A stretch of 64,000 nt of DNA from assembly GCA_963711835.1 (NCBI GenBank), contig CAVQFQ010000021.1:224001-288000 (forward strand), read 5' to 3'. Of this stretch, positions 1-64,000 are shown in pieces. Position numbers and translations under genes: made by a program. The stretch is from an uncultured delta proteobacterium. GTDB taxonomy: Bacteria; Desulfobacterota; RBG-13-43-22. The notes beneath the pieces were generated by a model. The model saw nothing but the letters and a program-made list of their open reading frames with translations, had not been told where the DNA came from and did no database searches. How positions within the stretch are numbered: the first letter of the stretch is position 1; the number at the start of each line of letters is the position of its first letter.

Positions 1-84
1 GACCCTCGTTTCCAAGACAAAAAATCCTCTCTTTCCCTTGAGGAATGGGAGGATTTGTGGAACCGCTCCAAGGAGGAAGGGTAA
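1..84 (+). CDS. 3' end of a gene entering the window, possibly MazG-family pyrophosphohydrolase
   Basis: Frame 1 reads DPRFQDKKSSLSLEEWEDLWNRSKEEG*; SLEExxxLWxxxK resembles the MazG C-terminus. Partial only. Confidence 0.4.
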   Translation, partial: DPRFQDKKSSLSLEEWEDLWNRSKEEG

Positions 85-179
85 GAATTTTAAATCCACC
101 AGATGAAAAGGTTGCTCAGTAAAGAGTCTGAAGGAAGAAAAAGTTCTTTCTAAATAACCCGTTGCACCACCAAAGACTC

Positions 180-380
180 TCAGGGGTTGGTGTTGCCTTT
201 ATCCTTCTCGATTTCCTTGGGGGAAGGGGGATTTTCATCTTCCTGGCCGCTGACGCTGCTCTTGAATTCCCGGATGCTTTTCCCCAGGCCCTTCCCGATT
301 TCGGGCAGTTTTTTGGCCCCGAAAATAAACAGGGCGATACCCAGAATAATAATTAATTCTTGTGTTCCAAGACCAAACAT
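180..380 (-). CDS. tatA: Twin-arginine translocase TatA/TatE subunit
   Basis: MFGLGTQELIIILGIALFIFGAKKLPEIGKGLGKSIREFK is the TatA TM helix, FG hinge and amphipathic helix. Confidence 0.95.
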   Translation of the reverse strand: MFGLGTQELIIILGIALFIFGAKKLPEIGKGLGKSIREFKSSVSGQEDENPPSPKEIEKDKGNTNP

Positions 381-422
381 GGCGTTTCCTTACGGCAAGA
401 GGTTAACAGCAGTCTTCTATTT

Positions 423-599
423 TTAGTGTTGGGGATTTTCAAGGTCCTTTTTCGTCCGCAGGGATACCACCGTTAAGGTTACCCCCAGAACAACCAGGAC
501 CAGGTAGGCCAGGCCGAGGAAAAAAGCATGGCCTAAATCCCAGGGTACCTCCCAGGGGATTATGCTCCAAATGCTGTGGGTGCTGAATGATCCGGTCAT
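423..599 (-). CDS. Small single-TM membrane protein, 58 aa (absent from the ORF track)
   Basis: Hand translation: MTGSFSTHSIWSIIPWEVPWDLGHAFFLGLAYLVLVVLGVTLTVVSLRTKKDLENPQH*; AGGAGG RBS upstream; same strand as tatA. Confidence 0.75.
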   Translation of the reverse strand: MTGSFSTHSIWSIIPWEVPWDLGHAFFLGLAYLVLVVLGVTLTVVSLRTKKDLENPQH

Positions 600-632
600 G
601 GACCCCTCCTCATCGCTGTTGATATGAGAGTA

Positions 633-697
633 TTTTTAACAGAAATTTACGGTCCTGTCAACTTTTTCTTGACAGAATTTCCGGGTTTGATTATATG
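633..697. promoter_or_regulatory. Back-to-back sigma70-type promoters (small protein/tatA and cytochrome c3)
   Basis: TGTCAA(656-661)-N7-TTGACA(669-674); + strand TTGACA-17-TATATG; - strand TTGACA-17-TAAAAA. Confidence 0.5.
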
Positions 698-794
698 AGG
701 TACATTCGAGGGAATATCCGTTAGTCCCTTGTCCCTCGATTCACCTTTACCTAAGGATAATTAACGAGAAATTAAAGAGTTAAGGAGAAGGGAG

Positions 795-1238
795 GTGAAG
801 AGAAGAATGAAAAAAAGCTTGGCTATTTTATCGATTTTAACGGCTTTTGTTTTTTCCTTGGGCATGATGGCCTGGGTCTATGCCGCCGATCAGAAGGCTG
901 CCGACAGCTTTAAGATTGACAACGATAAAGCCCTTTTTAAGGACGGTAAGCGCACCAAACCGGCGGTGGAATATTCCCATAAGAAGCATGAAGTTGATTA
1001 TAAAATTGCCTGCACCGAATGCCACCATGTCTATAAGGATGGGAAAAACACCTGGAAAAAGACCGACAAAGTCCAGAAATGCAGCGAGTGCCACAAGGTT
1101 GCCGACCAGGGCAAAACCTTGAGCTTACAGAACTCTTTCCACAAGAACTGCAAGGACTGCCACACCAAGATGAAGACCGAAGGCAAGAAAACCGGGCCCA
1201 CCCTCTGCGCCCAGTGCCATCCGGTTGAGAAAAAGTAA
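795..1238 (+). CDS. Periplasmic tetraheme cytochrome c3 (class III)
   Basis: Signal peptide; four CxxCH motifs (CTECH, CSECH, CKDCH, CAQCH); distal His in YSHKKH and SFHKNC; Lys-rich. Confidence 0.93.
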   Translation: MKRRMKKSLAILSILTAFVFSLGMMAWVYAADQKAADSFKIDNDKALFKDGKRTKPAVEYSHKKHEVDYKIACTECHHVYKDGKNTWKKTDKVQKCSECHKVADQGKTLSLQNSFHKNCKDCHTKMKTEGKKTGPTLCAQCHPVEKK

Positions 1239-1250
1239 CCGAGGATAGTT

Positions 1251-1306
1251 AAGAGAATAAAAAAGGCCTATTTGGCGCAATCCAAATAGGCCTTTTTTAT
1301 TCTCTT
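1251..1306. terminator. Bidirectional intrinsic terminator
   Basis: Perfect 25-bp inverted repeat (1251-1275/1282-1306) with A- and T-runs between convergent genes. Confidence 0.85.
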
Positions 1307-1411
1307 CCCGTTATAGGTGGTAAGAATAGCCCCTTAAACAATCATTCCCAGAAGGTTCTTCCCCTCGTCCGATTCGAGGTGGGATCTGGATATCGGGTTT
1401 GAGGATAGATC

Positions 1412-1597
1412 TTAAACTTCTTTTACGGTTATGGCCCCGGCCTCGCAGACCTCGATGCAGCTTTCACAGCCCAAACACTCATCCCCCCGGATGGGAACGG
1501 CCTTGCCGTCTTGGAGTTCATAGACATCAACGGGACAAACTTCAACACATTCTTCGTCGCCCACACATTTGTCGGGATCAACCTCTACCTGAAACAT
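1412..1597 (-). CDS. Dicluster ferredoxin, Desulfovibrio africanus Fd III type (Cys-x2-Asp-x2-Cys)
   Basis: CVGDEECVEVCP and CLGCESCIEVCE; Asp replaces the second Cys of cluster 1. Confidence 0.92.
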   Translation of the reverse strand: MFQVEVDPDKCVGDEECVEVCPVDVYELQDGKAVPIRGDECLGCESCIEVCEAGAITVKEV

Positions 1598-1783
1598 AAA
1601 TTCATCTCTTCCTTCATTATAGGGTTTTAACTATGGGTTAGACCATCTGGTGGAGAACTATAAGCTATTGTCAAAAAAAGTGTCAAGCAAAAATGCCGGC
1701 CGACCTCCCCGGCCTCTCTTAATCGAAGAATCCGGGATCATAGGCCGCCGGGTCCGAATAGGACCGTTCCTTAACACATTGTT

Positions 1784-2085
1784 ATCGTTCAAAAGTTGTG
1801 GCATTATATTTGTGATACCCGATGGAAAGGGACCGGGGGTCTTGATTTCAAGGATTGTCCGCCGAAACGCCGGCAGCCTGACCCCGGGCAGGAAGTTTAT
1901 AATGGGGTTAAGAAACAGGCCAACACCAAAGCGATTTATCGGCTTGGGTGAATGCCCGGCTATTAACCAACTTAGAAATTCGGGCCGGGTTGGGGCTACG
2001 GATACCCTTTCGGGCAACCTTGGAATCAAGACCCCCGGTCCCCAAGTCAGTCAATAATACGCCAGTGCCATAACTTTTGAACGTT
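1784..2085 (+). mobile_element. Nested-IR MITE-like element, copy 1 (end type A)
   Basis: Outer IR cgttcaaaagttgtggca (1786-1803)/tgccataacttttgaacg (2066-2083); inner IR 1829-1861/2011-2042; core shared with 22882, 36788, 39801 and 40291. Confidence 0.85.
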
Positions 2086-2854
2086 ACCAAAACACTACTT
2101 GGGCTAAAGGGGCCGCTTCCAGTCCGGATTCTTGTAAGGCCTCTCTGATGGCCTTAGCCAGTTTCCAGGCCCCCGGCGTATCCCCATGGATACAAAAGGT
2201 ATCGGCTTTAAGGCTGATTTCCCGCCCCTCGATGGTTATTAGCCTGCCTGTTTTAAGAATACGGACGACCCTTTCTTTTACCTGTTCCACATCATGGATC
2301 AAGGCTCCGGCCATCGAGCGGGGCGCCAGCCGGCCATCATTTAAATAAGCCCGGTCCGGGAAGGCTTCCTGGGCTATCCTAACCCCGGAAGAGGCGGCCA
2401 TTTGGGCGCCCGGAGATCCGGAAAGCATCACCAGGATCAGCTCCGGATTAAAAATTCTGACCGCTTCAATCACTTCCCGGGCCGTTTTTTCATCCCGGGC
2501 CGCCAGATTATAAAGAGCCCCATGGGGTTTGACATGCTGCAAGATCATCCCGGAAGCCTTTGCGAAAGCATCCAGGGCCCCTATCTGGTATAAAAGGTAA
2601 TTTTTTACTTCACCGGGAAAGGTTTCCAGGTTCCGGCGTCCGTATCCGCAAAGATCCGGATAGCCGGGATGGGCACCCACGGCCACTCCGTGTTCCTTGG
2701 CCAGCTGAACCGTTTTGGCCATGATCATGGGATCACCGGCATGAAAGCCGCAGGCGATGTTGGCTGAGGTGACATACTCGATAATCTTCTCGTCCTCCCC
2801 GATCCGGTAAGAGCCGAAACTCTCTCCCATATCGCAATTGATATCTATCTTCAT
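2084..2854 (-). CDS. pxpA: 5-oxoprolinase subunit A (LamB/YcsF family)
   Basis: IDINCDMGESFG, ANIACGFHAGDP, GAHPGYPD, HVKPHGALYN, CIHGDTPGA. Confidence 0.93.
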   Translation of the reverse strand: MKIDINCDMGESFGSYRIGEDEKIIEYVTSANIACGFHAGDPMIMAKTVQLAKEHGVAVGAHPGYPDLCGYGRRNLETFPGEVKNYLLYQIGALDAFAKASGMILQHVKPHGALYNLAARDEKTAREVIEAVRIFNPELILVMLSGSPGAQMAASSGVRIAQEAFPDRAYLNDGRLAPRSMAGALIHDVEQVKERVVRILKTGRLITIEGREISLKADTFCIHGDTPGAWKLAKAIREALQESGLEAAPLAQVVFW

Positions 2855-2889
2855 CTCAGAACCCTCTTTAGATCGCGAAAGCGATTGCT

Positions 2890-3020
2890 GGTTTTGCCCG
2901 GAGAATAGCCTGCCCCGTAGGTATTAATACGGTGTCCTCCGGGCAAAAATAATGGTCCTCCGACGCCTGCCCCGCAAACGCAACTGACCGGGGTCCGTGT
3001 GGGTCGGTGGCAAAAAAATT
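2890..3020. repeat. Intergenic structured repeat
   Basis: Inverted repeat ttttgcccggag/ctccgggcaaaa and a duplicated gcctgccccg between pxpA and DUF169. Confidence 0.45.
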
Positions 3021-3026
3021 TAGTTA

Positions 3027-3860
3027 TTATTCCTCTCCCCAAACCCTTCGACTGCGAATTATTTTCTTTTTTACCGTGGCCCAGGTTTTGGTGTTCAAGA
3101 AGGATTCCGGCCAGCGATTTATCATACGCTCGAACATCTCGAAGGGAACGGCAAAGGTGAGTTCGTCGGCCTTGAGAAATTTACGGTCCGAGGGGTCCCA
3201 GCCGCCCAGGACGGCCTTCAGTTTCCCCTGGGAAAGATAGCGCAACGGCCAGGTCACAATATTGGAGCATCCCGCCCCGAAAGGGGAAGAAACGGCCTCA
3301 AAGTCATTGGTTACGAAGGTGGCCAATTGGTTCAGCCCGCAGAGAATTTCACCCCGGGCAAAAAAGATCACTACCTCGGGCTGTTCATCCGGACTGAACC
3401 GGCTAATCCCCTTGAAGACACAATAGCGTTTCGGGGCCGGCCGTGGATCGATGGTCTCAAAGAATCGGCGGGTCACTTCAGCCGACTCCAGGTAGTGCTC
3501 CCCTTCCACCTGGTTGGGGATACCCGTTGAAACATAGTAGGTGATAAATTCCAACTGGGGTTTTAAAAAACCAAGATAAAAAGCCCCGCCCAGACAACCA
3601 AAGCGCTCCCGGTCAAAGGTTGCCGCCTGTTTCATCCGCCGGGCCCGCCAGATGTTCCCGATAACGCATGAGAATTGACCGAAGAGTTCTCCCCAGTTCA
3701 CCTCCCCCCGTGCTTCGGCCTCCGCCGTAGGCAACGATCCGGCCTTTGGTGAAAAGCCTCCCTGAGGGGCCTGGTCGGTATAGAACATACCAAACGGTTC
3801 TTCCGTTAATCCCAGGACTTCCAAAAAGCCGCTCAGACCTTCCTTAATCTTTTCTTCCAT
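3027..3860 (-). CDS. DUF169 family protein
   Basis: SCVIG...FGCLGG..YLGF, PEVVIFF, PFGAGCS, LGGWDPSDRKFLKADELTFAVP. Confidence 0.8.
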   Translation of the reverse strand: MEEKIKEGLSGFLEVLGLTEEPFGMFYTDQAPQGGFSPKAGSLPTAEAEARGEVNWGELFGQFSCVIGNIWRARRMKQAATFDRERFGCLGGAFYLGFLKPQLEFITYYVSTGIPNQVEGEHYLESAEVTRRFFETIDPRPAPKRYCVFKGISRFSPDEQPEVVIFFARGEILCGLNQLATFVTNDFEAVSSPFGAGCSNIVTWPLRYLSQGKLKAVLGGWDPSDRKFLKADELTFAVPFEMFERMINRWPESFLNTKTWATVKKKIIRSRRVWGEE

Positions 3861-3914
3861 AACTAGTCCTTTCTTCTTTGGATCCCCGGTTATTCCTGAG
3901 TTGGTTTTTTAAGG

Positions 3915-3954
3915 TCACTCGGTTTTCTTCCACCTGTAGAAGAAAACCGAGTGA
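3915..3954. repeat. Perfect 16-bp hairpin between divergent genes
   Basis: tcactcggttttcttc-cacctgta-gaagaaaaccgagtga. Confidence 0.7.
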
Positions 3955-4012
3955 ACCAAAATTTAGAATAGACCGGGGGAGAAGTCAATCTATTGCGGCA
4001 GTTTCTTTTTAT

Positions 4013-4041
4013 TTGACTTCCCCAAAGCAGGTTTTTAAGAT
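4013..4041 (+). promoter_or_regulatory. sigma70-type promoter
   Basis: TTGACT-17-TAAGAT ahead of GAGGG RBS and ATG 4064. Confidence 0.55.
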
Positions 4042-4063
4042 GGCAAAAAAGAGGGAATTATTA

Positions 4064-4993
4064 ATGTCGAACAGGACCCAACAAAAACTTATGTCCCTTT
4101 CAGAAGCAATCGCCCGTTTTGTATCCCCGGGGAAATCCATCACCTTAGGGACCTCTCTGGAAGGGTTGATCCCTTTTGCGGCCGGGCATGAAATAATTCG
4201 CCAGGGCCTTCAGGACCTGACCCTGATCGGGCCTATTTCCGATGTGCTTTTCGACCAGCTCATCGGAGGAGGCTGCGTCTCCAAAATCCGAGCCGCTTGG
4301 GTTGGGAATGTCGCCACCGGCATCGGCTACCACTTCCGAAGGGCTGTGGAGCAGAGTCTCCCCCACCCCATTGAAGTGGAAAACCATTCCAACTTCTCCA
4401 TTGCCCTGGGGCTTCATGCCGGGGCCTTGGACGTCCCCTATTTGCCCTGCCGCAGTCTCTTGGGATCCGACATCATTCGAGACAACCCTCATTTTAAGGA
4501 GTCCCTCTGTCCTTTCAGCGGCGAAAAATTGCTGCTGGTGCAGGCCCTTTGTCCTGATCTGGCCATCGTCCATGTTCAAAGGGCCGATCCCCAGGGGAAT
4601 GCCCATCTCTGGGGCAACATGGGCGTAACGGTTGATGCGGCCAAGGCCAGCCGGGAGGTGATCGTCATCGCCGAAGAAATCGTCGATCCCGAAGTGATTC
4701 GGAGCGATCCCAATCGCACCGTTATCCCCGGATTTATCGTCTCAGCCGTGGTCGAAGAGCCTTGGGGCGCCCACCCCTCGGCCGTCCAGGGGTACTATGG
4801 GCATGATGACCCGGTTTATGTGGACTATGCTCAGCAGACGCGGACCCTCGCCGGGAGCCGGGAATGGTACCAAAAATGGGTCTACGGTGTGATGGACCGG
4901 AAGGACTATTTAAAACTGATTCCGCAAAAGCAGTTAAAGGGTCTTCAGGTCAAAAAATCCGCCCCCGCGGCCTTTACTGAATTCGGGTATTAA
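4064..4993 (+). CDS. CoA-transferase alpha subunit (glutaconate/3-oxoadipate CoA-transferase family)
   Basis: KLMSLSEAIARFV, IPFAAGHEIIRQG, AGALDVPYLP, PDLAIVHVQRADPQGNA, PWGAHPS; start moved to the ATG with an RBS. Confidence 0.88.
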   Translation: MSNRTQQKLMSLSEAIARFVSPGKSITLGTSLEGLIPFAAGHEIIRQGLQDLTLIGPISDVLFDQLIGGGCVSKIRAAWVGNVATGIGYHFRRAVEQSLPHPIEVENHSNFSIALGLHAGALDVPYLPCRSLLGSDIIRDNPHFKESLCPFSGEKLLLVQALCPDLAIVHVQRADPQGNAHLWGNMGVTVDAAKASREVIVIAEEIVDPEVIRSDPNRTVIPGFIVSAVVEEPWGAHPSAVQGYYGHDDPVYVDYAQQTRTLAGSREWYQKWVYGVMDRKDYLKLIPQKQLKGLQVKKSAPAAFTEFGY

Positions 4994-4999
4994 GGAACT

Positions 5000-6373
5000 A
5001 TGAAAAAGGAAGTCTATAAAGCCCTGGAAAAGATCGTCGGTCCCCAGCACATCTCCGATCGGGATACCGACCTCCAGTGCTACAGTTACGATGCCACCCA
5101 GATCAGCGTTCGCCCGGAGGCGGTGATCTTTCCCGAAGGCGCCTCGGAAATCAGCCGGATCATGGTCCTGGCCAACCGGCATCGTTTTCCGGTTGTCCCC
5201 CGCGGCGCCGGCTCGGGTTTCAGCGGCGGTTCGGTGCCGATTCAAGGAGGATTGGTGCTTGTCCTGCTGCGTCTCAACCGGATAAAAAAAATCGATACCA
5301 GTAATTTCCTGGCGGTGGTCGAACCCGGGGTCATCACTAAAGATTTCCAGCAGGCGGTTGAGGCCCTAAGGCTTTTCTACCCGCCCGATCCCTCCTCGCT
5401 GGCTTTTTCCAGCCTGGGGGGCAATGTGGCCGAGTGCGCCGGCGGAGGCCGGGCCGTCAAATACGGGGTAACCAGGGATTATGTGCTCGGGCTGGAAGTA
5501 GTCTTGCCGACCGGTGAGATAATCAAGACCGGGGTCCGGACCGCCAAAGGTGTGGTGGGCTATGATCTGACGCGGTTGTTGATCGGCTCGGAAGGCACCC
5601 TGGGGGTGATCACTGAAATCACGGTTAAGCTCCTGCCCAAGCCTGAATCTACAAAAACCATCCTGGCCTTTTTTGACCGGCTGGCCCTGGCCACCCAGGC
5701 CGTAGTTGAACTCTTTCAATCCGGTGTCCTGCCCTCCATCCTCGAATTGATGGACCAGCCCTCCATCAAGGTCGTTGAGGAATATCTTCATCTCGGATTG
5801 CCCACCAAAGCCCAAGCGCTTCTTTTGATAGAGATAGACGGCCAAGAAGAATCCATTTCCAGCCAGGCCAAATCCATTCAACAAACCCTGGAACGACTGG
5901 AAGCCACAGGGTTCCGAATGGCCTCTTCGGCCCAAGAGGCGGATGAGTTGTGGAAAGCCCGCCGGGCCATCTCACCGGCCCTCTTTCGTCTCAAACCCAA
6001 CAAGATCAATGAAGACATCGTCGTGCCCCGGGATAAGATCCCGGAGGCCATTGAGCGGTTTCAAGAAATCGGTTCCCGTCTGGGATTGTTGATCGTCAGT
6101 TTCGGCCATGCCGGGGACGGCAACATCCATGTCAATGTCATGTACGACGCCGAAAATCCGGAGGAGGACGCCAAGGCCAAAACCGCTGTCGATGAAATCT
6201 TCAGGACGGTTATGGCCCTGGGTGGGACCCTCTCCGGTGAACACGGCGTCGGTTTGACCAAAGCGCCCTATCTTTCGATGGAATTGGATCCGGTTTCCAT
6301 AGCCCTGATGAAAAAGATCAAATCCCTCTTTGATCCCAACAATATATTGAATCCCGGCAAGATCTTCGTTTGA
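5000..6373 (+). CDS. glcD: FAD-linked 2-hydroxyacid dehydrogenase, GlcD family
   Basis: PRGAGSGFSGG, YPPDPSS, SLGGNVAECAGG, GSEGTLG, GHAGDGNIH, SGEHGVG, DPNNILNPGK. Confidence 0.85.
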   Translation: MKKEVYKALEKIVGPQHISDRDTDLQCYSYDATQISVRPEAVIFPEGASEISRIMVLANRHRFPVVPRGAGSGFSGGSVPIQGGLVLVLLRLNRIKKIDTSNFLAVVEPGVITKDFQQAVEALRLFYPPDPSSLAFSSLGGNVAECAGGGRAVKYGVTRDYVLGLEVVLPTGEIIKTGVRTAKGVVGYDLTRLLIGSEGTLGVITEITVKLLPKPESTKTILAFFDRLALATQAVVELFQSGVLPSILELMDQPSIKVVEEYLHLGLPTKAQALLLIEIDGQEESISSQAKSIQQTLERLEATGFRMASSAQEADELWKARRAISPALFRLKPNKINEDIVVPRDKIPEAIERFQEIGSRLGLLIVSFGHAGDGNIHVNVMYDAENPEEDAKAKTAVDEIFRTVMALGGTLSGEHGVGLTKAPYLSMELDPVSIALMKKIKSLFDPNNILNPGKIFV

Positions 6374-6430
6374 TATATCAGTCGGCCTTCGTGGCGGCCT
6401 TAGGGCCAGCAAAAGGAAGAGGTTAATGAT

Positions 6431-7363
6431 ATGATGAAAGTGGGAATTATCGGTGCCGGGACTATGGGGCCGGGCATTGCCCAATGCTTCGCCGTCAAAG
6501 GCTGGAAGGTGGCTCTTTACGACCTTAAGCCGGAAGCGCTTCAGACTGCCCTGTCCCGGATACATTCCAATCTGGAGGTCTTTATAGAAGCCGGCCTCCT
6601 GTTCCCGGAAGCAGCCGAAGCCGCCCTGAATCAAATCACCATGAAGGACGATCTTGCTTCCGCGGTTCAAGGGGCTGTCCTGGTCGTCGAGACGGTCAAT
6701 GAGGACCTGGATCTTAAACAGCGTCTCTTGGCCCAATTGGAGGAACTGGTCGCCTCGGATACTATTCTCTTGACCAACACCTCGGCCTTGAGCATTGGTT
6801 CCATCAGCCAAGGTTTAAAACACCCCGAACGGGTGATAGGCACCCATTTTTGGAACCCGCCGCAAATCCTGCCCTGTGTCGAGGTCATTAAGAGTCCTTA
6901 CACTTCAGACGAAGTGTTTAATAAGGTGGTTTCCCTGATGGCCGATCTGGGAAAAGAACCCATCCGGGTTCTCAAAGATGTGCCGGGCTTTGTCGGCAAC
7001 CGCATGCAGCATGTCCTGCAGCGGGAGGCCATGGATCTGGTGGATCAGGGGATTGCTTCGCCCGAAGATGTTGACCGGGTGGTCAAATTCGGCTTCGGTT
7101 TGAGACTGGCCTTGATGGGACCCCTGGAGCGGGCCGACCTGGGGGGCTTAGACATCACCTACCAGGTCCAGAAATATCTTCTGCCTTTTCTGTGTAATGA
7201 AACGCGGCCCTCACCCTTATTGACCCAGAAAGTGGCTGCCGGCCATCTGGGCGCAAAAACAGGCCAGGGCTATTTCCCCTGGCCGGAAGAAAAAAAAGAA
7301 CAGGCGGTCCGGGAAAGAGACCGCCTGCTGCTGAATCTTCTTCAACTCATAAAACAGCTGTAA
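6431..7363 (+). CDS. 3-hydroxyacyl-CoA dehydrogenase
   Basis: GIIGAGTMGPGIA, TNTSALSI, GTHFWNPP, PGFVGNR, MGPLERADLGGLD. Confidence 0.92.
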   Translation: MMKVGIIGAGTMGPGIAQCFAVKGWKVALYDLKPEALQTALSRIHSNLEVFIEAGLLFPEAAEAALNQITMKDDLASAVQGAVLVVETVNEDLDLKQRLLAQLEELVASDTILLTNTSALSIGSISQGLKHPERVIGTHFWNPPQILPCVEVIKSPYTSDEVFNKVVSLMADLGKEPIRVLKDVPGFVGNRMQHVLQREAMDLVDQGIASPEDVDRVVKFGFGLRLALMGPLERADLGGLDITYQVQKYLLPFLCNETRPSPLLTQKVAAGHLGAKTGQGYFPWPEEKKEQAVRERDRLLLNLLQLIKQL

Positions 7364-7402
7364 CCCCTTCTGCAAAAATGGAAGGACTTTTTCCCGGCTT
7401 CG

Positions 7403-7984
7403 TTACCGCAAACCGTCTTCGCCCTTAGCCTCTTCCTTTTTAAGCCCCCCCACCCGCGCATGGGGCCGGCCCCCGTCCGTGACGGCCACGGCCAGGACGA
7501 TCTCATCGGACTTGGGGGCATCGCCGATGGAAACCGTCAGGCCGTCGAAATGGGATCGGACAAAGGCCGCATCTTTATAGTGGACCGGGATATCAATAGT
7601 ATCTCCCATTTTTCCGATCTTTTTGACCGAGGGGATGATGGCCTTGCCGCCGCCCACGGCATTCCTTAAGGGTGTGCCCAATTTGGGATGGAGCAGGGCG
7701 GCGGCATGTTCCAGTTCACCTTTTTCCCCGACTATGGCGGCCTTGCCGTAGCTTTCCGGCTTCCGGTCTTTTCCCAGGGCCTCGACCGCCTTCTCGGACA
7801 AAATCCGGCCGATCTCTTCGCTAAAGTCTATTAGAGGATTCAGGTCCTCCTGGTACCTCCCGGCATAAGGATTCTTCAAGACCGCCAAGGCCGCCACCTT
7901 CCTTATCGGTTTTAAAGCCTTTTTTCCGCCGTCTGAAAATATTTCCTCAATGATGGTAACGAGTTTCCTGATTTCAATTTCCAT
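7403..7984 (-). CDS. 'Amino acid synthesis' family protein (DUF1185/AA_synth)
   Basis: KNPYAGRY, ESYGKAAIVGEKGELEHAAALLH, HYKDAAFVRSHFD, GGRPHARVGG. Confidence 0.88.
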   Translation of the reverse strand: MEIEIRKLVTIIEEIFSDGGKKALKPIRKVAALAVLKNPYAGRYQEDLNPLIDFSEEIGRILSEKAVEALGKDRKPESYGKAAIVGEKGELEHAAALLHPKLGTPLRNAVGGGKAIIPSVKKIGKMGDTIDIPVHYKDAAFVRSHFDGLTVSIGDAPKSDEIVLAVAVTDGGRPHARVGGLKKEEAKGEDGLR

Positions 7985-8822
7985 GATCCACCTCCAACTG
8001 TATGGTTTTACTATGGTGTAGAGTGGAGACGATTATCCCTTTAAGAATGATTACGGCTTCGCTGATAGCGCCTTCCAGCTTCAGCCTTGAGGCCGCTTGC
8101 AGACCCTCCTCCAGGGCGGCTTGGACCTGTTCGTCTTTCAACTCCCCAACCTGAACCGTTACCAGCTCATCGGGAATGTCGGTCCGGGGGTCCAGATTTT
8201 CAGCCCTCTGACGTATAATTCCCGGGGCCTTCACATTGGTCCGATTGCAGATAAAAGTGGCGGCCGCATCGGCCAGAGCCGACTTTTCCGCTATAACCGT
8301 TCCCATTTCTGCAATCCCCAGGGTAAAGCTTCTCCCGCCAAATCCGCTGGTAGCCACTCCGAACTCTTTTAAAGCCCCGATCCGAAGGGTATAAGGCAAC
8401 CCTCGACCCAATTGGATATCTCCCAGTCCGATTCGCAGCGTTCTTCTTCTTTCATTCCAGATGGATATGTCGCCGCCATTATTTACCGAAACATAATCCA
8501 AACCCTGCTCCTTGAGATCGGCGACCAGTCGATCGGCCACCGCACCGGCCACAGCCGCCATAGGCGTCAAGGAGCCTTCATCGACCCTCTTGACGGCCTC
8601 AACCATATTTCGCCCGACGGCAGGCAGATGATCCATCTTTTTAATTTTGTATGCCTTTTGCCTGAGGATTGGCAGGCAGTCCCTGATTTCCTCCAAAATA
8701 CTTCGTATCTTCTGTTCCAGGTCATCCCGGGAAAACTCGAAAGGGATCCCCTCTCTTTCCCCGGTGACAACAACGCTGACCGGACCAACTTCAACAAAAA
8801 ACCATAGTGGTACTAGCGGCAT
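7974..8822 (-). CDS. UPF0280 / ApbE-like protein
   Basis: TPMAAVAGAVAD, VNNGGDI, GVATSGFGGRSFTLGIA, ADAAAT. Confidence 0.88.
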   Translation of the reverse strand: MPLVPLWFFVEVGPVSVVVTGEREGIPFEFSRDDLEQKIRSILEEIRDCLPILRQKAYKIKKMDHLPAVGRNMVEAVKRVDEGSLTPMAAVAGAVADRLVADLKEQGLDYVSVNNGGDISIWNERRRTLRIGLGDIQLGRGLPYTLRIGALKEFGVATSGFGGRSFTLGIAEMGTVIAEKSALADAAATFICNRTNVKAPGIIRQRAENLDPRTDIPDELVTVQVGELKDEQVQAALEEGLQAASRLKLEGAISEAVIILKGIIVSTLHHSKTIQLEVDHGN

Positions 8823-8829
8823 AGCTGCA

Positions 8830-8950
8830 AAAAATCCGAAATATCGAACTCCGAATTTCGAAAAAATTCAATGCCAAGACACGAAGTCAATATCATTGTT
8901 TCGAGTTTTAATTGGCAATTGAACTGTTTCGAAATTCGAATCGGATTCCA
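8830..8950. repeat. Degenerate heptamer-periodic intergenic repeat
   Basis: aaatccgaaatatcgaactccgaatttcgaaa ... tttcgaaattcgaatcggatt; related to 10586-10703. Confidence 0.6.
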
Positions 8951-9000
8951 ATTATGCTCTGTCCACTCTAAAGCGGCTTTACAACACTATCTCACACCCA

Positions 9001-10503
9001 TCACTTTAATACTTCCTCCACCGGCCGAACCGCTTCGATATGACCGCCGATCTTCTTGAAAGTCTTCAGGGTCATAGTATATTCAATGGGGAGGACGAAG
9101 GAAGGTGTAGGGGTCAAGTAAATACTTCCGTATTTTATCCGGGCCACATCCACCAGAAAATTGATTCCGCCTCCGGGAAAGATGAATGGCCGGGCTCCAC
9201 CGATGGTGACCCTCACGCGGCCTTCATGAACAGCCCGGGTCAGCTTAATCGGATTCTTGGTCACACCGGCCCGGGCCGATCCACCCACACCGGCAGCAAA
9301 GACGGCGCTGACTGTGGACCTTTCGCAGGAATTCCGCAACACCTCAATGAATTTTTTGGCTTCCGGCGAGGCTTCTTCCTTAACCAATCGGCCGTTTTTC
9401 ATCCGGTAAAAAGCAAATTTACGCCCTGTGGTCTCCGTAATAAGCAGGGTCATCCCCTCAGCGCATTTATGGGGATCAATATCTTTGATGACCTCGAGGG
9501 GATTTTCGATATTCGTCCCTCCCCATCCGCTGCCTTTCTCGAGGAAATAGCGCCCATCGGTGCTTTTCCGTCCCTTGATGGCGATCCCGGACCTCGGTTT
9601 GTTCAAATAGCGTCCTGAAAAGTGTTCGCTGAATAATCCGGTAATGTGGCCGTCAAGCACCACCACTTCATCAGCGGCCTTGAACATATAGGGGGCAAAA
9701 AGGCCGGTGGTGGCGCTTCCGCAGCCCACCCGCATCTTTTTCTCAGAAAGGCCGTTTACTTTCGGGGCCTGGCCCAAAGCCAGTTCCACCACGGCGCCAT
9801 CCTCGACCTCGAACCGGACTTTCTTTCCCTGCAAGATTTCAAAAATAGTCTTGGCGGCAAAGAGCCCATCCGAAGAGGTTAGTATGTTAACACCTCCCAG
9901 CGAGAGCATCTTGGACCCGTATTCCTCGGTACAGAGGTGGCCCACCTGCCTTTTGCCCCGTCGCCGGACATAGACCTTCTTGCCTTCCTGTCCCAGGAAA
10001 AGGTCGGTATCGATTTTTAACTTCAGGCCGCTGTAACTCAGCGGGGCCTCGGTTACAACCGTAATGATATCCAGGCCATCCCGTACCCCACTGACGATTA
10101 AGGGAGAAGGTCTAAAATCAGGATAGGTCGTTCCCGACCCGATCCCAGTGATCAAGGGTTGCTCGATGGTTTTATCGTCTGTCCCTTTGACTAGTTCCGC
10201 CACTTCTTCAAAGGTATGCACCCGGCCTTTCCGGGTGATCAGACCTTTTTCATTGCTGTAGCGGAGGCAAGCCCCCAAGGCCCCGTCTGGAATCCGGCAC
10301 ATGATGGGGCAGGCTGTACACATGGGCTTGTCTTCTGCCGGTTCAGGGCTTAGAACCCCTTCGGGACAGACCTTCATGCAGGTCCGGCATTCGACACAGC
10401 CTTCATGGATTTTTATTTTTTTATTTTCAACAGCGATCAGACCGAGAGGGCAGACTTCCTCGCAAAATTTGCAGCCCTTGCATTTTTGAAGGTCAACAAT
10501 CAT
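9001..10503 (-). CDS. hnr: 6-hydroxynicotinate reductase
   Basis: N-terminal 2x[4Fe-4S] motifs, CTACPIMCRI...GACLRY, GIGSGTTYPDFRP, MRVGCGSAT, GGSARAGVTKNP; adjacent to enamidase. Confidence 0.88.
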   Translation of the reverse strand: MIVDLQKCKGCKFCEEVCPLGLIAVENKKIKIHEGCVECRTCMKVCPEGVLSPEPAEDKPMCTACPIMCRIPDGALGACLRYSNEKGLITRKGRVHTFEEVAELVKGTDDKTIEQPLITGIGSGTTYPDFRPSPLIVSGVRDGLDIITVVTEAPLSYSGLKLKIDTDLFLGQEGKKVYVRRRGKRQVGHLCTEEYGSKMLSLGGVNILTSSDGLFAAKTIFEILQGKKVRFEVEDGAVVELALGQAPKVNGLSEKKMRVGCGSATTGLFAPYMFKAADEVVVLDGHITGLFSEHFSGRYLNKPRSGIAIKGRKSTDGRYFLEKGSGWGGTNIENPLEVIKDIDPHKCAEGMTLLITETTGRKFAFYRMKNGRLVKEEASPEAKKFIEVLRNSCERSTVSAVFAAGVGGSARAGVTKNPIKLTRAVHEGRVRVTIGGARPFIFPGGGINFLVDVARIKYGSIYLTPTPSFVLPIEYTMTLKTFKKIGGHIEAVRPVEEVLK

Positions 10504-10585
10504 AAAAAGGCCCCATAATTTTCCTTAGCTTCTTTCTTTACCGAGTTTTAGAATTTATTTCTAACATTGGGACCGACATAACCTT

Positions 10586-10703
10586 TAAATCCGAAACAAG
10601 CACGAAGGTCCAAAATTTAAATTACCAAAACAAAAACTTTTAAAATTTTGAGATTTGGTCATTTGAATTTGTTTCGGATTTCGATATTCGGGTTTCGAGT
10701 TTT
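10586..10703. repeat. Heptamer-periodic inverted repeat element
   Basis: aaatccgaaacaa ... ttgtttcggatttcgatattcgggtttcgagttt. Confidence 0.65.
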
Positions 10704-11850
10704 AAGTCGCTTTTCTATTTGGAGGCGGTGTATTCCGGCTCACCTGGGTCTTTATAAGGCCATCAATCAAGACCATGGCGATCCCCGGGATATCCCCGGC
10801 CTCGATGGCCTCTTTGGCATCTTTCCCGACCGAACCCATAGGGGCGTCAATAATCTGCAGATCGGCTTCGTCCCCAGCCTTGATCCTGCCGTGAGGCAAC
10901 GAAAAAACGTGCTGGGTGTTTCCCGTGGCCAGGCATACAGCCGCTTCCGCCGGGATATCGCCCAAGGCCGAGAGAAAATTGACCATCCTCCAAATCCCCA
11001 AGGGGATGACGCCGGTGCCGGAGGGCGCATCATTGCCGAGGATAAGCCTGGATAGGATCTCTTTCTCTTTCATATACCTTGCAATTCCAAGGGCCGTCTT
11101 GGGATTGCCACAATGCACAATCTCTATGGCACAGCCGGTCTTATCAATCACCCGTCGGGCCTCATCCAGAGAGATACTCGTAGGCCCCCCATTTAAATGA
11201 CAAGCCACGGTAGGATTGGCTGTCAGGACATCATCGCAGGTAACGGTGGCGCTGCCGGGAATGGAGGTGCCGCCCACATGCATCAGGACCTTCATGCCGA
11301 CCTTCTTGGCCCATTCTACCATGATTTTAGCCTCTCCGGCAGCCTTTACGCTGCCGAGGCCAATCTCCCCCACCAGCCAGACACCGTTTTCGGCGAGCTC
11401 TTTGAAGTCTTCTTCGATCAAGCCCTTTTCCAGAATCAGGGCCCCGCCGTAGACCTTCACACCCGAGGGTCTCAGTTTGGCAAAAGATTTCTGGGCCAGG
11501 ACGGCCAGGGCCTTTGTTCCGGCCCGGTCAGTGGGCCGCCCGGGCAGATGGACCTCCCCGGCTGAGATCATGCTCGTGACACCGCCGTGCAGGCTGCTGT
11601 CGATAAAACTCAACTGGTTCTGCCTGGGGGTAAAGTCCCCGAAGACCGGATGGGCATGGGAATCAATGAAGCCCGGGCAGACTGTCATCCCATTGGCATC
11701 AATGGTCTTTCCCGCCTCGAAGGAATTGCCTCTTCCAATGGCTTTAATTTTCCCATCCTCGATGAGAATAGAGGCCGGCCCTTCTATCAATGGATTGTTC
11801 AAATCGCCGGTAAAAATGGTCCCGATATTCGTGATGCTTAAACTGCTCAT
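10702..11850 (-). CDS. ena: Enamidase (amidohydrolase superfamily)
   Basis: PGFIDSHAHPVFGDFTPRQNQ, SAGEVHLPGRP, HVGGTSIPGS, GNDAPSGTGVIPLG, SRNTPP; ATG 11850 has an AGGAG RBS. Confidence 0.9.
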   Translation of the reverse strand: MSSLSITNIGTIFTGDLNNPLIEGPASILIEDGKIKAIGRGNSFEAGKTIDANGMTVCPGFIDSHAHPVFGDFTPRQNQLSFIDSSLHGGVTSMISAGEVHLPGRPTDRAGTKALAVLAQKSFAKLRPSGVKVYGGALILEKGLIEEDFKELAENGVWLVGEIGLGSVKAAGEAKIMVEWAKKVGMKVLMHVGGTSIPGSATVTCDDVLTANPTVACHLNGGPTSISLDEARRVIDKTGCAIEIVHCGNPKTALGIARYMKEKEILSRLILGNDAPSGTGVIPLGIWRMVNFLSALGDIPAEAAVCLATGNTQHVFSLPHGRIKAGDEADLQIIDAPMGSVGKDAKEAIEAGDIPGIAMVLIDGLIKTQVSRNTPPPNRKAT

Positions 11851-11919
11851 CTTCACTCCTTTTAAAATGTTTTTTTGACCGTTTCCCCAAAAAGGCTGAA
11901 TCAGATTTGCAGCCACCTT

Positions 11920-12020
11920 TAATTTCTCCCGAAGGGGGAGCGGTTTTCCCTTGCCGGCCCTCTCACCGGCAAGGGAAAAAATCTATCTTCTCTGCGTCCT
12001 TTGCGTCTTTGCGGTGAAAA
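11920..12020. repeat. Hairpin plus 9-nt-periodic (ctYtgcgtc-like) repeat
   Basis: ttttcccttgccgg-N8-ccggcaagggaaaa then ctctgcgtcctttgcgtctttgcggtgaa; similar tract near 24847-24874. Confidence 0.6.
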
Positions 12021-12032
12021 GATCTGTTTCTC

Positions 12033-14189
12033 CTAACACGGCCTGTTCTTTTTCTTTTCCAGCAGCCCTTTCAGCCTTTCCATGTCGCACGGCAGCTCAA
12101 AGGGCCTTACACCCACGGCATCCTTAATCGCATTGATGATGCTGGCGGCCTGAGGGATGAGAGCCGGTTCCCCGACGCCTTTAGCGCCGAAAGGACCGCT
12201 CGGTTCTTCATCCTCGACGATAAAGACCTCCATCTCCGGCATATCCAAGGCCGTCGGCAGGTAATAGGTATTAAAGGACTCCGTCTGGAAAGGCTTGTAC
12301 TCCTCCATCAAAGCCAGCCCAATCCCCATGGCAATCCCACCATAGATCTGCCCCTGGGTGGCCTTCACATTGATGGCCTGGCCGACATCGTGAGCCGCGT
12401 AGACCTTGGCAACCCTGCAAGCACCGCTGATCTCATCCACCTCCACTTCGGTCATGTGGGCGGCAAAGGCATAGGTGGCATAGGGGCTTCCCTGGCAGGT
12501 CCGAGGATCGAGGGCTGTGGTAGGCGGGTCAAAGAAACTCTCGAAAATCAATGAGCGGCGGTCTTTCATAGAATTCACAATCTCCTTCAATCGCCGTCCC
12601 TGATAATAACCTTCCGCTTCCAAAAAGACCCTCAGGTCCTTAGCCGCATTAAAAACGGCCCTTCCGGATATGTAGGTCTGACGGCTGGCGGAAGATGAAC
12701 CGGCATCCCGCGATGTATCGGTATCCCCCCGGACCAGGTTAATTTTTTCGCCTTCCAATTCAAGAACCCGGCAGGCGATCTGGGTCAGGACCGTATCGGA
12801 TCCCTGTCCAATCTCGCAGACGCCGGTGTGCAGGGCCACCTGGCCGTCATCGGTCAGAGAAAGCGTTGCGCTGGAAGGATTGGATACCCCGGTGTTGCCG
12901 ATGCCGTAGAACATACTGCCTAATCCAAAGCCCCTATTATCCACGGTCTTTTGCCGCTTTCTCCAGAAGGGTTCGATCCGTTTCAGGGTTTCCAAATAAC
13001 CCACGCTATTCTCCAGAACCTGGGAGGTGGCGGTCAGGGATCCTTTTCTCAAACCGTTCTTGATTCGAAGATCCAGGGGATCGATTTCAAGGGCGGAGGC
13101 CAGCTCATCCATCTGGGCCTCATGGGCAAAGGCCAGTTGCGGCACGCCGAAGCCCCGCATGGCCCCGGAGATGGGGTTATTGGTGTAAAACATCCGGCTG
13201 TCCACCTGGACATTCGGCACCTCATAAGGGCCGGTGGCATGAATAGCAACCCTCAGACAGACGGTTTCACCATAGGAAATATAAGGGCCGGTATCTCCGA
13301 TAATATGGACCTGAACAGTTGTCAAGGTCCCATCCTTCTTGGCGCCGCTCTTGTATTCAATATGGAGCGGATGCCTCTTGGTCTGGGCCAGGAAGCTTTC
13401 CTCCCGGGTATAGCGCATGGCCACCGGCTTCCCGGTATGATAAACGGCCAGGGCCAGAAAACCCTCCACCGTCACATCCAGCTTGCCGCCGAAACCGCCT
13501 CCGGTCGGCGCCTGGATGACGCGGATATTCTCCTCCGGCATGGCCAGGATTCGAGAAATCTCCTTTCGCTTGTAATGTACATTTTGAGTGGAAGAAATAA
13601 CGGTCAGGTGTTTCCGATCATCCAGGAAACCGATGCCGGCCTCGGTCTCCAGATAGGCATGATCCAGCCAGGTGGTTCTGTACGTATGCTCGATGATGAT
13701 ATCGGAATCCTGAAAACCCTTTTCCACGTCCCCTTTTTTCAATTTTCGGTGGCTGAGGAGATTGCCTGTATCATGGATACATGTCTGTGAATCCCGGGAG
13801 GCGAAGGGATCCAAGATGGCCTCGATGTCTTCAAATTCAATCCGGACCGCTTGGCCGGCCCTCCTGGCCGCAGCTTCATCCCTGGCGACGATGATCAGGA
13901 TTGGTTCGCCTTGATAGCGGACCCGATCCTTGGCCAGAAGAGGTTGATCCTTCTTGATGGCCCCGAAAAGGGGCTCTCCGGGAATATCTCGGTGGCTCAA
14001 GACCCTGACAACCCCTTCGGAGGAAAGAACGCCCCGGAGATCGATATGGCGGATCCAGGCATGAGGCCTTGGGCTGCGAAAAACATAAGCAAAAAGCATA
14101 TCATCGGTTTTCAGATCATAGGCAAAGGCGGTTTTGCCCATGACCTTGTCGCGGGAATCCACCCTGTCCATATCCGAATGGAAGGCCAT
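12033..14189 (-). CDS. Xanthine dehydrogenase-family molybdopterin subunit, probable nicotinate dehydrogenase (NdhL+NdhM equivalent in one chain)
   Basis: TGGGFGGK, TKRHP, AMRGFGVPQ, EIGQGSDT, SSASRQT, AKGVGEP; lies in the ena-hnr operon. Confidence 0.85.
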   Translation of the reverse strand: MAFHSDMDRVDSRDKVMGKTAFAYDLKTDDMLFAYVFRSPRPHAWIRHIDLRGVLSSEGVVRVLSHRDIPGEPLFGAIKKDQPLLAKDRVRYQGEPILIIVARDEAAARRAGQAVRIEFEDIEAILDPFASRDSQTCIHDTGNLLSHRKLKKGDVEKGFQDSDIIIEHTYRTTWLDHAYLETEAGIGFLDDRKHLTVISSTQNVHYKRKEISRILAMPEENIRVIQAPTGGGFGGKLDVTVEGFLALAVYHTGKPVAMRYTREESFLAQTKRHPLHIEYKSGAKKDGTLTTVQVHIIGDTGPYISYGETVCLRVAIHATGPYEVPNVQVDSRMFYTNNPISGAMRGFGVPQLAFAHEAQMDELASALEIDPLDLRIKNGLRKGSLTATSQVLENSVGYLETLKRIEPFWRKRQKTVDNRGFGLGSMFYGIGNTGVSNPSSATLSLTDDGQVALHTGVCEIGQGSDTVLTQIACRVLELEGEKINLVRGDTDTSRDAGSSSASRQTYISGRAVFNAAKDLRVFLEAEGYYQGRRLKEIVNSMKDRRSLIFESFFDPPTTALDPRTCQGSPYATYAFAAHMTEVEVDEISGACRVAKVYAAHDVGQAINVKATQGQIYGGIAMGIGLALMEEYKPFQTESFNTYYLPTALDMPEMEVFIVEDEEPSGPFGAKGVGEPALIPQAASIINAIKDAVGVRPFELPCDMERLKGLLEKKKNRPC

Positions 14190-14192
14190 ACC

Positions 14193-15599
14193 TTATTGAC
14201 TCCTCAACACCTTTTCCAGCATTCCTCGCGCTACTGGAATCTTATAGGCAAAGGAAGGCCTCATGCCGGTGATTTCCCTGATTTCCTGAACCGCCATCTC
14301 AGCCGCCTCGATGATGACCTCCCTGGTTTTAGGTTTTCCCTTCAAAAAGGCTTCTGCTTTTCCGGCTCGAAAAGGGATGGGGGTACAGGAGCCGACGGCC
14401 AACCTTACATCCCGATAAATCCCTTCTTCCTCTTGAATAGCCCAGGCAAGAGAAATCCTCGAGATGGCCCAGGCCGCCCGTTTAATCACCCTCTCATAGC
14501 CCTCGCGATACCCTTCCAGGGACTCCAACTCCACTGCGGTTACTAATTCATGGCGATCAATTCGGCTACGATAAGGGGCTGTGATAAAATCCTTAAGCCG
14601 GCAGGTCCTTTTTCTAGCCCCGGTTTCCAGGGTAAGCCGAGTGTCGTGGATAAGAAGGGGGGGAATGGTGTCGGCCGCCGGAGAGGCATTGACCAGGTTG
14701 CCACCGATGGTTCCCATGTTGCGGATTTGCGGGGAACCGACCCAACCACAAGCCAGGGAAAGACTTCGGGCTTTTGCCTTGATATCCGGATCTCTATGGG
14801 CTTGGGCATGAGTGACCGCAGGCCCTATTTCAATCTTGCCATTGGCCGGGGTGATCCTTTTAAGCTCATCCAAAAGGGCTATATCCAGGAGGGACTGTTT
14901 CTCCTCGGACTTACGAAGCCTGATCAGGAGATCGGTCCCCCCGGCAATGACCGCAAGATCCTCATGGGCAGAAAGAAAAGCCAGGGCCTCGGCCTTGGCC
15001 TTGGGGACCAATACCTGAGGCCGCAACTTGTTGGAAATAACCGTTGCCCTTTCAATAGATCTGGGTTGGTTTGAAGAAACCAAATTGTCGGTAGTTGGCT
15101 TGCCCCCTTCCTGTTTTTGCATGACCCTGGCCGCGTCTTCAATGGCTTCGACGACCTGAACATAGCCGGTGCAGCGGCAGAGATTGCCGCTGATGGCCTC
15201 TTTGATTTCCTGCCGACTGGGTCTTTGATTCTTCAAAAGCAGGCTGTAGGCTGAAAGCAGCAGGCCCGGAGTGCAGTAGCCGCACTGGACGGCCCCCCAA
15301 TAAACAAAGGCCTCCTGAAGGGGATGGAACAAGCCGTCCTGGCTCAGATATTCCACGGTTTTGACATCCCGGCCCTGGACTTTCGAGGCCAGGGTCAAAC
15401 AGGCATAGTGAGGTTCGTCGTCGATCAGCACCGTGCAAGTCCCGCATTCCCCGATGCCGCAGCCTTCCTTGACGCTTTTGACAGCCAGTTTGTCGCGCAA
15501 GGCGGAGAGTAAAGTCTCGCTGCCCGACACCTCCAGGGTTACTGCTTTCCCGTTTAGATGAAAATTGATTTGTTGCATGACATTTTTTGCACCGCCCAC
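14193..15599 (-). CDS. Fused [2Fe-2S] + FAD-binding subunit (NdhS-NdhF/CoxS-CoxM type)
   Basis: KEGCGIGECGTCTV, QCGYCTPG, GNLCRCTGY, then AGGTDL and QIRNMGTIGGNLVNASPAAD; start may be ATG 15578. Confidence 0.9.
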   Translation of the reverse strand: MGGAKNVMQQINFHLNGKAVTLEVSGSETLLSALRDKLAVKSVKEGCGIGECGTCTVLIDDEPHYACLTLASKVQGRDVKTVEYLSQDGLFHPLQEAFVYWGAVQCGYCTPGLLLSAYSLLLKNQRPSRQEIKEAISGNLCRCTGYVQVVEAIEDAARVMQKQEGGKPTTDNLVSSNQPRSIERATVISNKLRPQVLVPKAKAEALAFLSAHEDLAVIAGGTDLLIRLRKSEEKQSLLDIALLDELKRITPANGKIEIGPAVTHAQAHRDPDIKAKARSLSLACGWVGSPQIRNMGTIGGNLVNASPAADTIPPLLIHDTRLTLETGARKRTCRLKDFITAPYRSRIDRHELVTAVELESLEGYREGYERVIKRAAWAISRISLAWAIQEEEGIYRDVRLAVGSCTPIPFRAGKAEAFLKGKPKTREVIIEAAEMAVQEIREITGMRPSFAYKIPVARGMLEKVLRSQ

Positions 15600-15608
15600 T
15601 CGTCACGC

Positions 15609-16916
15609 CTATCTGCCCATCTGGGCCGGAAGGATGGTTGCAATCACCGGGAAAATAGTCAAAATGATGGTCACCGCAAAAATGGCCAGGAGAAAAGGCA
15701 TGGCCCCCTTGAAGACCTCTTTCATCGGCACATCCCGGATGATGCCGGCAATGGTATAGACATTCAGTCCCACCGGAGGAGTGATCAGACCGGCATTCAT
15801 CATCAGGACGCAGATGACCCCAAACCAGATGGGATCGAACCCCAGACCCACTATGACCGGAAAAATCACCGGCATGGTCAGGACCATCATGGACACGGCA
15901 TCCAGGAAACAGCCCAGGATCAGGTAGATGCCCACCACAATGGTCAGGACCAGGTATTTGGAAACCCCCAACCCGGCGATCCAGGTTGAAACCGCCATGG
16001 GAATGGTGGACAGGGCCAGAAAATAGCTGAACATATTGGCCCCGGCTACCAGAAAGAGGACCATGGCCGACACCCGGCCCGTTTCAAAAAGGGAGCCGAC
16101 AAAATCTTTCCAGGAAAGGGCCCGCTTCAAGACCGCGATGATCAGCAGAGAGATGGCGCCGATACCGCCGGCCTCAGTCGGGTTCAGATAACCCAGGTAC
16201 AATCCCCCGATGGTCAGAAAAAAAACCAGCAGGGTCTCCCAGATACCGCCGAAGGCCAGGAGCTTTTCCTTCCAGGTGGTCCTTCCCGGCGGGGTCGGGG
16301 CAACATCCGGGTTGATCTTGACCCAAAGAACAATGATGGCGATAAACAAGGCCGAAAGCAGCAGACCCGGAAGCATGCCGGCGATCAGGAGCTTTCCGAT
16401 GGACTGTTCGGTGAGCATCCCATAGACCACAAAGCCGATGCTGGGAGGGATGAGAAAATCAATGGTGGCCCCGGCGGCTACGATCCCTGCGGCGAATTTC
16501 GGCGCATAATTAAAGCGCCGCATCTCGGGGATGACCGTCTTGGCAAAGGCCGCCGAGGTGGCCACCGAGGAGCCGCTGATGGCCGAAAAGCCTGCGATGG
16601 CGCCTATGGTGGCGATGCCCAGTCCTCCGGGAAATCGCCGGAACCACTTGTCAAAGGTATCATAGAGTTTGGTAGTGATCCCGGAATTGTCGGCAAAGCC
16701 GCCCATGATGACGAAAAGCGGAATAATGCTAAAGGGATAATAGGAGACCGTACTGTAGAGGGTTTGGGCGACCATGGGAAGCGCCGCCTCCAGGGAGGCC
16801 AACTTCCAGACTCCCAGGAAACCGACCAACATCATCACAAAAGTGATCGGCATTCTTATGAAAAGAAGAACGACCAGGAGAAGACAGCCTAAAAAACCGG
16901 TGGTTATCGGGTCCAT
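15609..16916 (-). CDS. dctM: TRAP transporter large permease
   Basis: IPLFVIMG, FSAISGSSVA, LIPPSI, GLITPPVGLNVY. Confidence 0.92.
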   Translation of the reverse strand: MDPITTGFLGCLLLVVLLFIRMPITFVMMLVGFLGVWKLASLEAALPMVAQTLYSTVSYYPFSIIPLFVIMGGFADNSGITTKLYDTFDKWFRRFPGGLGIATIGAIAGFSAISGSSVATSAAFAKTVIPEMRRFNYAPKFAAGIVAAGATIDFLIPPSIGFVVYGMLTEQSIGKLLIAGMLPGLLLSALFIAIIVLWVKINPDVAPTPPGRTTWKEKLLAFGGIWETLLVFFLTIGGLYLGYLNPTEAGGIGAISLLIIAVLKRALSWKDFVGSLFETGRVSAMVLFLVAGANMFSYFLALSTIPMAVSTWIAGLGVSKYLVLTIVVGIYLILGCFLDAVSMMVLTMPVIFPVIVGLGFDPIWFGVICVLMMNAGLITPPVGLNVYTIAGIIRDVPMKEVFKGAMPFLLAIFAVTIILTIFPVIATILPAQMGR

Positions 16917-17407
16917 GCTTCTCCTTTGGTAAGTCCTTTGATCGAATCTAATAGATCAAAGAGAAGCTGCAACCAGAGCAACCCTCCGCAGAGACCTACC
17001 AGTATTTTAAAGGGCGCTTTGGAGATTCGTAACTGATCTGTAACCTCCGTTTCCCCGATCCCCAGAATAAACCCTTGCCAGACCACGATACCGACGATCA
17101 CCAGGCTCAGGACCGTGGTGACCACTTGTAGGCCTTTCTGGATTCTCGGGCTGAATCGGGAGGTGACAAAATCAACGGCAACATGGCCCTTGACCTGCTG
17201 GGTGTAGGCAGCGCTTAAAAGGATGATCACGGCCAGCATAAACTCGGATAGTTCAAAAGTGCCGGCCATCGGTTTATTGAAGAAACTCCGGCCGACCACA
17301 TCCCCGGTGGTCAGCAGCATCAAGGGGATGACGAAAATCATCCCGCAGGCCGCGGTATAATAGATTAAACGTTCTACGATCCTTCTAAGACGTTGAAAGG
17401 GTCCCAT
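16904..17407 (-). CDS. dctQ: TRAP transporter small permease
   Basis: Four TM segments; DVVGRSFFNKP and GHVAVD. Confidence 0.88.
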   Translation of the reverse strand: MGPFQRLRRIVERLIYYTAACGMIFVIPLMLLTTGDVVGRSFFNKPMAGTFELSEFMLAVIILLSAAYTQQVKGHVAVDFVTSRFSPRIQKGLQVVTTVLSLVIVGIVVWQGFILGIGETEVTDQLRISKAPFKILVGLCGGLLWLQLLFDLLDSIKGLTKGEAWTR

Positions 17408-17424
17408 GAAATTTCCTTATAGAA

Positions 17425-17451
17425 TATCCCCTCCCTTGACGGGAGGGGATA
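17425..17451. repeat. REP-like hairpin after the substrate-binding protein gene
   Basis: tatcccctccc-ttgac-gggaggggata; related to 46478-46575. Confidence 0.6.
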
Positions 17452-17463
17452 ACGAGATTTTTA

Positions 17464-18546
17464 TCAGACTTTCTTGAATTCCGGCGGACAGGCCACCAGC
17501 TTGATGTTCCTCTTTTCGCATTCCTCGTTCATGATGGCCACGGTCTTTTTGGCCGGCAACCCCTTGGCTTCCAGATCGGCCACCCATTTTCGGGTGACGT
17601 CACGGAATTTCTCATACCACTGTTCCGCTTCGGCCTGAGGGAGATCAACCAGTTTGACACCGGCCTTGGTGATGTCCTTCATGATCGCTTCGTAATCATC
17701 GCTGGTCAGGCCGCCGGTTGTTTTAAAAGGATTGGTGCAGACCTGGTCAATAACCTTCTTCTGATCGGCGGTCAGCTTGTTCCAGCTATTCATGTTCATC
17801 ACCGTCCCTTCCGAAACACAGCCGAAGGTCAGGACCGTTGCGAATTTGGCCACCTCATAGAGTTTGAAGGCCAGGATCAAGGGCGGGCAGGTGACAATAC
17901 CGTCCACCGTTCCGGTTTCCACGGCCATATAGACATCCCCCAGGGGCATGAAGATCGGCTCGGCGCCCAGGGACTTGATATAGTTGGTCTGGTGGCCGCC
18001 CGGGGAACGCAGCTTCATTCCTTTCAGATCGGCCATTTTCGAGACCGGCTTCTTGGTCCAGATAAAGGACTGGATGCAGCCGTTCAACTCCAGGACCTTA
18101 ACATTCTTGAACTCATCCTTAAGAGCCCGGTTGTAAACCGCATTGCCGATGTCGGCCGCAATGTCTTTTCCGTTTACCCAGACTGCCATGGAAAGGACAT
18201 CGGTCAGAGGGAAACGCCCCGGTGTCCAGGTGGCGGTAAAATACCCCAGGTCCGACATGCCTTTGGCTACGATGTCAAAATGCTCCGGCCCCTTGCCCAA
18301 AGCTCCGCCGGCATACATGGTATAGGCCATCTGGCCGCCGCTTCTTTTCTTGACCTCCTCCATCATGGGAATCCAGACTGTTTTAACTTCCCGGCTCACC
18401 GGTACATGCCAGGTGCTGAATTTGAGATTTGCGGCCTGGGCGTGCAGCAGGCTGCGGTCAAACAAACCCAGTCCGACGGCCGCCCCGCCGATGGCCGCCC
18501 CCTTCAAAAAACCCCTCCTGGTTAAGTCTCTGCATTCTTCACACAT
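17464..18546 (-). CDS. dctP: TRAP substrate-binding protein with Tat signal peptide
   Basis: TRRGFLK Tat motif; TPGRFPL, DLKGMKLR, VYMAVETGTVDG. Confidence 0.9.
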   Translation of the reverse strand: MCEECRDLTRRGFLKGAAIGGAAVGLGLFDRSLLHAQAANLKFSTWHVPVSREVKTVWIPMMEEVKKRSGGQMAYTMYAGGALGKGPEHFDIVAKGMSDLGYFTATWTPGRFPLTDVLSMAVWVNGKDIAADIGNAVYNRALKDEFKNVKVLELNGCIQSFIWTKKPVSKMADLKGMKLRSPGGHQTNYIKSLGAEPIFMPLGDVYMAVETGTVDGIVTCPPLILAFKLYEVAKFATVLTFGCVSEGTVMNMNSWNKLTADQKKVIDQVCTNPFKTTGGLTSDDYEAIMKDITKAGVKLVDLPQAEAEQWYEKFRDVTRKWVADLEAKGLPAKKTVAIMNEECEKRNIKLVACPPEFKKV

Positions 18547-18633
18547 GGGAATACCTCCTTATTTATTTTCTTTATATTCGCACTTCGGATATTCGAATCA
18601 TTAAGTTTCTTGTAAAGATTATAAAGTGCGGGT

Positions 18634-18753
18634 TACAGGTTGATCAAAAGTGCCCAGATGCAAGGCCCCCGAAGTTCTGAGGAGTGAGGCGTACATAAAC
18701 GTACGCCGCAATCCCGCCTTGGCGGGACAGATGGGTGTTTTGGATCAATCTGT
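18634..18753. mobile_element. ~120-bp MITE
   Basis: Imperfect TIRs acaggttgatcaaaagtgcccagatg/cagatgggtgttttggatcaatctgt; internal ggcgtac-N5-gtacgcc hairpin; abuts the ALDH stop codon. Confidence 0.75.
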
Positions 18754-20243
18754 TAGACCCATCTCAGAGTCACCGTCTTATCATCCAAAAACAGATTGAT
18801 CGAATCCATCCTGGATTTGGCGCTGCCGAAGAAAGAGTCTTTTTTAGAGCCCAGTCCGAAGAAGGCATACGGCTGAGGGATGCCGGCATTCACCCCCACA
18901 TTGCCGACTTCCACTTCCCGGATGAATTTGCGGGCCTGGATGCCGTTTTTGGTGACGATGCAGGCCGAGTGACCGTAGTTGGAGCTGTTGATCCAGGCGA
19001 TAACCTGATCCAGGTTATCGGCCCGCATGAGATTAGCCAGGGGACCGAAAGCCTCCTCTTTGGCCACTTCCATGGCCGGGTCAACCTCCTCGAAGATCGT
19101 CGGCGCCAGAAAGTAGCCCTTTTCATATCCCGGCACCTTCACGCCCCGCCCATCAAGCACCAGTTTGGCCCCTTCTTTGAGGCCTCGTTCAATGAACCGC
19201 TCCACCTTCTCCTTTCCCTGCCGGGTAGTCAGGGGGCCCATTTCCACCGTCTTATCCAGCCCGTATCCGAGTTTCATGGTCTGGGAGGCCGCGATAAATT
19301 TCTCCTTCAGCTCGTCATAGATGCCGCCCACCACGGCCACATTATCGGCCCCCAGGCAGCGCTGCCCGGTCATACCGAAGCAGCCCCGCAGCAGATACTG
19401 AACCGCTTCATCCGGGTCGGCATCGGGCATGATGACGATCGTGTTCTTCCCGTTCCCGTTCAGCGAAGAACGCTTGCCGTGTTTGCCGCAGAACTCGAAC
19501 AGCTCCCGGCCCAGTGAGGTCGAGCCGATCAGGCCTACTCCCTTGACCCGGGGATCGGAGAGGATCTGCCGGTTAAGATCACGGTCCGGCCCGGTATGAA
19601 TGAGGTTGATCACCCCGGGAGGCAAACCGACCTTCTCGGCCACCTTCATGACGGCGTCTGCGGCTACCGGATTCTGGCGACTGGGCTTGACGATTACCGT
19701 ACAGCCGCAGGCCAGGGCATAAGGGACAAAGGAAGACCAGGCGTGCATGGGGATATTGCCAGGAGTCAGGATGAGAAAAACCCCCACCGGCTCCCGCAGC
19801 CGATAGCAGTCGATGCCGGTAGCCAACTGGTCCACATGCTCTCCGCGATAATAGCTGTACATGGAGCTGCCGGCGGCCTCGATATTCTCAATGCAGCGCT
19901 GGATCGTGCCCACGGCCTCGTCATAGGTCCGGCCGTGATCCTGGACCAGGATCCGCGTCAGCCAATCGAAGTCCTGCCGGAATTGCTCCCGGAGGTTGAA
20001 GACCAATTCGGCCCGGTTGCGAAAAGGGACATTCCGCCATTTCTGGAAGGCCTCATGGGCCGCGGCAACAGCCTGGTCCACCTGATTTTTGCCGGCTATC
20101 GGGGCTTCGGCAATAACCTCGTCCTTAGCCGGATTGGTATCCTCGAAATAGTGGCCGGTTTCCGGCTCCACCCATTCACCGTTGATATAAAGTTTCAGCC
20201 GGCCGTAATGACCGGCCACTTCAGGCAAAAATGGCATGCTCAT
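18753..20243 (-). CDS. CoA-acylating aldehyde dehydrogenase, methylmalonate-semialdehyde dehydrogenase (ALDH6)-like
   Basis: GNGKNTIVIMPDAD (no ELGGK Glu), GCFGMTGQRC, GNVGVNAGIPQPYAFF, KDSFFG. Confidence 0.85.
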   Translation of the reverse strand: MSMPFLPEVAGHYGRLKLYINGEWVEPETGHYFEDTNPAKDEVIAEAPIAGKNQVDQAVAAAHEAFQKWRNVPFRNRAELVFNLREQFRQDFDWLTRILVQDHGRTYDEAVGTIQRCIENIEAAGSSMYSYYRGEHVDQLATGIDCYRLREPVGVFLILTPGNIPMHAWSSFVPYALACGCTVIVKPSRQNPVAADAVMKVAEKVGLPPGVINLIHTGPDRDLNRQILSDPRVKGVGLIGSTSLGRELFEFCGKHGKRSSLNGNGKNTIVIMPDADPDEAVQYLLRGCFGMTGQRCLGADNVAVVGGIYDELKEKFIAASQTMKLGYGLDKTVEMGPLTTRQGKEKVERFIERGLKEGAKLVLDGRGVKVPGYEKGYFLAPTIFEEVDPAMEVAKEEAFGPLANLMRADNLDQVIAWINSSNYGHSACIVTKNGIQARKFIREVEVGNVGVNAGIPQPYAFFGLGSKKDSFFGSAKSRMDSINLFLDDKTVTLRWV

Positions 20244-20386
20244 CTCCTTTTAAAAATATTCTCTCCACCAAATCGAATTATCCCTTTTTCGTTCATAGGC
20301 GACCTGAGCTTAAATACTATCGAAAAAATTTATCAAGAAAAATGTTTATGTTAAAATTGGACAACCAACTATGACCTCCCTGCCGT

Positions 20387-20415
20387 TTGCTTTCCCCCCA
20401 AAAACAGGGTATACT
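20387..20415 (+). promoter_or_regulatory. sigma70-type promoter giving a near-leaderless mRNA
   Basis: TTGCTT-17-TATACT ending 10 nt before ATG 20426; no RBS. Confidence 0.55.
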
Positions 20416-20425
20416 ATTTCCCCTT

Positions 20426-21316
20426 ATGAAACAAAAAAATCCTTTCGAACTATTAGGCATCGCTCCGGAAATGGTTCGTTCCCTGGAAGGCAACGATTTG
20501 TTTTCCCTGGTCAAATCCTCCTACCGGGCACTTATGCTCATTTATCATCCCGACCGAAGTCCTTTAGGCGACCCAATTCTTCAGAACCAGAGGACCCGGA
20601 AAGTGGCTGAAATCAATCTGGCTTTCGAAAAACTGGACCATGACCGCCGTCCGGAATCCTTAGCGCACTGTAAGGAATTGTATCTCCGGCGGATTGGGCA
20701 GGGCTGGAGAAAAACCATCAGGCAGTTAAACCGCGATATTTCAGCCTTGAATTCCCAAAATCAGACCCTTTCTCAAGCCTATCTCCGGCATTTGATGGAA
20801 CCCTGTTTCCGCCACAATCAAGAGCCTTCCACCGGGACGGCCACAATTTTCAACCTCAATAACCGGCAAATCGGACTTCAGGATATTGCCATCAACCATA
20901 ATGTGCGTTCCGTGAACTGGAATTTAGGAACCAATTACAAGGAAATTAAATTTGATGCCGAGGGGAAGATGTTTTATAAACTCCCCTGCCGCAAACGGTT
21001 TATGCAAATCAATTTCATAACCCTCTTAGGTTCGGTGGACAAAAGCCGGGTGGATCTTCTGCCCATACTGGATCGGGTGCTCCCCCGGGATCAAGCCCTG
21101 GAACAAAAGAAATGGAAAAAGGCCTCAGCGGAGAATCTAAAATACTTTGATCTGCTGAACAGTTTGTCCCTCGATGAATTCCGGGAGCATTGCCTGCCTT
21201 TTTTAAAGCCGGAGTTGGAGGAAGGGGCTTTTCTTTTTTCCATCCATCGCACCCGTCCCCAACCCGACCGTATCAACCTCGAAGGGCTCATCATCCGCAT
21301 CCACCCCCGGAGTTAA
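20426..21316 (+). CDS. J-domain-containing protein
   Basis: NPFELLGI, KSSYRALMLIYHPDR, EINLAFEKL; C-terminal region not recognised. Confidence 0.75.
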   Translation: MKQKNPFELLGIAPEMVRSLEGNDLFSLVKSSYRALMLIYHPDRSPLGDPILQNQRTRKVAEINLAFEKLDHDRRPESLAHCKELYLRRIGQGWRKTIRQLNRDISALNSQNQTLSQAYLRHLMEPCFRHNQEPSTGTATIFNLNNRQIGLQDIAINHNVRSVNWNLGTNYKEIKFDAEGKMFYKLPCRKRFMQINFITLLGSVDKSRVDLLPILDRVLPRDQALEQKKWKKASAENLKYFDLLNSLSLDEFREHCLPFLKPELEEGAFLFSIHRTRPQPDRINLEGLIIRIHPRS

Positions 21317-21811
21317 TCAGGGACCCGAAGGGCTGGGACAAATAGGAACATTTTCGTGAAAAACCCAGATGCGGGAAGTCTTTCCGGGTATCCTTTGGCC
21401 TTGGCCATAGCGTTTTCTAAGCTCAGGATCCCGGGTTAATCCCAAGGCATGATAGGGGCGATTTTTTTTATACCGCCCCAGGTATTCTAAGGCGGCATAG
21501 TGGCCCCCCCGGACGTTTTCATGGACTTCATAATCAATATTCCATTCCTCCTGCCAGCGGATAAAGACCGGGCTCAGACCGGGAGGACTTTGGTTGTCAA
21601 CACCGTCGGCAGGGTAGCATCCCCCATGATCCCCGGCAAAAGCCTCCAAGGCCGAACCGATCTCGTTGGCCCTGGCGATAAATTCCCGGTAAGGGGCTTC
21701 CCTCCCTTTAATGGTCTGGTTGACCGCCAGGAAGGTCACCAAAACCATCAGGGTCACTGTGATCCCCAATTCCCAGCGGGACATCCCCAGGATATTTTTT
21801 TTTACGGACAT
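21317..21811 (-). CDS. Pilin/pseudopilin-like protein
   Basis: G|MSRWELGITVTLMVLV prepilin-like cleavage site with Glu+5; ALEAFAGDHGGCYP resembles GspG-type proteins. Confidence 0.55.
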   Translation of the reverse strand: MSVKKNILGMSRWELGITVTLMVLVTFLAVNQTIKGREAPYREFIARANEIGSALEAFAGDHGGCYPADGVDNQSPPGLSPVFIRWQEEWNIDYEVHENVRGGHYAALEYLGRYKKNRPYHALGLTRDPELRKRYGQGQRIPGKTSRIWVFHENVPICPSPSGP

Positions 21812-21888
21812 AAGGGATTGACAGGCATGAAATATTTTTTTTATTTATATCGCCTTGACAGGAAAAAGGGAAGGAGATTCTAACCGTT

Positions 21889-22854
21889 ATGGAACCCGCT
21901 TATCTGGACCTCTGGTCCAGGGGAGAATTAAAAAAAAGGACGGAACAGGCCCGAGAAACCCTGCTTTCCTGCACCCTCTGCCCCCGGTCATGTGGGGTAA
22001 ACAGGGCGGATGGAGAAAGAGGTTTTTGCCGGCAAGGATCCCTGCCCAAGGTAGCTAAGGCCCTGCCCCATTTCGGAGAGGAACCGCCCCTCTCAGGCTT
22101 TAAAGGGGCGGGGACGGTTTTTTTTTCAGGCTGCGCCCTTCACTGCCTGTACTGCCAGAATTACCAGATCAGCCAGGAAGGATTGGGGGAAGAAATAACC
22201 CCGATAGAACTGGCCGACCTTTTTTTGGATCTTCAGGATCAGGGCTGTCATAATCTGGACCTGGTATCACCGACCCCTCATCTCCCTTTTATTCTCCAGG
22301 CCCTGGAATCGGCCATCCCCAGGGGTTTTAGACTGCCGCTGGTTTACAACACCCATGGCTATCTCTCCGAATCCACCCTTGCTCTTCTGAATGGGATCGT
22401 GGATATTTATCTCCCTGACCTCAAATATGGGGAAGATCGCCAAGGCTCCCGGCTGTCTCAGGTCGAGAATTATACCGCCTGCGCCCTGAAGGCCATAAAA
22501 ACTATGTTCGGCCAGGTGGGGCCTTTGAGGATTGACGAAAAGGGTCTGGCTTACCGGGGGCTGCTCATACGTCACCTGGTCCTGCCCCAAGACCAATCCG
22601 CCAGCGGAGAAGTCCTAAGGACCCTGGCCTCTTTTTCTCTCCGGATCCCCTTGAGCCTGATGGCCCAATACCGGCCCTGTTATAAAGCCCTCCAGGTCCC
22701 GGAGATCAACCGTCCTTTAGAGGCTGATGAATACCAACAGGTCGTTGACTTGGGAATCCAATTAGGCCTGGAGGAAATCTTTATCCAGGAACTGGAGAGC
22801 GCGGAAATCTATAGCCCGGATTTTGCCGCAGAGGACCCCTTTCAACATCTCTAA
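21889..22854 (+). CDS. Radical SAM protein, PflX-like
   Basis: CTLCPRSCGVNR, HFGEEPPLSG, GCALHCLYCQN, RHLVLP, MAQYRP. Confidence 0.88.
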   Translation: MEPAYLDLWSRGELKKRTEQARETLLSCTLCPRSCGVNRADGERGFCRQGSLPKVAKALPHFGEEPPLSGFKGAGTVFFSGCALHCLYCQNYQISQEGLGEEITPIELADLFLDLQDQGCHNLDLVSPTPHLPFILQALESAIPRGFRLPLVYNTHGYLSESTLALLNGIVDIYLPDLKYGEDRQGSRLSQVENYTACALKAIKTMFGQVGPLRIDEKGLAYRGLLIRHLVLPQDQSASGEVLRTLASFSLRIPLSLMAQYRPCYKALQVPEINRPLEADEYQQVVDLGIQLGLEEIFIQELESAEIYSPDFAAEDPFQHL

Positions 22855-22881
22855 CGATGGACCATCCCTATGAACCCTGGA

Positions 22882-23169
22882 CTTATTAAGGGTCTCATAA
22901 TTGAGGAGCTTGCATTAAATGGGCCCGGGGAGTCTTCTTTTCTGGGTTGTCCACCTTCAAGCCCAAAGCTTCTTTGCCGGGCCAAATTCGGGATCTAATT
23001 CAGAGACAGGCCTACCCTAATGCCCGAAACGGTCTTGAGTGAATGCCCTGCACCTAACCCACTTAGCCGTCCGGGCCGGGATAGGGCGATGAGTTGCCCT
23101 TTGGACAACCCCAGAAAAGAAGACCCCCCGGGCCCTGTTGGTCACTATTATTTTGAGACTCTTAATAAG
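22882..23169 (+). mobile_element. Nested-IR MITE-like element, divergent copy (end type C)
   Basis: Outer IR 22882-22901/23150-23169 (18/20); inner IR 22921-22953/23102-23135; core aggcctaccctaatgc...cttgagtgaatgccctgc...cttag...cgggccggg matches the other copies. Confidence 0.8.
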
Positions 23170-23295
23170 GTCGTGCAGACGGAAGGCCTTTTTTATTCTT
23201 GACATTTTTTTAATCATCGCCAATTAAAAATAGAAGAAATTTTTTTAATATGAGATTATGGAAATCTACCGGTCGGCAGAAAGGAGTGATCTCGG

Positions 23296-24009
23296 GTGCT
23301 GAGAGGAATTTGCCGGAGGGACTCGGCTTGGTTAAAAAAAATGGGTTCTTTGGCCCTGATCGTGTGCCTCTTTTTAGGCTTGTTTTCCTGCCGGCCGGCC
23401 CTTCCGCCGGTCACGGTCGCCCTGCCCGGCCCAGCCTCTCCACCCCCTCCTTCCGAGCAGTTCCCTTCATCCAGTGAGATCGCCAAAACCGCCAAGACAG
23501 CGGAAGACCTGCCCGAACCGGTCTTGATGCCCCATCCTTCCGAGTTGATTCCGACCCTACCGCCCTGTCCCCCTCCCCTGCCGCAAGGAGACTGGGGCAT
23601 CATCGTTAAAAAACAGAAGCGGAAATTGGAACTTTATCAGCGTTGTCAACTGCTGAAAGTCTTTCCCATTGACCTGGGTGAAAACCCCAAAGGTCCCAAA
23701 CTCTTTCAAGGGGATATGAGGACTCCGGAAGGCTTATACCAAGTCATCGAAAAAAAGGATTGGGGGCAGACCAAATACTATCTGGCCTTCCTATTGGACT
23801 ATCCCAACAAACTGGATCGAGCCCGATACGACCAGGCCCTGCTCAAGGGCACCATTCCCAAGGAAACCGGCATCGGGGGGCTGATCGAAATTCATGGGGA
23901 GGGCAAAGGCCTGGATTGGACCCAGGGGTGCATCGCCTTGCACAACCCGCATATGCAGGAATTATTCGCCTCCATCCCGGTGGGAACCCCGGTCTGGATC
24001 GAACCTTGA
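23296..24009 (+). CDS. L,D-transpeptidase (YkuD) family lipoprotein
   Basis: Lipobox LFSC, Pro-rich linker, GDMRTPEGLY, IEIHG...WTQGCIAL. Confidence 0.88.
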   Translation: MLRGICRRDSAWLKKMGSLALIVCLFLGLFSCRPALPPVTVALPGPASPPPPSEQFPSSSEIAKTAKTAEDLPEPVLMPHPSELIPTLPPCPPPLPQGDWGIIVKKQKRKLELYQRCQLLKVFPIDLGENPKGPKLFQGDMRTPEGLYQVIEKKDWGQTKYYLAFLLDYPNKLDRARYDQALLKGTIPKETGIGGLIEIHGEGKGLDWTQGCIALHNPHMQELFASIPVGTPVWIEP

Positions 24010-24031
24010 TGATTTCAACCCGGGAAGAACC

Positions 24032-24304
24032 ATGATGGCAACACTAAAAAAATGGGGGAATAGCCAGGGATTGCGGTTTTCTAAATCCCTGCTTGAAAAG
24101 GCAAAGATGGGTGTCGGCGACCAGGTGGAGGTCATCGCCGAAGAAGGTCAGATTATTGTTAAAACCCCGCATCAAATCAGGGGAAAATATAGAATCCGGG
24201 ATCTGGTAGCTCGGATGCCCAAGCATTATAAACCAAAGGAAATTTCCTTTCGATCCGCAATGGAAAAGACCTCGATCTCCTTACTGGAGTCCTTAACCAG
24301 ATAG
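24032..24304 (+). pseudogene. AbrB/MazE antitoxin with truncated, chimeric C-terminus and no cognate toxin
   Basis: LKKWGNSQGLRF; after KPKEI the frame runs into the antisense strand of relE. Confidence 0.7.
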
Positions 24305-24487
24305 AGTATCCGGTAATTGCCAACCCTAATTCTGGCGCCTTCCCCGGCCATGAAGCCTTTTGACGTTGCGGAGATAGGGGTTCTTTTTTAAGGCAAGAAT
24401 GGTTTTTATGATTTTGTCATGGATTCTTGGGGGAAGATCATCTAATTCTTTTTCTGCCGATCTTTTTAGGTTGACCGTATATGGCAT
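24227..24487 (-). pseudogene. RelE/ParE toxin, frameshifted
   Basis: MPYTVNLKRSAEKELDDLP...NVKRLHGR, an extra G in a GGGG run (~24342-24345), then EGARIRVGNYRILY...ADRKEI in the shifted frame; TAATG coupling to the antitoxin. Confidence 0.8.
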
Positions 24488-24711
24488 TATCTGCCCTTTT
24501 TCTTCCGGACTGATAGATAGTCGTCTAAGCTTCGGGAGGGTTCCTTGCGACGTTGCTCGATAATAACGGTATCGATCAAGTCTTCAAGAAATTCCTTGTC
24601 GCTCAGCATTTTATCAACGACAGCCTCTCTGGTCTTCTTTGGCAAAGCCCGAAAAGCTGTCAAGAAGACCTCGGACGTTGCCTCTATGGTAGTCATGGCA
24701 AGCACCTCCAT
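24487..24711 (-). CDS. Putative antitoxin of the RelE module
   Basis: Small protein (EDLIDTVIIEQRRKEPSRSLDDYL) coupled to relE; true start probably the second Met. Confidence 0.72.
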   Translation of the reverse strand: MEVLAMTTIEATSEVFLTAFRALPKKTREAVVDKMLSDKEFLEDLIDTVIIEQRRKEPSRSLDDYLSVRKKKGR

Positions 24712-24884
24712 TTCCTTTTTTTATTATAACAAATGGTCAAACGATATCAACCATCGAATACGCAGTCCCTTTTTACAGAGTGCCACCGCCGGAGGCCGGG
24801 TTCTTTTCAACTGGCGGTATCTCCCCCCGGTTGAAAAATATTTCATCTCTGCGTCTTTCGCTTCTCCGCGGTAAATACTGTATT

Positions 24885-25131
24885 TGGCCGGCCGGCCGGG
24901 ATTATTCCGGGATTCCTCCCGTCCTGCGATCCAGACCTTGAAAGTCCGGGGATCGGCCTCTTCGATCTGGTCGATCAGCCAGTCCTTGACTTCCAGGACC
25001 AGCAGGCCCTGCTGTTTGCCGAAAAGAACGAAGTCGGGCTCCTTGCCCTGTTCCCCGATGGTTGGCTCATACCAGCCGATAAAGTCGTTATCCGGCCGGG
25101 CCGCTTCCCGGAGGAACCGAAATACTTTCCG
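24885..25131 (-). pseudogene. NERD-domain nuclease fragment A
   Basis: RKVFRFLREAARPDNDFIGWYEP...EPDFVLF...GLLVLEVKDW (PD-(D/E)xK); truncated at both ends. Confidence 0.75.
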
Positions 25132-25303
25132 ACCCATCGTTCAGGACTTAATAAGCCTGCCCCGGCTGGTAATCAGCCTGGGGGATCCAGCTCTTAAAGC
25201 TGTCCCATCCACATTATATCCACCTTTTAAAGGCCAGCCCCTTCTCCATAGGAACATGGTTTTCTGTCCAGGGTCTTTGCCTATTCTTTTCCAAATAAAT
25301 TTC

Positions 25304-25334
25304 TTGACAACAAAAATAATAAAGTTATACTTTT
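25304..25334 (+). promoter_or_regulatory. vapBC promoter with palindromic operator
   Basis: TTGACA-16-TATACT, overlapped by aaagt-tat-acttt. Confidence 0.6.
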
Positions 25335-25354
25335 CATAATAAAGGAGAACTTTT

Positions 25355-25606
25355 ATGGCCCTGGCACAAATCTCCCCCAAAGGTCAAATTTTACTCCCCA
25401 AGAGGATTCGAAATAAATACGGAGTGCGGCCTGGGGGAAAAGTCCATCTTCTGGAACAAGCCGACGGCATTCTTATCAAGCCGGCCCCCCAGGATCCTGT
25501 AGAGACCGCCTGCGGGTTTCTTAAAGGCGATTTTCCCCTGACCAAAGATCTTCTCAAGGAACACCTCAAAGAACGGCGCCATGGAACAACCCGTCATCCT
25601 CGATAG
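25355..25606 (+). CDS. AbrB-type antitoxin (VapB)
   Basis: AQISPKGQILLPKRIRNKYGVRPG; overlaps the PIN toxin gene. Confidence 0.88.
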   Translation: MALAQISPKGQILLPKRIRNKYGVRPGGKVHLLEQADGILIKPAPQDPVETACGFLKGDFPLTKDLLKEHLKERRHGTTRHPR

Positions 25607-25997
25607 TTTTGCGTTAATCAGCCTGTTTCACCGGGAACCCGGCTGGGAAACAGTCCATTCCATTCTAAAAGACCTAGCCCAAAAAAAGAAGAAGGCCGTT
25701 CTATGCCGGATTAACTGGGGCGAATTCTACTACATTGTAAAAAGGCGCGTCGGCCAGACCAAAACACTGGAGGCCCTGGCATTGATCGAACAATTGCCCA
25801 TAGACATTCTTTCGGTGGACGATCCGCTGATCAGCGAAGCGGCAGAAATCAAGGCCGATTATCCCATCGCCTATGCAGATGCCTTTTGTGTGGCTACGGC
25901 CAAGAGAATGGATGGCCTGATAGTGACCAGCGATCCTGAATTTAAGGCTGTGGAAAAATTGATTCCGGTACGATGGATAACCGGCCGGAAAAAATAA
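25581..25997 (+). CDS. vapC: PIN-domain toxin
   Basis: VILDSFAL, INWGEFYY, IAYADAFCVATA, IVTSDPEF. Confidence 0.9.
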   Translation: MEQPVILDSFALISLFHREPGWETVHSILKDLAQKKKKAVLCRINWGEFYYIVKRRVGQTKTLEALALIEQLPIDILSVDDPLISEAAEIKADYPIAYADAFCVATAKRMDGLIVTSDPEFKAVEKLIPVRWITGRKK

Positions 25998-26039
25998 TCC
26001 GATTTTTTCCACACCAAGAAATCCTCTTTTTGATAACGT

Positions 26040-26140
26040 AAGACCTTCCGTTCGCCCTCGGTGGCGCTTGCCAGGCCTTCGATATCCTCGGGGTGCATGC
26101 GGGCCATGTCAATTTTATTCCACGAATTCAAGAACGTCCC
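26040..26140 (-). pseudogene. NERD gene 5' fragment B
   Basis: MARMHPEDIEGLASATEGERKV from ATG 26107; near-identical to 27381-27481. Confidence 0.75.
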
Positions 26141-26160
26141 GGACTTTGAAATAATCCTAC

Positions 26161-26212
26161 TTGATTTTTTCCACCACATAGTGTAAATTTTAACCATGAA
26201 GGTGGTGGAAAA
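26161..26212. promoter_or_regulatory. Bipartite palindromic site overlapping a leaderless promoter
   Basis: TTTTCCACCAC(26167-26177)-N24-GTGGTGGAAAA(26202-26212); TTGATT-17-TAAATT with ATG 26196 just downstream. Confidence 0.7.
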
Positions 26213-26528
26213 GGATAGGTTAGTCGACGGCATGCTTCAGGAAGAACTGAAGCGGTGCCACGATATGGTCTCTTCCCTGGAACAGGAAATCGTCCGCCTG
26301 CCTAAAGGGTCTCTCCACGTTCGGAAAAAACAATATAAAAAAAAGCGATACCGATATTTTTATTTGAAATACCGGGAAGGAGAGAAAAGCGTCAGCCGTC
26401 ATGTTCCTGCGCCTCAACTGGAAGCTTTAAAAAAAGAATTGGACAAACGGAGGGATATCGGAAAGGAAATCAAAGCCTATCAAGACCGGATTAAGTACCT
26501 GGAGAAAGTCCTTGGATTAAAGGCTTAA
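26196..26528 (+). CDS. Basic coiled-coil protein, putative DNA-binding partner of the nucleotidyltransferase
   Basis: LPKGSLHVRK...YFYLKYREGEKSVSRHV flanked by coiled coils. Confidence 0.7.
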   Translation: MKVVEKDRLVDGMLQEELKRCHDMVSSLEQEIVRLPKGSLHVRKKQYKKKRYRYFYLKYREGEKSVSRHVPAPQLEALKKELDKRRDIGKEIKAYQDRIKYLEKVLGLKA

Positions 26529-26534
26529 GCAATC

Positions 26535-27221
26535 ATGGAAGTAGCCCTTAAAAATAAAACCGTTATTCCTAAAAATGTGGCGGACATTCTTCGCTCCCTC
26601 TCCTTGGCCGATTTCTTTTCTCAGGGGTTGCTGGTCGGGAGCTGGGTGATGCTGCTCTACAAGGAAATTTTCAGGATCCGTTATACACTGAGGACCTTCG
26701 ATATAGATTTTGCCCTGGAAACCATCACTCCGGTATCCGGAAATTTTGTGGATCTCGAAAAGACACTCACCGACCTGGGTTATCTGGTGGTTACCGACTA
26801 CCATACGGGTTTACGGAAGTTCACCAGGGAGGGTTTGGAGGTCGAATTCCTGATTCACCGTAAAGGCGGCCGGGACGTCCCAAAGATAGAAGTTAAGCAC
26901 CTGAACGTCAGCGCCCTTCCGCTCCCGCATGTCGACATCCTGTTCTTATTTCCGATAATCGTTGATTTCGGAGATTATAAAATCCGCATCCCTTCTCCGG
27001 AAGCCCTATTTCTCCACAAATTGATTATTGCCCAGAAAAGAAAAAGTGAGGCCAAGAAAGAAAACGACCTTGCCCAGTGCAAAATTTTATCAGTCGCCCT
27101 TAATTCCGAAAAACTACGACAAATTTTTATAACTTTAAAATTCAGCATGAAGACCCGTGGTTTGATAGCTACCTCCTGTAGGGCCATCAATTTTCCACCA
27201 CATTTTCTTGATTTCAAATAG
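26535..27221 (+). CDS. GSU2403-like nucleotidyltransferase-fold protein
   Basis: LLVGSW, LRTFDIDF (GS...DxD), VEFL, PSPEALFLHKLIIAQKR. Confidence 0.78.
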   Translation: MEVALKNKTVIPKNVADILRSLSLADFFSQGLLVGSWVMLLYKEIFRIRYTLRTFDIDFALETITPVSGNFVDLEKTLTDLGYLVVTDYHTGLRKFTREGLEVEFLIHRKGGRDVPKIEVKHLNVSALPLPHVDILFLFPIIVDFGDYKIRIPSPEALFLHKLIIAQKRKSEAKKENDLAQCKILSVALNSEKLRQIFITLKFSMKTRGLIATSCRAINFPPHFLDFK

Positions 27222-27237
27222 TATGTGGTGGAAAAAA
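27191..27237. repeat. Second bipartite palindromic site
   Basis: TTTTCCACCAC(27191-27201)-N23-GTGGTGGAAAA(27225-27235). Confidence 0.75.
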
Positions 27238-27320
27238 ACCTTCTGAACTTGGGCTTCACCCCCCTTCGAACTTTTCACCTTTTAGGACTTACCTTTGAGG
27301 GTCCGACCTCAAATCACAAC

Positions 27321-27481
27321 GTTGGTTCATACCAACCGATAAAATCCGAGTCCGGCCGGGCCGCTTCCCGGAGGAAACGAAAGACCTTCCGTTCGCCCTC
27401 GGTGGGGCTTTCCAGGCCTTCGATATCCTCGGGGTGCATGCGGGCCATGTCAATTTAATTCCACGAATTCAAGAACGTCCC
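27321..27481 (-). pseudogene. NERD gene 5' fragment C
   Basis: MARMHPEDIEGLESPTEGERKVFRFLREAARPDSDFIGWYEPT from ATG 27448; homologous to both A and B. Confidence 0.75.
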
Positions 27482-27549
27482 AGTCTCCATGCTAATTTTT
27501 TCTGCACTCTCGGAACGAACGTCCCCTATTCCAGGGAAGGGCTAAGGGA

Positions 27550-27873
27550 TCAGGAAAAGATTTTTCTCGGGAGAGTTTTTATCTCCAATATTTCTGTTGT
27601 TTTCAATTTCCCCAACTTTCTCAATATAAACCGTTTTTCTATGGTGGCTTGTTTGCTCAACCTTATAGTCGAGGCAGCAAGTAATCCACCTTTTTCCCAA
27701 TTAGATATTTTATAATCCGTTTCGGAGCTATAGTCCTGAGTCGTTACCCTGGCAACAAGAACGTCCTGATCCCCTGAATCATATAAAACGAACGCCGGTC
27801 TTCTGGTTATTCCTTCCAAATCCGAATGAGGGAATCCGATAAAAACGATATCTCCAAAATCATAGGTCATCAT
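27550..27873 (-). CDS. PemK/MazF family toxin
   Basis: GDIVFIGFPHSD...RRPAFVL...VARVTT...GGLLAASTIR. Confidence 0.88.
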   Translation of the reverse strand: MMTYDFGDIVFIGFPHSDLEGITRRPAFVLYDSGDQDVLVARVTTQDYSSETDYKISNWEKGGLLAASTIRLSKQATIEKRFILRKLGKLKTTEILEIKTLPRKIFS

Positions 27874-28063
27874 AGATGGCGTCCTTTTCGGTATACCCCC
27901 TTAAAAACTCGGACATCACAAAATTATTCCAATCTGATTCTTCATCTCCGATTAAAAGCGTTACTTTCACTTTGGTCTTTTGACGTAATTTTTCTTTTAG
28001 CTTTTCCGGGACAGAAAGATGCCCATCGGCTAAAACTTCGGCCACATATTCATAAGTTTCCAT
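27860..28063 (-). CDS. Putative antitoxin of the PemK module
   Basis: Overlaps the toxin start; acidic tail FLRGYTEKDAIYDDL; GGAGG RBS. Confidence 0.75.
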   Translation of the reverse strand: METYEYVAEVLADGHLSVPEKLKEKLRQKTKVKVTLLIGDEESDWNNFVMSEFLRGYTEKDAIYDDL

Positions 28064-28236
28064 TTTAACCTCCATTCTCGCCATTGGCATGTCGAGATGG
28101 CAAATTGATCGGGACGTTTTTTTATTTTATTCCTGTCATTCACTCCTGTCAACCCGCGGTTCCCGACTATCCGGCCGGTGGCAGGATCGGCGTCCCTGTC
28201 TGGCCTCGATCCCGATTTAGATATAGCTACCTCCCC

Positions 28237-28566
28237 AGTTAAATGACCCCCGGCAAAGCCGGGGGCTTATCTTTGTTAGCCCCCCAAGGGGGCCGTTTCA
28301 TGAGTCCCATGAAGGGGACATACTTCATATTCAGACTTGGGAAGGTGGAGACGCCCATCTTTCTTTGTTTGTTCAGGAGTATATTTCTTAACGATTTTTA
28401 TTCCTGACCAATGGGCATTTCCAGAATATTTAAACTCTTAAAAGATTTTTGGTTTAATCTCCGAGTGCAAAATTCAGCGATTTATATTGGTGGTTTTTAC
28501 TATTCTATTGCCTCACACGGTCAAACCTTTCGGAGTCCCCCGGCAAAGCCGGGGGTTTACCTGTTA
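28237..28566 (-). mobile_element. Internally deleted IS200/IS605-family remnant
   Basis: Identical subterminal hairpins cccccggc-aaa-gccggggg at 28247-28265 and 28537-28555; degenerate Y1 TnpA tail IGQE*KIVKKYTPEQTKKD. Confidence 0.72.
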
Positions 28567-28570
28567 GAAA

Positions 28571-28705
28571 TTATGGAAGTCGTTGGCAAAGGCGCATAGG
28601 GATGATCCGCTGCGTAGGCTGTCCGCTGGCATCAAGCTCCCAGTGACGTGCTGGGTATTCGTAGGGGGAGTTTAGGATCGGCTTTTCGAAGACACGGTTT
28701 TCCAT
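28571..28705 (-). pseudogene. N-terminal fragment of a type III restriction Res-like helicase (BPTD_3080-like)
   Basis: MENRVFEKPILNSPYEYPARHWELDASGQPTQRII, ending next to the IS200 remnant. Confidence 0.7.
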
Positions 28706-28761
28706 TTTTATGTTCTCACCGATAGTCTATTTTATTAATTGCCTTGGCAAAAACCTATAAT

Positions 28762-28941
28762 GGGACCCGTTGGTGCAGGAGTTGCTTCTTTCAGCTACCA
28801 TTTCCGGCCTCAACAAAAACTCCAGGTCCCTGAATCATTTCCTGCCATATTTAGCCCGGGGCTCCCTGGCCAGAAAGCCGATTTTCTTTCTGGGCTGCTC
28901 CGGCGGCGTCATAAGCTGCCGGATGGCCTCAAAGACCACCC
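28762..28941 (-). repeat. 180-bp direct repeat copy 1 (ORF6N-gene 3' end plus downstream DNA)
   Basis: Collinear with 29714-29893; encodes VVFEAIRQLMTPPEQPRKKIGF...YGRK*. Confidence 0.85.
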
Positions 28942-29043
28942 TCAAAACAGTATTCAGGAGTCAGGAGCCAGAAGAGGATTGAAACTCCTTTTTTACTTCC
29001 CCTTCACAATTGCAATATCAAATCCGCCGGGCAAACCGGAACG

Positions 29044-29400
29044 CTATGCATTTTCGGACCGCAATCGCGCCCTGATCTCTGAGAGCTTCTGTTTAAAGGC
29101 CGGTATATCCCTAATGAGTATTTCCCAGATCATTTCGACATCAATATCAAAGTAATCATGGACAATCCGGTGTCTCAAACCGATGATTTTGTGCCACTGA
29201 ATTGCAATATGATGATCTCGAAATTCTTTCGGCAATTGATTGGCTGCTTCCCCCAGGATCTCAAAATTTCGCACCACCGAATCAATCGTTTTCTCGTCCT
29301 GAATAAACCTCTCCCGATCAAAACCGGCAGTATAACGTTCAACTTTTTCGACCGCCTCCCAAAGGTCTTCGATTAACAGATCAACCGATCTATGTGACAT
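29044..29400 (-). CDS. HEPN/DUF86 ribonuclease toxin (HepT-like)
   Basis: DSVVRNFEILGEAA; GLRHRIVHDYF (Rx4H). Confidence 0.9.
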   Translation of the reverse strand: MSHRSVDLLIEDLWEAVEKVERYTAGFDRERFIQDEKTIDSVVRNFEILGEAANQLPKEFRDHHIAIQWHKIIGLRHRIVHDYFDIDVEMIWEILIRDIPAFKQKLSEIRARLRSENA

Positions 29401-29683
29401 CGATCAAATCCTCCTGGATAATGGTCCAATACCTTGCCTTGATAGCGCGACTGGAAACGACATCCGTCGGTACTCCCAGGGCAGTCTCAATTTCTTCGGC
29501 CAAGTCCACAAATCGGAGTCCAATGGCCGGATCCACCTCCACAAGAATATCCACATCGCTGTCTTTCGCATAATCCCCCCGGGCATATGAGCCAAAGAGC
29601 GCCAGCCGGGAAATGCCAAAACGGTTGGTCAAGTCAGGTTTATGCTCCTGTAGAATTTTTAGAATTTCTTCCCTGGTTTTCAT
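29390..29683 (-). CDS. Minimal nucleotidyltransferase antitoxin (MntA-like)
   Basis: LFGSYARGD...SDVDILVE (GSx10DxD). Confidence 0.9.
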   Translation of the reverse strand: MKTREEILKILQEHKPDLTNRFGISRLALFGSYARGDYAKDSDVDILVEVDPAIGLRFVDLAEEIETALGVPTDVVSSRAIKARYWTIIQEDLIDVT

Positions 29684-29713
29684 AAATAGATCTCCTCATT
29701 AAAGGATTTAGTG

Positions 29714-29893
29714 GGGACCCGTTGGTGCAGAGATTGCTCCTTTTAGCTAACATTACCGACACCAAAAAAAACTCCAGGTCCTTGAATCATTTCCTGCCGT
29801 ATCTGGCCCTGGGCTCTCCGGCCAGAAAGCCTATTTTCTTTCTAGGCCTTTCCAGGGGCTTCATGAGCTGCCGGATGGCCTCAAAGACCACCC
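29714..29893 (-). repeat. 180-bp direct repeat copy 2
   Basis: Collinear with 28762-28941. Confidence 0.85.
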
Positions 29894-30120
29894 GGAACTG
29901 CTCATCATATTTCTCTTCAAGGGCGGCCAGCTTACGGGCCAGATCCTTGTGGGCAGGCAACCGTTGCCCTTAATCTAACAAAAACCCGCATGATCTGGAT
30001 ATTTACCTCAATCGCCCGGTCGCTATTCAGAATCCCGGAAAGCATGGCAACCCCCTGCTCGGTGAAGGCAAGAACATTTGGAGCATGCTTTATTTTTGAA
30101 CATATCACAATTTGTGATAT
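29787..30120 (-). pseudogene. ORF6N-domain protein, 5'-truncated and frameshifted
   Basis: SQIVI...[34 protein letters not shown], frameshift, then [30 protein letters not shown]. Confidence 0.8.
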
Positions 30121-30392
30121 GTTCCGGAATCTCTTCCCAGGGGCGTGGTCCCGGTTGGCCTGGTAGTAAAGGACAAGGCCGGACGCCTGGAGTATAAGCT
30201 TCAGGATGCCGAAAATAAAAAGACCCTGCTCTTCAAGTAGAAGGCAGGGTCTATAAGTTTCATTCATCCTCCGGGTTTAAGGTTAGATGATAAAAGAAAG
30301 GTAAATTTAATAGGATAGGCTTCAAATAGCATGTATTAAGAACGTTGTCAATTTATGGAAACAGGACCTTATTCTGCCCCGGTTAAATGAAT

Positions 30393-30581
30393 TTAACATT
30401 GAGGACGGCCCTCTCCTCTGACCTCGGTGATTTCCACCAGGGCCTGGTTAAGGGCTTCCTCCAGGGTAAGGAAGTCCGGCTCCCCGGTTTCAGGGGCAAG
30501 AAGCGGGAAGAGGGTCAGGTTTTTATGGGACTGGGGGTGGGCGACCTTGACCAGGTCGAGAAAGGTTTTGATGGTTTCCAT
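30393..30581 (-). pseudogene. N-terminal fragment resembling the DUF6569/ARPP-1 family
   Basis: HKNLTLFPLL...FLTLEEAL...VEITEV then an early stop; GAGGAGG RBS. Confidence 0.55.
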
Positions 30582-30802
30582 GGGTTATTCCTCCTCATTT
30601 TTCGATTTTAAGGAGGAGCCTAACACCCGGCATTGTCAGATCAGGACAAATGGAGGATTATTTTTTTTGCGTGTAATACCAGTTCGGATCCAGGTACCTT
30701 CCCAGCTTCTCCTTGAGTTCTGAGGGAAACTCTTCAACCTTCTCAGTCAATAAGGTGTTCGTTTCCTCGTCTGTCAAGGGGACCTTGTCGAGAAACTTGG
30801 GC

Positions 30803-30883
30803 TTGACTATAGAATTTAAAGTGGTTAGATTATTACTTAAAAATCCCCCCATCTCAGTGAGAAATAGAGATGCTGGGGGTTTT
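30803..30883 (+). promoter_or_regulatory. sigma70-type promoter followed by a 5'UTR stem-loop
   Basis: TTGACT-17-TAGATT (30803-30831); aaaatccccccatctc...gagatgctgggggtttt. Confidence 0.6.
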
Positions 30884-30898
30884 CCGTTGGAGGGAAAG

Positions 30899-31117
30899 AT
30901 GCCAATATATGAATATCGCTGTCAGGACTGTGACCAGATCTTCGAAAAGATTATCTGGAATACCGATAAGGAGACTGTTTGTTGTCCAAGTTGTAAAGGA
31001 GATAAGGTCCTGCGGCTTCTCTCGGCTTTTTCTTCGGGCAGTCCTCGGGGAGGCCAGGGAGTTTCCCTTCCTTCTACCTGCGGACCTTCGTCGTCAGGAT
31101 TTTCGTGAGCCTCTTAA
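30899..31117 (+). CDS. FmdB-family zinc-ribbon protein, candidate C-terminal selenocysteine (ends at 31108 if UGA is a stop)
   Basis: MPIYEYRCQDC...CPSC...LSAF; tail CGPSSSGFS-TGA-AS-TAA with a downstream hairpin. Confidence 0.85.
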
Positions 31118-31154
31118 TTGGAAATGAGAACCGTGGGTTCTTAAGGAAGGAATA

Positions 31155-31304
31155 ATGAAAACCATTTTCTGGCTGTTCATCATCGTAGCGGTCTGGTTTG
31201 CTTTGAATCGCTGGGTCTTTCCGAAATTCGGAATTCAGAGCTGACTCTCCCCCACCTCCTGCCAGGTTCCCGGGCAGGAAAAAGACAAGGGCAAGAAACT
31301 ATAA
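31155..31304 (+). CDS. Small membrane protein with in-frame UGA, candidate selenoprotein (absent from the ORF track)
   Basis: AAGGAAGGA RBS; MKTIFWLFIIVAVWFALNRWVFPKFGIQS-TGA-LSPTSCQVPGQEKDKGKKL*; hairpin 31257-31279. Confidence 0.62.
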
Positions 31305-31901
31305 CTCCTCGGAACTTGTTCGAAACCCGTTCGGTTCAGAGCGAACATTATAGCGGTTCATGGCGGCCGAGAGCCCTTCTTCAATAATCGCTTCTATGGC
31401 TTGGGAAGCTTTTTCGGTTATCCGGGGAAGTTCTTTTTTTTCAGTTTCGGAAAAAGGTTCTAAGACATAGCCTTCGGAAGACAGGCCCTGAGGCGGCCGG
31501 CCGATTCCCAAGCGGACTCGGATAAAGGCTTCCTCCTGGAGGTGTTCCATGATGGAGAGGATACCCTTGTGGCCGGCAGCGCCTCCTTTGGAGACAATAC
31601 GCAGACGAGCCCAGGGTAGATCCAGATCATCCTGAACGACAATCAACCGGTCCGGCAGCAGTTTATAAAATTGGAGCCATTGTTTTAGGGCCAGACCGCT
31701 CCGGTTCATATAAGTACGGGGTTTTACGAGAAGGACCTTTTCCCGGCCTATTTGCCCCGTTCCAGACCGGCTTTCGAATTTCTTCTTTTCAAGGGAAATA
31801 CGATGGCGTTGGGCCAGGGTTTTCAGCGTCTGGAAGCCCAGGTTGTGGCGGGTAAACTGGTATTCTGGTCCGGGGTTTCCTAAACCGGCGATCACATACA
31901 A
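31299..31901 (-). CDS. pth: Peptidyl-tRNA hydrolase
   Basis: AGLGNPG, TRHNLGF, KPRTYMNRSG, DDLDL, GHKG, RVRLGIGRP. Confidence 0.96.
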   Translation of the reverse strand: MYVIAGLGNPGPEYQFTRHNLGFQTLKTLAQRHRISLEKKKFESRSGTGQIGREKVLLVKPRTYMNRSGLALKQWLQFYKLLPDRLIVVQDDLDLPWARLRIVSKGGAAGHKGILSIMEHLQEEAFIRVRLGIGRPPQGLSSEGYVLEPFSETEKKELPRITEKASQAIEAIIEEGLSAAMNRYNVRSEPNGFRTSSEEL

Positions 31902-31907
31902 GAAGGG

Positions 31908-32567
31908 TTAGCCTTCCTCTTCCGTCTTGGGCTTGCCCTTTTTCGCGACGACCTCCACTTCCCCTTCGGCAGGGGCTTCTGCGACCTCGGGCTTTTCCTC
32001 CATCATGGCATGGGCCACCGTCACTAAGGTCAACTGCGGCTCGGAAAGGATGCGGATTCCGTCCGGGACCCGAAGGTCCCTGACATGAAGGGAATCGCCG
32101 ATCTCCAGGGAGCTGACATCGACGTCGATGTAAGCCGGGATGCTGGTCGGCAAACAGCGAATTTCCAGTTCCCGGGAGATTTCCTGGACGATCCCCCCTT
32201 TTTCCAAGGCCGGGGATTTGCCTATAATTCGGAGCCCCACGGTGACATCGATCTCTTTGGTCAGGGAAACCTCAAGAAAATCGGCATGGAAATAAGCCCG
32301 GGTAACGGGATGCTTTTGCAGTTCTTTCAACATGGCCGTCTTGACGTTTTCCCGGTTATCCCCCTTTATGGTCAGTTGATAAAGGACATTTTCACTGGCC
32401 TGCTTTTTTAATATCTTCTCCAGGTTCAGCTTAGGGACATAAATCGGAATGGGCGCGCTCTCCGGACCATAAAAAATCGCCGGGATTTTCTCGGACCTCC
32501 TCAAATAACGGGCCCCTCCCTTCCCAAAGCGGTCTCTAATAAACACTTCTAAAGCAACTTGTTCCAT
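31908..32567 (-). CDS. rplY: 50S ribosomal protein L25/Ctc
   Basis: GKGGARYLRR, IPAIFYG, HADF, LEIGDSLHVRDL; synteny with prs and pth. Confidence 0.95.
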   Translation of the reverse strand: MEQVALEVFIRDRFGKGGARYLRRSEKIPAIFYGPESAPIPIYVPKLNLEKILKKQASENVLYQLTIKGDNRENVKTAMLKELQKHPVTRAYFHADFLEVSLTKEIDVTVGLRIIGKSPALEKGGIVQEISRELEIRCLPTSIPAYIDVDVSSLEIGDSLHVRDLRVPDGIRILSEPQLTLVTVAHAMMEEKPEVAEAPAEGEVEVVAKKGKPKTEEEG

Positions 32568-32587
32568 GGGTACTTCCTTTCCTTGGT

Positions 32588-33529
32588 TTATACAAATAGC
32601 GAACTCACCGATTCTTCCTGGTGAATTCGTCTGATGGCCTCGCCGAAGAGGGGGGCTACCGAAAGCACTTTAATCTTGGGGCTGGCCTTGGCCGGATCGG
32701 TTAAGGGAATGGTATCGGTGACCACAAGCTGGTCCATGGGGGAATTCATGATTCTTTCCAGGGCCGGCCCGGAAAGCACGGGATGGGTGGCACAGGCATA
32801 AATCCTTTTGGCACCGTGTTCGGCCAGGGCCACCGAGGCCTTGGCCAAGGTCCCGGCGGTGTCCACCATATCATCCAAAATGATGACGTTGCTCCCTTCC
32901 ACCTTCCCGACAATATTCATCACTTCCGATGAATTGGGGCGGTCCCTTCTCTTATCAATGATGGCAATCTGGGCATTAAGCCTCTTGGCAAAGGCCCGGG
33001 CCCTCTCCACACCGCCCACATCCGGAGAAACAATCACCAGGTCGTTTTGGAAATGATCCTTAATATAGTTTAACAGAACCGGAGCCGCAAATAGATGATC
33101 TACCGGGATATTAAAAAAACCCTGGATTTGGGCGGCATGGAGGTCCATGGTCAAAACCCGTTTCGCCCCACCGGCCGTAATCAGATCGGCCACCAGCTTG
33201 GCGCTGATCGGAACCCGAGGGGCTACCTTGCGATCCTGGCGGGCATAGCCGTAATAAGGGATAACCGCCGTCATCCTCCTGGCCGAGGCCCTTCGCAGGG
33301 CATCCATGATAATCAGGAGTTCCATCAGGTTATCATTCACCGGGGAACAGGTGGACTGCATGACGAACACGTCCTTGCCGCGAACATTCTCCCCGATCTC
33401 GACAAAGATCTCTCCATCACTAAACCTTCTAACCTGGATGCTTCCTAAGGGGAGACTGAGATAATCGCAGATATTTTTCGCCAAATCCCGATTCGAATTC
33501 CCGGTAAAAAATTTCAACTGGTCGTCCAT
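32588..33529 (-). CDS. prs: Ribose-phosphate pyrophosphokinase
   Basis: [49 protein letters not shown]. Confidence 0.97.
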
Positions 33530-33647
33530 ATTCGATTTAAACGCCCTCGAGCTTAGGTCTTACTTTTCAAGGCCTTTCTTTAAATTTTCCCCACTAATTC
33601 CCTGGTAACTCTCATTTCTTTAAGGCGGATCCGGACTTGGGTTATAT

Positions 33648-33724
33648 TGGCTGGGGTGGGAGGATTCGAACCTCCGAATGCGGGTTCCAAAGACCCGTGT
33701 CTTAAGCCGCTTGACGACACCCCA
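33648..33724 (-). tRNA. tRNA-Gln(TTG)
   Basis: Cloverleaf with anticodon arm CGGGT-CT TTG GA-ACCCG, GGTTCGAATCC and encoded CCA; usual position between ispE and prs. Confidence 0.95.
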
Positions 33725-33736
33725 ATCTAACGTTCA

Positions 33737-34598
33737 TTAAAACCCGCGGGCTAAAAAAACCTGGCCCCAGCCTCTGTTGTTCAAAGCCCGGAAGGCCTTC
33801 CGGGCTTCTGCCTCATCCTCCCAGATCCCGAACAGGGTCGAGCCGCTGCCGCTCATCAGGGCTTGCCGGCAACCCTGCCGGAGTAAGGCCTTTTTTATTT
33901 CTTTCAGTATAGGGAAGGCCGGCAGGACGAATTTTTCCAAATCATTCCGGAATCGCCCGGCCTCTGGAATTTTCTCTTTTCCATTTAAACGGTTTACATT
34001 AGTTAATTTTTTAATCTTTGTCAATGGGATTTTTACCTGACTATAGGCCCAGGCTGTAGAGACCGGGAAACCCGGATAGACCAGTACATACCACCATTTT
34101 GGAAAATCGGTCCAGGGTTCCAGAATTTCCCCCCGGCCCTGCCCCAGGGCCGTTTTTTTCAGTAAAAAAAATGGGATATCGGAACCTAAGCGGGTGCCTA
34201 TCTCCATCAACCGAGTTTGTCGAGATTCTGTTTCCCAACAGATCGTTGACCTTTAACAGGATGGCGGCCGCATCACTGCTGCCTCCGCCCAATCCCGCCC
34301 CGAGAGGGATTTTCTTTTTTAACTCGACTTCAAGAGGCAAAGGCCGGTCCAGCTCTTTTTCCAGGAGCCTGAGGGCCTTAGTCATCAGATTAGCCTCTCC
34401 TGCCAGTTCCGGGTATTCAGGACACCGGACAAAGGGACCTTTAGGGTTTTTTCGAAGAATTAGGGTGTCAAAAAGCCTGATCCTTTGCATCAGGGTTTGG
34501 ATTTCGTGATAGCCATCCTCCCGTTTTGCGATTAGGGTCAGGATCAAATTGACCTTGGCCGGGGCCAGGAGTTTTATCCCTTTTTCTGGAATATCCAT
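33737..34598 (-). pseudogene. ispE: 4-diphosphocytidyl-2-C-methyl-D-erythritol kinase, split by a +1 frameshift near 34215-34222
   Basis: APAKVNL and KKIPLGAGLGGGSSDAAA in one frame; LGSDIPFF, NDLE and LMSGSGST in another. Confidence 0.88.
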
Positions 34599-34650
34599 TA
34601 GGTATCGGTGGTTTTGACACCGCTCTGGGGTTATTTCTTAGAAGGCCCAT

Positions 34651-34684
34651 AAAAAAAGGGGACGCAGCCCTTCGTCCCCTTTTT
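34651..34684 (-). terminator. Intrinsic terminator after the Do protease gene
   Basis: aaaaaggggacg-N8-cgtccccttttt. Confidence 0.8.
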
Positions 34685-34700
34685 GGAACTGTCCGGGTCG

Positions 34701-36161
34701 TTATTCACCCAGGCGAAGGCTGGCAAAGAGACTGGTCCCTCCCCGTTTAAGCCGGAAAAGAACGGTGCCTCCTTTTTTGATATTGGTCATGATCCCTTGG
34801 AAGGTCTTGATATCTTTGACCGGTTTTCGATTCACCTCTTTAATCAGATCACCGGTCTGGATGCCGGCATCATCGGCCGGGCTGCCGTCTTTGACCTGCA
34901 TAACCAGGAGACCGGGTTCAAAGTCCACCCCATAACGGCGGGCCAGTTCCGGAGTGAATTCATTTAAGGATAACCCCAGTCCCTCCTTCATCTGGGAAGG
35001 TCCTGAAGCCGTCTGTTTTTCCTCCATTTCCTGGATTTGAACCTTGAAAACCTGAGGGCCCCCGTTTCGTAAGACCTTGACCTCAACGACTTTTCCGAGC
35101 GGGACGGCCGCCACCAGTCGAGGCAGCTCGCTCATTTCTTTAATGGCCTTGCCGTTAAATTCAATAATGATGTCTCCGGGTTTGATGCCGGCCTTCTCGG
35201 CCGGGCTGCCGCTGGTCACATCCCCAACCAGGGCGCCGGATTCATCTTTGAGATCAAAGGCCTTAGCCAACTCAGGGGTCACTTTCTGGATCATCACCCC
35301 CAGCCAGCCCCGGGTGACCTTTCCCTTCTCCTTGAGTTGCGAGATCAATTCCTTGGCCGTATTAATGGGAATGGCAAAACCGATTCCCTGCCCTCCGGCA
35401 AAGATGGCGGTATTGATACCAACCACTTCCCCCTTCAAATTGATCAGAGGACCGCCGCTGTTCCCGGGGTTGATGGAGGCATCGGTTTGAATAAAATTAT
35501 CGTACGGTCCGGCTCCGATCACCCGCCCCTTGGCGCTGACGATTCCTGCGGTGACCGTATTTTCCAGACCGAAGGGGTTACCGATGGCCACCACCCAATC
35601 GCCGACTCGGAGTTCATCGGAATTCCCCAGTTTTATAAGGTGCAGTCCCTTCCAGGACTTGATTTTGATCAGGGCCAGATCGGTTTTGGCATCCCGCCCG
35701 ACAACCTTGGCCTCCAGTTCCTGGTGGTCCTTCAGAATAACCTTGATCTCGTCGGCATCTTCAACCACATGATTATTGGTTAAAATATAGCCTTCCCCAT
35801 CCAGAATGAACCCGGAACCCAAACTTTTTTGTTTGTACTCCCTCTGGGGGGTGTCCCCGAAAAACCTTTCAAAAAATTCATCCATGGGGTTTTTTCGTTC
35901 CCGGGGTCCCATGAAATAATCGAAGACCCGGCCCCCTCCTTTGACCCGTTTCACCGTGCTGATATTCACCACGGCCGGTGAAACCTGCTGGGCCAATTCG
36001 GCAAAGGAAGGGACGCCTCCTATAATCGGGACATCACCCCGGGCCGATATGGGATTGGTCCAGTTCAAATTGGCGGCAATAATCAGCCCGGCAATGACGG
36101 ACAAAAAGGAAACCCCGACCAGGGTCCATAAATAACGACGTTTTTTCATTGGTTCTGCCAT
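34701..36161 (-). CDS. degP: Do/DegP/DegQ serine protease with two PDZ domains
   Basis: LGSGFI, TNNHVV, IQTDASINPGNSGGPL, RGWLGV. Confidence 0.9.
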   Translation of the reverse strand: MAEPMKKRRYLWTLVGVSFLSVIAGLIIAANLNWTNPISARGDVPIIGGVPSFAELAQQVSPAVVNISTVKRVKGGGRVFDYFMGPRERKNPMDEFFERFFGDTPQREYKQKSLGSGFILDGEGYILTNNHVVEDADEIKVILKDHQELEAKVVGRDAKTDLALIKIKSWKGLHLIKLGNSDELRVGDWVVAIGNPFGLENTVTAGIVSAKGRVIGAGPYDNFIQTDASINPGNSGGPLINLKGEVVGINTAIFAGGQGIGFAIPINTAKELISQLKEKGKVTRGWLGVMIQKVTPELAKAFDLKDESGALVGDVTSGSPAEKAGIKPGDIIIEFNGKAIKEMSELPRLVAAVPLGKVVEVKVLRNGGPQVFKVQIQEMEEKQTASGPSQMKEGLGLSLNEFTPELARRYGVDFEPGLLVMQVKDGSPADDAGIQTGDLIKEVNRKPVKDIKTFQGIMTNIKKGGTVLFRLKRGGTSLFASLRLGE

Positions 36162-36196
36162 AATGGTGGCCTCCTCAATCTTGAATAAAATGGTGA

Positions 36197-36592
36197 TTAT
36201 GATGCCCTAATAAAGGCCATTCTCAGGTCATAGAGCATATGTTCCAAGAGTCTTTTTTCTTCCTCGGCCAGATTTCCCTGGGTTTTTTCCATCAGCATGG
36301 CCAGGGTATCGATGGCATGTTTGGCCAGACTCAAATCCTTCTGTTTCTCTCCCGAGATCGGGTGGGGGATTTCGCCCAGATGAAAAAGGACTTCCGTGCT
36401 TAACGAAACCACAAAAGTGGAAAAGTTGACCTCCGGTAAAGGAGGCTGGGGAGGGATTTTTGCTTCAGCCGCGGTTTCCTTAACGGCTTCTTCCGGACCA
36501 TTATTTTTAGGGGATTCCGCTTCTTTTTCGGACTCGGAAGAAAGTTTTCGGCGATCCTTAAACACGAAGCCTTTTTCTTCTGTTTCGGGCAT
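36197..36592 (-). CDS. DUF1844 family protein
   Basis: LPEVNFSTFVVSL, AKHAIDTLAMLMEKTQGNL, LYDLRM. Confidence 0.85.
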   Translation of the reverse strand: MPETEEKGFVFKDRRKLSSESEKEAESPKNNGPEEAVKETAAEAKIPPQPPLPEVNFSTFVVSLSTEVLFHLGEIPHPISGEKQKDLSLAKHAIDTLAMLMEKTQGNLAEEEKRLLEHMLYDLRMAFIRAS

Positions 36593-36744
36593 GGGTTAAT
36601 GGCCTCCTTACCAGATCTTTTTTTGTTTTTTCCTGGAGTTATCTTTTGGTGACAATAATAATGATAAAATCGGAAAAAATCAATACCTCCTCACCTGAAG
36701 GCCGGGCACCGAATACGGCCTTTTAGCTTAAATCTTCTTGTGTA

Positions 36745-36774
36745 TTGACACCTTAGGATAAATTAGGTTAAAAT
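36745..36774 (+). promoter_or_regulatory. sigma70-type promoter reading into the repeat element
   Basis: TTGACA-18-TAAAAT, 13 nt before the element at 36788. Confidence 0.5.
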
Positions 36775-36787
36775 TTTTTATTTAAAA

Positions 36788-37125
36788 TCGGGGATAGTCC
36801 CAAAGTTACCTGATTCTCAAACTGAAGGGGTAGCCTCTTAAAATATTAAATCACCCCAAAGGGCTTCGGGGGTCTTGATTTCAAGGATTGTCCGCCAAAA
36901 CGTCGGCAGCCTGAACCCGGGCAGGAAGTTTATAAGTGGGGTTTAGAAACAGGCCAACACCAAAGCGATTTATCGTCTTGGGTGAATGCCCGGCTCCCAA
37001 CCAACTTAGAAATTCGGGCCGGGTTGGGGCTATGGATTACCATTCGGACAACCTTGGAATCAAGACCCCTGAAGCCCTCGACTAATGGAGTGCTTAAAAA
37101 TCACATAACTTTGGGACAAACTCTA
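36788..37125 (+). mobile_element. Nested-IR MITE-like element (end type B)
   Basis: Ends gggatagtcccaaagtta/taactttgggacaaactcta; inner IR agggcttcgggggtcttgatttcaaggattgtccg/cggacaaccttggaatcaagacccctgaagccct; core nearly identical to copy 1. Confidence 0.88.
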
Positions 37126-37154
37126 AAACCGAGGATTGGGAGAGAGGCTGAGAC

Positions 37155-37379
37155 GTGTTGAACCCCTGGGATGGATTAGGGAAACTCTTGCTGGTATTGG
37201 GTTTGGTCCTGGTTGTTATAGGAGGGAGCATCTTATTGCTCCCGAAAATCCCCTGGCTCGGCAAGTTACCGGGGGATATTTTCATCAAGGGAGAAAAGGT
37301 CAGTTTTTACTTTCCCATCACGACCGGCATCATTATCAGTCTTCTCCTGACCCTCCTATTCGCCCTTTTCAGAAAGTAA
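37155..37379 (+). CDS. DUF2905 family membrane protein
   Basis: WLGKLPGDI...FYFPITT..IISLLL. Confidence 0.88.
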   Translation: MLNPWDGLGKLLLVLGLVLVVIGGSILLLPKIPWLGKLPGDIFIKGEKVSFYFPITTGIIISLLLTLLFALFRK

Positions 37380-37859
37380 TCCCTGATAACGGCCGACGAT
37401 CCGCTGGATAAGCTTCGTGGTGGATATGGAGGGAACTAATTGGATGCGCCTGACCTGGCCGCCGTAAGACCGGACCAGGTCCGCCCCGATAATCTTTTCC
37501 TCCGGCCAGTCCGCCCCCTTAACCAGGATATGAGGTTTAATCGCCTCAATCAGTCGAAAAGGATCCGGCTCATTGAAAAGCACGACATAGGAAACGCATT
37601 CCAGGGCCGCCAGGACCTCGGCCCGGTCGTCTTCGGCCGTCAGGGGTCGGTGGGGCCCTTTAATCTCCCGGACCGAGCGGTCGCTGTTTAAGCCCAGGAT
37701 AAGGCTGTCTCCCAGACTTCGGGCCTCTTTTAGGTAGCGGACATGGCCCACATGAAGAAGATCAAAACAACCGTTGGTAAAAACTATCCTTTGGCCTCGT
37801 TTCCTCAGGTCGGCGGCTATTTCGGCAATCTGATTCTGGGGAATGATCTTGTTTTTCAT
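37356..37859 (-). CDS. rfaE2: D-glycero-beta-D-manno-heptose 1-phosphate adenylyltransferase (RfaE domain II)
   Basis: VFTNGCFDLLHVGHVRYL, GLNSDRSV, LVKGADW, STT; ATGA overlap with comF. Confidence 0.92.
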   Translation of the reverse strand: MKNKIIPQNQIAEIAADLRKRGQRIVFTNGCFDLLHVGHVRYLKEARSLGDSLILGLNSDRSVREIKGPHRPLTAEDDRAEVLAALECVSYVVLFNEPDPFRLIEAIKPHILVKGADWPEEKIIGADLVRSYGGQVRRIQLVPSISTTKLIQRIVGRYQGLLSEKGE

Positions 37860-38581
37860 TCCAGTCCTACCCGGGCCAGGGTCAACACGGAAACCTCCCG
37901 GGCCCCGGCTTTTTTTAGAATCTTGGCGCATTCATTGACCGTGGCCCCGGTGGTAAAGACATCATCCACCAAGAGGATCCTCCGTTTGCGGACTGCGGCC
38001 TGATCCCGGACCGCAAAAGCCCCCCGGACATTTTTTTCCCGCTCTTTGGGATTAAGGTGGACCTGGGGCAGGGTATCCCGAATACGTTTTAAGGCCCTCG
38101 GCAAGATTTCTTTTCCAAGGCTACAGCCGAGAGTCTTCCCCATTAAAAGGGCCTGGTTAAATCCCCTTTCCCGCAACCGGGAGAGATGCAGGGGAACCGG
38201 CACAATGGCATCAAAGGAAAGGTCCCCCAAGTCCATCTCCTTCCAAAACCGGCCCAGCGGTTCGCTGAGGGTGAACTCCTTGTGATATTTAAAGCGATGC
38301 AAGGCCCGGACGATAATGCCCCGGTAAAGGACCACCCCCCTGGCCCAATCGAAATAGTACTTTCCCTTTAAACAATCCGAACAAAGATGCGATAAATTCC
38401 CGGCCGGGTAAGGCAGCCCGCAACCCGGGCAAAAAGGCGGGGTTATCCAATGAATATCCTTTTCGCATCCTTGGCAAAATCCTCCTGGAAAGGCCTCTGA
38501 GGGCCTTCTGAGGGTCTGACACAAGGAGCAGTGGTCTGGGAAAAAGAGGGAAATTAACCCGAACCACCAAGCGGAGGTCAT
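37856..38581 (-). CDS. comF: ComF family protein
   Basis: N-terminal double zinc ribbon; [16 protein letters not shown]; [12 protein letters not shown]. Confidence 0.9.
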
Positions 38582-39765
38582 GGGATTCTTTCAATCAGGG
38601 CCTGGCCGAATTGGGAGCAGGAGACCTCTACGGCATCCCTTACCTGGCGGGCCAGATCGTAGGTGAAAATACGATCCGAAAAAGTTCGTTCCAGGCCCTG
38701 ATAAAGAACAGCAGCAGCCTCCGGCCAGCCCAGGTGTTCGAAGAGCATGGCCCCGGAAAGGATCAAGGAGCCCGGATTTACCCTGTCCAGACCTGCATAT
38801 TGCGGAGCCGAACCGTGCGTCGCTTCAAATATGGCGCACTCATCGCCCAGATTGGCGCCGGGCGCCATGCCTAACCCCCCCACCTGGGCAGCCAGGGCGT
38901 CCGATAAATAATCCCCGTTCAAATTGGTGGTGGCGATAACCGAATACTCAGCCGGACGCAACAGAACCTGCTGAAACATCATATCGGCAATACGGTCTTT
39001 TATGACGACCTTTGAGCCCCTTTCCCCTTCCGGCCGGCTTTCGGCCTCGGTTGAAGTCCGGTCGGGGAACTCTGTCCGGGCCAATTCATAGCCCCATTCC
39101 CGGAAGGCCCCTTCGGTAAATTTCATGATGTTGCCCTTATGGACCAGCGTCAGACTGGGCTTTTGAAAACGCAGGGCATATTCAATGGCCCGGCGGACCA
39201 GGCGCTGGGTGCCGAACCGGCTGATCGGTTTTATGCCGATCCCGGAGTCTCGAGGCAATTTCTTTCCGGTCTTTTTTTCGATCCAGTCCAGAAGCTCCCC
39301 GGCTTCAGGGCTTTCAGCCGGCCATTCGATACCGGCATAGACGTCCTCGGTATTTTCCCGAAAGATGACCATATTCACCGCTTCCGGATCTCGCATCGGG
39401 CTGGGCACGCCGCTGAAATAGCGAACCGGCCGGAGACAGACATAAAGATCCAGGATCTGTCTCAATTGCACGTTCAGGCTCCGGATACCTTTGCCCACCG
39501 GGGTCGTTAAGGGTCCCTTAAGGGCCACCCCATGTCGGCGAATAGTCTTTAGGCTTTCTTCCGGCAGCCATTCCCCGGTCCGGGCAAAGGCCTTTTCCCC
39601 GGCCGGAACCTCCAGCCATTCGATAGTCCGGCGGCCGGAGTAGGCCTTTTTTAAGGCCGCCTCCAAAACCGGCCGGGAGGCCCTCCATATATCCGGACCG
39701 GTGCCATCCCCTTCAATAAAGGGAACCACGATCTGATCGGTTGTTTCCGTTCTCCAGAAAGGCAT
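38578..39765 (-). CDS. icd: NADP-dependent isocitrate dehydrogenase
   Basis: [53 protein letters not shown]. Confidence 0.96.
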
Positions 39766-39800
39766 TTTTTACGGTCCTCGACTTAACTCTTAAACAAAAG

Positions 39801-40116
39801 ATCGTTCAGTAAGTTGTGGCACTGGCGTATTATTGCCTTACTGGGGACCGGGGGCCTTGATTTCAAGGCTTGTCCAAAGGGTGATCCTTCCCGCCAATCC
39901 GGCCCAGATTTCTAAGGTTGGTTTAGAGCCGGGCATTCACCCAACCGAACAAACAGCTTTGGTGTAGGCCTACTTAAGGCATTATCGTCAACCTTCCAGT
40001 CCCGCTAAAAGCGGGATTTCAAGGTGAGGAGTTTATGGTGGACAACCTTGAAATCAAGACCCCCGGTCCCCTTCCATCGGGTATCAAAAATATAATGCCA
40101 CAAGCTTCTGAACGAT
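39801..40116 (-). mobile_element. Nested-IR MITE-like element (end type A, inverted, diverged core)
   Basis: Ends atcgttcagtaagttgtggca/tgccacaagcttctgaacgat; arms match copy 1 in reverse orientation. Confidence 0.85.
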
Positions 40117-40290
40117 GCCAACAAAAGGCATCCCAATTTCATAACAAAAGGGCTTCAAGAATACAATCAAATAACCTTTTTTTTTGCCTTAGGGCACTTT
40201 TTGATTAGACTATCAATCCTATTTATGTAAAAATTACAACAAAATAATCGAGATAGCCGTCATGGGTTCGGTTCGGTGTGATTTTAAGAT

Positions 40291-40681
40291 TAGGGATAGT
40301 CCCAAAGTTACGTGATTCTCAAACCGAAGGGGGTGTCTCTTAAAATATTAAATCACCCCAAAGGGCTTCAGGGGTCTTGATTTCAAGGATTGTCCGCCAA
40401 AACGCCGCTAGCCTGACCCCGGGCAGGAAGTTTATAATGGGGTTTAGAAACAGGCCAACACCAAAGCTATTTATCGTCGGCGGGATGAATGCCCGGCTCC
40501 CAACCAACTTAGAAATTCGGGCCGGGTTCTTCGCATCCAAAACAATGCTCAGTCCCACTCCTGCGGAGTGGATCCCAGTTTGGGGCTACGGATTGCCTTT
40601 CGGACAACCTTGAAATCAAGACCCCCGAAGCCCTCTATGAATGGAGTGCTTAAAAATTACGTAACTTTGGGACAAACTCTA
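40291..40681 (+). mobile_element. Nested-IR MITE-like element (end type B) with a 53-bp insert
   Basis: Collinear with 36788-37125 apart from an insertion at 40529-40581; TA at both ends. Confidence 0.88.
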
Positions 40682-40767
40682 AATTTCGGATATTTGAAAC
40701 CCATTTTACTGTGAATAATGCGGGATAACGAGGGAAATTCCAACAAGCCGCTCTATCGGGGGAAGCC

Positions 40768-42795
40768 ATGGTCATAGAAAAAAAGGGGAAGAGCGCATCC
40801 GGTGGCCGGGGATTCTGGGGAAGGATTTTGAACATTCATCTCGATAGCCGGAGGCTGGAATATGAAGAAATTGGGGCTGATGTTTATGGGAAATTTATCG
40901 GGGGTATCGGGCTGGGGGCCAAGGTCCTCTGGGAACGGATGAAGCCCGGTGTTGATCCCCTGGGGCCGGAAAATATGCTCGGATTTACCACCGGCCTTTT
41001 GACCGACACGGGGTCCCTCTTTACCGGACGGTTTATGGTGGTGGGGAAATCACCGGCCACCAATGGCTGGGGGGATGCCAACTGTGGAGGTTATTTTTCT
41101 CCCTTCCTGAAGCGCTGCGGGATCGACGCCGTTTTTTTTCAGGGACAGAGCGAAAGTCCTGTATACCTGCTGGTCAACGATGAAGGTGCCGAAATCAAAG
41201 ACGGCTCCGACCTCTGGGGACTGGATACCATGGAAACCGAGAAGCGTCTCAAAGACCGTCATGGGGCCAGGGCCCAGGTGGCCTGCATCGGACCGGCCGG
41301 GGAAGGCCTGAGTTTTATGGCCGGTGTAGTCAACGACCAGGGCCGGATTGCCGCCCGGGGCGGACTGGGCGCGGTCATGGGATCTAAAAAAGTGAAGGCC
41401 ATTGTGGCGGTCGGGACCCAGCGGATAGGGGTCATAGATTCCAAAAGGGTCCAGGAATTAAGCCGGCAGTTTTTAAAACACCTGGAGAAGGGGCAAAGAT
41501 TAAAACCCCTTTTGGGGGACAGGCTTTTGGGAATCCTGGGTCTGATCACCCGGAAGAGCCGCCTTTATCCCAGGCAGCCGGCGGATCTCTGGCGCCTGCT
41601 TTTAAGCAAGTACGGCACCGCCGGAATCACGGCCCTCAGCGCCGAAAGCGGGGACAGCCCGGTCAGGAACTGGGGCGGGGTAGGCTATAGGGATTTTCCT
41701 TTAAGCCGATCCAAAAAAATCGGTCCGGAAGCGGTCTTGCAGTATGAGGTCAAAAAGTATGGCTGCTATTCCTGCCCCCTGCACTGCGGTGGTATCGTAA
41801 AAGTAACGGACGGCCCCTATCCGATTGAAGAAATGCACAAACCGGAATACGAAAGCCTTTGCGCCCTGGGAACCCTGCTGCTGAATGAGGATCTGCCTTC
41901 CATCTTTAAGATCAACGACCTGGTCAACCGGGCCGGTATGGACACCATCTCCTGCGGTGGGGTGCTGGCCTTTGCCGTGGAGTGTTTTGAAAACGGTCTC
42001 TTGACCAAATCCGATGCGGATGGCTTGGAACTGCGTTGGGGAAATGCCCCGGCCCTGGTAGCCCTGACGGAAAAAATGATCAAACGGGAAGGGCTGGGAG
42101 ATCTCCTGGCCGATGGTGTTAAAAAGGCCGCGGAACGGATCGGAAAGGGCTCGGAACAGTTTGCGGTTCACTGCGGCGGTATGGAGGCGCCCATGCATGA
42201 TCCCAAATTTGATCCCGGGTATGGGATTTCCTATTCCTGTGAGCCCACCCCCGGACGGCACACCATTTCTTCCTATCAATTCTTGGATCTCCAATTTCTG
42301 GAGAAAAAATTCAAAAGGGCCGGGAAGGTTCCCGCCTTGACCACCTATCACCAAAAATATAATTATGAAAACAGAGGGGAGGCCGTGGCCATTGACAGCT
42401 TTTACAAAATGCTCATCGATTGCGCCGGGGCTTGCCTCTTTGGAACCCAAATCAGGGGGGACATCCCGCTTTGCGAATGGATGAACGCCGTTACCGGTTG
42501 GGATCTATCGAATGATGACTATCTGCAGATCGGGGAACGGGTTGAGCAGTTGCGGCATGCCTTCAATATTCGGGAAGGCCTCAACCCGCAAAAGGACTTC
42601 CGGCCCCATCCCCGCCTCACCGGGGACCCGCCCCTGCCCAAAGGCCCGGCCAAGGGTGTTACGCTGGATATGGAAAAGCTGACTCGATCCTTTTACCAGG
42701 CCATGCACTGGGATCTTGAAACCGCAAGGCCGGCCAGGGATCATTTGGAAAAACTCGATCTGGATGAGGTTGTCAGCGTATTATATTCCGATTAA
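40768..42795 (+). CDS. aor: Aldehyde:ferredoxin oxidoreductase (W/Mo AOR family)
   Basis: KSPATNGWGDANCGG, CIGPAGE, ARGGLGAVMGSK, CYSCPLHCG, PEYE, GMDTIS, PMHDP. Confidence 0.9.
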   Translation: MVIEKKGKSASGGRGFWGRILNIHLDSRRLEYEEIGADVYGKFIGGIGLGAKVLWERMKPGVDPLGPENMLGFTTGLLTDTGSLFTGRFMVVGKSPATNGWGDANCGGYFSPFLKRCGIDAVFFQGQSESPVYLLVNDEGAEIKDGSDLWGLDTMETEKRLKDRHGARAQVACIGPAGEGLSFMAGVVNDQGRIAARGGLGAVMGSKKVKAIVAVGTQRIGVIDSKRVQELSRQFLKHLEKGQRLKPLLGDRLLGILGLITRKSRLYPRQPADLWRLLLSKYGTAGITALSAESGDSPVRNWGGVGYRDFPLSRSKKIGPEAVLQYEVKKYGCYSCPLHCGGIVKVTDGPYPIEEMHKPEYESLCALGTLLLNEDLPSIFKINDLVNRAGMDTISCGGVLAFAVECFENGLLTKSDADGLELRWGNAPALVALTEKMIKREGLGDLLADGVKKAAERIGKGSEQFAVHCGGMEAPMHDPKFDPGYGISYSCEPTPGRHTISSYQFLDLQFLEKKFKRAGKVPALTTYHQKYNYENRGEAVAIDSFYKMLIDCAGACLFGTQIRGDIPLCEWMNAVTGWDLSNDDYLQIGERVEQLRHAFNIREGLNPQKDFRPHPRLTGDPPLPKGPAKGVTLDMEKLTRSFYQAMHWDLETARPARDHLEKLDLDEVVSVLYSD

Positions 42796-42807
42796 AGAGG
42801 TGAATAA

Positions 42808-44022
42808 ATGAAAGAGAACGAAGTGGTCATCGTATCGGCGGTCCGCACCCCTTTTGGAAAATTTGGGGGAGCCCTGCGGGATTTCCGGTCCATTGATTTG
42901 GGGGCCTTGGTCATCAAAGAGTGCCTTAAACGGGCAGCGGTAGAGCCGGCGGAGGTTGAAGAAGTGAACTATGGTCTTTCCGTCATCTTAGAGGCCGGAT
43001 TGGAGACGGACGTTCCGGCTCGGCAGGCCACCCTCTTGGCGGGATTTCCTCCGGAAAGTATTTCCCTTACCGTGAACCGGGCCTGCTGCTCTTCCCTCTC
43101 GGCCCTGCGGCTCGGTTATCGAGCCATCCGCTCCGGGGAGATCGAGGTGGCCTTGGCCGTGGGTTCGGACAATATGGGCCGGGCCCCCCTCATTGCTCCC
43201 AACCTGCGCTGGGGAAGCCGACTGGGCAATGTCGTGCTGAAGGATCCCCTCTTTGAGCTGGGCTATCCGGATTTCCCTCCCCTGGCCGTAGATGCCGGAG
43301 AGGTAGCCGTGGAGTACGGCATCAGCCGCCAAGAACAGGACGAATGGGCCTTGAGGAGCCATCAGCGCTATTTTCAAGCCTTGGAGCAGGGCAAGTTCAA
43401 AGTGGGGGAAGAGCTCATGGCCGTAGAGATTCCTCAGAAAAAGGGACCTGCCCTGCAATTTACTCAGGATGAATCTCCCCGGGCGGAAACGACCCTGGAG
43501 CATCTGGCCAAGCTGCCGACCATTTACGGAAGCCCGACCGTGACCCCGGGAAATGCCCCGGGTCTCAGCACCGGGGCTACGGCCATACTCATTATGAGCG
43601 CGCGGAAAGCCCGGGAAAAAGGGCTCAAACCTTTGGCCACCCTGGTTTCCTCTGTGGCCACGGCCATGAACGCCCGCTATATTGCTGTCATCCCGGCCCC
43701 TACCCTATTAAAGGCCATTGAAAAGGCGGACCGGAAAATCGAGAATATGGACCTCATCGAAATTAACGAAGCCTTTGCCGCCATGCCGCTGGTGAGCACC
43801 AAGATCCTGGCGGCCGAGGATGGCCGCCTCCTGGAAAATTTGCGGGAGAAGACCAATGTGAATGGGGGTGCCATTGCCATCGGTCATCCGGTGGGGGCCA
43901 GTGCCCTGCGCATTACCATGACCATGATGTATGAGCTGCATCGACGCGGAGGCGGATACGGAGCAGCGGCGATCTGCGGCGGTCTGGCTCAGGGAGAAGG
44001 CATTGTCATCAAGGTCGGTTGA
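42808..44022 (+). CDS. Thiolase (acetyl-CoA acetyltransferase family)
   Basis: RTPFGKFGG, NRACCSS, EINEAFA, NVNGGAIAIGHPVGAS, ICGGLAQG. Confidence 0.93.
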   Translation: MKENEVVIVSAVRTPFGKFGGALRDFRSIDLGALVIKECLKRAAVEPAEVEEVNYGLSVILEAGLETDVPARQATLLAGFPPESISLTVNRACCSSLSALRLGYRAIRSGEIEVALAVGSDNMGRAPLIAPNLRWGSRLGNVVLKDPLFELGYPDFPPLAVDAGEVAVEYGISRQEQDEWALRSHQRYFQALEQGKFKVGEELMAVEIPQKKGPALQFTQDESPRAETTLEHLAKLPTIYGSPTVTPGNAPGLSTGATAILIMSARKAREKGLKPLATLVSSVATAMNARYIAVIPAPTLLKAIEKADRKIENMDLIEINEAFAAMPLVSTKILAAEDGRLLENLREKTNVNGGAIAIGHPVGASALRITMTMMYELHRRGGGYGAAAICGGLAQGEGIVIKVG

Positions 44023-44435
44023 CAAAAAGATCAGTTCAAAGATCCCTTCCGTATTATTTGCTTAGGCGCTGAGTAAATCGGGGATTCCGATTGCTTAACG
44101 TAGCTATTCGTCCTTTCGACCATTGCTTGAATCAACATTCAGAGGCACACATGTTGGCTTCCACCACTTACGTATACGCTGTCAAGGAGGACATTAAATA
44201 ATTTTATTGCCTATGGACTCTGCTCACCATTGAGTCGGTTTTGAAAAGGCTGAACCTCAGAAAAAATTAAATAGCACCATTGTTTATGATAATCCTGACC
44301 AAGCCTTGCATAGCTATCAGACTACCCCCATTGAAAAGGTTTTTATCCCTCAAAGGAGTTGTGATTTGGTTCTAAAAATCGTTCCACCGTTTCCAAAAAC
44401 ATATGTATTTACCAAGATGATTAATCGAAGAAAAT

Positions 44436-45968
44436 TTAAGTGTACCTTGAAATATTAGGACTGGAGCTATACATTGCCTTCACCTTTTCTCGGTCGATGG
44501 CCCCATCTTCCCTTTTCGGAAGCAAATCGACAAAAGAGACATAGCCTGGTTTTTTATAGCGGGCGATCCTTGCTGCTACAAAATCGATCAATTCCTGTTC
44601 TGATAATCTCGAATTCTGTTTTAAGACACAAACGGCCTTGATCCCCTCACCAAACTTTGGATCAGGTACTCCAATTACCGAAACTTCCAGTACGCCAGGA
44701 TGTTGAAGAATCACTTTTTCGACTTCCACTGGATAAACATTCTCTCCACCAGGTTTGATCAACTCCTTTTCAGCTTTTCTTCCTACAAAAAAGAGATAGC
44801 CGTCCCCATCGAGACGACCTGTATCTCCTGTATGATGCCAGCCTTCCCTAAAAGTATATTGTGTGAGCTCGTTTTGTCTCCAGTATCCTTGGAATACAAG
44901 GGGTCCCCGAATCACGATATCTCCTGTTTTCCCTACCTCAACCTCACGGTCAAATTCGTCCACAATCTTTAAATCAACCAGGGGACCCTGTTTTCCAGCC
45001 GAACGTGGTCTTTCCTTGTTTGAACAAATGCAAGTGAGTCCCATGGTCTCTGTCTGACCGTAGGCCAGCCAGAATTGACCATGACCAAGGCTCTCAAACC
45101 TCTTCACCGTTTCAGGCAATTCCACACCGATGACATGCTTCAGAGATGAAAGCGAACATCCTCCTTTCTCTTTTTCATCAACCAATTGGGCCAGAATAGG
45201 AGGAAAGTCGCCGATGAGGGTCACTTTCTCCTGATCGATCAATTTACCTGAAGCCTTCGGATCAAATTTTGAAACGACCACATTCTTTCCTCCTACATGC
45301 ACCATTGTCAGACCAGCCACCAAACCTACAATGTGAAATAGGGGGAGAATGTTCAGATAAGCATCATCGCGTGCCAGACCAACAACCTGAGCGACTTGGA
45401 TCAAACAGGAAATGAGGTTTCGGTGACTAATGAGGGATCCTCGAGGTTCACCTTGTGTGGCAGCAGTGTGAATGATGACAACCGGATCTTCATCCCTTAA
45501 TTCGACCGCATCACCTGGTTTATTTTTCAGGAGAGAATCGAAAGGAAAATAATTTCCTTTTGAGGATCCCAAAATGATGGCTTCCCTTAATGACGGACAG
45601 GCAGATGAAATTTCGGAAATCATCTGCTCGAATTCTGGGTCAAAAAAGAGCATCACTGGCTCTATATCTAAAAAGATATATTTCATCTCATCGGTTGATA
45701 GACGGAAATTGATAGGGACCATAATTGCGCCCAAAGCGGCGATGCTCCCCATTAAGGTAAAGAATTGAGGACAGTTCCGGCTCAAGACAACGATTCGATC
45801 TCCCTTAGCGATCCCTCTGGAACCGAACCAACCTGTCAATGCATTTATCTGGTCAAACAGTTCACCAAAAGTGATCCCCTGGCCATCAAACAGCAGGGCT
45901 ATCTCCCCTTTATATAATCGAGCACTTCTCTTAAAAAGGTCATAAATGGTGAAATTGCGAAGATTCAT
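44436..45968 (-). CDS. AMP-dependent acyl-CoA ligase
   Basis: IIHTAATQGEPRG, YGQTET, WHHTGD, IKPGGENVYP, ARYKKP. Confidence 0.9.
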   Translation of the reverse strand: MNLRNFTIYDLFKRSARLYKGEIALLFDGQGITFGELFDQINALTGWFGSRGIAKGDRIVVLSRNCPQFFTLMGSIAALGAIMVPINFRLSTDEMKYIFLDIEPVMLFFDPEFEQMISEISSACPSLREAIILGSSKGNYFPFDSLLKNKPGDAVELRDEDPVVIIHTAATQGEPRGSLISHRNLISCLIQVAQVVGLARDDAYLNILPLFHIVGLVAGLTMVHVGGKNVVVSKFDPKASGKLIDQEKVTLIGDFPPILAQLVDEKEKGGCSLSSLKHVIGVELPETVKRFESLGHGQFWLAYGQTETMGLTCICSNKERPRSAGKQGPLVDLKIVDEFDREVEVGKTGDIVIRGPLVFQGYWRQNELTQYTFREGWHHTGDTGRLDGDGYLFFVGRKAEKELIKPGGENVYPVEVEKVILQHPGVLEVSVIGVPDPKFGEGIKAVCVLKQNSRLSEQELIDFVAARIARYKKPGYVSFVDLLPKREDGAIDREKVKAMYSSSPNISRYT

Positions 45969-46010
45969 TCTATCCTCCCTGATTCACAAGATTTCAAAAG
46001 CCAGCCACTT

Positions 46011-46430
46011 TCACTCAGTTTTTGATTTGCGCACAAAATTCCAGGCGGTGGCTACCATGCCCAACGCACCTGTCACTATCCCGATAAGCAATAGAATTGG
46101 TTTCATCAACACTACGCATGGCATATCAGGATTCATACAGACTCCGATAAGGGCTGTGGGGAAAAGGATAATAAAAACTCCCATAATAAGCGCCAAAATG
46201 GAAAGGAACCTTCTTGATTCTAATTTGTGGCTGATAAAGAGAAAGAAACCAACTGCTAATAGCAATACCCCTATCCCGATCTCCGCCCGCGCCGTCCATA
46301 AGCACTTCATAGGAATGCCCCCACCAGCGGGGAGTTGAATAGCCCTCCCGTGAGCCTGGCAGGTGTAAAAAGAAGGAACAAAAATCGTAATTAGTCCCGC
46401 AAGCATCAATACGATTGCAATTATCTTCAT
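46011..46430 (-). CDS. DUF4418 family membrane protein
   Basis: TM segments with PMKCLWTARAE and LIGVCMNPDMPC. Confidence 0.8.
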   Translation of the reverse strand: MKIIAIVLMLAGLITIFVPSFYTCQAHGRAIQLPAGGGIPMKCLWTARAEIGIGVLLLAVGFFLFISHKLESRRFLSILALIMGVFIILFPTALIGVCMNPDMPCVVLMKPILLLIGIVTGALGMVATAWNFVRKSKTE

Positions 46431-46477
46431 CGTTAATCCCTCCTATGAATCCACTTAATTGTTTAGAAAATATCCTC

Positions 46478-46575
46478 TAAAAAATCTTGCCTCCCTTGGC
46501 GGAAGGGCACGAAGGGGAGGGAGAGCCAAATATAATCACCCCCACCCACACCTTCCTCCACCAAGGGGGGAGAGT
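46478..46575. repeat. Degenerate REP-like palindromic pair
   Basis: cctcccttggcggaaggg...ggggagggag and cacccccacccacaccttcctccaccaagggggga. Confidence 0.5.
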
Positions 46576-46612
46576 GATAGTCTTTATTTTCGTATTTCGT
46601 GCCTCCCTTCTG

Positions 46613-47647
46613 TTAACGCATCTCCGGAGGAAGAAGCCTATCGGGAACTTTCAGCCCCAGCTCACGATAAAACCTGACAGCCCCTCTGTGTAATGGGAAG
46701 GGGCCGTGCTCCAAAGTGAGCCTCGGAAAAGCGATAATGTCTTGCTTCATGGGTCTGTAACTGGCAGAAACGTCCCACACATCCTGCCACACCGCCTTGA
46801 TAAGACTATAAGCAGCTTCCGAGGCTAGATCCTGTCTTGCGTAATAACCCATCATTAAGCCAAAAGTGACGACACTCTTCTCCTGCCCTGGATAAGCTCT
46901 ATCCTTGATTACGGTCTGTGGATACGTTAGACCACTCCCTTTGTAGCGCTGACCGGCTTTAGCCAGTTCTGATTCCGTAATCTCCAAGACAGTAAACGGG
47001 CGACGCTCATTGCATTCTGACAGTAGAAGTTCATCGGGGCTGTATTGTATAAAACCAGCAAGTCTGCCATGCTTATAAAGGTCAACTTGAGCTTTTAAGG
47101 AGTCGCGACTCCATTGAGGTTTGATATTGAGCGCCTCAAGGAGCTTGGTGGCTTTGAAGTCTGCCATATCCTCTCTGCCGCCATTACCATAAGCTTTGCC
47201 TTTGAGTGCGGATATAGACTTAATGCCGGTATCCGTAGCTACCAAGAATGAAACCGGAAGGATACCCATCACCCAAAGCAATCTGAGCTGAGGATGGGGC
47301 TTTCCGTTCCAAGGAAAAAAGCCATAATACGCTTGGGCTGCTTCGTCAAGGCTTATCCCGCAAAAATCATAACGCTCGATGTCCTTTATGACTTCAGCTG
47401 TTCCACCTGTGTTCTCAACAAAAACAACGTCAAATTCCGGCCGATACATTTTCACAGCTCGCATGACAGATCTTGAGAGTGCATTCATTCCGTCATTGGC
47501 GGCGAGACCGGCGCCAAAGTTGATCTTAGTCTGCTTTTCTATTTTTGATTCTTGCTTGCAGCCGACAGCTGAAATAATAACAGTTGATAAAAGCAAATAA
47601 ACTACTCCAGCCAAACAGACAAACCTTGCCATTCCGCTTTGTCTCAT
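46613..47647 (-). CDS. TAXI-type TRAP substrate-binding lipoprotein (divergent)
   Basis: Lipobox AVGC; NTGGTAE, LRLLW, YPGQ, PLHRGAVRFYRELG. Confidence 0.8.
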   Translation of the reverse strand: MRQSGMARFVCLAGVVYLLLSTVIISAVGCKQESKIEKQTKINFGAGLAANDGMNALSRSVMRAVKMYRPEFDVVFVENTGGTAEVIKDIERYDFCGISLDEAAQAYYGFFPWNGKPHPQLRLLWVMGILPVSFLVATDTGIKSISALKGKAYGNGGREDMADFKATKLLEALNIKPQWSRDSLKAQVDLYKHGRLAGFIQYSPDELLLSECNERRPFTVLEITESELAKAGQRYKGSGLTYPQTVIKDRAYPGQEKSVVTFGLMMGYYARQDLASEAAYSLIKAVWQDVWDVSASYRPMKQDIIAFPRLTLEHGPFPLHRGAVRFYRELGLKVPDRLLPPEMR

Positions 47648-48321
47648 GCCACCAATCTTCCGTTGGACATGGTGAGGTGTCTCGTCCCATAATCAATGAG
47701 GCCAGGGTGATGGGTCACTAATATGATAGTCGTCCCACCACGGTGAATTTCCTGGACAAAGGCCATTACTTCCTTTTCAGTGAGTTCGTCAAGATTGGCT
47801 GTGGGCTCATCAGCCAGAAGAACTGTGGGATTATTTATGATCGCTCGAGCAATAACCACCCTCTTTTCCTCCCCTGCAGAGAGGTGGCGCGGGAAGGCCT
47901 CCGCTCGCTGAGACAGTGTCACCGACGCCAACGCTTGCATGGCTCGCTTGTAAGCATCTTTCTGCTTTTCTTTGGGAGCAAACATTGTTGGCACCACAAC
48001 ATTGTCCAGAACATTCAGGGTCGGGATAAGACTCGGCACCTGAAATATGAAGCCCATTTTCTGGTTTCTTAGGGCGGAGATATCCCCATCTTTCATCGTC
48101 CAGATATCCGTGCCGTCAACAAACACCTGGCCCGAATCGGGTCTGGACAGACCCGCAATAATATTGAGCAGACTCGTCTTTCCACAACCCGACCGACCTG
48201 TAATCACCACGAACTCCCCGGGGTCAATCCTCAGATCGATCCCCTGAACGGCCGTCACTGTAACTTGATGACCCCGCTTGCCCCGGAAATACTTTTTGCT
48301 TACTTGCCTGAGCTCAATCAT
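47644..48321 (-). CDS. ABC ATP-binding protein (LolD/MacB-like)
   Basis: GRSGCGKT, LSAGEEKRVVIARA, LLADEPTANLD. Confidence 0.92.
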   Translation of the reverse strand: MIELRQVSKKYFRGKRGHQVTVTAVQGIDLRIDPGEFVVITGRSGCGKTSLLNIIAGLSRPDSGQVFVDGTDIWTMKDGDISALRNQKMGFIFQVPSLIPTLNVLDNVVVPTMFAPKEKQKDAYKRAMQALASVTLSQRAEAFPRHLSAGEEKRVVIARAIINNPTVLLADEPTANLDELTEKEVMAFVQEIHRGGTTIILVTHHPGLIDYGTRHLTMSNGRLVA

Positions 48322-48324
48322 TGC

Positions 48325-49512
48325 CTACACCTCCCTCATGGCCACTGCTGGATCGAGGCGGCTGGCTTTAATGGCAGGATAAAGAAGAGCGGGGAGGACC
48401 AGTAAAAGCGCCGCTACAAAACACCCGACCGTGAACAGCACCAGGCCGGGCAACGACGGGAATAAAATTTGAATTTCGAGAGCAGACATCAACCATGCCC
48501 TCATGCAGGAAAGAAAGAGCATGCTTAGGATGATCCCGGCGAGTCCGCCGCTACAGGCCAGAACAGCGCTTTCTGTCAGAAACAGTTGAAATATAAAATT
48601 GCGGCTTGCCCCAGTGGCGCGAAGCATGCCAATCTCCCGTCGGCGCTCGTTGACCAGCATAGAAAAGACAAAACCCGTGAGCACAACCGCCAGTGCCCAG
48701 ATGATGCCCAGGGCCACGAATAGGCTTTGGATGAGCCCGGCTCTCTGGGTTGACAAAATCGTCATCAATTGGGGAGCCCTAACCGGCCATATGCCAGGAG
48801 CCGTCAGCCACATCTTCACCGCTGTTTCGTTGATATCAATGCCCGGTTTCAGGTCAACCGTAATATTCGTGACGGCCTCTAGCGACACTTCACCGGAAAC
48901 TGCCCCTTTTGCTTTCATATCCCGAGCCGTGTCGAACGTGACAAAAATCGCCTGATCGTACCATATCCCTACAGGATCAAGTTTACCGACAAGTGTCAAT
49001 TTATAATCGTTCATTGAAACATGCCCAGAAGGCGAAATTTTATGGATGAAGGCTCCTCCGATCGCCTCTCCGATCTTCAGGGGCTCTTTCAATTTATCTT
49101 TCAGCCAGCAAAGGATCGTAAAATCGGTCTGAGGATCAAAAGCTATGACGACCTGCTTTTCAGCAGAAGAGTGAAGTGAACCGGGAATCGTAGCCAAGTG
49201 AAGCCGGGGGCTCGCCCGCTCCACTTCTTCCATTTCCAAGAGCCGACGAACATTGTCGGCGGGCATCGAGTCTGTCGAACCCAGCTTACCGGCTAACACC
49301 TCTTGCTGAGCTTGCTCCGTGATGTCATAAGGTATGACAATGATGTCTGCACCGAGTTTCTCCATGCCGCTTCGAAGGCTCTTTTCCACCCCCCTCAAGA
49401 TCACTGTGGTCGCTAACAGAAACCCGGTCAGAAAAAGAATAAAGAAGACAATGAGCAGGCTCGTGAATTGTCGCTCCTTCAGTCCTTGCAGCACCAGATA
49501 AAAAAGACTCAA
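48325..49512 (-). CDS. FtsX/MacB-like ABC permease (paralog 2)
   Basis: KLGADIIVIP, AFDPQTDF, NERRREIGMLRATGA, ASRLDPAVAMRE. Confidence 0.88.
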   Translation of the reverse strand: MSLFYLVLQGLKERQFTSLLIVFFILFLTGFLLATTVILRGVEKSLRSGMEKLGADIIVIPYDITEQAQQEVLAGKLGSTDSMPADNVRRLLEMEEVERASPRLHLATIPGSLHSSAEKQVVIAFDPQTDFTILCWLKDKLKEPLKIGEAIGGAFIHKISPSGHVSMNDYKLTLVGKLDPVGIWYDQAIFVTFDTARDMKAKGAVSGEVSLEAVTNITVDLKPGIDINETAVKMWLTAPGIWPVRAPQLMTILSTQRAGLIQSLFVALGIIWALAVVLTGFVFSMLVNERRREIGMLRATGASRNFIFQLFLTESAVLACSGGLAGIILSMLFLSCMRAWLMSALEIQILFPSLPGLVLFTVGCFVAALLLVLPALLYPAIKASRLDPAVAMREV

Positions 49513-49516
49513 CGGA

Positions 49517-50713
49517 TTACACCTCTCTCATGGCTACCGCCGGGTCGATCCGGCTTGCTCGTATCGCCGGATAAAGTAGAGCGGGCAAGGCCAGGACCAA
49601 GGCGATAACTAAACAAGCCAACATAAATCCTAAAATGGATAGGATAGGAGGTATCAAGAGCGGTACTTCGGCAGAGAGCCTCAAATACAACCGGAAAAGA
49701 TAGACAAAAAGAAGGGCAAAAGAGACCCCGATTAAACCTCCTCCCAATCCGAGGATGCTGCTCTCAGCGAGGAAGACTTTAAATATGAAATTGCGATCAG
49801 CTCCAAGGGCACGAAGCAGGCCAATCTCCCGTCGGCGTTCATTAACCATCAGCGAAAAAACAAAGCCACTGAGAACCACAGCGAGTACCCACACCACTGC
49901 CAGCCCCAAGAACAGCATCCGAAACAACCCTTGGGTCTGTTTGTGAATAGACCTTGATAACTCCAGGCTGGCAAAGGGATACGTTCCGGGGACCCTTTCC
50001 TTGATCCGCTGAGCTACCTCGTCGATGCTATAGTCCTCTTTGACTTTTACCTGCACCGCTGAAATCTTTCCTTCCGGAATGTTCATCGGCCTGGCAGCGG
50101 TAGTTACCGATTGTCTGGCAATCTCATGGGCCGTGTCAAGAGTGAGGAACATCGTCTTGTCAAGGCCCATGCCGGTAGGCTCGAGTTTGGTAGCCAGATT
50201 GACCTTAACGCCATATATCATGACTTTCCCCGTCTCCTCGGGAACAATGACCCAGTCTCCTCCGACCACATCCAACAGGCCAAGTTCTCTCACTTCCTTT
50301 CTCAGCCACGGCATGACAGTAAAGTCGGTCTTCGGGTCGAAAGCAATCATAAACATATCCCAGGCGCTACAGCAGGCGGCTCCCGTCAGGGTCTCAAGGT
50401 AAAGCTGGGGACTGACTTTGGCCACCCCTTCCACCTGAGCTATCCGGTCAACATTCTCCGCTGGCATCCATGCCCCTGACAGCGGCTTACCCAAAAGAAG
50501 AGCCGTCTGAGCTTCAATCTCATTGCCGGCTGGCACAACAACGATGTCAGCCCCAAGCCTTTTCGTGCCCACCTCAAGGCTATGCTTGATGCTTCTTGCC
50601 AGGAGTGTAGTAGCCATTAAAAAAGCGGCCAGAATCATAATGAAGCACACAATTAAACTGCTCCTATAGGCTCTGCCGCTAATGCTTTGGCCAACCAAGT
50701 ACCACAGGTTCAT
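49517..50713 (-). CDS. FtsX/MacB-like ABC permease (paralog 1, periplasmic CC motif)
   Basis: RLGADIVVVP, GAACCS, AFDPKTDF, NERRREIGLLRALGA. Confidence 0.88.
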   Translation of the reverse strand: MNLWYLVGQSISGRAYRSSLIVCFIMILAAFLMATTLLARSIKHSLEVGTKRLGADIVVVPAGNEIEAQTALLLGKPLSGAWMPAENVDRIAQVEGVAKVSPQLYLETLTGAACCSAWDMFMIAFDPKTDFTVMPWLRKEVRELGLLDVVGGDWVIVPEETGKVMIYGVKVNLATKLEPTGMGLDKTMFLTLDTAHEIARQSVTTAARPMNIPEGKISAVQVKVKEDYSIDEVAQRIKERVPGTYPFASLELSRSIHKQTQGLFRMLFLGLAVVWVLAVVLSGFVFSLMVNERRREIGLLRALGADRNFIFKVFLAESSILGLGGGLIGVSFALLFVYLFRLYLRLSAEVPLLIPPILSILGFMLACLVIALVLALPALLYPAIRASRIDPAVAMREV

Positions 50714-50759
50714 TTTATCAATGTCTCATGTTATAATCCAGTTGGATCCCCAAAACTAC

Positions 50760-51554
50760 TCAACCCAACCACCTCTTTCGCCGCTTATAGTGTTTGACAT
50801 CACGATAACTTTTCCGTTGTGAAAGGGCGCCAAACCCGAGGTAAAACTCCTTCACATCTTCGTTTTCCTTCAACTGCTCCCCAGTACCATTCAGGACGAT
50901 CCTGCCATTCTCCATCACGTAGCCGTACTCAGCCAGGTCGAGAGCAGCCGTAGCGTTCTGCTCGACAATGAGAATCGAGACCTTTTCTTCTTGATTAATG
51001 GTTCTGACGATGCCAAGGATTTCCTCTATCAGCCTGGGTGCCAGACCCAGAGATGGCTCATCTAACAGTATCAGTTTGGGGTGGGTCATTAAAGCTCGAC
51101 CGATGACTAACATCTGCTGCTCCCCACCGGAACAATAGCCACTGGTGTGGTGACGAAGGTCCTTAAGCTTTGGGAAATAGTAGTAGACTCGATCCAGTTC
51201 TTTTCTCAAGTCTAACCGGTGGCGGGCAATGTAGCCGGCGACAAGCAGCTCATCTTCAACCGTCAGATGCTCAAGGATCCTCCTGCCCTCCATAACCTGA
51301 ATAATCCCTATTTTGGCAATATCCTCTGGGTCAGAACGATCGATTCGTTGGCCATCGAAATGGATATCGCCCCGAGTGACTTTGCCCACCTCCGTTTTGA
51401 GTAGACAAGAAATGGCTTTCAAAGTTGTACTTTTCCCGGCACCATTAGCTCCCAATAAAGTTATGATCTTCCCTTCATCTACCTCGAACGACACTCCCCT
51501 CAACACCAAGATGACCCCATGATACGTGACTTCAATATTATTCACCCTTAGCAT
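50760..51554 (-). CDS. livF: Liv-type ABC ATP-binding protein
   Basis: GANGAGKST, SGGEQQML, LDEPSLGLAP, VEQNA. Confidence 0.88.
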   Translation of the reverse strand: MLRVNNIEVTYHGVILVLRGVSFEVDEGKIITLLGANGAGKSTTLKAISCLLKTEVGKVTRGDIHFDGQRIDRSDPEDIAKIGIIQVMEGRRILEHLTVEDELLVAGYIARHRLDLRKELDRVYYYFPKLKDLRHHTSGYCSGGEQQMLVIGRALMTHPKLILLDEPSLGLAPRLIEEILGIVRTINQEEKVSILIVEQNATAALDLAEYGYVMENGRIVLNGTGEQLKENEDVKEFYLGFGALSQRKSYRDVKHYKRRKRWLG

Positions 51555-51570
51555 TTTAATCCCTTTCCTC

Positions 51571-53469
51571 CTACTCAACCGAGTAGATCGTTAGCTCAGC
51601 GCTCACCTTCCCCTTCCTGCCATCATCGTAGGTGAACTCGGACGTGATGGGGATGGTCCGTTTCCCACTATACATAGCTTCAATGACCTCGCTGTAACGT
51701 TTCTCCATAGCCGTTCGTCGAAGCTTTCTCGTCCGGGTCAGGTCGGCCTCATCCGGATCAAACTCCTTATGGAGAAGGACGTACTTCCTTATTCTGGTTG
51801 CTGGATTCAATTGCTTATTTACTCTGTCGATGTCCTGCCGGACGAGCTGGCTAACTTCGGGTTTTTGTGACAGGTCGGTAAAGGTAGTATAGGTAAGATG
51901 GTTTCTTTCTGCCCAGCGCCCTATATTTTCATAATCCATATTAATAATCGTTGTTACAAATCCCCTTCCTTCCCCTATGGTGATGGAATCTTTTATATAA
52001 GGGCTAAAACGCAAACTGCTTTCAATCCACTGAGGGGCATATTTCTCCCCCGAACTCAACTGGGCCAGTTCGCTTACCCTGTCCATGTAAACCAGATGCC
52101 CCTGTTCATCGATCCTGCCTGCGTCACCACTGAGCCACCAGCCCTCTCGCACCGTTTTTTCATAAGCTTCTTGGTTTTTATGGTAGCCAGCAAAAAGGTA
52201 AGGGCTTTTGACGAGAATTTCTCCCTCTCCTGATATTTTGACCTCCACTCCAGGCAGAGGAGGTCCAATGGTTCTGGACTGTATGTTATCAGCCCTATGT
52301 CCGGAAATCATCCCGCCTTCAGTGCTACCATAGACCTGTCTCAATCTAACTCCGATTGAATTCATAAAGGCTATGGTATCCGTCCCAGTTACCGATCCAG
52401 CAGTAATAGCAAATCGGCATTTGGTCAATCCAAGTTTGTCCCGAATCGCCTGGAGGAGGATCAAATCTACAAACCAATGGAGAATGCGCTTCCACAGAGA
52501 GATCTTTTCTCCTTCTTCGATAGCCTTCCCCACCTTGAGCGCCATGGGCATCAGTGTTTTGTATACCAACCTCTCCAGGCCGCCAGCTTCCTCGATCTTG
52601 GCCCGGATCTTCGATACCCACCCTTCCCATTGTCGAGGTCCGCCCAGGATCATACTTGGAGTTATCTCATAGATGTCATGAAAAATCGTCTCCGGCTCTT
52701 CCAGGGTGTTGAGCTTCGCCCCAGTAATCAGGTGAGGGACAGTGGTGAAAAAAGCTTCACCAATCCAGGCAGGAGAGAGATAGCATAGAATGTCATCTTG
52801 GTCATTGAGTTCGAATAATGTCAGCGTCGCTTCCGCTGAACCGACCAAGGACTGATGGGTGATCATGGCACCCTTAGGAAGGCCGGTTGTCCCTGAGGTA
52901 TAGAAAATATTTGCAAACTCGTCGCCTTTCGCAGCATTTATATTCTCCTCGAAAGCCCCAGGGTGGCCCTCTTCATATTTCTTTCCCAGTTCCTTCACTT
53001 GCTCATAGCTCGTTATTAAGGACTGCTCGTATTTCCTCATTCCTTTCGAGTACCACCAAATGATTTTCTCCACCTTGGGCAACTTGTCATGGGCTGCCAA
53101 TATCTTGTCTACCTGCTCCTGGTCCCTGGCAATAATGAATTTGCTGTCAGAATGGCCGACAATATATTGAATCTCATCAGGAATAGCATCGGTAAATAGA
53201 GCTGCGGTTATTCCTCTTGCTGCCTGAATGGCAAAAGATGCCCAGTACCACTGGGGCTCATTATCCCCGATGATCGCTGCTCGTTCGCCAGGCTTGAGAC
53301 CGAGGCTGATCAGTCCCAAAGAGAAGTATTTGACGTTTTCGTAGACATCTTTCCAGGTATACTCATTCCAGATGCCGTAATCCTTATCCCGAAAAGCTAC
53401 TTTTGTGTCACCCCAACGTTCAAAATTGCGCTTCAATAACTTGGGAAGAGTGTCAAGCTGCATTTCCAT
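51571..53469 (-). CDS. Long-chain acyl-CoA synthetase-like AMP-binding protein embedded in the ABC operon
   Basis: FYTSGTTGLPKG, YGSTE, SGDAG, LTRTRKLRR. Confidence 0.9.
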   Translation of the reverse strand: MEMQLDTLPKLLKRNFERWGDTKVAFRDKDYGIWNEYTWKDVYENVKYFSLGLISLGLKPGERAAIIGDNEPQWYWASFAIQAARGITAALFTDAIPDEIQYIVGHSDSKFIIARDQEQVDKILAAHDKLPKVEKIIWWYSKGMRKYEQSLITSYEQVKELGKKYEEGHPGAFEENINAAKGDEFANIFYTSGTTGLPKGAMITHQSLVGSAEATLTLFELNDQDDILCYLSPAWIGEAFFTTVPHLITGAKLNTLEEPETIFHDIYEITPSMILGGPRQWEGWVSKIRAKIEEAGGLERLVYKTLMPMALKVGKAIEEGEKISLWKRILHWFVDLILLQAIRDKLGLTKCRFAITAGSVTGTDTIAFMNSIGVRLRQVYGSTEGGMISGHRADNIQSRTIGPPLPGVEVKISGEGEILVKSPYLFAGYHKNQEAYEKTVREGWWLSGDAGRIDEQGHLVYMDRVSELAQLSSGEKYAPQWIESSLRFSPYIKDSITIGEGRGFVTTIINMDYENIGRWAERNHLTYTTFTDLSQKPEVSQLVRQDIDRVNKQLNPATRIRKYVLLHKEFDPDEADLTRTRKLRRTAMEKRYSEVIEAMYSGKRTIPITSEFTYDDGRKGKVSAELTIYSVE

Positions 53470-53484
53470 TTTCCTGCTTCCTCC

Positions 53485-54261
53485 TCAAGAGGCTTTACCA
53501 AGGTAAGCTCGTATGACATCCTCATTCGTTCTGATTTCTTCCGGGGTTCCCTCGGCGATTTTGCGGCCGAAGTCCAACACCACCACCCTATCACATATGT
53601 CCATGACCAGTCCCATGTCATGCTCTACGATCGCGATGGTAATCCCCATCTCTTCAGAGATATCGAGGACAAACCTGGCTATGTCTTCCTTTTCATCCCG
53701 GTTCATCCCGGCCAACGGCTCATCTAAAAGAAGAAGTTTCGGCTCGGCAGCCAAGGCCCTTGCCAGGTCAACCCTTTTTCTCAAACCATAGGCGAGGGCC
53801 CCGACTCGATGCTTCCTGATAGATTCTATCTCAAAAAAATCAATGAACTTCTCAACGACTCTCCGATGCCTTATCTCCTCCCTCCGTGTCCGGCCGAAAT
53901 AGATGGCCTCACTCAGAATGCCCGTCTTAAATTTGAAATGCCTTCCAGCCATAATATTATCCAAGACACTGAGCCCATCGAAGAGCTGTAAGCCCTGAAA
54001 GGCCCTTCCGATACCTAACTCGGCTATGCGGTGAGATGATAGACTGGTGATCTCCCGGTCTTCAAAAAAGATGCCTCCCTGCTGAGGACGATAAAAGCCA
54101 TTGATACAGTTAAAGAAGCTGGTTTTGCCGGCACCATTAGGGCCTATCACGGCAAAGATCTCGCCCCGCTTTATATCAATATTGACATCCGTCAAAGCCT
54201 GAATTCCACCGAAACTCAGACCAATACCCTTGGCAGCTAACATCACATCATTTGCAGGCAT
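53485..54261 (-). CDS. livG: Liv-type ABC ATP-binding protein
   Basis: GPNGAGKTS, LLDEPLAG, VEHDM, VIRAYLG. Confidence 0.88.
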   Translation of the reverse strand: MPANDVMLAAKGIGLSFGGIQALTDVNIDIKRGEIFAVIGPNGAGKTSFFNCINGFYRPQQGGIFFEDREITSLSSHRIAELGIGRAFQGLQLFDGLSVLDNIMAGRHFKFKTGILSEAIYFGRTRREEIRHRRVVEKFIDFFEIESIRKHRVGALAYGLRKRVDLARALAAEPKLLLLDEPLAGMNRDEKEDIARFVLDISEEMGITIAIVEHDMGLVMDICDRVVVLDFGRKIAEGTPEEIRTNEDVIRAYLGKAS

Positions 54262-54350
54262 TTTTTCTCCCTGAAACTATTTCGACCCTCCTGGAAGGAC
54301 AGACGATTCACCAAAAGGGCCTTGGCTTGGCATAACGTTTTATTCCCTTT

Positions 54351-55628
54351 TCAATAGGCCTTTTTGGCTAAAGGAGGCTTTGAAGGCTCCTTGTAAGGCC
54401 CCTTCAGCTTATCTTGGATAAGCCCTGGCATCCTACGCCAGGGAGTCGCTGGAACCCACTGGCCATCTTTTATTTCAACCAGTCGCGCCATCATTGGCGT
54501 TCGGGACTCAAGAGTATAGTCGAACTTGACCAATCCGTGAAGATCATATTCTTTGCCCCAACTCTCCAACTGCCTCCTTAGCACCCTGGCATTGATACCA
54601 TCCCAACCAACCTTGGGCACCAACTGGTTCAATAGATCATAAAGGGTAAGTGCGTTCGCCCAACCCAAGAAATAGCTATTGAGAAGGTCCTTCTTGCGTC
54701 GCCCCTGTTCATTAGAAATTCTTGTCGCCATTTGAATGAACGGGTCTTTCGTTTCAGACCACAGTTTGTAGGGGGTTGTTCCCATGACCCCCTCAACGGC
54801 TTTTCCTCCAAGCATCGGCAGTGGCTCGTCGACCCCGAAATTGCTGGTTCCAAACTTCAAACCATAACCAAGCCTCTCATTTTCCTTAGCCAGTGGCACT
54901 AAGCTCTGCCACAGCAGCTGACCATAAATATAGTCGGCGCCCGCTTTCTTAGCTCGAGTCAGTGGGGTAGCCGCATCCACCAGGATAACAGGTATGAACT
55001 GCTTATCGACCACTTCTATTCCCTTTTTCTTAGCATATTCCAGGACTAAAGGTTGCAGACAGGCCCTGCCAAAAGGAGTGTCATAGGTCATAAACGCCAG
55101 CCTCGGGCCTCTACCCTGTTTTTTAAAGTCCCACCTCTCGGCAATCACGTCAGCAAAATTGGCAAACTGGTCCGCGTATAGCGGAATGGTAGCAAAGGCG
55201 TAGCCCGCCGGGTAGATTCCCGTCTCACTAACCCCACAGCTTGAGACCAAAACCTCATCTTCTGCATAACGGTCATGGAAGGCTTCATTCTCCTGAGATC
55301 CGCACACTGCCAAAAATATGAAGTTCTTCCTGGTGCGCCACCTCTCGTAGATTGTAGCCCCAACCGAAAGGTCATTCGTGTGATCAGCCCATTCCACCCT
55401 CAATTTCCTGCCCTGAACTCCACCCTTTTCCTTGTTAATCCAGTAGATAGCGTCCTGAATCCCCAGAAGGCGGGGAACATTTACAAAACCGTAGACACGG
55501 CTCATGTCGGCCCAAAAATACATAGTGAAAAACTCATCTTTTGCAGCCGCAGGCTTAGATCCTAAGGCCGGAAAGACTGATAAAGAGATGGCCATCAGAG
55601 CAAACAACACTAACCCGATTTTTCTCAT
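54351..55628 (-). CDS. Liv-type ABC substrate-binding protein
   Basis: Signal peptide; WINKEKGGVQGRKL, DTPFGR; position within the operon. Confidence 0.85.
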   Translation of the reverse strand: MRKIGLVLFALMAISLSVFPALGSKPAAAKDEFFTMYFWADMSRVYGFVNVPRLLGIQDAIYWINKEKGGVQGRKLRVEWADHTNDLSVGATIYERWRTRKNFIFLAVCGSQENEAFHDRYAEDEVLVSSCGVSETGIYPAGYAFATIPLYADQFANFADVIAERWDFKKQGRGPRLAFMTYDTPFGRACLQPLVLEYAKKKGIEVVDKQFIPVILVDAATPLTRAKKAGADYIYGQLLWQSLVPLAKENERLGYGLKFGTSNFGVDEPLPMLGGKAVEGVMGTTPYKLWSETKDPFIQMATRISNEQGRRKKDLLNSYFLGWANALTLYDLLNQLVPKVGWDGINARVLRRQLESWGKEYDLHGLVKFDYTLESRTPMMARLVEIKDGQWVPATPWRRMPGLIQDKLKGPYKEPSKPPLAKKAY

Positions 55629-55744
55629 CGTTTTTCTCCTTTCTGTCTTGGTATTACCTTTATATTCCTCGGCATTTTATGCCGCCTTTTTCGCAATATT
55701 TTCACATCGTTTCTCGCTGGTAAGAAACCGTTACCCTATTCACC

Positions 55745-56809
55745 TTAAAGCGCATACTTGAAAGGCCAATGTCTAAACCGGGATTTGAGCACCTCCCAAG
55801 TGTGAGCCAAACCTCTGGGCTCGAAAATAAGAAAAAGAATAACCACCAGGGCCCAACTAATAATCCCCAACGCTGGGCCGATCTTGGGTGCATCAATAGG
55901 TGATACCAATTCACCCAAGATCGGGGTTACCATAACTACAATTTCCTTTATTGTTCTCAAAAATAGAACGCCGAAAACGGCTCCAACTACGGTTCCCATG
56001 CCACCGACAATCAGGCATCCAAGATACCAGATCGATACCTCAAGATGAAAGTGGAGTGGGTTGACGCTCCGGAAGAAAGTGGCCCACAAAGAACCGGCAA
56101 TACCAGCATAGAAACAGCCGATAGCGAAACCATAGAGTTTGTATTTCGCTACGTTGATACCTATGACCTCGCTGGCCAGGTCGTTGTCTCTCAGGGCAAC
56201 AAAGGCTCGCCCCAATCGGCAACGAACGAGATTTTTCGCAAAAAACGTCATAAGCACCGTTATCACGATGACGACATAGTAGAACGCTTCGTTATTTCTG
56301 AAGTCAATACCCGCCAACTCGGGACGATTAACCCTTATGCCACCCACGGCGTGGAAATAATCGGGAAAGGCATGGTTAAAGAAGGCGATGATGATGAACT
56401 GTGCCGCAAGAGTGGTTATCGCGAGATAGAGCATCTTGAGTCGAAAAGAAGGAAGGCCAAAGAGCACGCCGACTGCGGCAGCGGCAATGCCCGCGAGAGG
56501 CACGGTTGCCCAGAAGCTCCAATGGAAGGAATCCATCAGCACGGCTGTGGTGTAGGCACCCACAGCCACGAAGGCCTGGTGCCCCAGAGAAATCTGACCG
56601 GCATATCCAGTAAGGATGTTGAGCCCAAGAACAGCAATCAAAGCTATCCCGGTCAGGATCATGAAACTCAAAAAGTAAGAGCCGGCGAATAGCGGCAGCA
56701 CAGCCAAAAGAATCATAAAACCTATCAGGGTTCCCCACTGAGGGGCAGTCCGGACAATCGCTAAGTCCAGTTCATACCGAACATCGAAAACACCAGCTGG
56801 TCGTTCCAT
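55745..56809 (-). CDS. livM: Liv-type ABC permease
   Basis: GLNILTGYAGQISLGH, GRAFVALRDN, IVGGMG, FEPRGL. Confidence 0.88.
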   Translation of the reverse strand: MERPAGVFDVRYELDLAIVRTAPQWGTLIGFMILLAVLPLFAGSYFLSFMILTGIALIAVLGLNILTGYAGQISLGHQAFVAVGAYTTAVLMDSFHWSFWATVPLAGIAAAAVGVLFGLPSFRLKMLYLAITTLAAQFIIIAFFNHAFPDYFHAVGGIRVNRPELAGIDFRNNEAFYYVVIVITVLMTFFAKNLVRCRLGRAFVALRDNDLASEVIGINVAKYKLYGFAIGCFYAGIAGSLWATFFRSVNPLHFHLEVSIWYLGCLIVGGMGTVVGAVFGVLFLRTIKEIVVMVTPILGELVSPIDAPKIGPALGIISWALVVILFLIFEPRGLAHTWEVLKSRFRHWPFKYAL

Positions 56810-56815
56810 TTTTCT

Positions 56816-57682
56816 CTACAGCCTTTCTATCCGCACCAAGCCGAAGAGACCGTACGGCTTGATGACCAAGATGAGAAGCAAGACAATATAGGGTATGACA
56901 TCAGCCAGAGCCGGGTTAAGGTAACCGGTCACCAAGGATTGGAGCACGCCCAATATCATGCCGCCAACGATAGCTCCCGCAATGGCGTCAATACCTCCCA
57001 GAAGCACCACAGCGATTGCCCCGAGCAATGACGTGTACATGAGATAGTGAACACCGCTGACCACGCCCAAGAGAAGCCCAGCTATGACACTTAACAATCC
57101 GGCGAGTACCCAGCTAAGGCTGAAAACGCCCTTCACTGGCAGTCCCAGGCTCTGAGCAACCTGATGGTCCTCCGCCGTAGCCCTCATCACCCTGCCCATG
57201 AGGGTCCGCCAGTAGAAGAAACTAAAGGCGGCAAAGGCCGCTACTGCTACTCCGATGCCCCATAGAAGGATGTGGCTTATCACCACTCCACCCAATTTGA
57301 TAGATTGACCGGGTAACTTCACCGGCAGGTCATAGCCAGTATTTCCCCACGTTAAAATGTTTATCCCCTCGATCACATGAGCTAACATGATGGTCAGCAT
57401 CAAAGCAGCAATGAGGGGTTGCCCAATCAACGGGCGCATGAACAGTCTCTCAATCACCATACCAAGAAGAACTCCAAAGGCAAGCCCAGCTATCACTCCA
57501 ACCACCACTCCGAATTTGCCGATAAGAGTCACCAGCATAAATGCCCCAAGCGTCACCATCCATCCCTGAGCGAAGTTAAATACTCTCGTGGACTTGTAAA
57601 TGATAACGATCCCCAGAGCAATCAGCGTATACATACCGCCGATAAACAGGCCTCCGACCATGAACTGCAGAAATATAGCCAT
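56816..57682 (-). CDS. livH: Liv-type ABC permease
   Basis: VFNFAQG, GRVMRATAED, VLLGG, KPYGLFG. Confidence 0.88.
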   Translation of the reverse strand: MAIFLQFMVGGLFIGGMYTLIALGIVIIYKSTRVFNFAQGWMVTLGAFMLVTLIGKFGVVVGVIAGLAFGVLLGMVIERLFMRPLIGQPLIAALMLTIMLAHVIEGINILTWGNTGYDLPVKLPGQSIKLGGVVISHILLWGIGVAVAAFAAFSFFYWRTLMGRVMRATAEDHQVAQSLGLPVKGVFSLSWVLAGLLSVIAGLLLGVVSGVHYLMYTSLLGAIAVVLLGGIDAIAGAIVGGMILGVLQSLVTGYLNPALADVIPYIVLLLILVIKPYGLFGLVRIERL

Positions 57683-57712
57683 GTTGAGTTCCTTACTCAG
57701 TCTTATTCGGTC

Positions 57713-58393
57713 TTATTCCGTCACATCAATTTTCCAGCTTTTGACCTGACTGCACTGGACTTTTATGTAATACTCACCAGGTCCTTTAAGGGACATTGTT
57801 CCCGTTCCAGCACCCACCATGGACATATAAATATAGTTTTCCGTTTCCCCCCTGGGATAAACCGCAATACTCTGCCCACCTCCCTCCCACATCAAGGCCG
57901 TTACGGGTTCCATCGTATAGGTCATTTTGAACTCTTCATTCCGAATTTTGAAAGGTTGTGTGGTCATATCTGCACTTCCGGCAAATGAAGCTGGTGAATT
58001 CAGCGGCTTGCTGACTCCTGCTCGGACAACCTGCACCTGCCAATTAGCAATGTTCCGGGCTATAACCTTGATATAGTACCGACCCTTCCCCTCATAAAGA
58101 TAGGTGTTGCCACTGGCATCAAAGCGGGGGGTCTTCACCATTTCGATCCAGTTGACTTTATCTCCCTCCGGATACACATGTAGGACAAAATTGGGCACTT
58201 TCTTCTCTTCGGCTTTATATTCCCAGTTGATCTGCCATTCCTTGGTGTTAATTTCAAAGGGCTCACCGGTAAAGTCTTTAGAACCACTGAACTTTAGCCC
58301 CTCCAAGGGTGGAGGTGCCGGTCCCATTGTGGCACAACCGAAAGCTCCCAGTAGAAACAATAACCCGCATCCAATCAAAAAAATCTTTCTCAT
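57713..58393 (-). CDS. Lipoprotein with two repeated beta-rich domains
   Basis: Lipobox AFGC; duplication FSGSKDFTGEPFEI..VYPEGD..GRYYIKV..NWQV / FAGSADMTTQPFKI..VYPRGE..GEYYIKV..SWKI. Confidence 0.75.
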   Translation of the reverse strand: MRKIFLIGCGLLFLLGAFGCATMGPAPPPLEGLKFSGSKDFTGEPFEINTKEWQINWEYKAEEKKVPNFVLHVYPEGDKVNWIEMVKTPRFDASGNTYLYEGKGRYYIKVIARNIANWQVQVVRAGVSKPLNSPASFAGSADMTTQPFKIRNEEFKMTYTMEPVTALMWEGGGQSIAVYPRGETENYIYMSMVGAGTGTMSLKGPGEYYIKVQCSQVKSWKIDVTE

Positions 58394-58496
58394 TGTAGCC
58401 CCTCCTTTATCATTTTTCTTTTTGGGTACCCAGCGTAACAACTTTTGGACATAGCACACGGTTGCGGCTGAGCCAGTATTTATTAATGATCTCGGG

Positions 58497-58639
58497 ATGT
58501 TAACTGTAAAGAATGTTAACCTTTTAGGACACAGGCAGACTCGTTGATTATTTTAACAAAATTAATAAAAAAATTAAATCATAAATTTGTTAAAAAAATG
58601 TTAAAAAAATTTGCTTTCCCAAATATAGTTTGATATATA
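58497..58639. promoter_or_regulatory. Divergent promoter region with repeated TGTTAA motifs
   Basis: atgttaac twice; tandem 11-mer tgttaaaaaaa (58588-58609); TTGCTT-17-TATATA. Confidence 0.5.
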
Positions 58640-58670
58640 TTTTGATATATAAGGATTTACTGGAAAGGAG

Positions 58671-61600
58671 ATGATCAAGGATATGAAAGACCTTTTGGGC
58701 CAAAAAGCTGATCCTATGGGGAGTAAAAACATAGTCAGAAGGGAGAGGCTCGAATGCCAGATTCGAGAAAACCTCGACAAGAAATTGATCCTTATCACCT
58801 CTCAGGCAGGCAGTGGGAAGACCACTCTCATCTCAAGCGTTTTAGAGTCCGTGAAGGTCCCCCATATCTTTTACTCGTTCGATACCTCGGACAAAGAAAT
58901 CCCATCATTCTTATACCATTTTTTCTCTAAAATTAAGGCCAGCTCTCCCGGGTTTGCTAAAAATTTTGAAAAGAAGCTAATATCCGATAAGGGTCAAATT
59001 GGGCCTCCCACTCTATTGGCATCCCTTTTTGTGAACGAGTTGAAGCAACATTTTACTAAAGAAAAAAGGTTGATCATCGTCCTTGACAACTACGAAGCTG
59101 TTAATTCCTCTTTGATCATCAACCAGTTTCTTGAATATATCTTTAAGAAAATGCCTCCTCCAGTTACCTTTATCCTTTCGAGCAGTCAATCCCCGAATAT
59201 CCGTCTTCCAAAACATGGATCCAATGGGGAGACTTACCAGATCAATAGTTCTGATCTGGCCTTCCACTTAGATGAGATTGGGGAACTCTTCTCCCGTATC
59301 TATTATCTTGACCTTTCACATGAGGAGTTAGAGTTTATTTATAAAAAAACAGAAGGCTGGATCACCGGTTTGATCCTCCTGGTTCAATTTTTAAAAATGA
59401 ACGAAGGGAGTCCCATCGAAGACCTGCTCAAAGGGGTCAATGGATATGGAAAGGCCATCTCCCAATTTTTGATGGAACATGTTTTTCAGAATCAGCCGAA
59501 ACATGTCCAGGAATTTCTCTCCAAGACAGCTCTCCTCAATGATCTGACCTCCGATCTTTGCGACCTTGCCCTCCAGGTGAAATATTCGGCCAAACTTCTT
59601 GAAAATTTAGTTAAACATAATCTCTTCACCTTCCAAATCAATTCCTCATATTACCGTTATCATCCCTTGATGAGAGAATTTCTCTTAAAGAAACTCTATG
59701 AGAATTATGTCCAGGAGGAGATTGAAGCATTTCAGGCCCGCTTAGGGGAGATCCTCACCCCCATCGATCCAGAAAATGCCGCTTATCATTTCATTTCCGC
59801 AAAATGTTTCCCAAAGGCGACAGCCCTCTTGAGATCCATAGGGGAAAAGATGCTTCGCAAATGGCGATTTGGAAATTTTGGTGAGCTTCTAAAGGCCATT
59901 CCTTTTTCTTTGATTGAGGAGGATCCCGTGCTCCTCTACTTTTCAGGAAGGATAGCCGAGATAAAAGGCGAATCGGATCGAGCCTTCGAATCTTATGAGA
60001 AAGCCTTTCATCTCTTTAAAAAGAGGAAAGAGGTTTCCAGTGAGATTTCCTCTCTCAATCGTATGGCGGTCATTCATATCCGTCAGGATAAGTATAAAGA
60101 TGCTAAAGATCTTCTTCAGGATAGAATTCAATACCTTGAGAATCAGGGGATAAAGAATGATATTGCTTTGAAACTTTTCAATAGCTATACGAACTTAAGT
60201 CAGGTGCTCATAAAATTGGAGGAGAGGGAAAAGGCGGTATCCTACCTGCAAAAGGCGGAACTTCTCTATGAAGTCCACCTCGATTCCCATCATCAGGTGA
60301 CTTTAACTCAGAGCCAGGCTTTGAGATGTCTCGTCGAAGGGGATCTGGTGGAAGGAATTGAACTGGCCAAGAAAGGTGAATCCCTTTCCCTCGAACTCAA
60401 TCTCCCGACGAAAATCAATATCTTCAACCATTACCTGGCCTTCGGCCACCTCCATCTTGGTCACTTCTCAGAGGGCCTGAATTATGCTAAGCGGGGATTG
60501 GAACTTGCCAGGCAATACGGCATAGAGGATAACATCACCGGTTCCCTCTTTTCCGATTTGGGACAGGTCCAATATGCCTTTTCAAATTATGACCAGGCTA
60601 TTAAGGCCCTCGAAAATAGTATTGCCATCTTCAAAAAAGGCCAGAACATCTGCGGGGGTTTCTGGAGCAATCATGGCCTCTATCATATTGCCCTGAAATT
60701 AGGAGACATCGAAGGAGCAAAGGGATATTTAAAGGCATTGGTTCATCTGGCCCACCTGATGGGACTTCCCTTAGAGATCGGGGTGGGGATGATAGACCAG
60801 GCCTACTTCTCCTCATTGAAAGGAGAGGAAGGAGTGCTGGCCTTGATCGAAAGGGGGGAGGGATATCTCAGACATTCCATCAAGAGGATGTCTATCTTTC
60901 TGGCCCATTTGATCGCTGCCAAGGCCTATTTCAATCTCGGTGAAGAGAAAAGGGCAGAAGACCTCCTCCTCGATTCCCTGAAGCTTATTGAAGGGGAGAA
61001 TTACTACCTCTATGGAATCCACCAGGAAAAGAGCTGGCTTCCTTCGTTCCTCCAGAGGTTTACTTTAATAATCCCTCAATGTGAGAGATTACTGGCGGAG
61101 TATCAGAATAGGATCATCCGTGCTTTTGAAACCATCAAAGAGAACGGGAGAGACCAGGAAGACATTTATAGAATGGAAAAAGGGAATGGAGAACTTTTAA
61201 ACCTCCGGATTTACAGCCTGGGACCCTTTCGAATTTTTATAGGGGATGAAGAAATTCCATTATCCCAGTGTAAGAGTAAGAAAGGCATCACCTTGCTCAG
61301 GTATCTCTTCTTCGCTCGCCATAAAGGGCCGACTCCAAAGGATGTACTCCTTGAACTTTTATGGCCGGAATCACCTCCAGCGCCGGCCGATTTGAATTTC
61401 AGAGTAACCCTCTCACTCTTGCGAAAGACCCTTTCCCTTAACCACAATGGCCGGAGCGATTTCCCCAATTTATTGAGGAAGGAAGGGGGCTATCAGCTTC
61501 TCTTGGGTAAAGAGGGTTGGAGTGATTTGGACGAGTTTAACAATCAGATAAATTTGGCCCATTATAAGGAAAAGAAACAGAATGGAGAGGAGGCCTTCCA

Positions 61601-61970
61601 ACATTATCTCAAGGCTGAAAGGCTCTATCAAGACGATTTCTTGGTGGAGAATCTCTATGAGGATTGGTCTTATATTGAACGGGAACAGTTAAAAAATCAA
61701 TATGTCCATGCCCTCGCCAGAATTCTTAACAATCACGAGGAGCAGCATAACTTCGCAGCGATAATCAACACCTGTTACAAGATTATTAAAGTGGATCCTT
61801 ATCAGGAAGATATTTTTAGAAAGCTGATGCTCTATCATTTCAAATTAGGAAATCATAAAGAAGTTCGCTCGGTTTTCGAATTCTGCCGTAAAAATATCGA
61901 GAATGATCTGGGAGCAGCCTTATCTCCTGAGACAAAAGAAATTTATCGAAAATTATCCGCTTCTTCTTGA
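58671..61970 (+). CDS. Large MalT-like STAND ATPase/TPR regulator with C-terminal wHTH-BTAD
   Basis: QAGSGKTT, IVLDNY, KTEGWITGL, YRYHPLMREFL, TPR-like helices, LGPFRIF, LLWPE, LYQDDFL...YEDW, DPYQE. Confidence 0.85.
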   Translation: MIKDMKDLLGQKADPMGSKNIVRRERLECQIRENLDKKLILITSQAGSGKTTLISSVLESVKVPHIFYSFDTSDKEIPSFLYHFFSKIKASSPGFAKNFEKKLISDKGQIGPPTLLASLFVNELKQHFTKEKRLIIVLDNYEAVNSSLIINQFLEYIFKKMPPPVTFILSSSQSPNIRLPKHGSNGETYQINSSDLAFHLDEIGELFSRIYYLDLSHEELEFIYKKTEGWITGLILLVQFLKMNEGSPIEDLLKGVNGYGKAISQFLMEHVFQNQPKHVQEFLSKTALLNDLTSDLCDLALQVKYSAKLLENLVKHNLFTFQINSSYYRYHPLMREFLLKKLYENYVQEEIEAFQARLGEILTPIDPENAAYHFISAKCFPKATALLRSIGEKMLRKWRFGNFGELLKAIPFSLIEEDPVLLYFSGRIAEIKGESDRAFESYEKAFHLFKKRKEVSSEISSLNRMAVIHIRQDKYKDAKDLLQDRIQYLENQGIKNDIALKLFNSYTNLSQVLIKLEEREKAVSYLQKAELLYEVHLDSHHQVTLTQSQALRCLVEGDLVEGIELAKKGESLSLELNLPTKINIFNHYLAFGHLHLGHFSEGLNYAKRGLELARQYGIEDNITGSLFSDLGQVQYAFSNYDQAIKALENSIAIFKKGQNICGGFWSNHGLYHIALKLGDIEGAKGYLKALVHLAHLMGLPLEIGVGMIDQAYFSSLKGEEGVLALIERGEGYLRHSIKRMSIFLAHLIAAKAYFNLGEEKRAEDLLLDSLKLIEGENYYLYGIHQEKSWLPSFLQRFTLIIPQCERLLAEYQNRIIRAFETIKENGRDQEDIYRMEKGNGELLNLRIYSLGPFRIFIGDEEIPLSQCKSKKGITLLRYLFFARHKGPTPKDVLLELLWPESPPAPADLNFRVTLSLLRKTLSLNHNGRSDFPNLLRKEGGYQLLLGKEGWSDLDEFNNQINLAHYKEKKQNGEEAFQHYLKAERLYQDDFLVENLYEDWSYIEREQLKNQYVHALARILNNHEEQHNFAAIINTCYKIIKVDPYQEDIFRKLMLYHFKLGNHKEVRSVFEFCRKNIENDLGAALSPETKEIYRKLSASS

Positions 61971-62274
61971 GCCCCTCAACAGTCTTGTTCAAACTAAGTT
62001 TTTGGTACTTCCCCTAATCGACGGAATACAATTGGTGGGTATTTTAATTTGTCTTTGCAGGTTCTCTCGAAAGGGGAAACGGTTCTTAAGAACACGGGTA
62101 CCAGGGACGGACAATAAAATGGTCCCTCCGGTACAAATCGTCGCCGCTGATAATATAAAGAATGATCTTGGCAAATTGAAAATTGAAATTTCAATCAGCC
62201 ACATTACCATTTACCTACTCCTAATTATAGGGAAGGGAGGATATGCAGATATGGGTAAAAAAAGATTTTCTCCA

Positions 62275-63072
62275 TCAAGGGAGATTCTTGTTGAAAACCG
62301 GTTTCCTTTTACTTAAAAAGGCCTCTACTCCCTCCTGAAAATCCTCCGACAGGACGGTCAGGGCGAATTGATCCAGATCCATGTGGCCCACGGCTTGATT
62401 GGCGGCAACCAGGGCATTAACGGTCTGCTTGGTCATGAAGACCGGGGCCTGGGGTTTCGCAGCAATTCTTTGGGCGATTTCTTGAGCCCTTGCTTCGGCT
62501 TGGCTTGGAAGGGCTGTCCATTGGGCAAACCCGTAACGGACGGCCTCGGTACATCCCACCTTATTCGCCAGGATCACCCACTCCTTGGCTTTGGCCGGTC
62601 CTACCAAATTAACCAGCCGGGGCAGAGAGCCCCAACTATAGTTCATGGCCAGATCAATTTCGGGAATGCGGATAAAGGCGTTTTCAGCCATGACCCGGAA
62701 ATCGCAGGCCAGGACCAGGGAAACGGCTCCACCGATACAAAACCCTTCCAAAGCGGCGATGGTCACCTGGGGGATTTCTTCCCAGGCCCGGCACAGGCGG
62801 GGCCCTATTTCGAGCAGGCGGCGACGGACCGAAAAGGGTTGGGTGAGGATTGACGCCGTCTCGGGATCCTTCAGGTCAAAGCCGGCGCTGAAAAAATGGT
62901 TGCCGCCGCTTAAAACCACAGCGATCAAAGAATAATCCTCCCGGATCTCGGCTGCCACCTGGGTCAGTTCTTTCATTAACCCGGCGGACAAGGCATTGCG
63001 TTCATCGGGCCTGTTGATTCTCACGGTCAAGACCCGGCCTCGTTTTTCAAGTATGAGAAATTGATAATCCAT
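62275..63072 (-). CDS. Enoyl-CoA hydratase/isomerase
   Basis: NRPDERNAL, FSAGFDL, GFCIGGA, ACDFR, DFQEGVEAFLSKRKP. Confidence 0.92.
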   Translation of the reverse strand: MDYQFLILEKRGRVLTVRINRPDERNALSAGLMKELTQVAAEIREDYSLIAVVLSGGNHFFSAGFDLKDPETASILTQPFSVRRRLLEIGPRLCRAWEEIPQVTIAALEGFCIGGAVSLVLACDFRVMAENAFIRIPEIDLAMNYSWGSLPRLVNLVGPAKAKEWVILANKVGCTEAVRYGFAQWTALPSQAEARAQEIAQRIAAKPQAPVFMTKQTVNALVAANQAVGHMDLDQFALTVLSEDFQEGVEAFLSKRKPVFNKNLP

Positions 63073-63075
63073 TTT

Positions 63076-63333
63076 TTAGGGTGTGATCTTGACCACCTGG
63101 TCATTTTCCCGGACCCGGTCCGGAACCTTGATGCCGATGAAATCACCGGGGCGGGCCTCGGTAATGGCCTGATTGTCCTTTTGCAGGCTGTCAACCTTGA
63201 CTTCGAGCTGAGTGGAATGACCCTGAAAACGCAGGGTATCCCCAAGGGAAATCGAACCCTGAGTCACTTCCACGGCAGCCACCCCAACCTTGGAAAAATA
63301 CCTTTTGACAACCCCAACGGTTTCCGTGGCCAT
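63076..63333 (-). CDS. Small translation-factor-like beta-barrel protein (U32 C-terminal-like)
   Basis: VGVVKRYFSKVGVAAV, GDTLRFQG, VDSLQ, GIKVPDRVRENDQV. Confidence 0.75.
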   Translation of the reverse strand: MATETVGVVKRYFSKVGVAAVEVTQGSISLGDTLRFQGHSTQLEVKVDSLQKDNQAITEARPGDFIGIKVPDRVRENDQVVKITP

Positions 63334-63783
63334 GGTCAGACCTCCTGTTCAAGTTTTTTAATTCCTTGAGAGATTCAAATATAAAGTATTTTAAATAATC
63401 TAAAGGACCTAAGTCAAGTAAGGTTTCAATATATTTTTTTGAAGCGGTAACCCAAAATTCGATATCCCTTCCTTTCTTCCTGTACTATTGTTTTCGATGA
63501 GCTACTTCACCATGCGAGATTGCAAACGCAAATCTTCAATCATTGTTGTTTGGCGGACCTAATGACTTATAGGGAGAAGGCGGAAATTTGGCGGACAGTT
63601 CCTATTTTACAAGGGATATCAGCAAGTTTCTTCCCATACGGTTGTTTTTGAATTCTGTACAGGGTGGAAAGGAAGCACGCTTAGCCATATTGCCATTTTT
63701 AACCTTTTTCGTTATTTAAGGGTCTATAATAGAAAAAAGGATTGGACCACCTACCCGATCCGGACTATCCGGGAGATGAAAAT

Positions 63784-64000
63784 ATGAAAAAGCTCATTAG
63801 TTTGTTAAGCATCCTTTTTATTTTAGCCATATTAGGGCCGCCTAACCAGGCAGAGGCTGCTCGTGGGAGTGGAGGGCCTGGTATCTCTGGTGGACACGGA
63901 GGGTCTGGGCGTGATGGGTCCGGTGGAGATGGCGTATATAGAGGGAGTGGCAGGCCAGGCGATCAAAGTAGAGACGGTGCACGTGGCGTATATAGAGGGA
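63784..64000 (+). CDS. Secreted Gly-rich protein, 3' partial
   Basis: MKKLISLLSILFILAILGPPNQAEA signal peptide, then Gly/Ser/Arg-rich sequence with GVYRG repeated; open to the window end. Confidence 0.6.
   Translation, partial: MKKLISLLSILFILAILGPPNQAEAARGSGGPGISGGHGGSGRDGSGGDGVYRGSGRPGDQSRDGARGVYRG

Follow-up and report, generated by a model that had tools for sequence, protein, structure and literature searches.

The ends usually serve to define a MITE family, and the interior is dispensable. Correia and RUP elements are examples of IS630-family MITEs. MITEs derived from ISH6 (p-MULT 2, Mutator-like) have a target preference of AANATNTT according to the accessible part of their description (PMC3942029). 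REPINs and BIMEs with their RAYT proteins (TnpA-REP) are intergenic and occur in many copies, with inverted related arms and a long imperfect hairpin (PMC6006769, in part). TIRtrons with TIRYT proteins constitute TnpA-Y1 subclass 2.1 (PMC3733652 and PMC6006769, in part). Arm homogenisation and spacer inversion by template switching are reported for quasi-palindromes in the accessible part of PMC8604942. A limited literature search found nothing on a MITE passenger common to several shells. The additions made here are flipping, IS630 ends and constraint at the level of motifs.

The window, i.e. the whole stretch of DNA analysed, comprises 64,000 nt of an uncultured delta proteobacterium (Desulfobacterota; RBG-13-43-22; GCA_963711835.1, contig CAVQFQ010000021.1, positions 224,001–288,000). 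The host is a sediment bacterium. The elements are gene-less, non-coding and ~280–390 bp long, and 127 copies were found in the genome at E≤1e-3 when all copies were collected, with 0 in the reversed-genome control. Each copy is a composite MITE, consisting of an outer shell and a cassette of ~215 bp whose edges are a 33-bp inverted repeat (IR). The window contains the following features.

1781..2088, + strand: composite MITE, shell B (ISH6-type TIRs), 308 bp; 8-bp target duplication degenerate, with 2 mismatches
1829..2042, + strand: cassette, alpha type; inner IR arms 1829–1860 and 2012–2042; invariant AGGCC at 1917 and GGGCCGG at 1982
22886..23165, + strand: composite MITE, shell C (IS630-type TIRs), 280 bp; TA on both sides; left arm shortened internally
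22921..23135, + strand: cassette, gamma type; inner IR arms 22921–22953 and 23103–23135
36791..37123, + strand: composite MITE, shell A, 333 bp; 1 mismatch in the 8-bp target duplication; contigs of two related runs without the element
36860..37078, + strand: cassette, alpha type; inner IR arms 36860–36893 and 37046–37078
39801..40119, − strand: composite MITE, shell B, inverted; identical 8-mers at 39793–39800 and 40120–40127; contigs of two related runs without the element
39843..40071, − strand: cassette, beta type, with a small palindrome inserted; inner IR arms 39843–39875 and 40040–40071
40293..40679, + strand: composite MITE, shell A, 387 bp; no conserved target duplication
40362..40634, + strand: cassette, alpha type; inner IR arms 40362–40395 and 40602–40634; secondary palindromic insertion of ~55 nt near 40527–40581

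The five copies named in a preliminary description of this DNA are all present, with coordinates off by only a few bases, and each has the nested outer and inner IR pairs described there. The inner arms comprise 25–27 nt ungapped (93–96% identity), or ~33 nt with the TTGTCC/GGACAA motif, and the outer arms 20–33 nt; in the copy at 39801, one TIR is missing three terminal bases. Relative to the outer arms, which are asymmetric, the cassette is found in either orientation. The three outer IR types reported are real, and the genome adds a fourth, D (25 copies, TIR-less), and minor others; further shells occur in relatives. The cassettes of the copies at 1784 and 36788, said to be near-identical inside different ends, agree at 149 of 162 aligned positions (92%). 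The division into a variable 55-nt segment and a core did not hold: both belong to a single degenerate palindrome, in which the segment mirrors the 3' part of the core.

Contigs C27 and C17 are haplotypes with 97.6% identity, so at least two of the 127 copies are duplicates; the suspected composite transposon at C17/C27 was rejected, as it is this alternate haplotype. Only 1 of 127 copies lies in called ORFs, and a conserved frame is absent. The MITE features observed are short, non-coding and multi-copy sequences, TIRs and target duplications (shells A and B), and presence/absence at orthologous sites (A, B and D). Where found, the cassette was confined to one Desulfobacterota family, represented by 21 genomes in incomplete assemblies.

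We read the copies as composite non-autonomous transposons in which IS end pairs carry a palindromic cassette, probably an old selfish element read by a putative enzyme, and give this reading a probability of about one half. Within this genome, a single constrained interior has been carried by at least four end types, and the number rises to about eight across the family.

Shells, donors and movement

Target duplications of 8 bp were found in 25 of 38 shell A and 21 of 26 shell B copies, compared with 1.9% and 4.8% of mismatched flank pairs. The shell B target is mostly AA....TT, which fits the ISH6 preference given in the available part of PMC3942029. In comparison with the ISH6-derived MITEs of that source, the shell B end matches the first 17 nt of the end of an ISH6 element with ≤1 mismatch, and the 8-bp duplication and AT-rich target are shared. 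The shell B copies, about a quarter of all copies, differ in that they have no transposase and an unrelated interior. B TIRs flank an element of 1.63 kb that encodes an ISH6 transposase (483 bits, cut-off 240); this element sits in another family of the phylum and is full-length without a cassette.

Shell C has TIRs and TA flanks, the latter being uninformative alone (63% in the control). Its TIRs match, nearly base for base and between TA dinucleotides, those of an IS630 element; this element is 1,112 bp long, encodes the transposase (244 bits, cut-off 100) and is bounded by C-type TIRs. Unlike in IS630-family MITEs, the cassette interior is common to non-IS630 shells and invertible. The comparison with full-length IS therefore traced two end types to different transposase families, as the preliminary description had supposed for the ends.

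Shell D showed only a CTAA-like 4-mer at both ends. IS110 and IS200 were rejected as its donors because their ends fail to match; D ends were not at the IS110 or Y1 loci examined, and no gene was found enclosed by D ends. For shell A, no transposase-bearing element with the same ends was found, and one donor search gave chance-level matches. The shells would be moved in trans by their own transposases. In the host assembly (G000, 89% complete), no IS630, IS1595 or IS1 transposase was found, nor was the IS630 domain PF13358. A single ISH6 transposase query matched 0 of the 21 incompletely assembled family genomes.

The same shell types bear unrelated hairpin cargos elsewhere in the phylum. Shell D carries other palindromes in genera g2 and g3 and in other families, and shell C does so in other families and within the host genome. 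The contrast with ordinary MITEs, whose ends were said to be kept while the interior drifts, was thus overstated: the interior is conserved, but each shell also retains its own TIRs, and phylum-wide the shells swap cargos.

Whole elements move, since empty sites occur in related strains. One B copy was absent by exactly the element plus 8 bp in four of four runs and one D copy was absent in three of four, while the window copies at 39801 and 36788 were each skipped in two of four. Together, these empty sites cover A, B and D copies. Cassette-free shells were rejected as pre-insertion sites: the host has ~30, but their junctions are heterogeneous, which marks them as collapsed hairpins left by deletion.

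Other routes of spread were rejected or gave no matches. Only 1 of 127 copies is near a tRNA, which speaks against tRNA targeting. Viral carriage was discarded for the core, whose match is due to chance, and for shell A, whose match falls in unrelated sequence; shells C and D also gave viral matches. A plasmid search yielded zero matches.

Constraint within the cassette

In the interior, 19 of 148 columns are ≥95% conserved, compared with a maximum of 4 in 200 homogeneous-rate simulations run without recombination between copies. Rate heterogeneity is strong (lnL −8879 with gamma and −9215 without), and two invariant hexamers are kept among divergent spacers. The conservation is mirror-symmetric (rho 0.48; 0 of 55 shifted controls as high). 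Both the motif constraint and the mirror symmetry persist among loci found without using the core, where the AGGCC motif was kept in 52 of 56. The interior is hence constrained at short motifs, as the earlier proposal of a selected core needs. Under our main reading, the motifs would be read by a putative enzyme acting on fold-back DNA.

Somewhat less probable, and tentative, is the extended form in which MITEs have a hyperparasite in the cassette. It would bear motifs of its own for an enzyme to read and would colonise or boost the ends of ISH6, IS630, TIR-less and at least five more types, within a phylum-wide modular system of freely recombining shells and palindromic cargos. The weakest part of our main reading concerns the history of the cassette: like other palindromic cargos, it may have entered MITE shells, beginning with D; later shell changes may have come about via repeated insertion or via recombination at the IR, and the copies that multiply would be those whose motifs are intact. 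If the motifs are enzyme-read, parasitism here has a second tier, and the cassette could lead to a new activity that processes hairpins or single-strand DNA.

A double-stranded accessory module is unlikely, though the most probable of the rivals. Symmetric protein sites ~30 bp apart, or an extruding cruciform, would pair the ends of any short shell, and carriers would out-transpose others. This would suit the mirror-pair motifs, which are spaced roughly three helical turns apart, and the tightly held length (157–165 nt in 33 of 56 copies; several longer ones among those listed carry insertions). It also agrees with a cassette always inside a shell and with 127 cassette-bearing copies outnumbering the ~30 collapsed forms among those listed. 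However, such a module must help unrelated chemistries (ISH6, IS630 and TIR-less D), these shells also spread when their cargo is an unrelated hairpin or almost nothing, and insertions of 10–180 nt are tolerated although they break the spacing.

We consider it rather more doubtful that the cassette is a neutral relic, in which two long, once-similar ends of an ancient transposon were fused after a deletion and then passively carried, so that conservation would reflect history and how the copies were found. The interior is indeed degenerately palindromic (its self reverse-complement z reaches 4.9 but is near 0 in several lineages), a cognate gene was not found, and positional and strand preference are absent. 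A relic is at odds with the strong rate heterogeneity and with the persistence of both hexamers, also in loci found without the core, and passive carriage does not readily account for capture by at least eight shells.

The preliminary description had also proposed a structured ncRNA. An ncRNA is unlikely because there is no credible Rfam match, reading frame or strand bias and almost no covariation; a selfish element rather than a new RNA gene is likely. The specific version is improbable: here the 33-bp stem would close a ribozyme or structured ncRNA, which would either protect transcripts of the host or help itself to spread. Invariant unpaired residues resemble catalytic cores, and the two hexamers are able to form a 4-bp GGCC/GGCC helix that is 100% paired in 50 diverse sequences (one double change, two G-U changes). 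In 228 sequences, however, 9 pair-keeping departures stand against 8 pair-breaking ones, with one double change real. The helix stays weakly possible, and no interior helix has real covariation. Mutual information in the alignment is dominated by phylogeny, and interior folding z-scores range from +1.2 to −4.1. No named RNA had been recognised, and Rfam agreed, the sole match being SRP at 28.5 bits (gathering score 105). The two orientations relative to genes stand at 33:42, there is no enrichment in convergent gaps, and flipping of the cassette is free.

Further candidates for the interior were rejected. A decayed protein does not fit, as codon periodicity is absent and stops occur in all frames (24 sequences). 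A terminator or cis-regulator was dismissed for want of orientation, convergent-gap or leading/lagging bias, based on crude ORF calls. In the DnaA-box reading of TTGTCCAC, positions 7–9 vary and a host box cluster was not found. Contigs of the RNA runs X14 and X20 span the region; as assembled contigs, they are no indicator of transcription. The outcomes named beforehand as counting against a selected core, i.e. a single source IS, a decayed protein or no conservation, did not occur.

Candidate enzymes for the cassette

The best candidate enzyme would be an HUH protein (Y1, RAYT/TIRYT-like), although no link to the cassette was found. Y1 HUH proteins are encoded by all 21 family genomes (~210 Y1 matches), a trait shared with REPIN/RAYT hosts in the part of PMC6006769 available. 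The elements resemble REPINs in being intergenic and numerous and in having two related, inverted arms that form a long imperfect hairpin. By the REP/REPIN definition (a GTAG/GTGG tag 0–2 nt from a short fully paired hairpin), the cassette differs from those systems: it has no conserved tag, short terminal hairpin or REPtron-like gene, is far longer and always lies within an IS-derived shell. GTAG was present at the only candidate place in 40 of 116 cassettes.

Like TIRtron ends in the accessible parts of PMC3733652 and PMC6006769, the cassette IR starts with a G-run plus TC, and the TIRs flanking Y1 genes in the family have a TTG.C motif 12 nt further in, as does the cassette IR. Unlike them, it fails the GGGGWSAS consensus and the profile and never flanks a Y1 gene. 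Against the TIRYT-type TIR profile of the family, its median score was −9.7 (compared with 10–25), at the 75th percentile of AT-rich background.

No cassette lay beside a Y1 gene at the 35 Y1 loci examined, and no gene was enclosed by cassette arms at 18 unpaired arms or among the matches listed in a wider search. The ORFs between the copies of nine close pairs were rejected as the cognate enzyme, since their starts looked by eye like ordinary host genes. Inspection of the cassette tips showed no target duplication. A shell-free cassette was never clearly seen, a surprise if the element is mobile by itself: of 105 copies outside the host, 93 are in known shells, and most of the remaining 12 are in degenerate or new shells, two being unclear.

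Inversion, arm matching and shell exchange

Both orientations of the cassette occur in all four shells (flipped in 8/38 A, 2/28 B, 3/15 C and 8/18 D), and the nearest neighbour of a flipped copy was also flipped in only 6 of 21 cases. Marker combinations place crossovers at varying positions in both IR pairs. Mirrored non-consensus changes of the inner arms numbered 19/32/5/64, compared with random-pair means of 5.5/6.8/0.4/17.6, and 36 of the variants occur in a single copy each. A search for a flip at one orthologous locus did not demonstrate any.

A phase switch with the 33-bp IRs as sites of a Hin- or Fim-type invertase, for which the two orientations and an IR length suited to a recombinase site can be cited, is very improbable, as crossover markers vary, the outer TIRs also show inversions and conversions, arms are homogenised and collapsed, and ~125 dispersed copies would risk genome scrambling. 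Flipping, arm matching and collapse would instead arise when the polymerase switches templates, or through recombination, across the 33-bp IR. The quasi-palindromes of PMC8604942 are alike in arm homogenisation and spacer inversion; the yeast spacers, in the part available, comprise a few bases, whereas the cassette spacer is ~150 nt with nested repeats. The copies form a natural series for inversion and arm homogenisation across such a spacer in bacteria.

On the cassette tree, shells were exchanged repeatedly, with 37 label changes (the minimum possible is 9). Shell D is the widespread label, and B and C are each found on two separate clades. Remnants of D arms in other shells were seen weakly, in A.

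Composite elements and their mobility

The five copies in the window were present with the layout given in the preliminary description, and its observation that copies 1784 and 36788 carry nearly identical cores between different ends was borne out (cassettes 92% identical). The window copies, named by their start, have the following shells:

1784: shell B
22882: shell C
36788: shell A
39801: shell B
40291: shell A

An HMM built from the five window cores detected 127 copies (including at least two haplotype duplicates) in the host assembly, which spans 3.9 Mb; at the same threshold, the reversed host genome gave no match. Based on the inner-IR type, 45 copies belonged to class A, 33 to B, 16 to C and 25 to D; eight were unclassified. 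The host assembly (G000) mixes strains: its contig C27 represents an alternate haplotype of C17:355113-364958, at 97.6% identity.

The check for empty sites in related strains revealed absences of whole elements. A B copy was missing by exactly the element plus 8 bp in related-strain contigs in four of four runs, and a D copy was missing in three of four. Window copies 39801 and 36788 were each skipped in two of four runs, the latter with short flanks. As contigs of related strains skip these copies, whole elements are mobile. The composite MITE family is real and, within the literature and sequence searches made, apparently undescribed; its architecture and mobility are well supported, and we consider them very likely correct.

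Shells, donors and cargo

The left and right arms were asymmetric and specific to each shell class. Direct repeats of 8 bp lay at both sides of 25 of the 38 A copies with both TIRs (mismatched flanks: 1.9%) and of 21 of the 26 such B copies (4.8%). TA dinucleotides on both sides of shell C (10 of 15) are uninformative alone because the control reached 63%. Shell D has no TIR and carries a CTAA-like tetramer at each end.

The proposal that the ends stem from different transposase families held, with B leading to ISH6 and C to IS630. In another family, the B TIR encloses a 1.63-kb element with a 459-aa frame for an ISH6 transposase, and the target consensus of shell B agrees with the ISH6 preference AANATNTT reported in PMC3942029. 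The C TIR encloses a 1,112-bp IS630 element. A search for donor elements of shells A and D found none, and the host assembly yielded no transposase of the IS630, IS1595 or IS1 type and no matching ISH6 transposase.

The cassette was found in 5 of 151 genomes of the phylum, every one from the host's family (sequence-model search), and in 7 of 20 family relatives (BLAST). An exact pattern search recovered 18 loci from five MAGs whose titles read Deltaproteobacteria, Thermodesulfobacteriota or Pseudomonadota. When metagenomes were scanned for the cassette IR, 44 loci emerged; among the matches listed, every one was a copy of the cassette, some of them with additional shell types. The D-arm motif occurred in 21 of 21 family genomes, and D-type ends matched in 13 genomes of other families (401 searched). 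D shells there, like C-type shells, hold unrelated palindromes or nearly no cargo; the minimal D shell is ~48 bp (locus L434). Shells with other cargo were:

Other families of the phylum (loci L424-L442 and L395-L415): many unrelated palindromic cargos, both in IS630-type shells and in the TIR-less, TTAG-ended D type
Window 10520-10710 (-): D-type arm adjoining another hairpin cargo, CGAAATCCGAAAC type

The window itself therefore offers an example of a shell with a different cargo.

In the tree of cassettes, D was widespread, B and C were each split between two clades, and the A and B labels were interleaved. Shell labels, some of them ambiguous, changed 37 times (minimum 9, shuffled mean 61). 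Chimeric elements (G000 C25:45073-45300 and locus L175), in which parts of the C, A and D shells are joined or D-left is combined with C-right, are possible intermediates of shell exchange. No copy clearly without a shell was found, and no gene was enclosed among the cassette arm pairs checked. We infer, with a probability of about 0.5, that the cassette is a selfish palindrome, read by an enzyme, that colonises shells. A role as an aid to transposition appears unlikely.

Constraint on the cassette

A 33-bp IR marks both edges of the cassette and reads GG-N5-GGGGGTCTT...TTGTCCA; its N5 is specific to the lineage and mirrored between the arms. The interior (~150 nt) is a degenerate palindrome with a mirror-symmetric conservation profile. 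Across 116 sequences (<93% identity), 19 of 148 interior columns, two hexamer runs among them, were ≥95% conserved, compared with a maximum of 4 in homogeneous-rate simulations (n=200), which ignore recombination; part of the 116 sequences were found through the core. Among 56 cassettes whose loci were identified solely from IR or shell patterns, AGGCC was kept in 52 and the second motif was in place in 46, several misses being displaced by insertions. Next to these figures, a cassette that is a mere relic seems rather improbable.

Small palindromic elements repeatedly insert into the cassette, IR arm included, and are sometimes nested three deep; a DDE element was inserted in one copy:

Loci L284-L287, L170 and L416: palindromic insertions
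Window 40527-40581: palindromic insertion
G000 C10:53700-55860 (L447): two-ORF DDE element (HTH protein and DDE_Tnp_1) inside the small palindrome of a B-type cassette

The cassette is not a protein: it lacked any signal of a reading frame, and one of the 127 copies lay inside a called ORF. It is probably not RNA either, and the structured ncRNA of the preliminary description was not borne out, leaving this reading little probability. The Rfam search returned nothing at gathering score, and lineage signal dominated the mutual information. For 50 diverse copies, the RNAalifold structure came down to the IR stem, two weak pairs and one GGCC/GGCC helix of 4 bp. The covariation check on interior helices likewise failed to favour RNA; in 228 sequences, the GGCC/GGCC helix showed one real double change, with nine pair-keeping and eight pair-breaking departures (counted before removing one artefact). 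Cassette orientation relative to flanking genes was 33:42, and 13 of 114 copies lay in convergent gaps (208 of 1586 background gaps). The sole Rfam match in the window was a tRNA gene at 33651-33724 (-).

Inverted cassettes, arm matching and Y1 genes

The cassette was reversed relative to its shell in 8 of 38 A, 2 of 28 B, 3 of 15 C and 8 of 18 D copies. The nearest neighbours of flipped cassettes were mostly not other flipped copies, and diagnostic positions showed that the place of exchange varied within both the inner IR and the outer TIR; that these inversions reflect a site-specific switch is very improbable. In A and D, non-consensus changes were mirrored across both arms far more often than under random pairing; B and C showed a large excess over the mean, with a close or equal shuffled maximum. 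There were 36 mirrored variants private to a single copy, and ~30 cassette-free shells were collapsed hairpins with mixed junctions. According to PMC8604942, template switching between IR arms yields homogenisation and spacer inversion; by extension, it may act across the 150-nt spacer of the cassette.

As for an enzyme that would read the selfish palindrome, the host had 12 Y1_Tnp matches. Most were ~330-aa proteins with flanking IRs, resembling the TIRYT class described in PMC3733652 and PMC6006769. Host Y1 TIRs consist of GGGGTC, 12 nt and TTGAC, a spacing identical to that of the cassette IR. The cassette arms scored far below the Y1 TIRs, at only the 75th percentile of AT-rich background, and no cassette flanked a Y1 gene at the Y1 loci examined. 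The link is a lead and does not amount to TIRYT membership.

Per genome, some ten divergent genes combining Y1-HUH and HTH were seen with IRs, one subgroup having a conserved TIR (GGGGTC-N12-TTGAC) that contains a -35-like box:

G000 C12:141793, C17:498780, C17:165498, C8:125762, C5:298416 and others: host genes
Loci L140-L155: genes in relatives

Elsewhere in the window, a small-gene cluster with PIN, PemK/MazF-like and nucleotidyltransferase domains (24500-31100) looks like a toxin-antitoxin island.

Follow-up and report, generated by a model that had tools for sequence, protein, structure and literature searches.

A membrane gene with an in-frame TGA and an upstream FmdB-family gene with a second one: two predicted selenoprotein genes of an uncultured delta proteobacterium

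The window analysed here, a stretch of 64,000 nucleotides from an uncultured delta proteobacterium (contig CAVQFQ010000021.1 of assembly GCA_963711835.1), contains a short gene that very likely encodes a membrane-anchored selenoprotein of 49 residues, and an upstream FmdB-family gene, which very likely carries a second, C-terminal selenocysteine (Sec) (Table 1). The reading frame of the membrane gene is interrupted by a TGA, which is followed by a cysteine codon and a hairpin; the source genome possesses all four sel genes; the TGA is invariant among the homologs extracted from the phylum, and the alternation between Sec and Cys forms tracks the Sec trait. Judged from the sequence and its homologs, the membrane gene is genuine, and its product is very likely a selenoprotein that adds a new member to a family so far predicted but not named. 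As a whole explanation, we favor, with a probability of roughly 55%, a membrane-tethered, thioredoxin-recycled redox or persulfide relay, which would act together with the upstream Sec-ending zinc ribbon. The initial annotation, which was made from the sequence alone, had proposed a hidden membrane-anchored redox selenoprotein at this site; the proposal is supported here, although the family had already been predicted computationally and the U-x5-C spacing described for it is the minority form. The annotation overlooked the second Sec that the FmdB gene very likely hides.

Table 1. Features of the FmdB gene and the membrane gene (positions within the window)
Feature	Position	Strand	Basis
Best sigma-70-like promoter match, TTGACT-17-TAGATT	30803..30831	+	Upstream of both genes; consensus match only
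FmdB-family zinc-ribbon gene (TIGR02605), predicted 72 aa, ending ...GFS-U-A-S	30899..31117	+	Family scan, linked copies
TGA, predicted C-terminal Sec codon of FmdB	31106..31108	+	47/47 short linked FmdB genes
Predicted FmdB SECIS, loop CGUGG, 23 nt past UGA, -8.1 kcal/mol	31125..31143	+	SECIS-model scan
Purine-rich ribosome-binding site AAGGAAGGA of the membrane gene	31143..31151	+	Sequence; directly 3' of the FmdB SECIS hairpin
49-codon membrane gene, 49-aa predicted Sec protein	31155..31304	+	Sequence, conserved homologs, published printed sequences, AF2 model
In-frame TGA, predicted Sec codon (Sec30)	31242..31244	+	TGA in 142/142 extracted phylum loci; Cys homologs
Predicted bacterial SECIS of the membrane gene, 7-bp stem, 9-nt loop AGGUUCCCG	31257..31279	+	SECIS-model scan, covariation
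Conserved Cys codon TGC (Cys36), partner of Sec30	31260..31262	+	Cys at +5/+6 in 231/249 TGA genes

The start codon of the membrane gene, ATG 31155, lies directly after AAGGAAGGAATA (31143-31154), and purine-rich stretches are also found ahead of the starts of close homologs. The N-terminal helix is hydrophobic, with a 19-residue Kyte-Doolittle maximum of 1.99, and the AF2 model contains helix 2-24 alone, followed by a low-confidence tail (pTM 0.37). Beyond the TGA, the frame continues as LSPTSCQVPGQEKDKGKKL and closes at TAA 31302-31304, which gives a U-x5-C spacing; the residue before U is Ser instead of Thr, and the Cys36 codon sits within the 5' arm of the predicted SECIS. The ribosome-binding site, the single transmembrane helix and all coordinates of the initial annotation are in agreement with this anatomy, as is its expectation that gene callers shorten the product to 29 amino acids: exactly this product is present in the public protein collection (P0002), where it was the sole match of a word-indexed homolog search. 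The TAA overlaps the end of pth, which is convergent, within its final two codons (31299-31304), including the last sense codon, and no terminator was found between the two genes. The window neighbors of the FmdB and membrane gene pair are pth and a mobile-element-like stretch. At 23900-30850, next to the FmdB promoter, a run of small genes resembles toxin-antitoxin and nucleotidyltransferase/HEPN pairs (labels given by eye); with short gene remnants at 30393-30581 and 30658-30852, it has the look of an island that is mobile or in decay. On the minus strand at 33737-34598, a gene which, from its sequence, we take to be ispE-like is split into two frames, 34041-34598 and 33737-34210, with a shift near 34200-34230; since the gene is an essential one, the split probably arose during assembly.

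In the hairpin downstream of the TGA, the stem TCCTGCC (31257-31263) pairs with GGCAGGA (31273-31279) and encloses the 9-nt loop AGGTTCCCG, with a folding energy of -14.5 kcal/mol. The loop begins 19 nt past the UGA and has a G at position 2, all as described in the initial annotation, and a terminator-like site is absent here on both strands; with no U-tract, a role of the hairpin as a terminator was rejected. Hairpins located 16-37 nt after the UGA were scanned with our own implementation of the constraints given in section 5 of PMC13188914, not with bSECISearch, and the hairpin of the window passes. Compared with the consensus bacterial SECIS model (bSECISearch) as that section describes it, it has nothing unusual, and decoding would follow the standard bacterial route. 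Taken by itself, the hairpin is not beyond chance, with z between -2.2 and +0.1 depending on the segment used, and 21% of synonymous-codon randomizations of the gene likewise pass the model; the significance of the SECIS therefore rests on the family-wide test. After removal of five of 120 metagenome pattern loci by a filter, the model was passed by 206 of 250 distinct TGA genes (82%, against 22% expected from synonymous randomization) and by 35 of 111 Cys genes (32%, against 28% expected). Among 17 close homologs, 12 have C-G and five have U-A at stem pair 3, with no mismatch and with both sides at third codon positions where the change is synonymous; pair 6 is disrupted in three of the 17 and pair 7 in one. 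Given established bacterial Sec decoding, SelB would almost certainly bind this hairpin and insert Sec at codon 30.

The membrane protein matches 177 of the 401 genomes of the phylum, and a 27-member profile matches 184 (46%), with TGA in all 150 among the matches listed. As the initial annotation had anticipated for a selenoprotein gene, homologs keep TGA or Cys at this codon, together with a conserved Cys downstream. In the extracted phylum loci, the Sec codon is TGA in 142 of 142 and TAA or TAG in none, a count for which L048 was left out as a spurious match and the register of L044, L072, L074 and L115 was set by hand (in L044 and L072, the TGA comes one codon further on). Across 249 TGA genes, comprising the phylum loci and those of a named-genome set, four positions hardly vary: W/Y at -16, P at -7, G at -4 and T at -1. 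The downstream Cys is at +5 in 191 of these genes, which makes U-x4-C the usual spacing, at +6 in 40 (U-x5-C), later in three and absent in 15. The named-genome set was obtained with a pattern that allowed TGA or TGY and required ATG next, and comprises at least 120 loci, of which 110 have TGA and 10 Cys. Furthermore, 1,424 matches were found among 1.84 billion protein representatives; in the best 150 of these, the Sec site is occupied by Cys in 109 (three assigned by eye), by Trp in 25 and by another residue in seven, and nine end there. The Trp forms appear to be code-4 miscalls of TGA, and TGA forms are under-counted in the representative library because they are shortened there. The record titles of the named-genome loci listed include Planctomycetota, Acidobacteriota, Deltaproteobacteria, Myxococcales, Obscuribacterales, Akkermansiaceae, Spirochaetes, Gemmatimonadetes, Rokubacteria, Zixibacteria and Chloroflexota. 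Records of Obscuribacterales/Melainabacteria (L162, L176, L190, L207, L257, L263) and Akkermansiaceae (L159, L198) have the TGA form together with selA or selB; to our knowledge, neither group is a typical user of Sec.

No Pfam or NCBIfam model came near its cut-off for the membrane protein or 27 Sec-form members, an NCBIfam scan of 62 Cys-form members likewise gave nothing near cut-off, and a PDB profile search with the membrane family yielded E values of 0.25 or worse. The protein also differs from the thioredoxin-fold UxxC/CxxU class, in that it consists of one helix and coil, has a spacing of four to five residues and shows no family match. In bacterial lipoproteins, the lipobox directly follows the hydrophobic region and has a small residue at -1. 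An assignment as a lipoprotein was rejected, since T occupies -1 in 92% of the TGA genes and Pro and Lys/Arg stand between the helix and U; a RiPP precursor was rejected as well, because modifying enzymes are not recurrent near family loci.

The source genome encodes selA, selB and selD above the curated cut-offs, the last with a TGA of its own, and one tRNA-Sec (selC), which completes the machinery that the initial annotation had named as a prerequisite. Besides SelD, the membrane gene and FmdB, other credible Sec genes are FdhA, found twice, and MvhD, found once; the output of the genome-wide motif scan for further selenoproteins was mostly noise. In its gene content, the genome resembles that of an anaerobic deltaproteobacterium. 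TGA is a common stop codon in this genome and ends 629 of 1,843 long frames, and the sole UCA tRNA detected at default stringency is tRNA-Sec; a genome-wide reassignment of TGA was rejected on these grounds. The frequent use of TGA as a stop would also fit an ordinary termination codon, in which case the product would be a membrane peptide of 29 residues, and what follows, both frame and hairpin, would be due to chance or to a separate peptide reinitiated at TGA-ATG. Such a reading could draw on the hairpin, which by itself is not significant, and on the Met that comes next after the TGA in 81% of TGA genes, a share to which one gene set selected for ATG contributes. It is nevertheless extremely improbable: no extracted phylum locus has TAA or TAG here, Cys homologs continue past this site and share the Met and the Cys that follow it, the codon after the TGA of the window is CTC and no start codon, enrichment of the SECIS is confined to TGA genes, and the TGA form tracks selA and selB.

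This last association was seen in 90 named genomes tested of the at least 120 loci, in which selA is present in 75 of 80 with the TGA form and in two of 10 with the Cys form (Fisher p 6.7e-7, a value overstated by kinship because related genomes are not independent). Four of the five selA-negative TGA-form genomes have selB, whereas selB is absent in four of four tested selA-negative Cys-form genomes. The TGA-form genome G409 (Isosphaeraceae, L232), in which selA, selB and tRNA-Sec were not found and for which no assembly completeness is given, speaks for an ordinary stop; its assembly may be incomplete, or the gene may be a relic that outlived the Sec trait. Within the phylum, selA is found in 371 of 401 genomes, and the membrane gene occurs in eight of 20 selA-negative genomes among those listed. 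Both selB and tRNA-Sec were detected in five of five examined gene-carrying phylum genomes without a selA match, namely four of the eight listed and G314; the examination left out G008, G087 and G121 (61-79% complete) and G360. The genomes G007, G027, G143 and G172 have neither selA nor selB, nor the membrane gene. In G139, a second tRNA-Sec-like match (C19:91158-91246, 52.9 bits) adjoins a second selB-like gene (C19:91285-92403).

The upstream gene matches TIGR02605 with 58.5 bits (cut-off 31.3), has all four ribbon Cys intact and ends in GFS-TGA-GCC-TCT-TAA, with the TAA at 31115-31117. Gene callers would stop at the TGA; with read-through, Sec would be the third-last residue of a tail of the form C-G-x(n)-F-S-U-A-S, and the predicted SECIS lies 3' of the predicted true stop. 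An FmdB gene is located near the membrane gene in 48 of the 142 phylum loci, as a short form in 47 and as a long paralog in one; the short forms all end with a TGA, one to two further codons and a second stop (47/47), whereas the long paralog ends with TAA. The SECIS model is passed by 32 of 46 FmdB tails compared to 18% for shuffles. Among the controls, the four other FmdB paralogs of the source genome end with TAA or TAG, and a C-terminal Sec tail was found in none of 29 FmdB genes (30 loci in 16 selA-negative genomes), though 17 of them end with TGA. The linkage is mostly limited to the phylum, with two of 70 TGA loci of the broad set and none of 57 Cys loci. The membrane gene and the FmdB gene are likely co-expressed. 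RNA-library contigs of close relatives span 30925-31267 and 31066-31230; since such contigs reveal neither strand nor transcription, they were excluded as evidence. In L061 (3226-3414, plus strand) and nine related loci from several lineages, an unannotated Cys-rich protein of about 60-70 amino acids with the motif C-x-K-F...C-x-x-P-x-x-Y-C-x-x-R-x-x-C is encoded between the membrane gene and FmdB; ten of ten copies end with TGA, and no Pfam or NCBIfam match was obtained for it.

A published FmdB selenoprotein, described as a 'putative regulatory protein' in the relevant passage of the GOS study of 2008 (PMC2398784), is likewise a TIGR02605 zinc ribbon with a predicted Sec and a bacterial SECIS. 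However, its Sec lies within the first CxxC of the ribbon, as UxxU or CxxU, whereas the TGA of the FmdB gene in the window is C-terminal and its SECIS lies beyond the true stop. In the consulted sections of PMC13188914, FmdB is given solely as UxxU, and our literature search returned no report of a C-terminal FmdB Sec, although an earlier name in print is possible.

Two tiny tandem Sec genes, of which the first gains only three residues by read-through and has a SECIS that abuts the next ribosome-binding site, could mainly serve as a selenium gauge or sink, in which read-through ties expression to the selenium supply or the proteins store selenium. We regard this as very unlikely: a Cys form with the same motif is kept in genomes without the Sec trait, which argues that the chemistry of the residue matters, and the FmdB gene, upstream in 31 of the 47 linked loci, is downstream in the other 16.

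The side C-terminal to the helix is more positively charged in 94% of the 249 TGA genes and in 120 of 120 Cys genes, which, according to the positive-inside rule, points to an N-out/C-in orientation. The protein would probably expose a flexible U-x4/5-C loop just beneath the inner membrane. The eukaryotic proteins SELENOK and SELENOS are built in a similar way, with a single membrane helix at the N-terminus and with Sec in a disordered tail that reaches into the cytosol. They serve as a working analogy only, with no homology claimed, and, in contrast to their Sec near the C-terminus, the Sec of the membrane family stands about six residues past the end of its predicted helix, with its partner Cys at +5 or +6.

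Neighbors were scored within 1.5 kb, for families that were picked after the data had been viewed and at loci that are not independent by kinship; in this scoring, the 139 phylum loci have FmdB in 46, ArsR in 16, thioredoxin-like genes in 16 and CcdA in nine, the 70 TGA loci of the broad set have rhodanese/YgaP in 10, ArsR in eight and thioredoxin in five, and the 57 Cys loci have rhodanese/YgaP in 34, ECF sigma/zf-HC2 anti-sigma genes in 27, thioredoxin in 13 and TauE in six; the background, taken from 1,288 tiles of the source genome only, amounts to 0-9 for each family. No scored neighbor is present within 1.5 kb in 73 of the 139 phylum loci and 49 of the 70 broad TGA loci. In the window itself, FmdB is the only scored neighbor, and no thioredoxin, rhodanese or ArsR gene lies beside the pair. 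OsmC, MsrA, CoA-disulfide-reductase-like and type III SQR-like genes occur once or twice each, and the ArsR neighbors match BigR only below its cut-off. In addition, four in-frame fusions to thioredoxin were found (P0152-P0154 and L248), each a singleton, of which P0153 and P0154 look frameshifted. The 636-nt locus L248, from the candidate division CSSED10-310, combines the TGA form with the thioredoxin domain and lacks the second Cys. In a recurrent Planctomycetota cluster (L152-L154, L165, L205 and Cys-form metagenome loci), thioredoxin, an ECF sigma factor with a zf-HC2 anti-sigma factor, the membrane gene and a YgaP-like gene are joined by a gene in which a cytochrome bd-I-like part is fused to cytochrome c, and by one for a membrane protein of some 385 amino acids that carries no annotation.

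It is on account of these neighbors and fusions that we favor a role as a relay. The single helix would tether the Sec-x5-Cys pair on the cytoplasmic side, where Sec30 could attack a disulfide, a peroxide or a sulfane-sulfur donor such as a rhodanese persulfide. The resulting adduct would then be resolved by Cys36 to a selenenylsulfide, which cytoplasmic thioredoxin would reset. Zinc-thiolate partners, that is the Sec-containing FmdB here and the zf-HC2 anti-sigma factor in many Cys loci, might constitute the sensing side of the module together with ArsR-family repressors, and the module would act in the context of thiol and sulfane-sulfur stress.

The same ArsR/SmtB neighbors (16/139 and 8/70 loci) could instead point to binding or sensing of soft metals or metalloids (Cu, Hg, Zn or As) by the Sec/Cys pair, which would feed ArsR-controlled efflux from its place at the membrane, with the FmdB tail as a second metal site. 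RND efflux adaptor genes in eight of 80 named long-flank loci, NikR in six of 142 and the Cys-rich tails of other FmdB paralogs, which are typical of metal binders, are consistent with this idea. We consider it unlikely, as the commonest partners of the Cys loci are rhodanese/YgaP, ECF/anti-sigma and thioredoxin genes rather than metal transporters, and two ligands in a flexible loop would make a poor site unless the protein is oligomeric. A further proposal is that of a small accessory or anchoring subunit without turnover of its own, which is joined to another membrane protein by an intermolecular Se-S or S-S bond. Conservation of the helix face and of the motif W-x-x-P-K/R-x-G-V/I-x-T exceeds the need of a plain anchor, and the next gene downstream in Cys loci is often one for a YgaP-like membrane protein or one that is cytochrome bd-I-like; however, no membrane partner gene is common to the lineages, and a second Cys at fixed spacing would better suit an intramolecular resolving role, so that this proposal appears decidedly unlikely.

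The family of the membrane protein has been encountered before. The relevant part of the GOS study (PMC2398784) lists a family 'Unknown', with 15 sequences and 0 Cys homologs, among previously described families, and the 'G. lovleyi hypothetical' of the consulted deep-Sep material is its counterpart, with six entries among the deep-Sep test genomes. The match was made by eye, by comparing the printed sequences with the homolog alignment: the printed sequences share an N-terminal helix, the motif W-(I/V)-L-P-(K/R)-x-G-(V/I)-x-T-U-(M/L)-x3/4-C and a charged tail, and the membrane protein has the N-terminal helix, W-x-x-P-(K/R)-x-G-(V/I)-x-x-U and a Cys at +5/+6 that define the family, likewise by eye. 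It deviates from the published sequences in the rarer U-x5-C spacing and in Ser for Thr before U, and, unlike in the GOS data, Cys forms are abundant here. The GOS and deep-Sep passages on the family neither name it nor describe a domain, a motif, its topology, its genomic context or a function. None of the rows of the whole Table 1 of PMC13188914 (a review of 2026) matches the membrane family, no match by name and motif was seen in the consulted parts of a 2022 review and deep-Sep file 3, and the portions consulted of PMC9312934, PMC5029168, PMC1794560, PMC1976440, PMC4807772, PMC11227280 and PMC13326102 contain nothing on it. Our literature search returned no work on the function of the family, for which an earlier name in print is possible.

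Since the recoding follows the ordinary mechanism and the family had been predicted earlier, the system does not represent a new kind. What the analysis adds are the many Cys homologs, the broad spread, the enrichment of thioredoxin, rhodanese/YgaP, ArsR and zinc anti-sigma neighbors and the predicted Sec of FmdB. With 184 of 401 sampled phylum genomes and about ten other phyla, the family is widespread yet without a Pfam or NCBIfam model, and databases carry it as 29-aa stubs or with Trp at the Sec site. More tentatively, the two genes might form an undescribed two-selenoprotein redox-sensing unit, in which FmdB, as a soluble zinc ribbon with a mobile Sec tail, exchanges electrons or sulfane sulfur with the membrane-tethered U-x4/5-C peptide; this peptide may then rank among the most widespread unannotated bacterial selenoproteins, with the thioredoxin/rhodanese/zinc-anti-sigma module of Planctomycetota as its Cys-based equivalent. 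The C-terminal Sec of FmdB would be a new Sec position in a known family and would alter the annotation of many zinc-ribbon genes. Both the membrane protein and FmdB are small enough for direct synthesis and assay, and the Cys homologs and the gene neighborhood offer a testable function for a family that has been called 'Unknown' since 2008.
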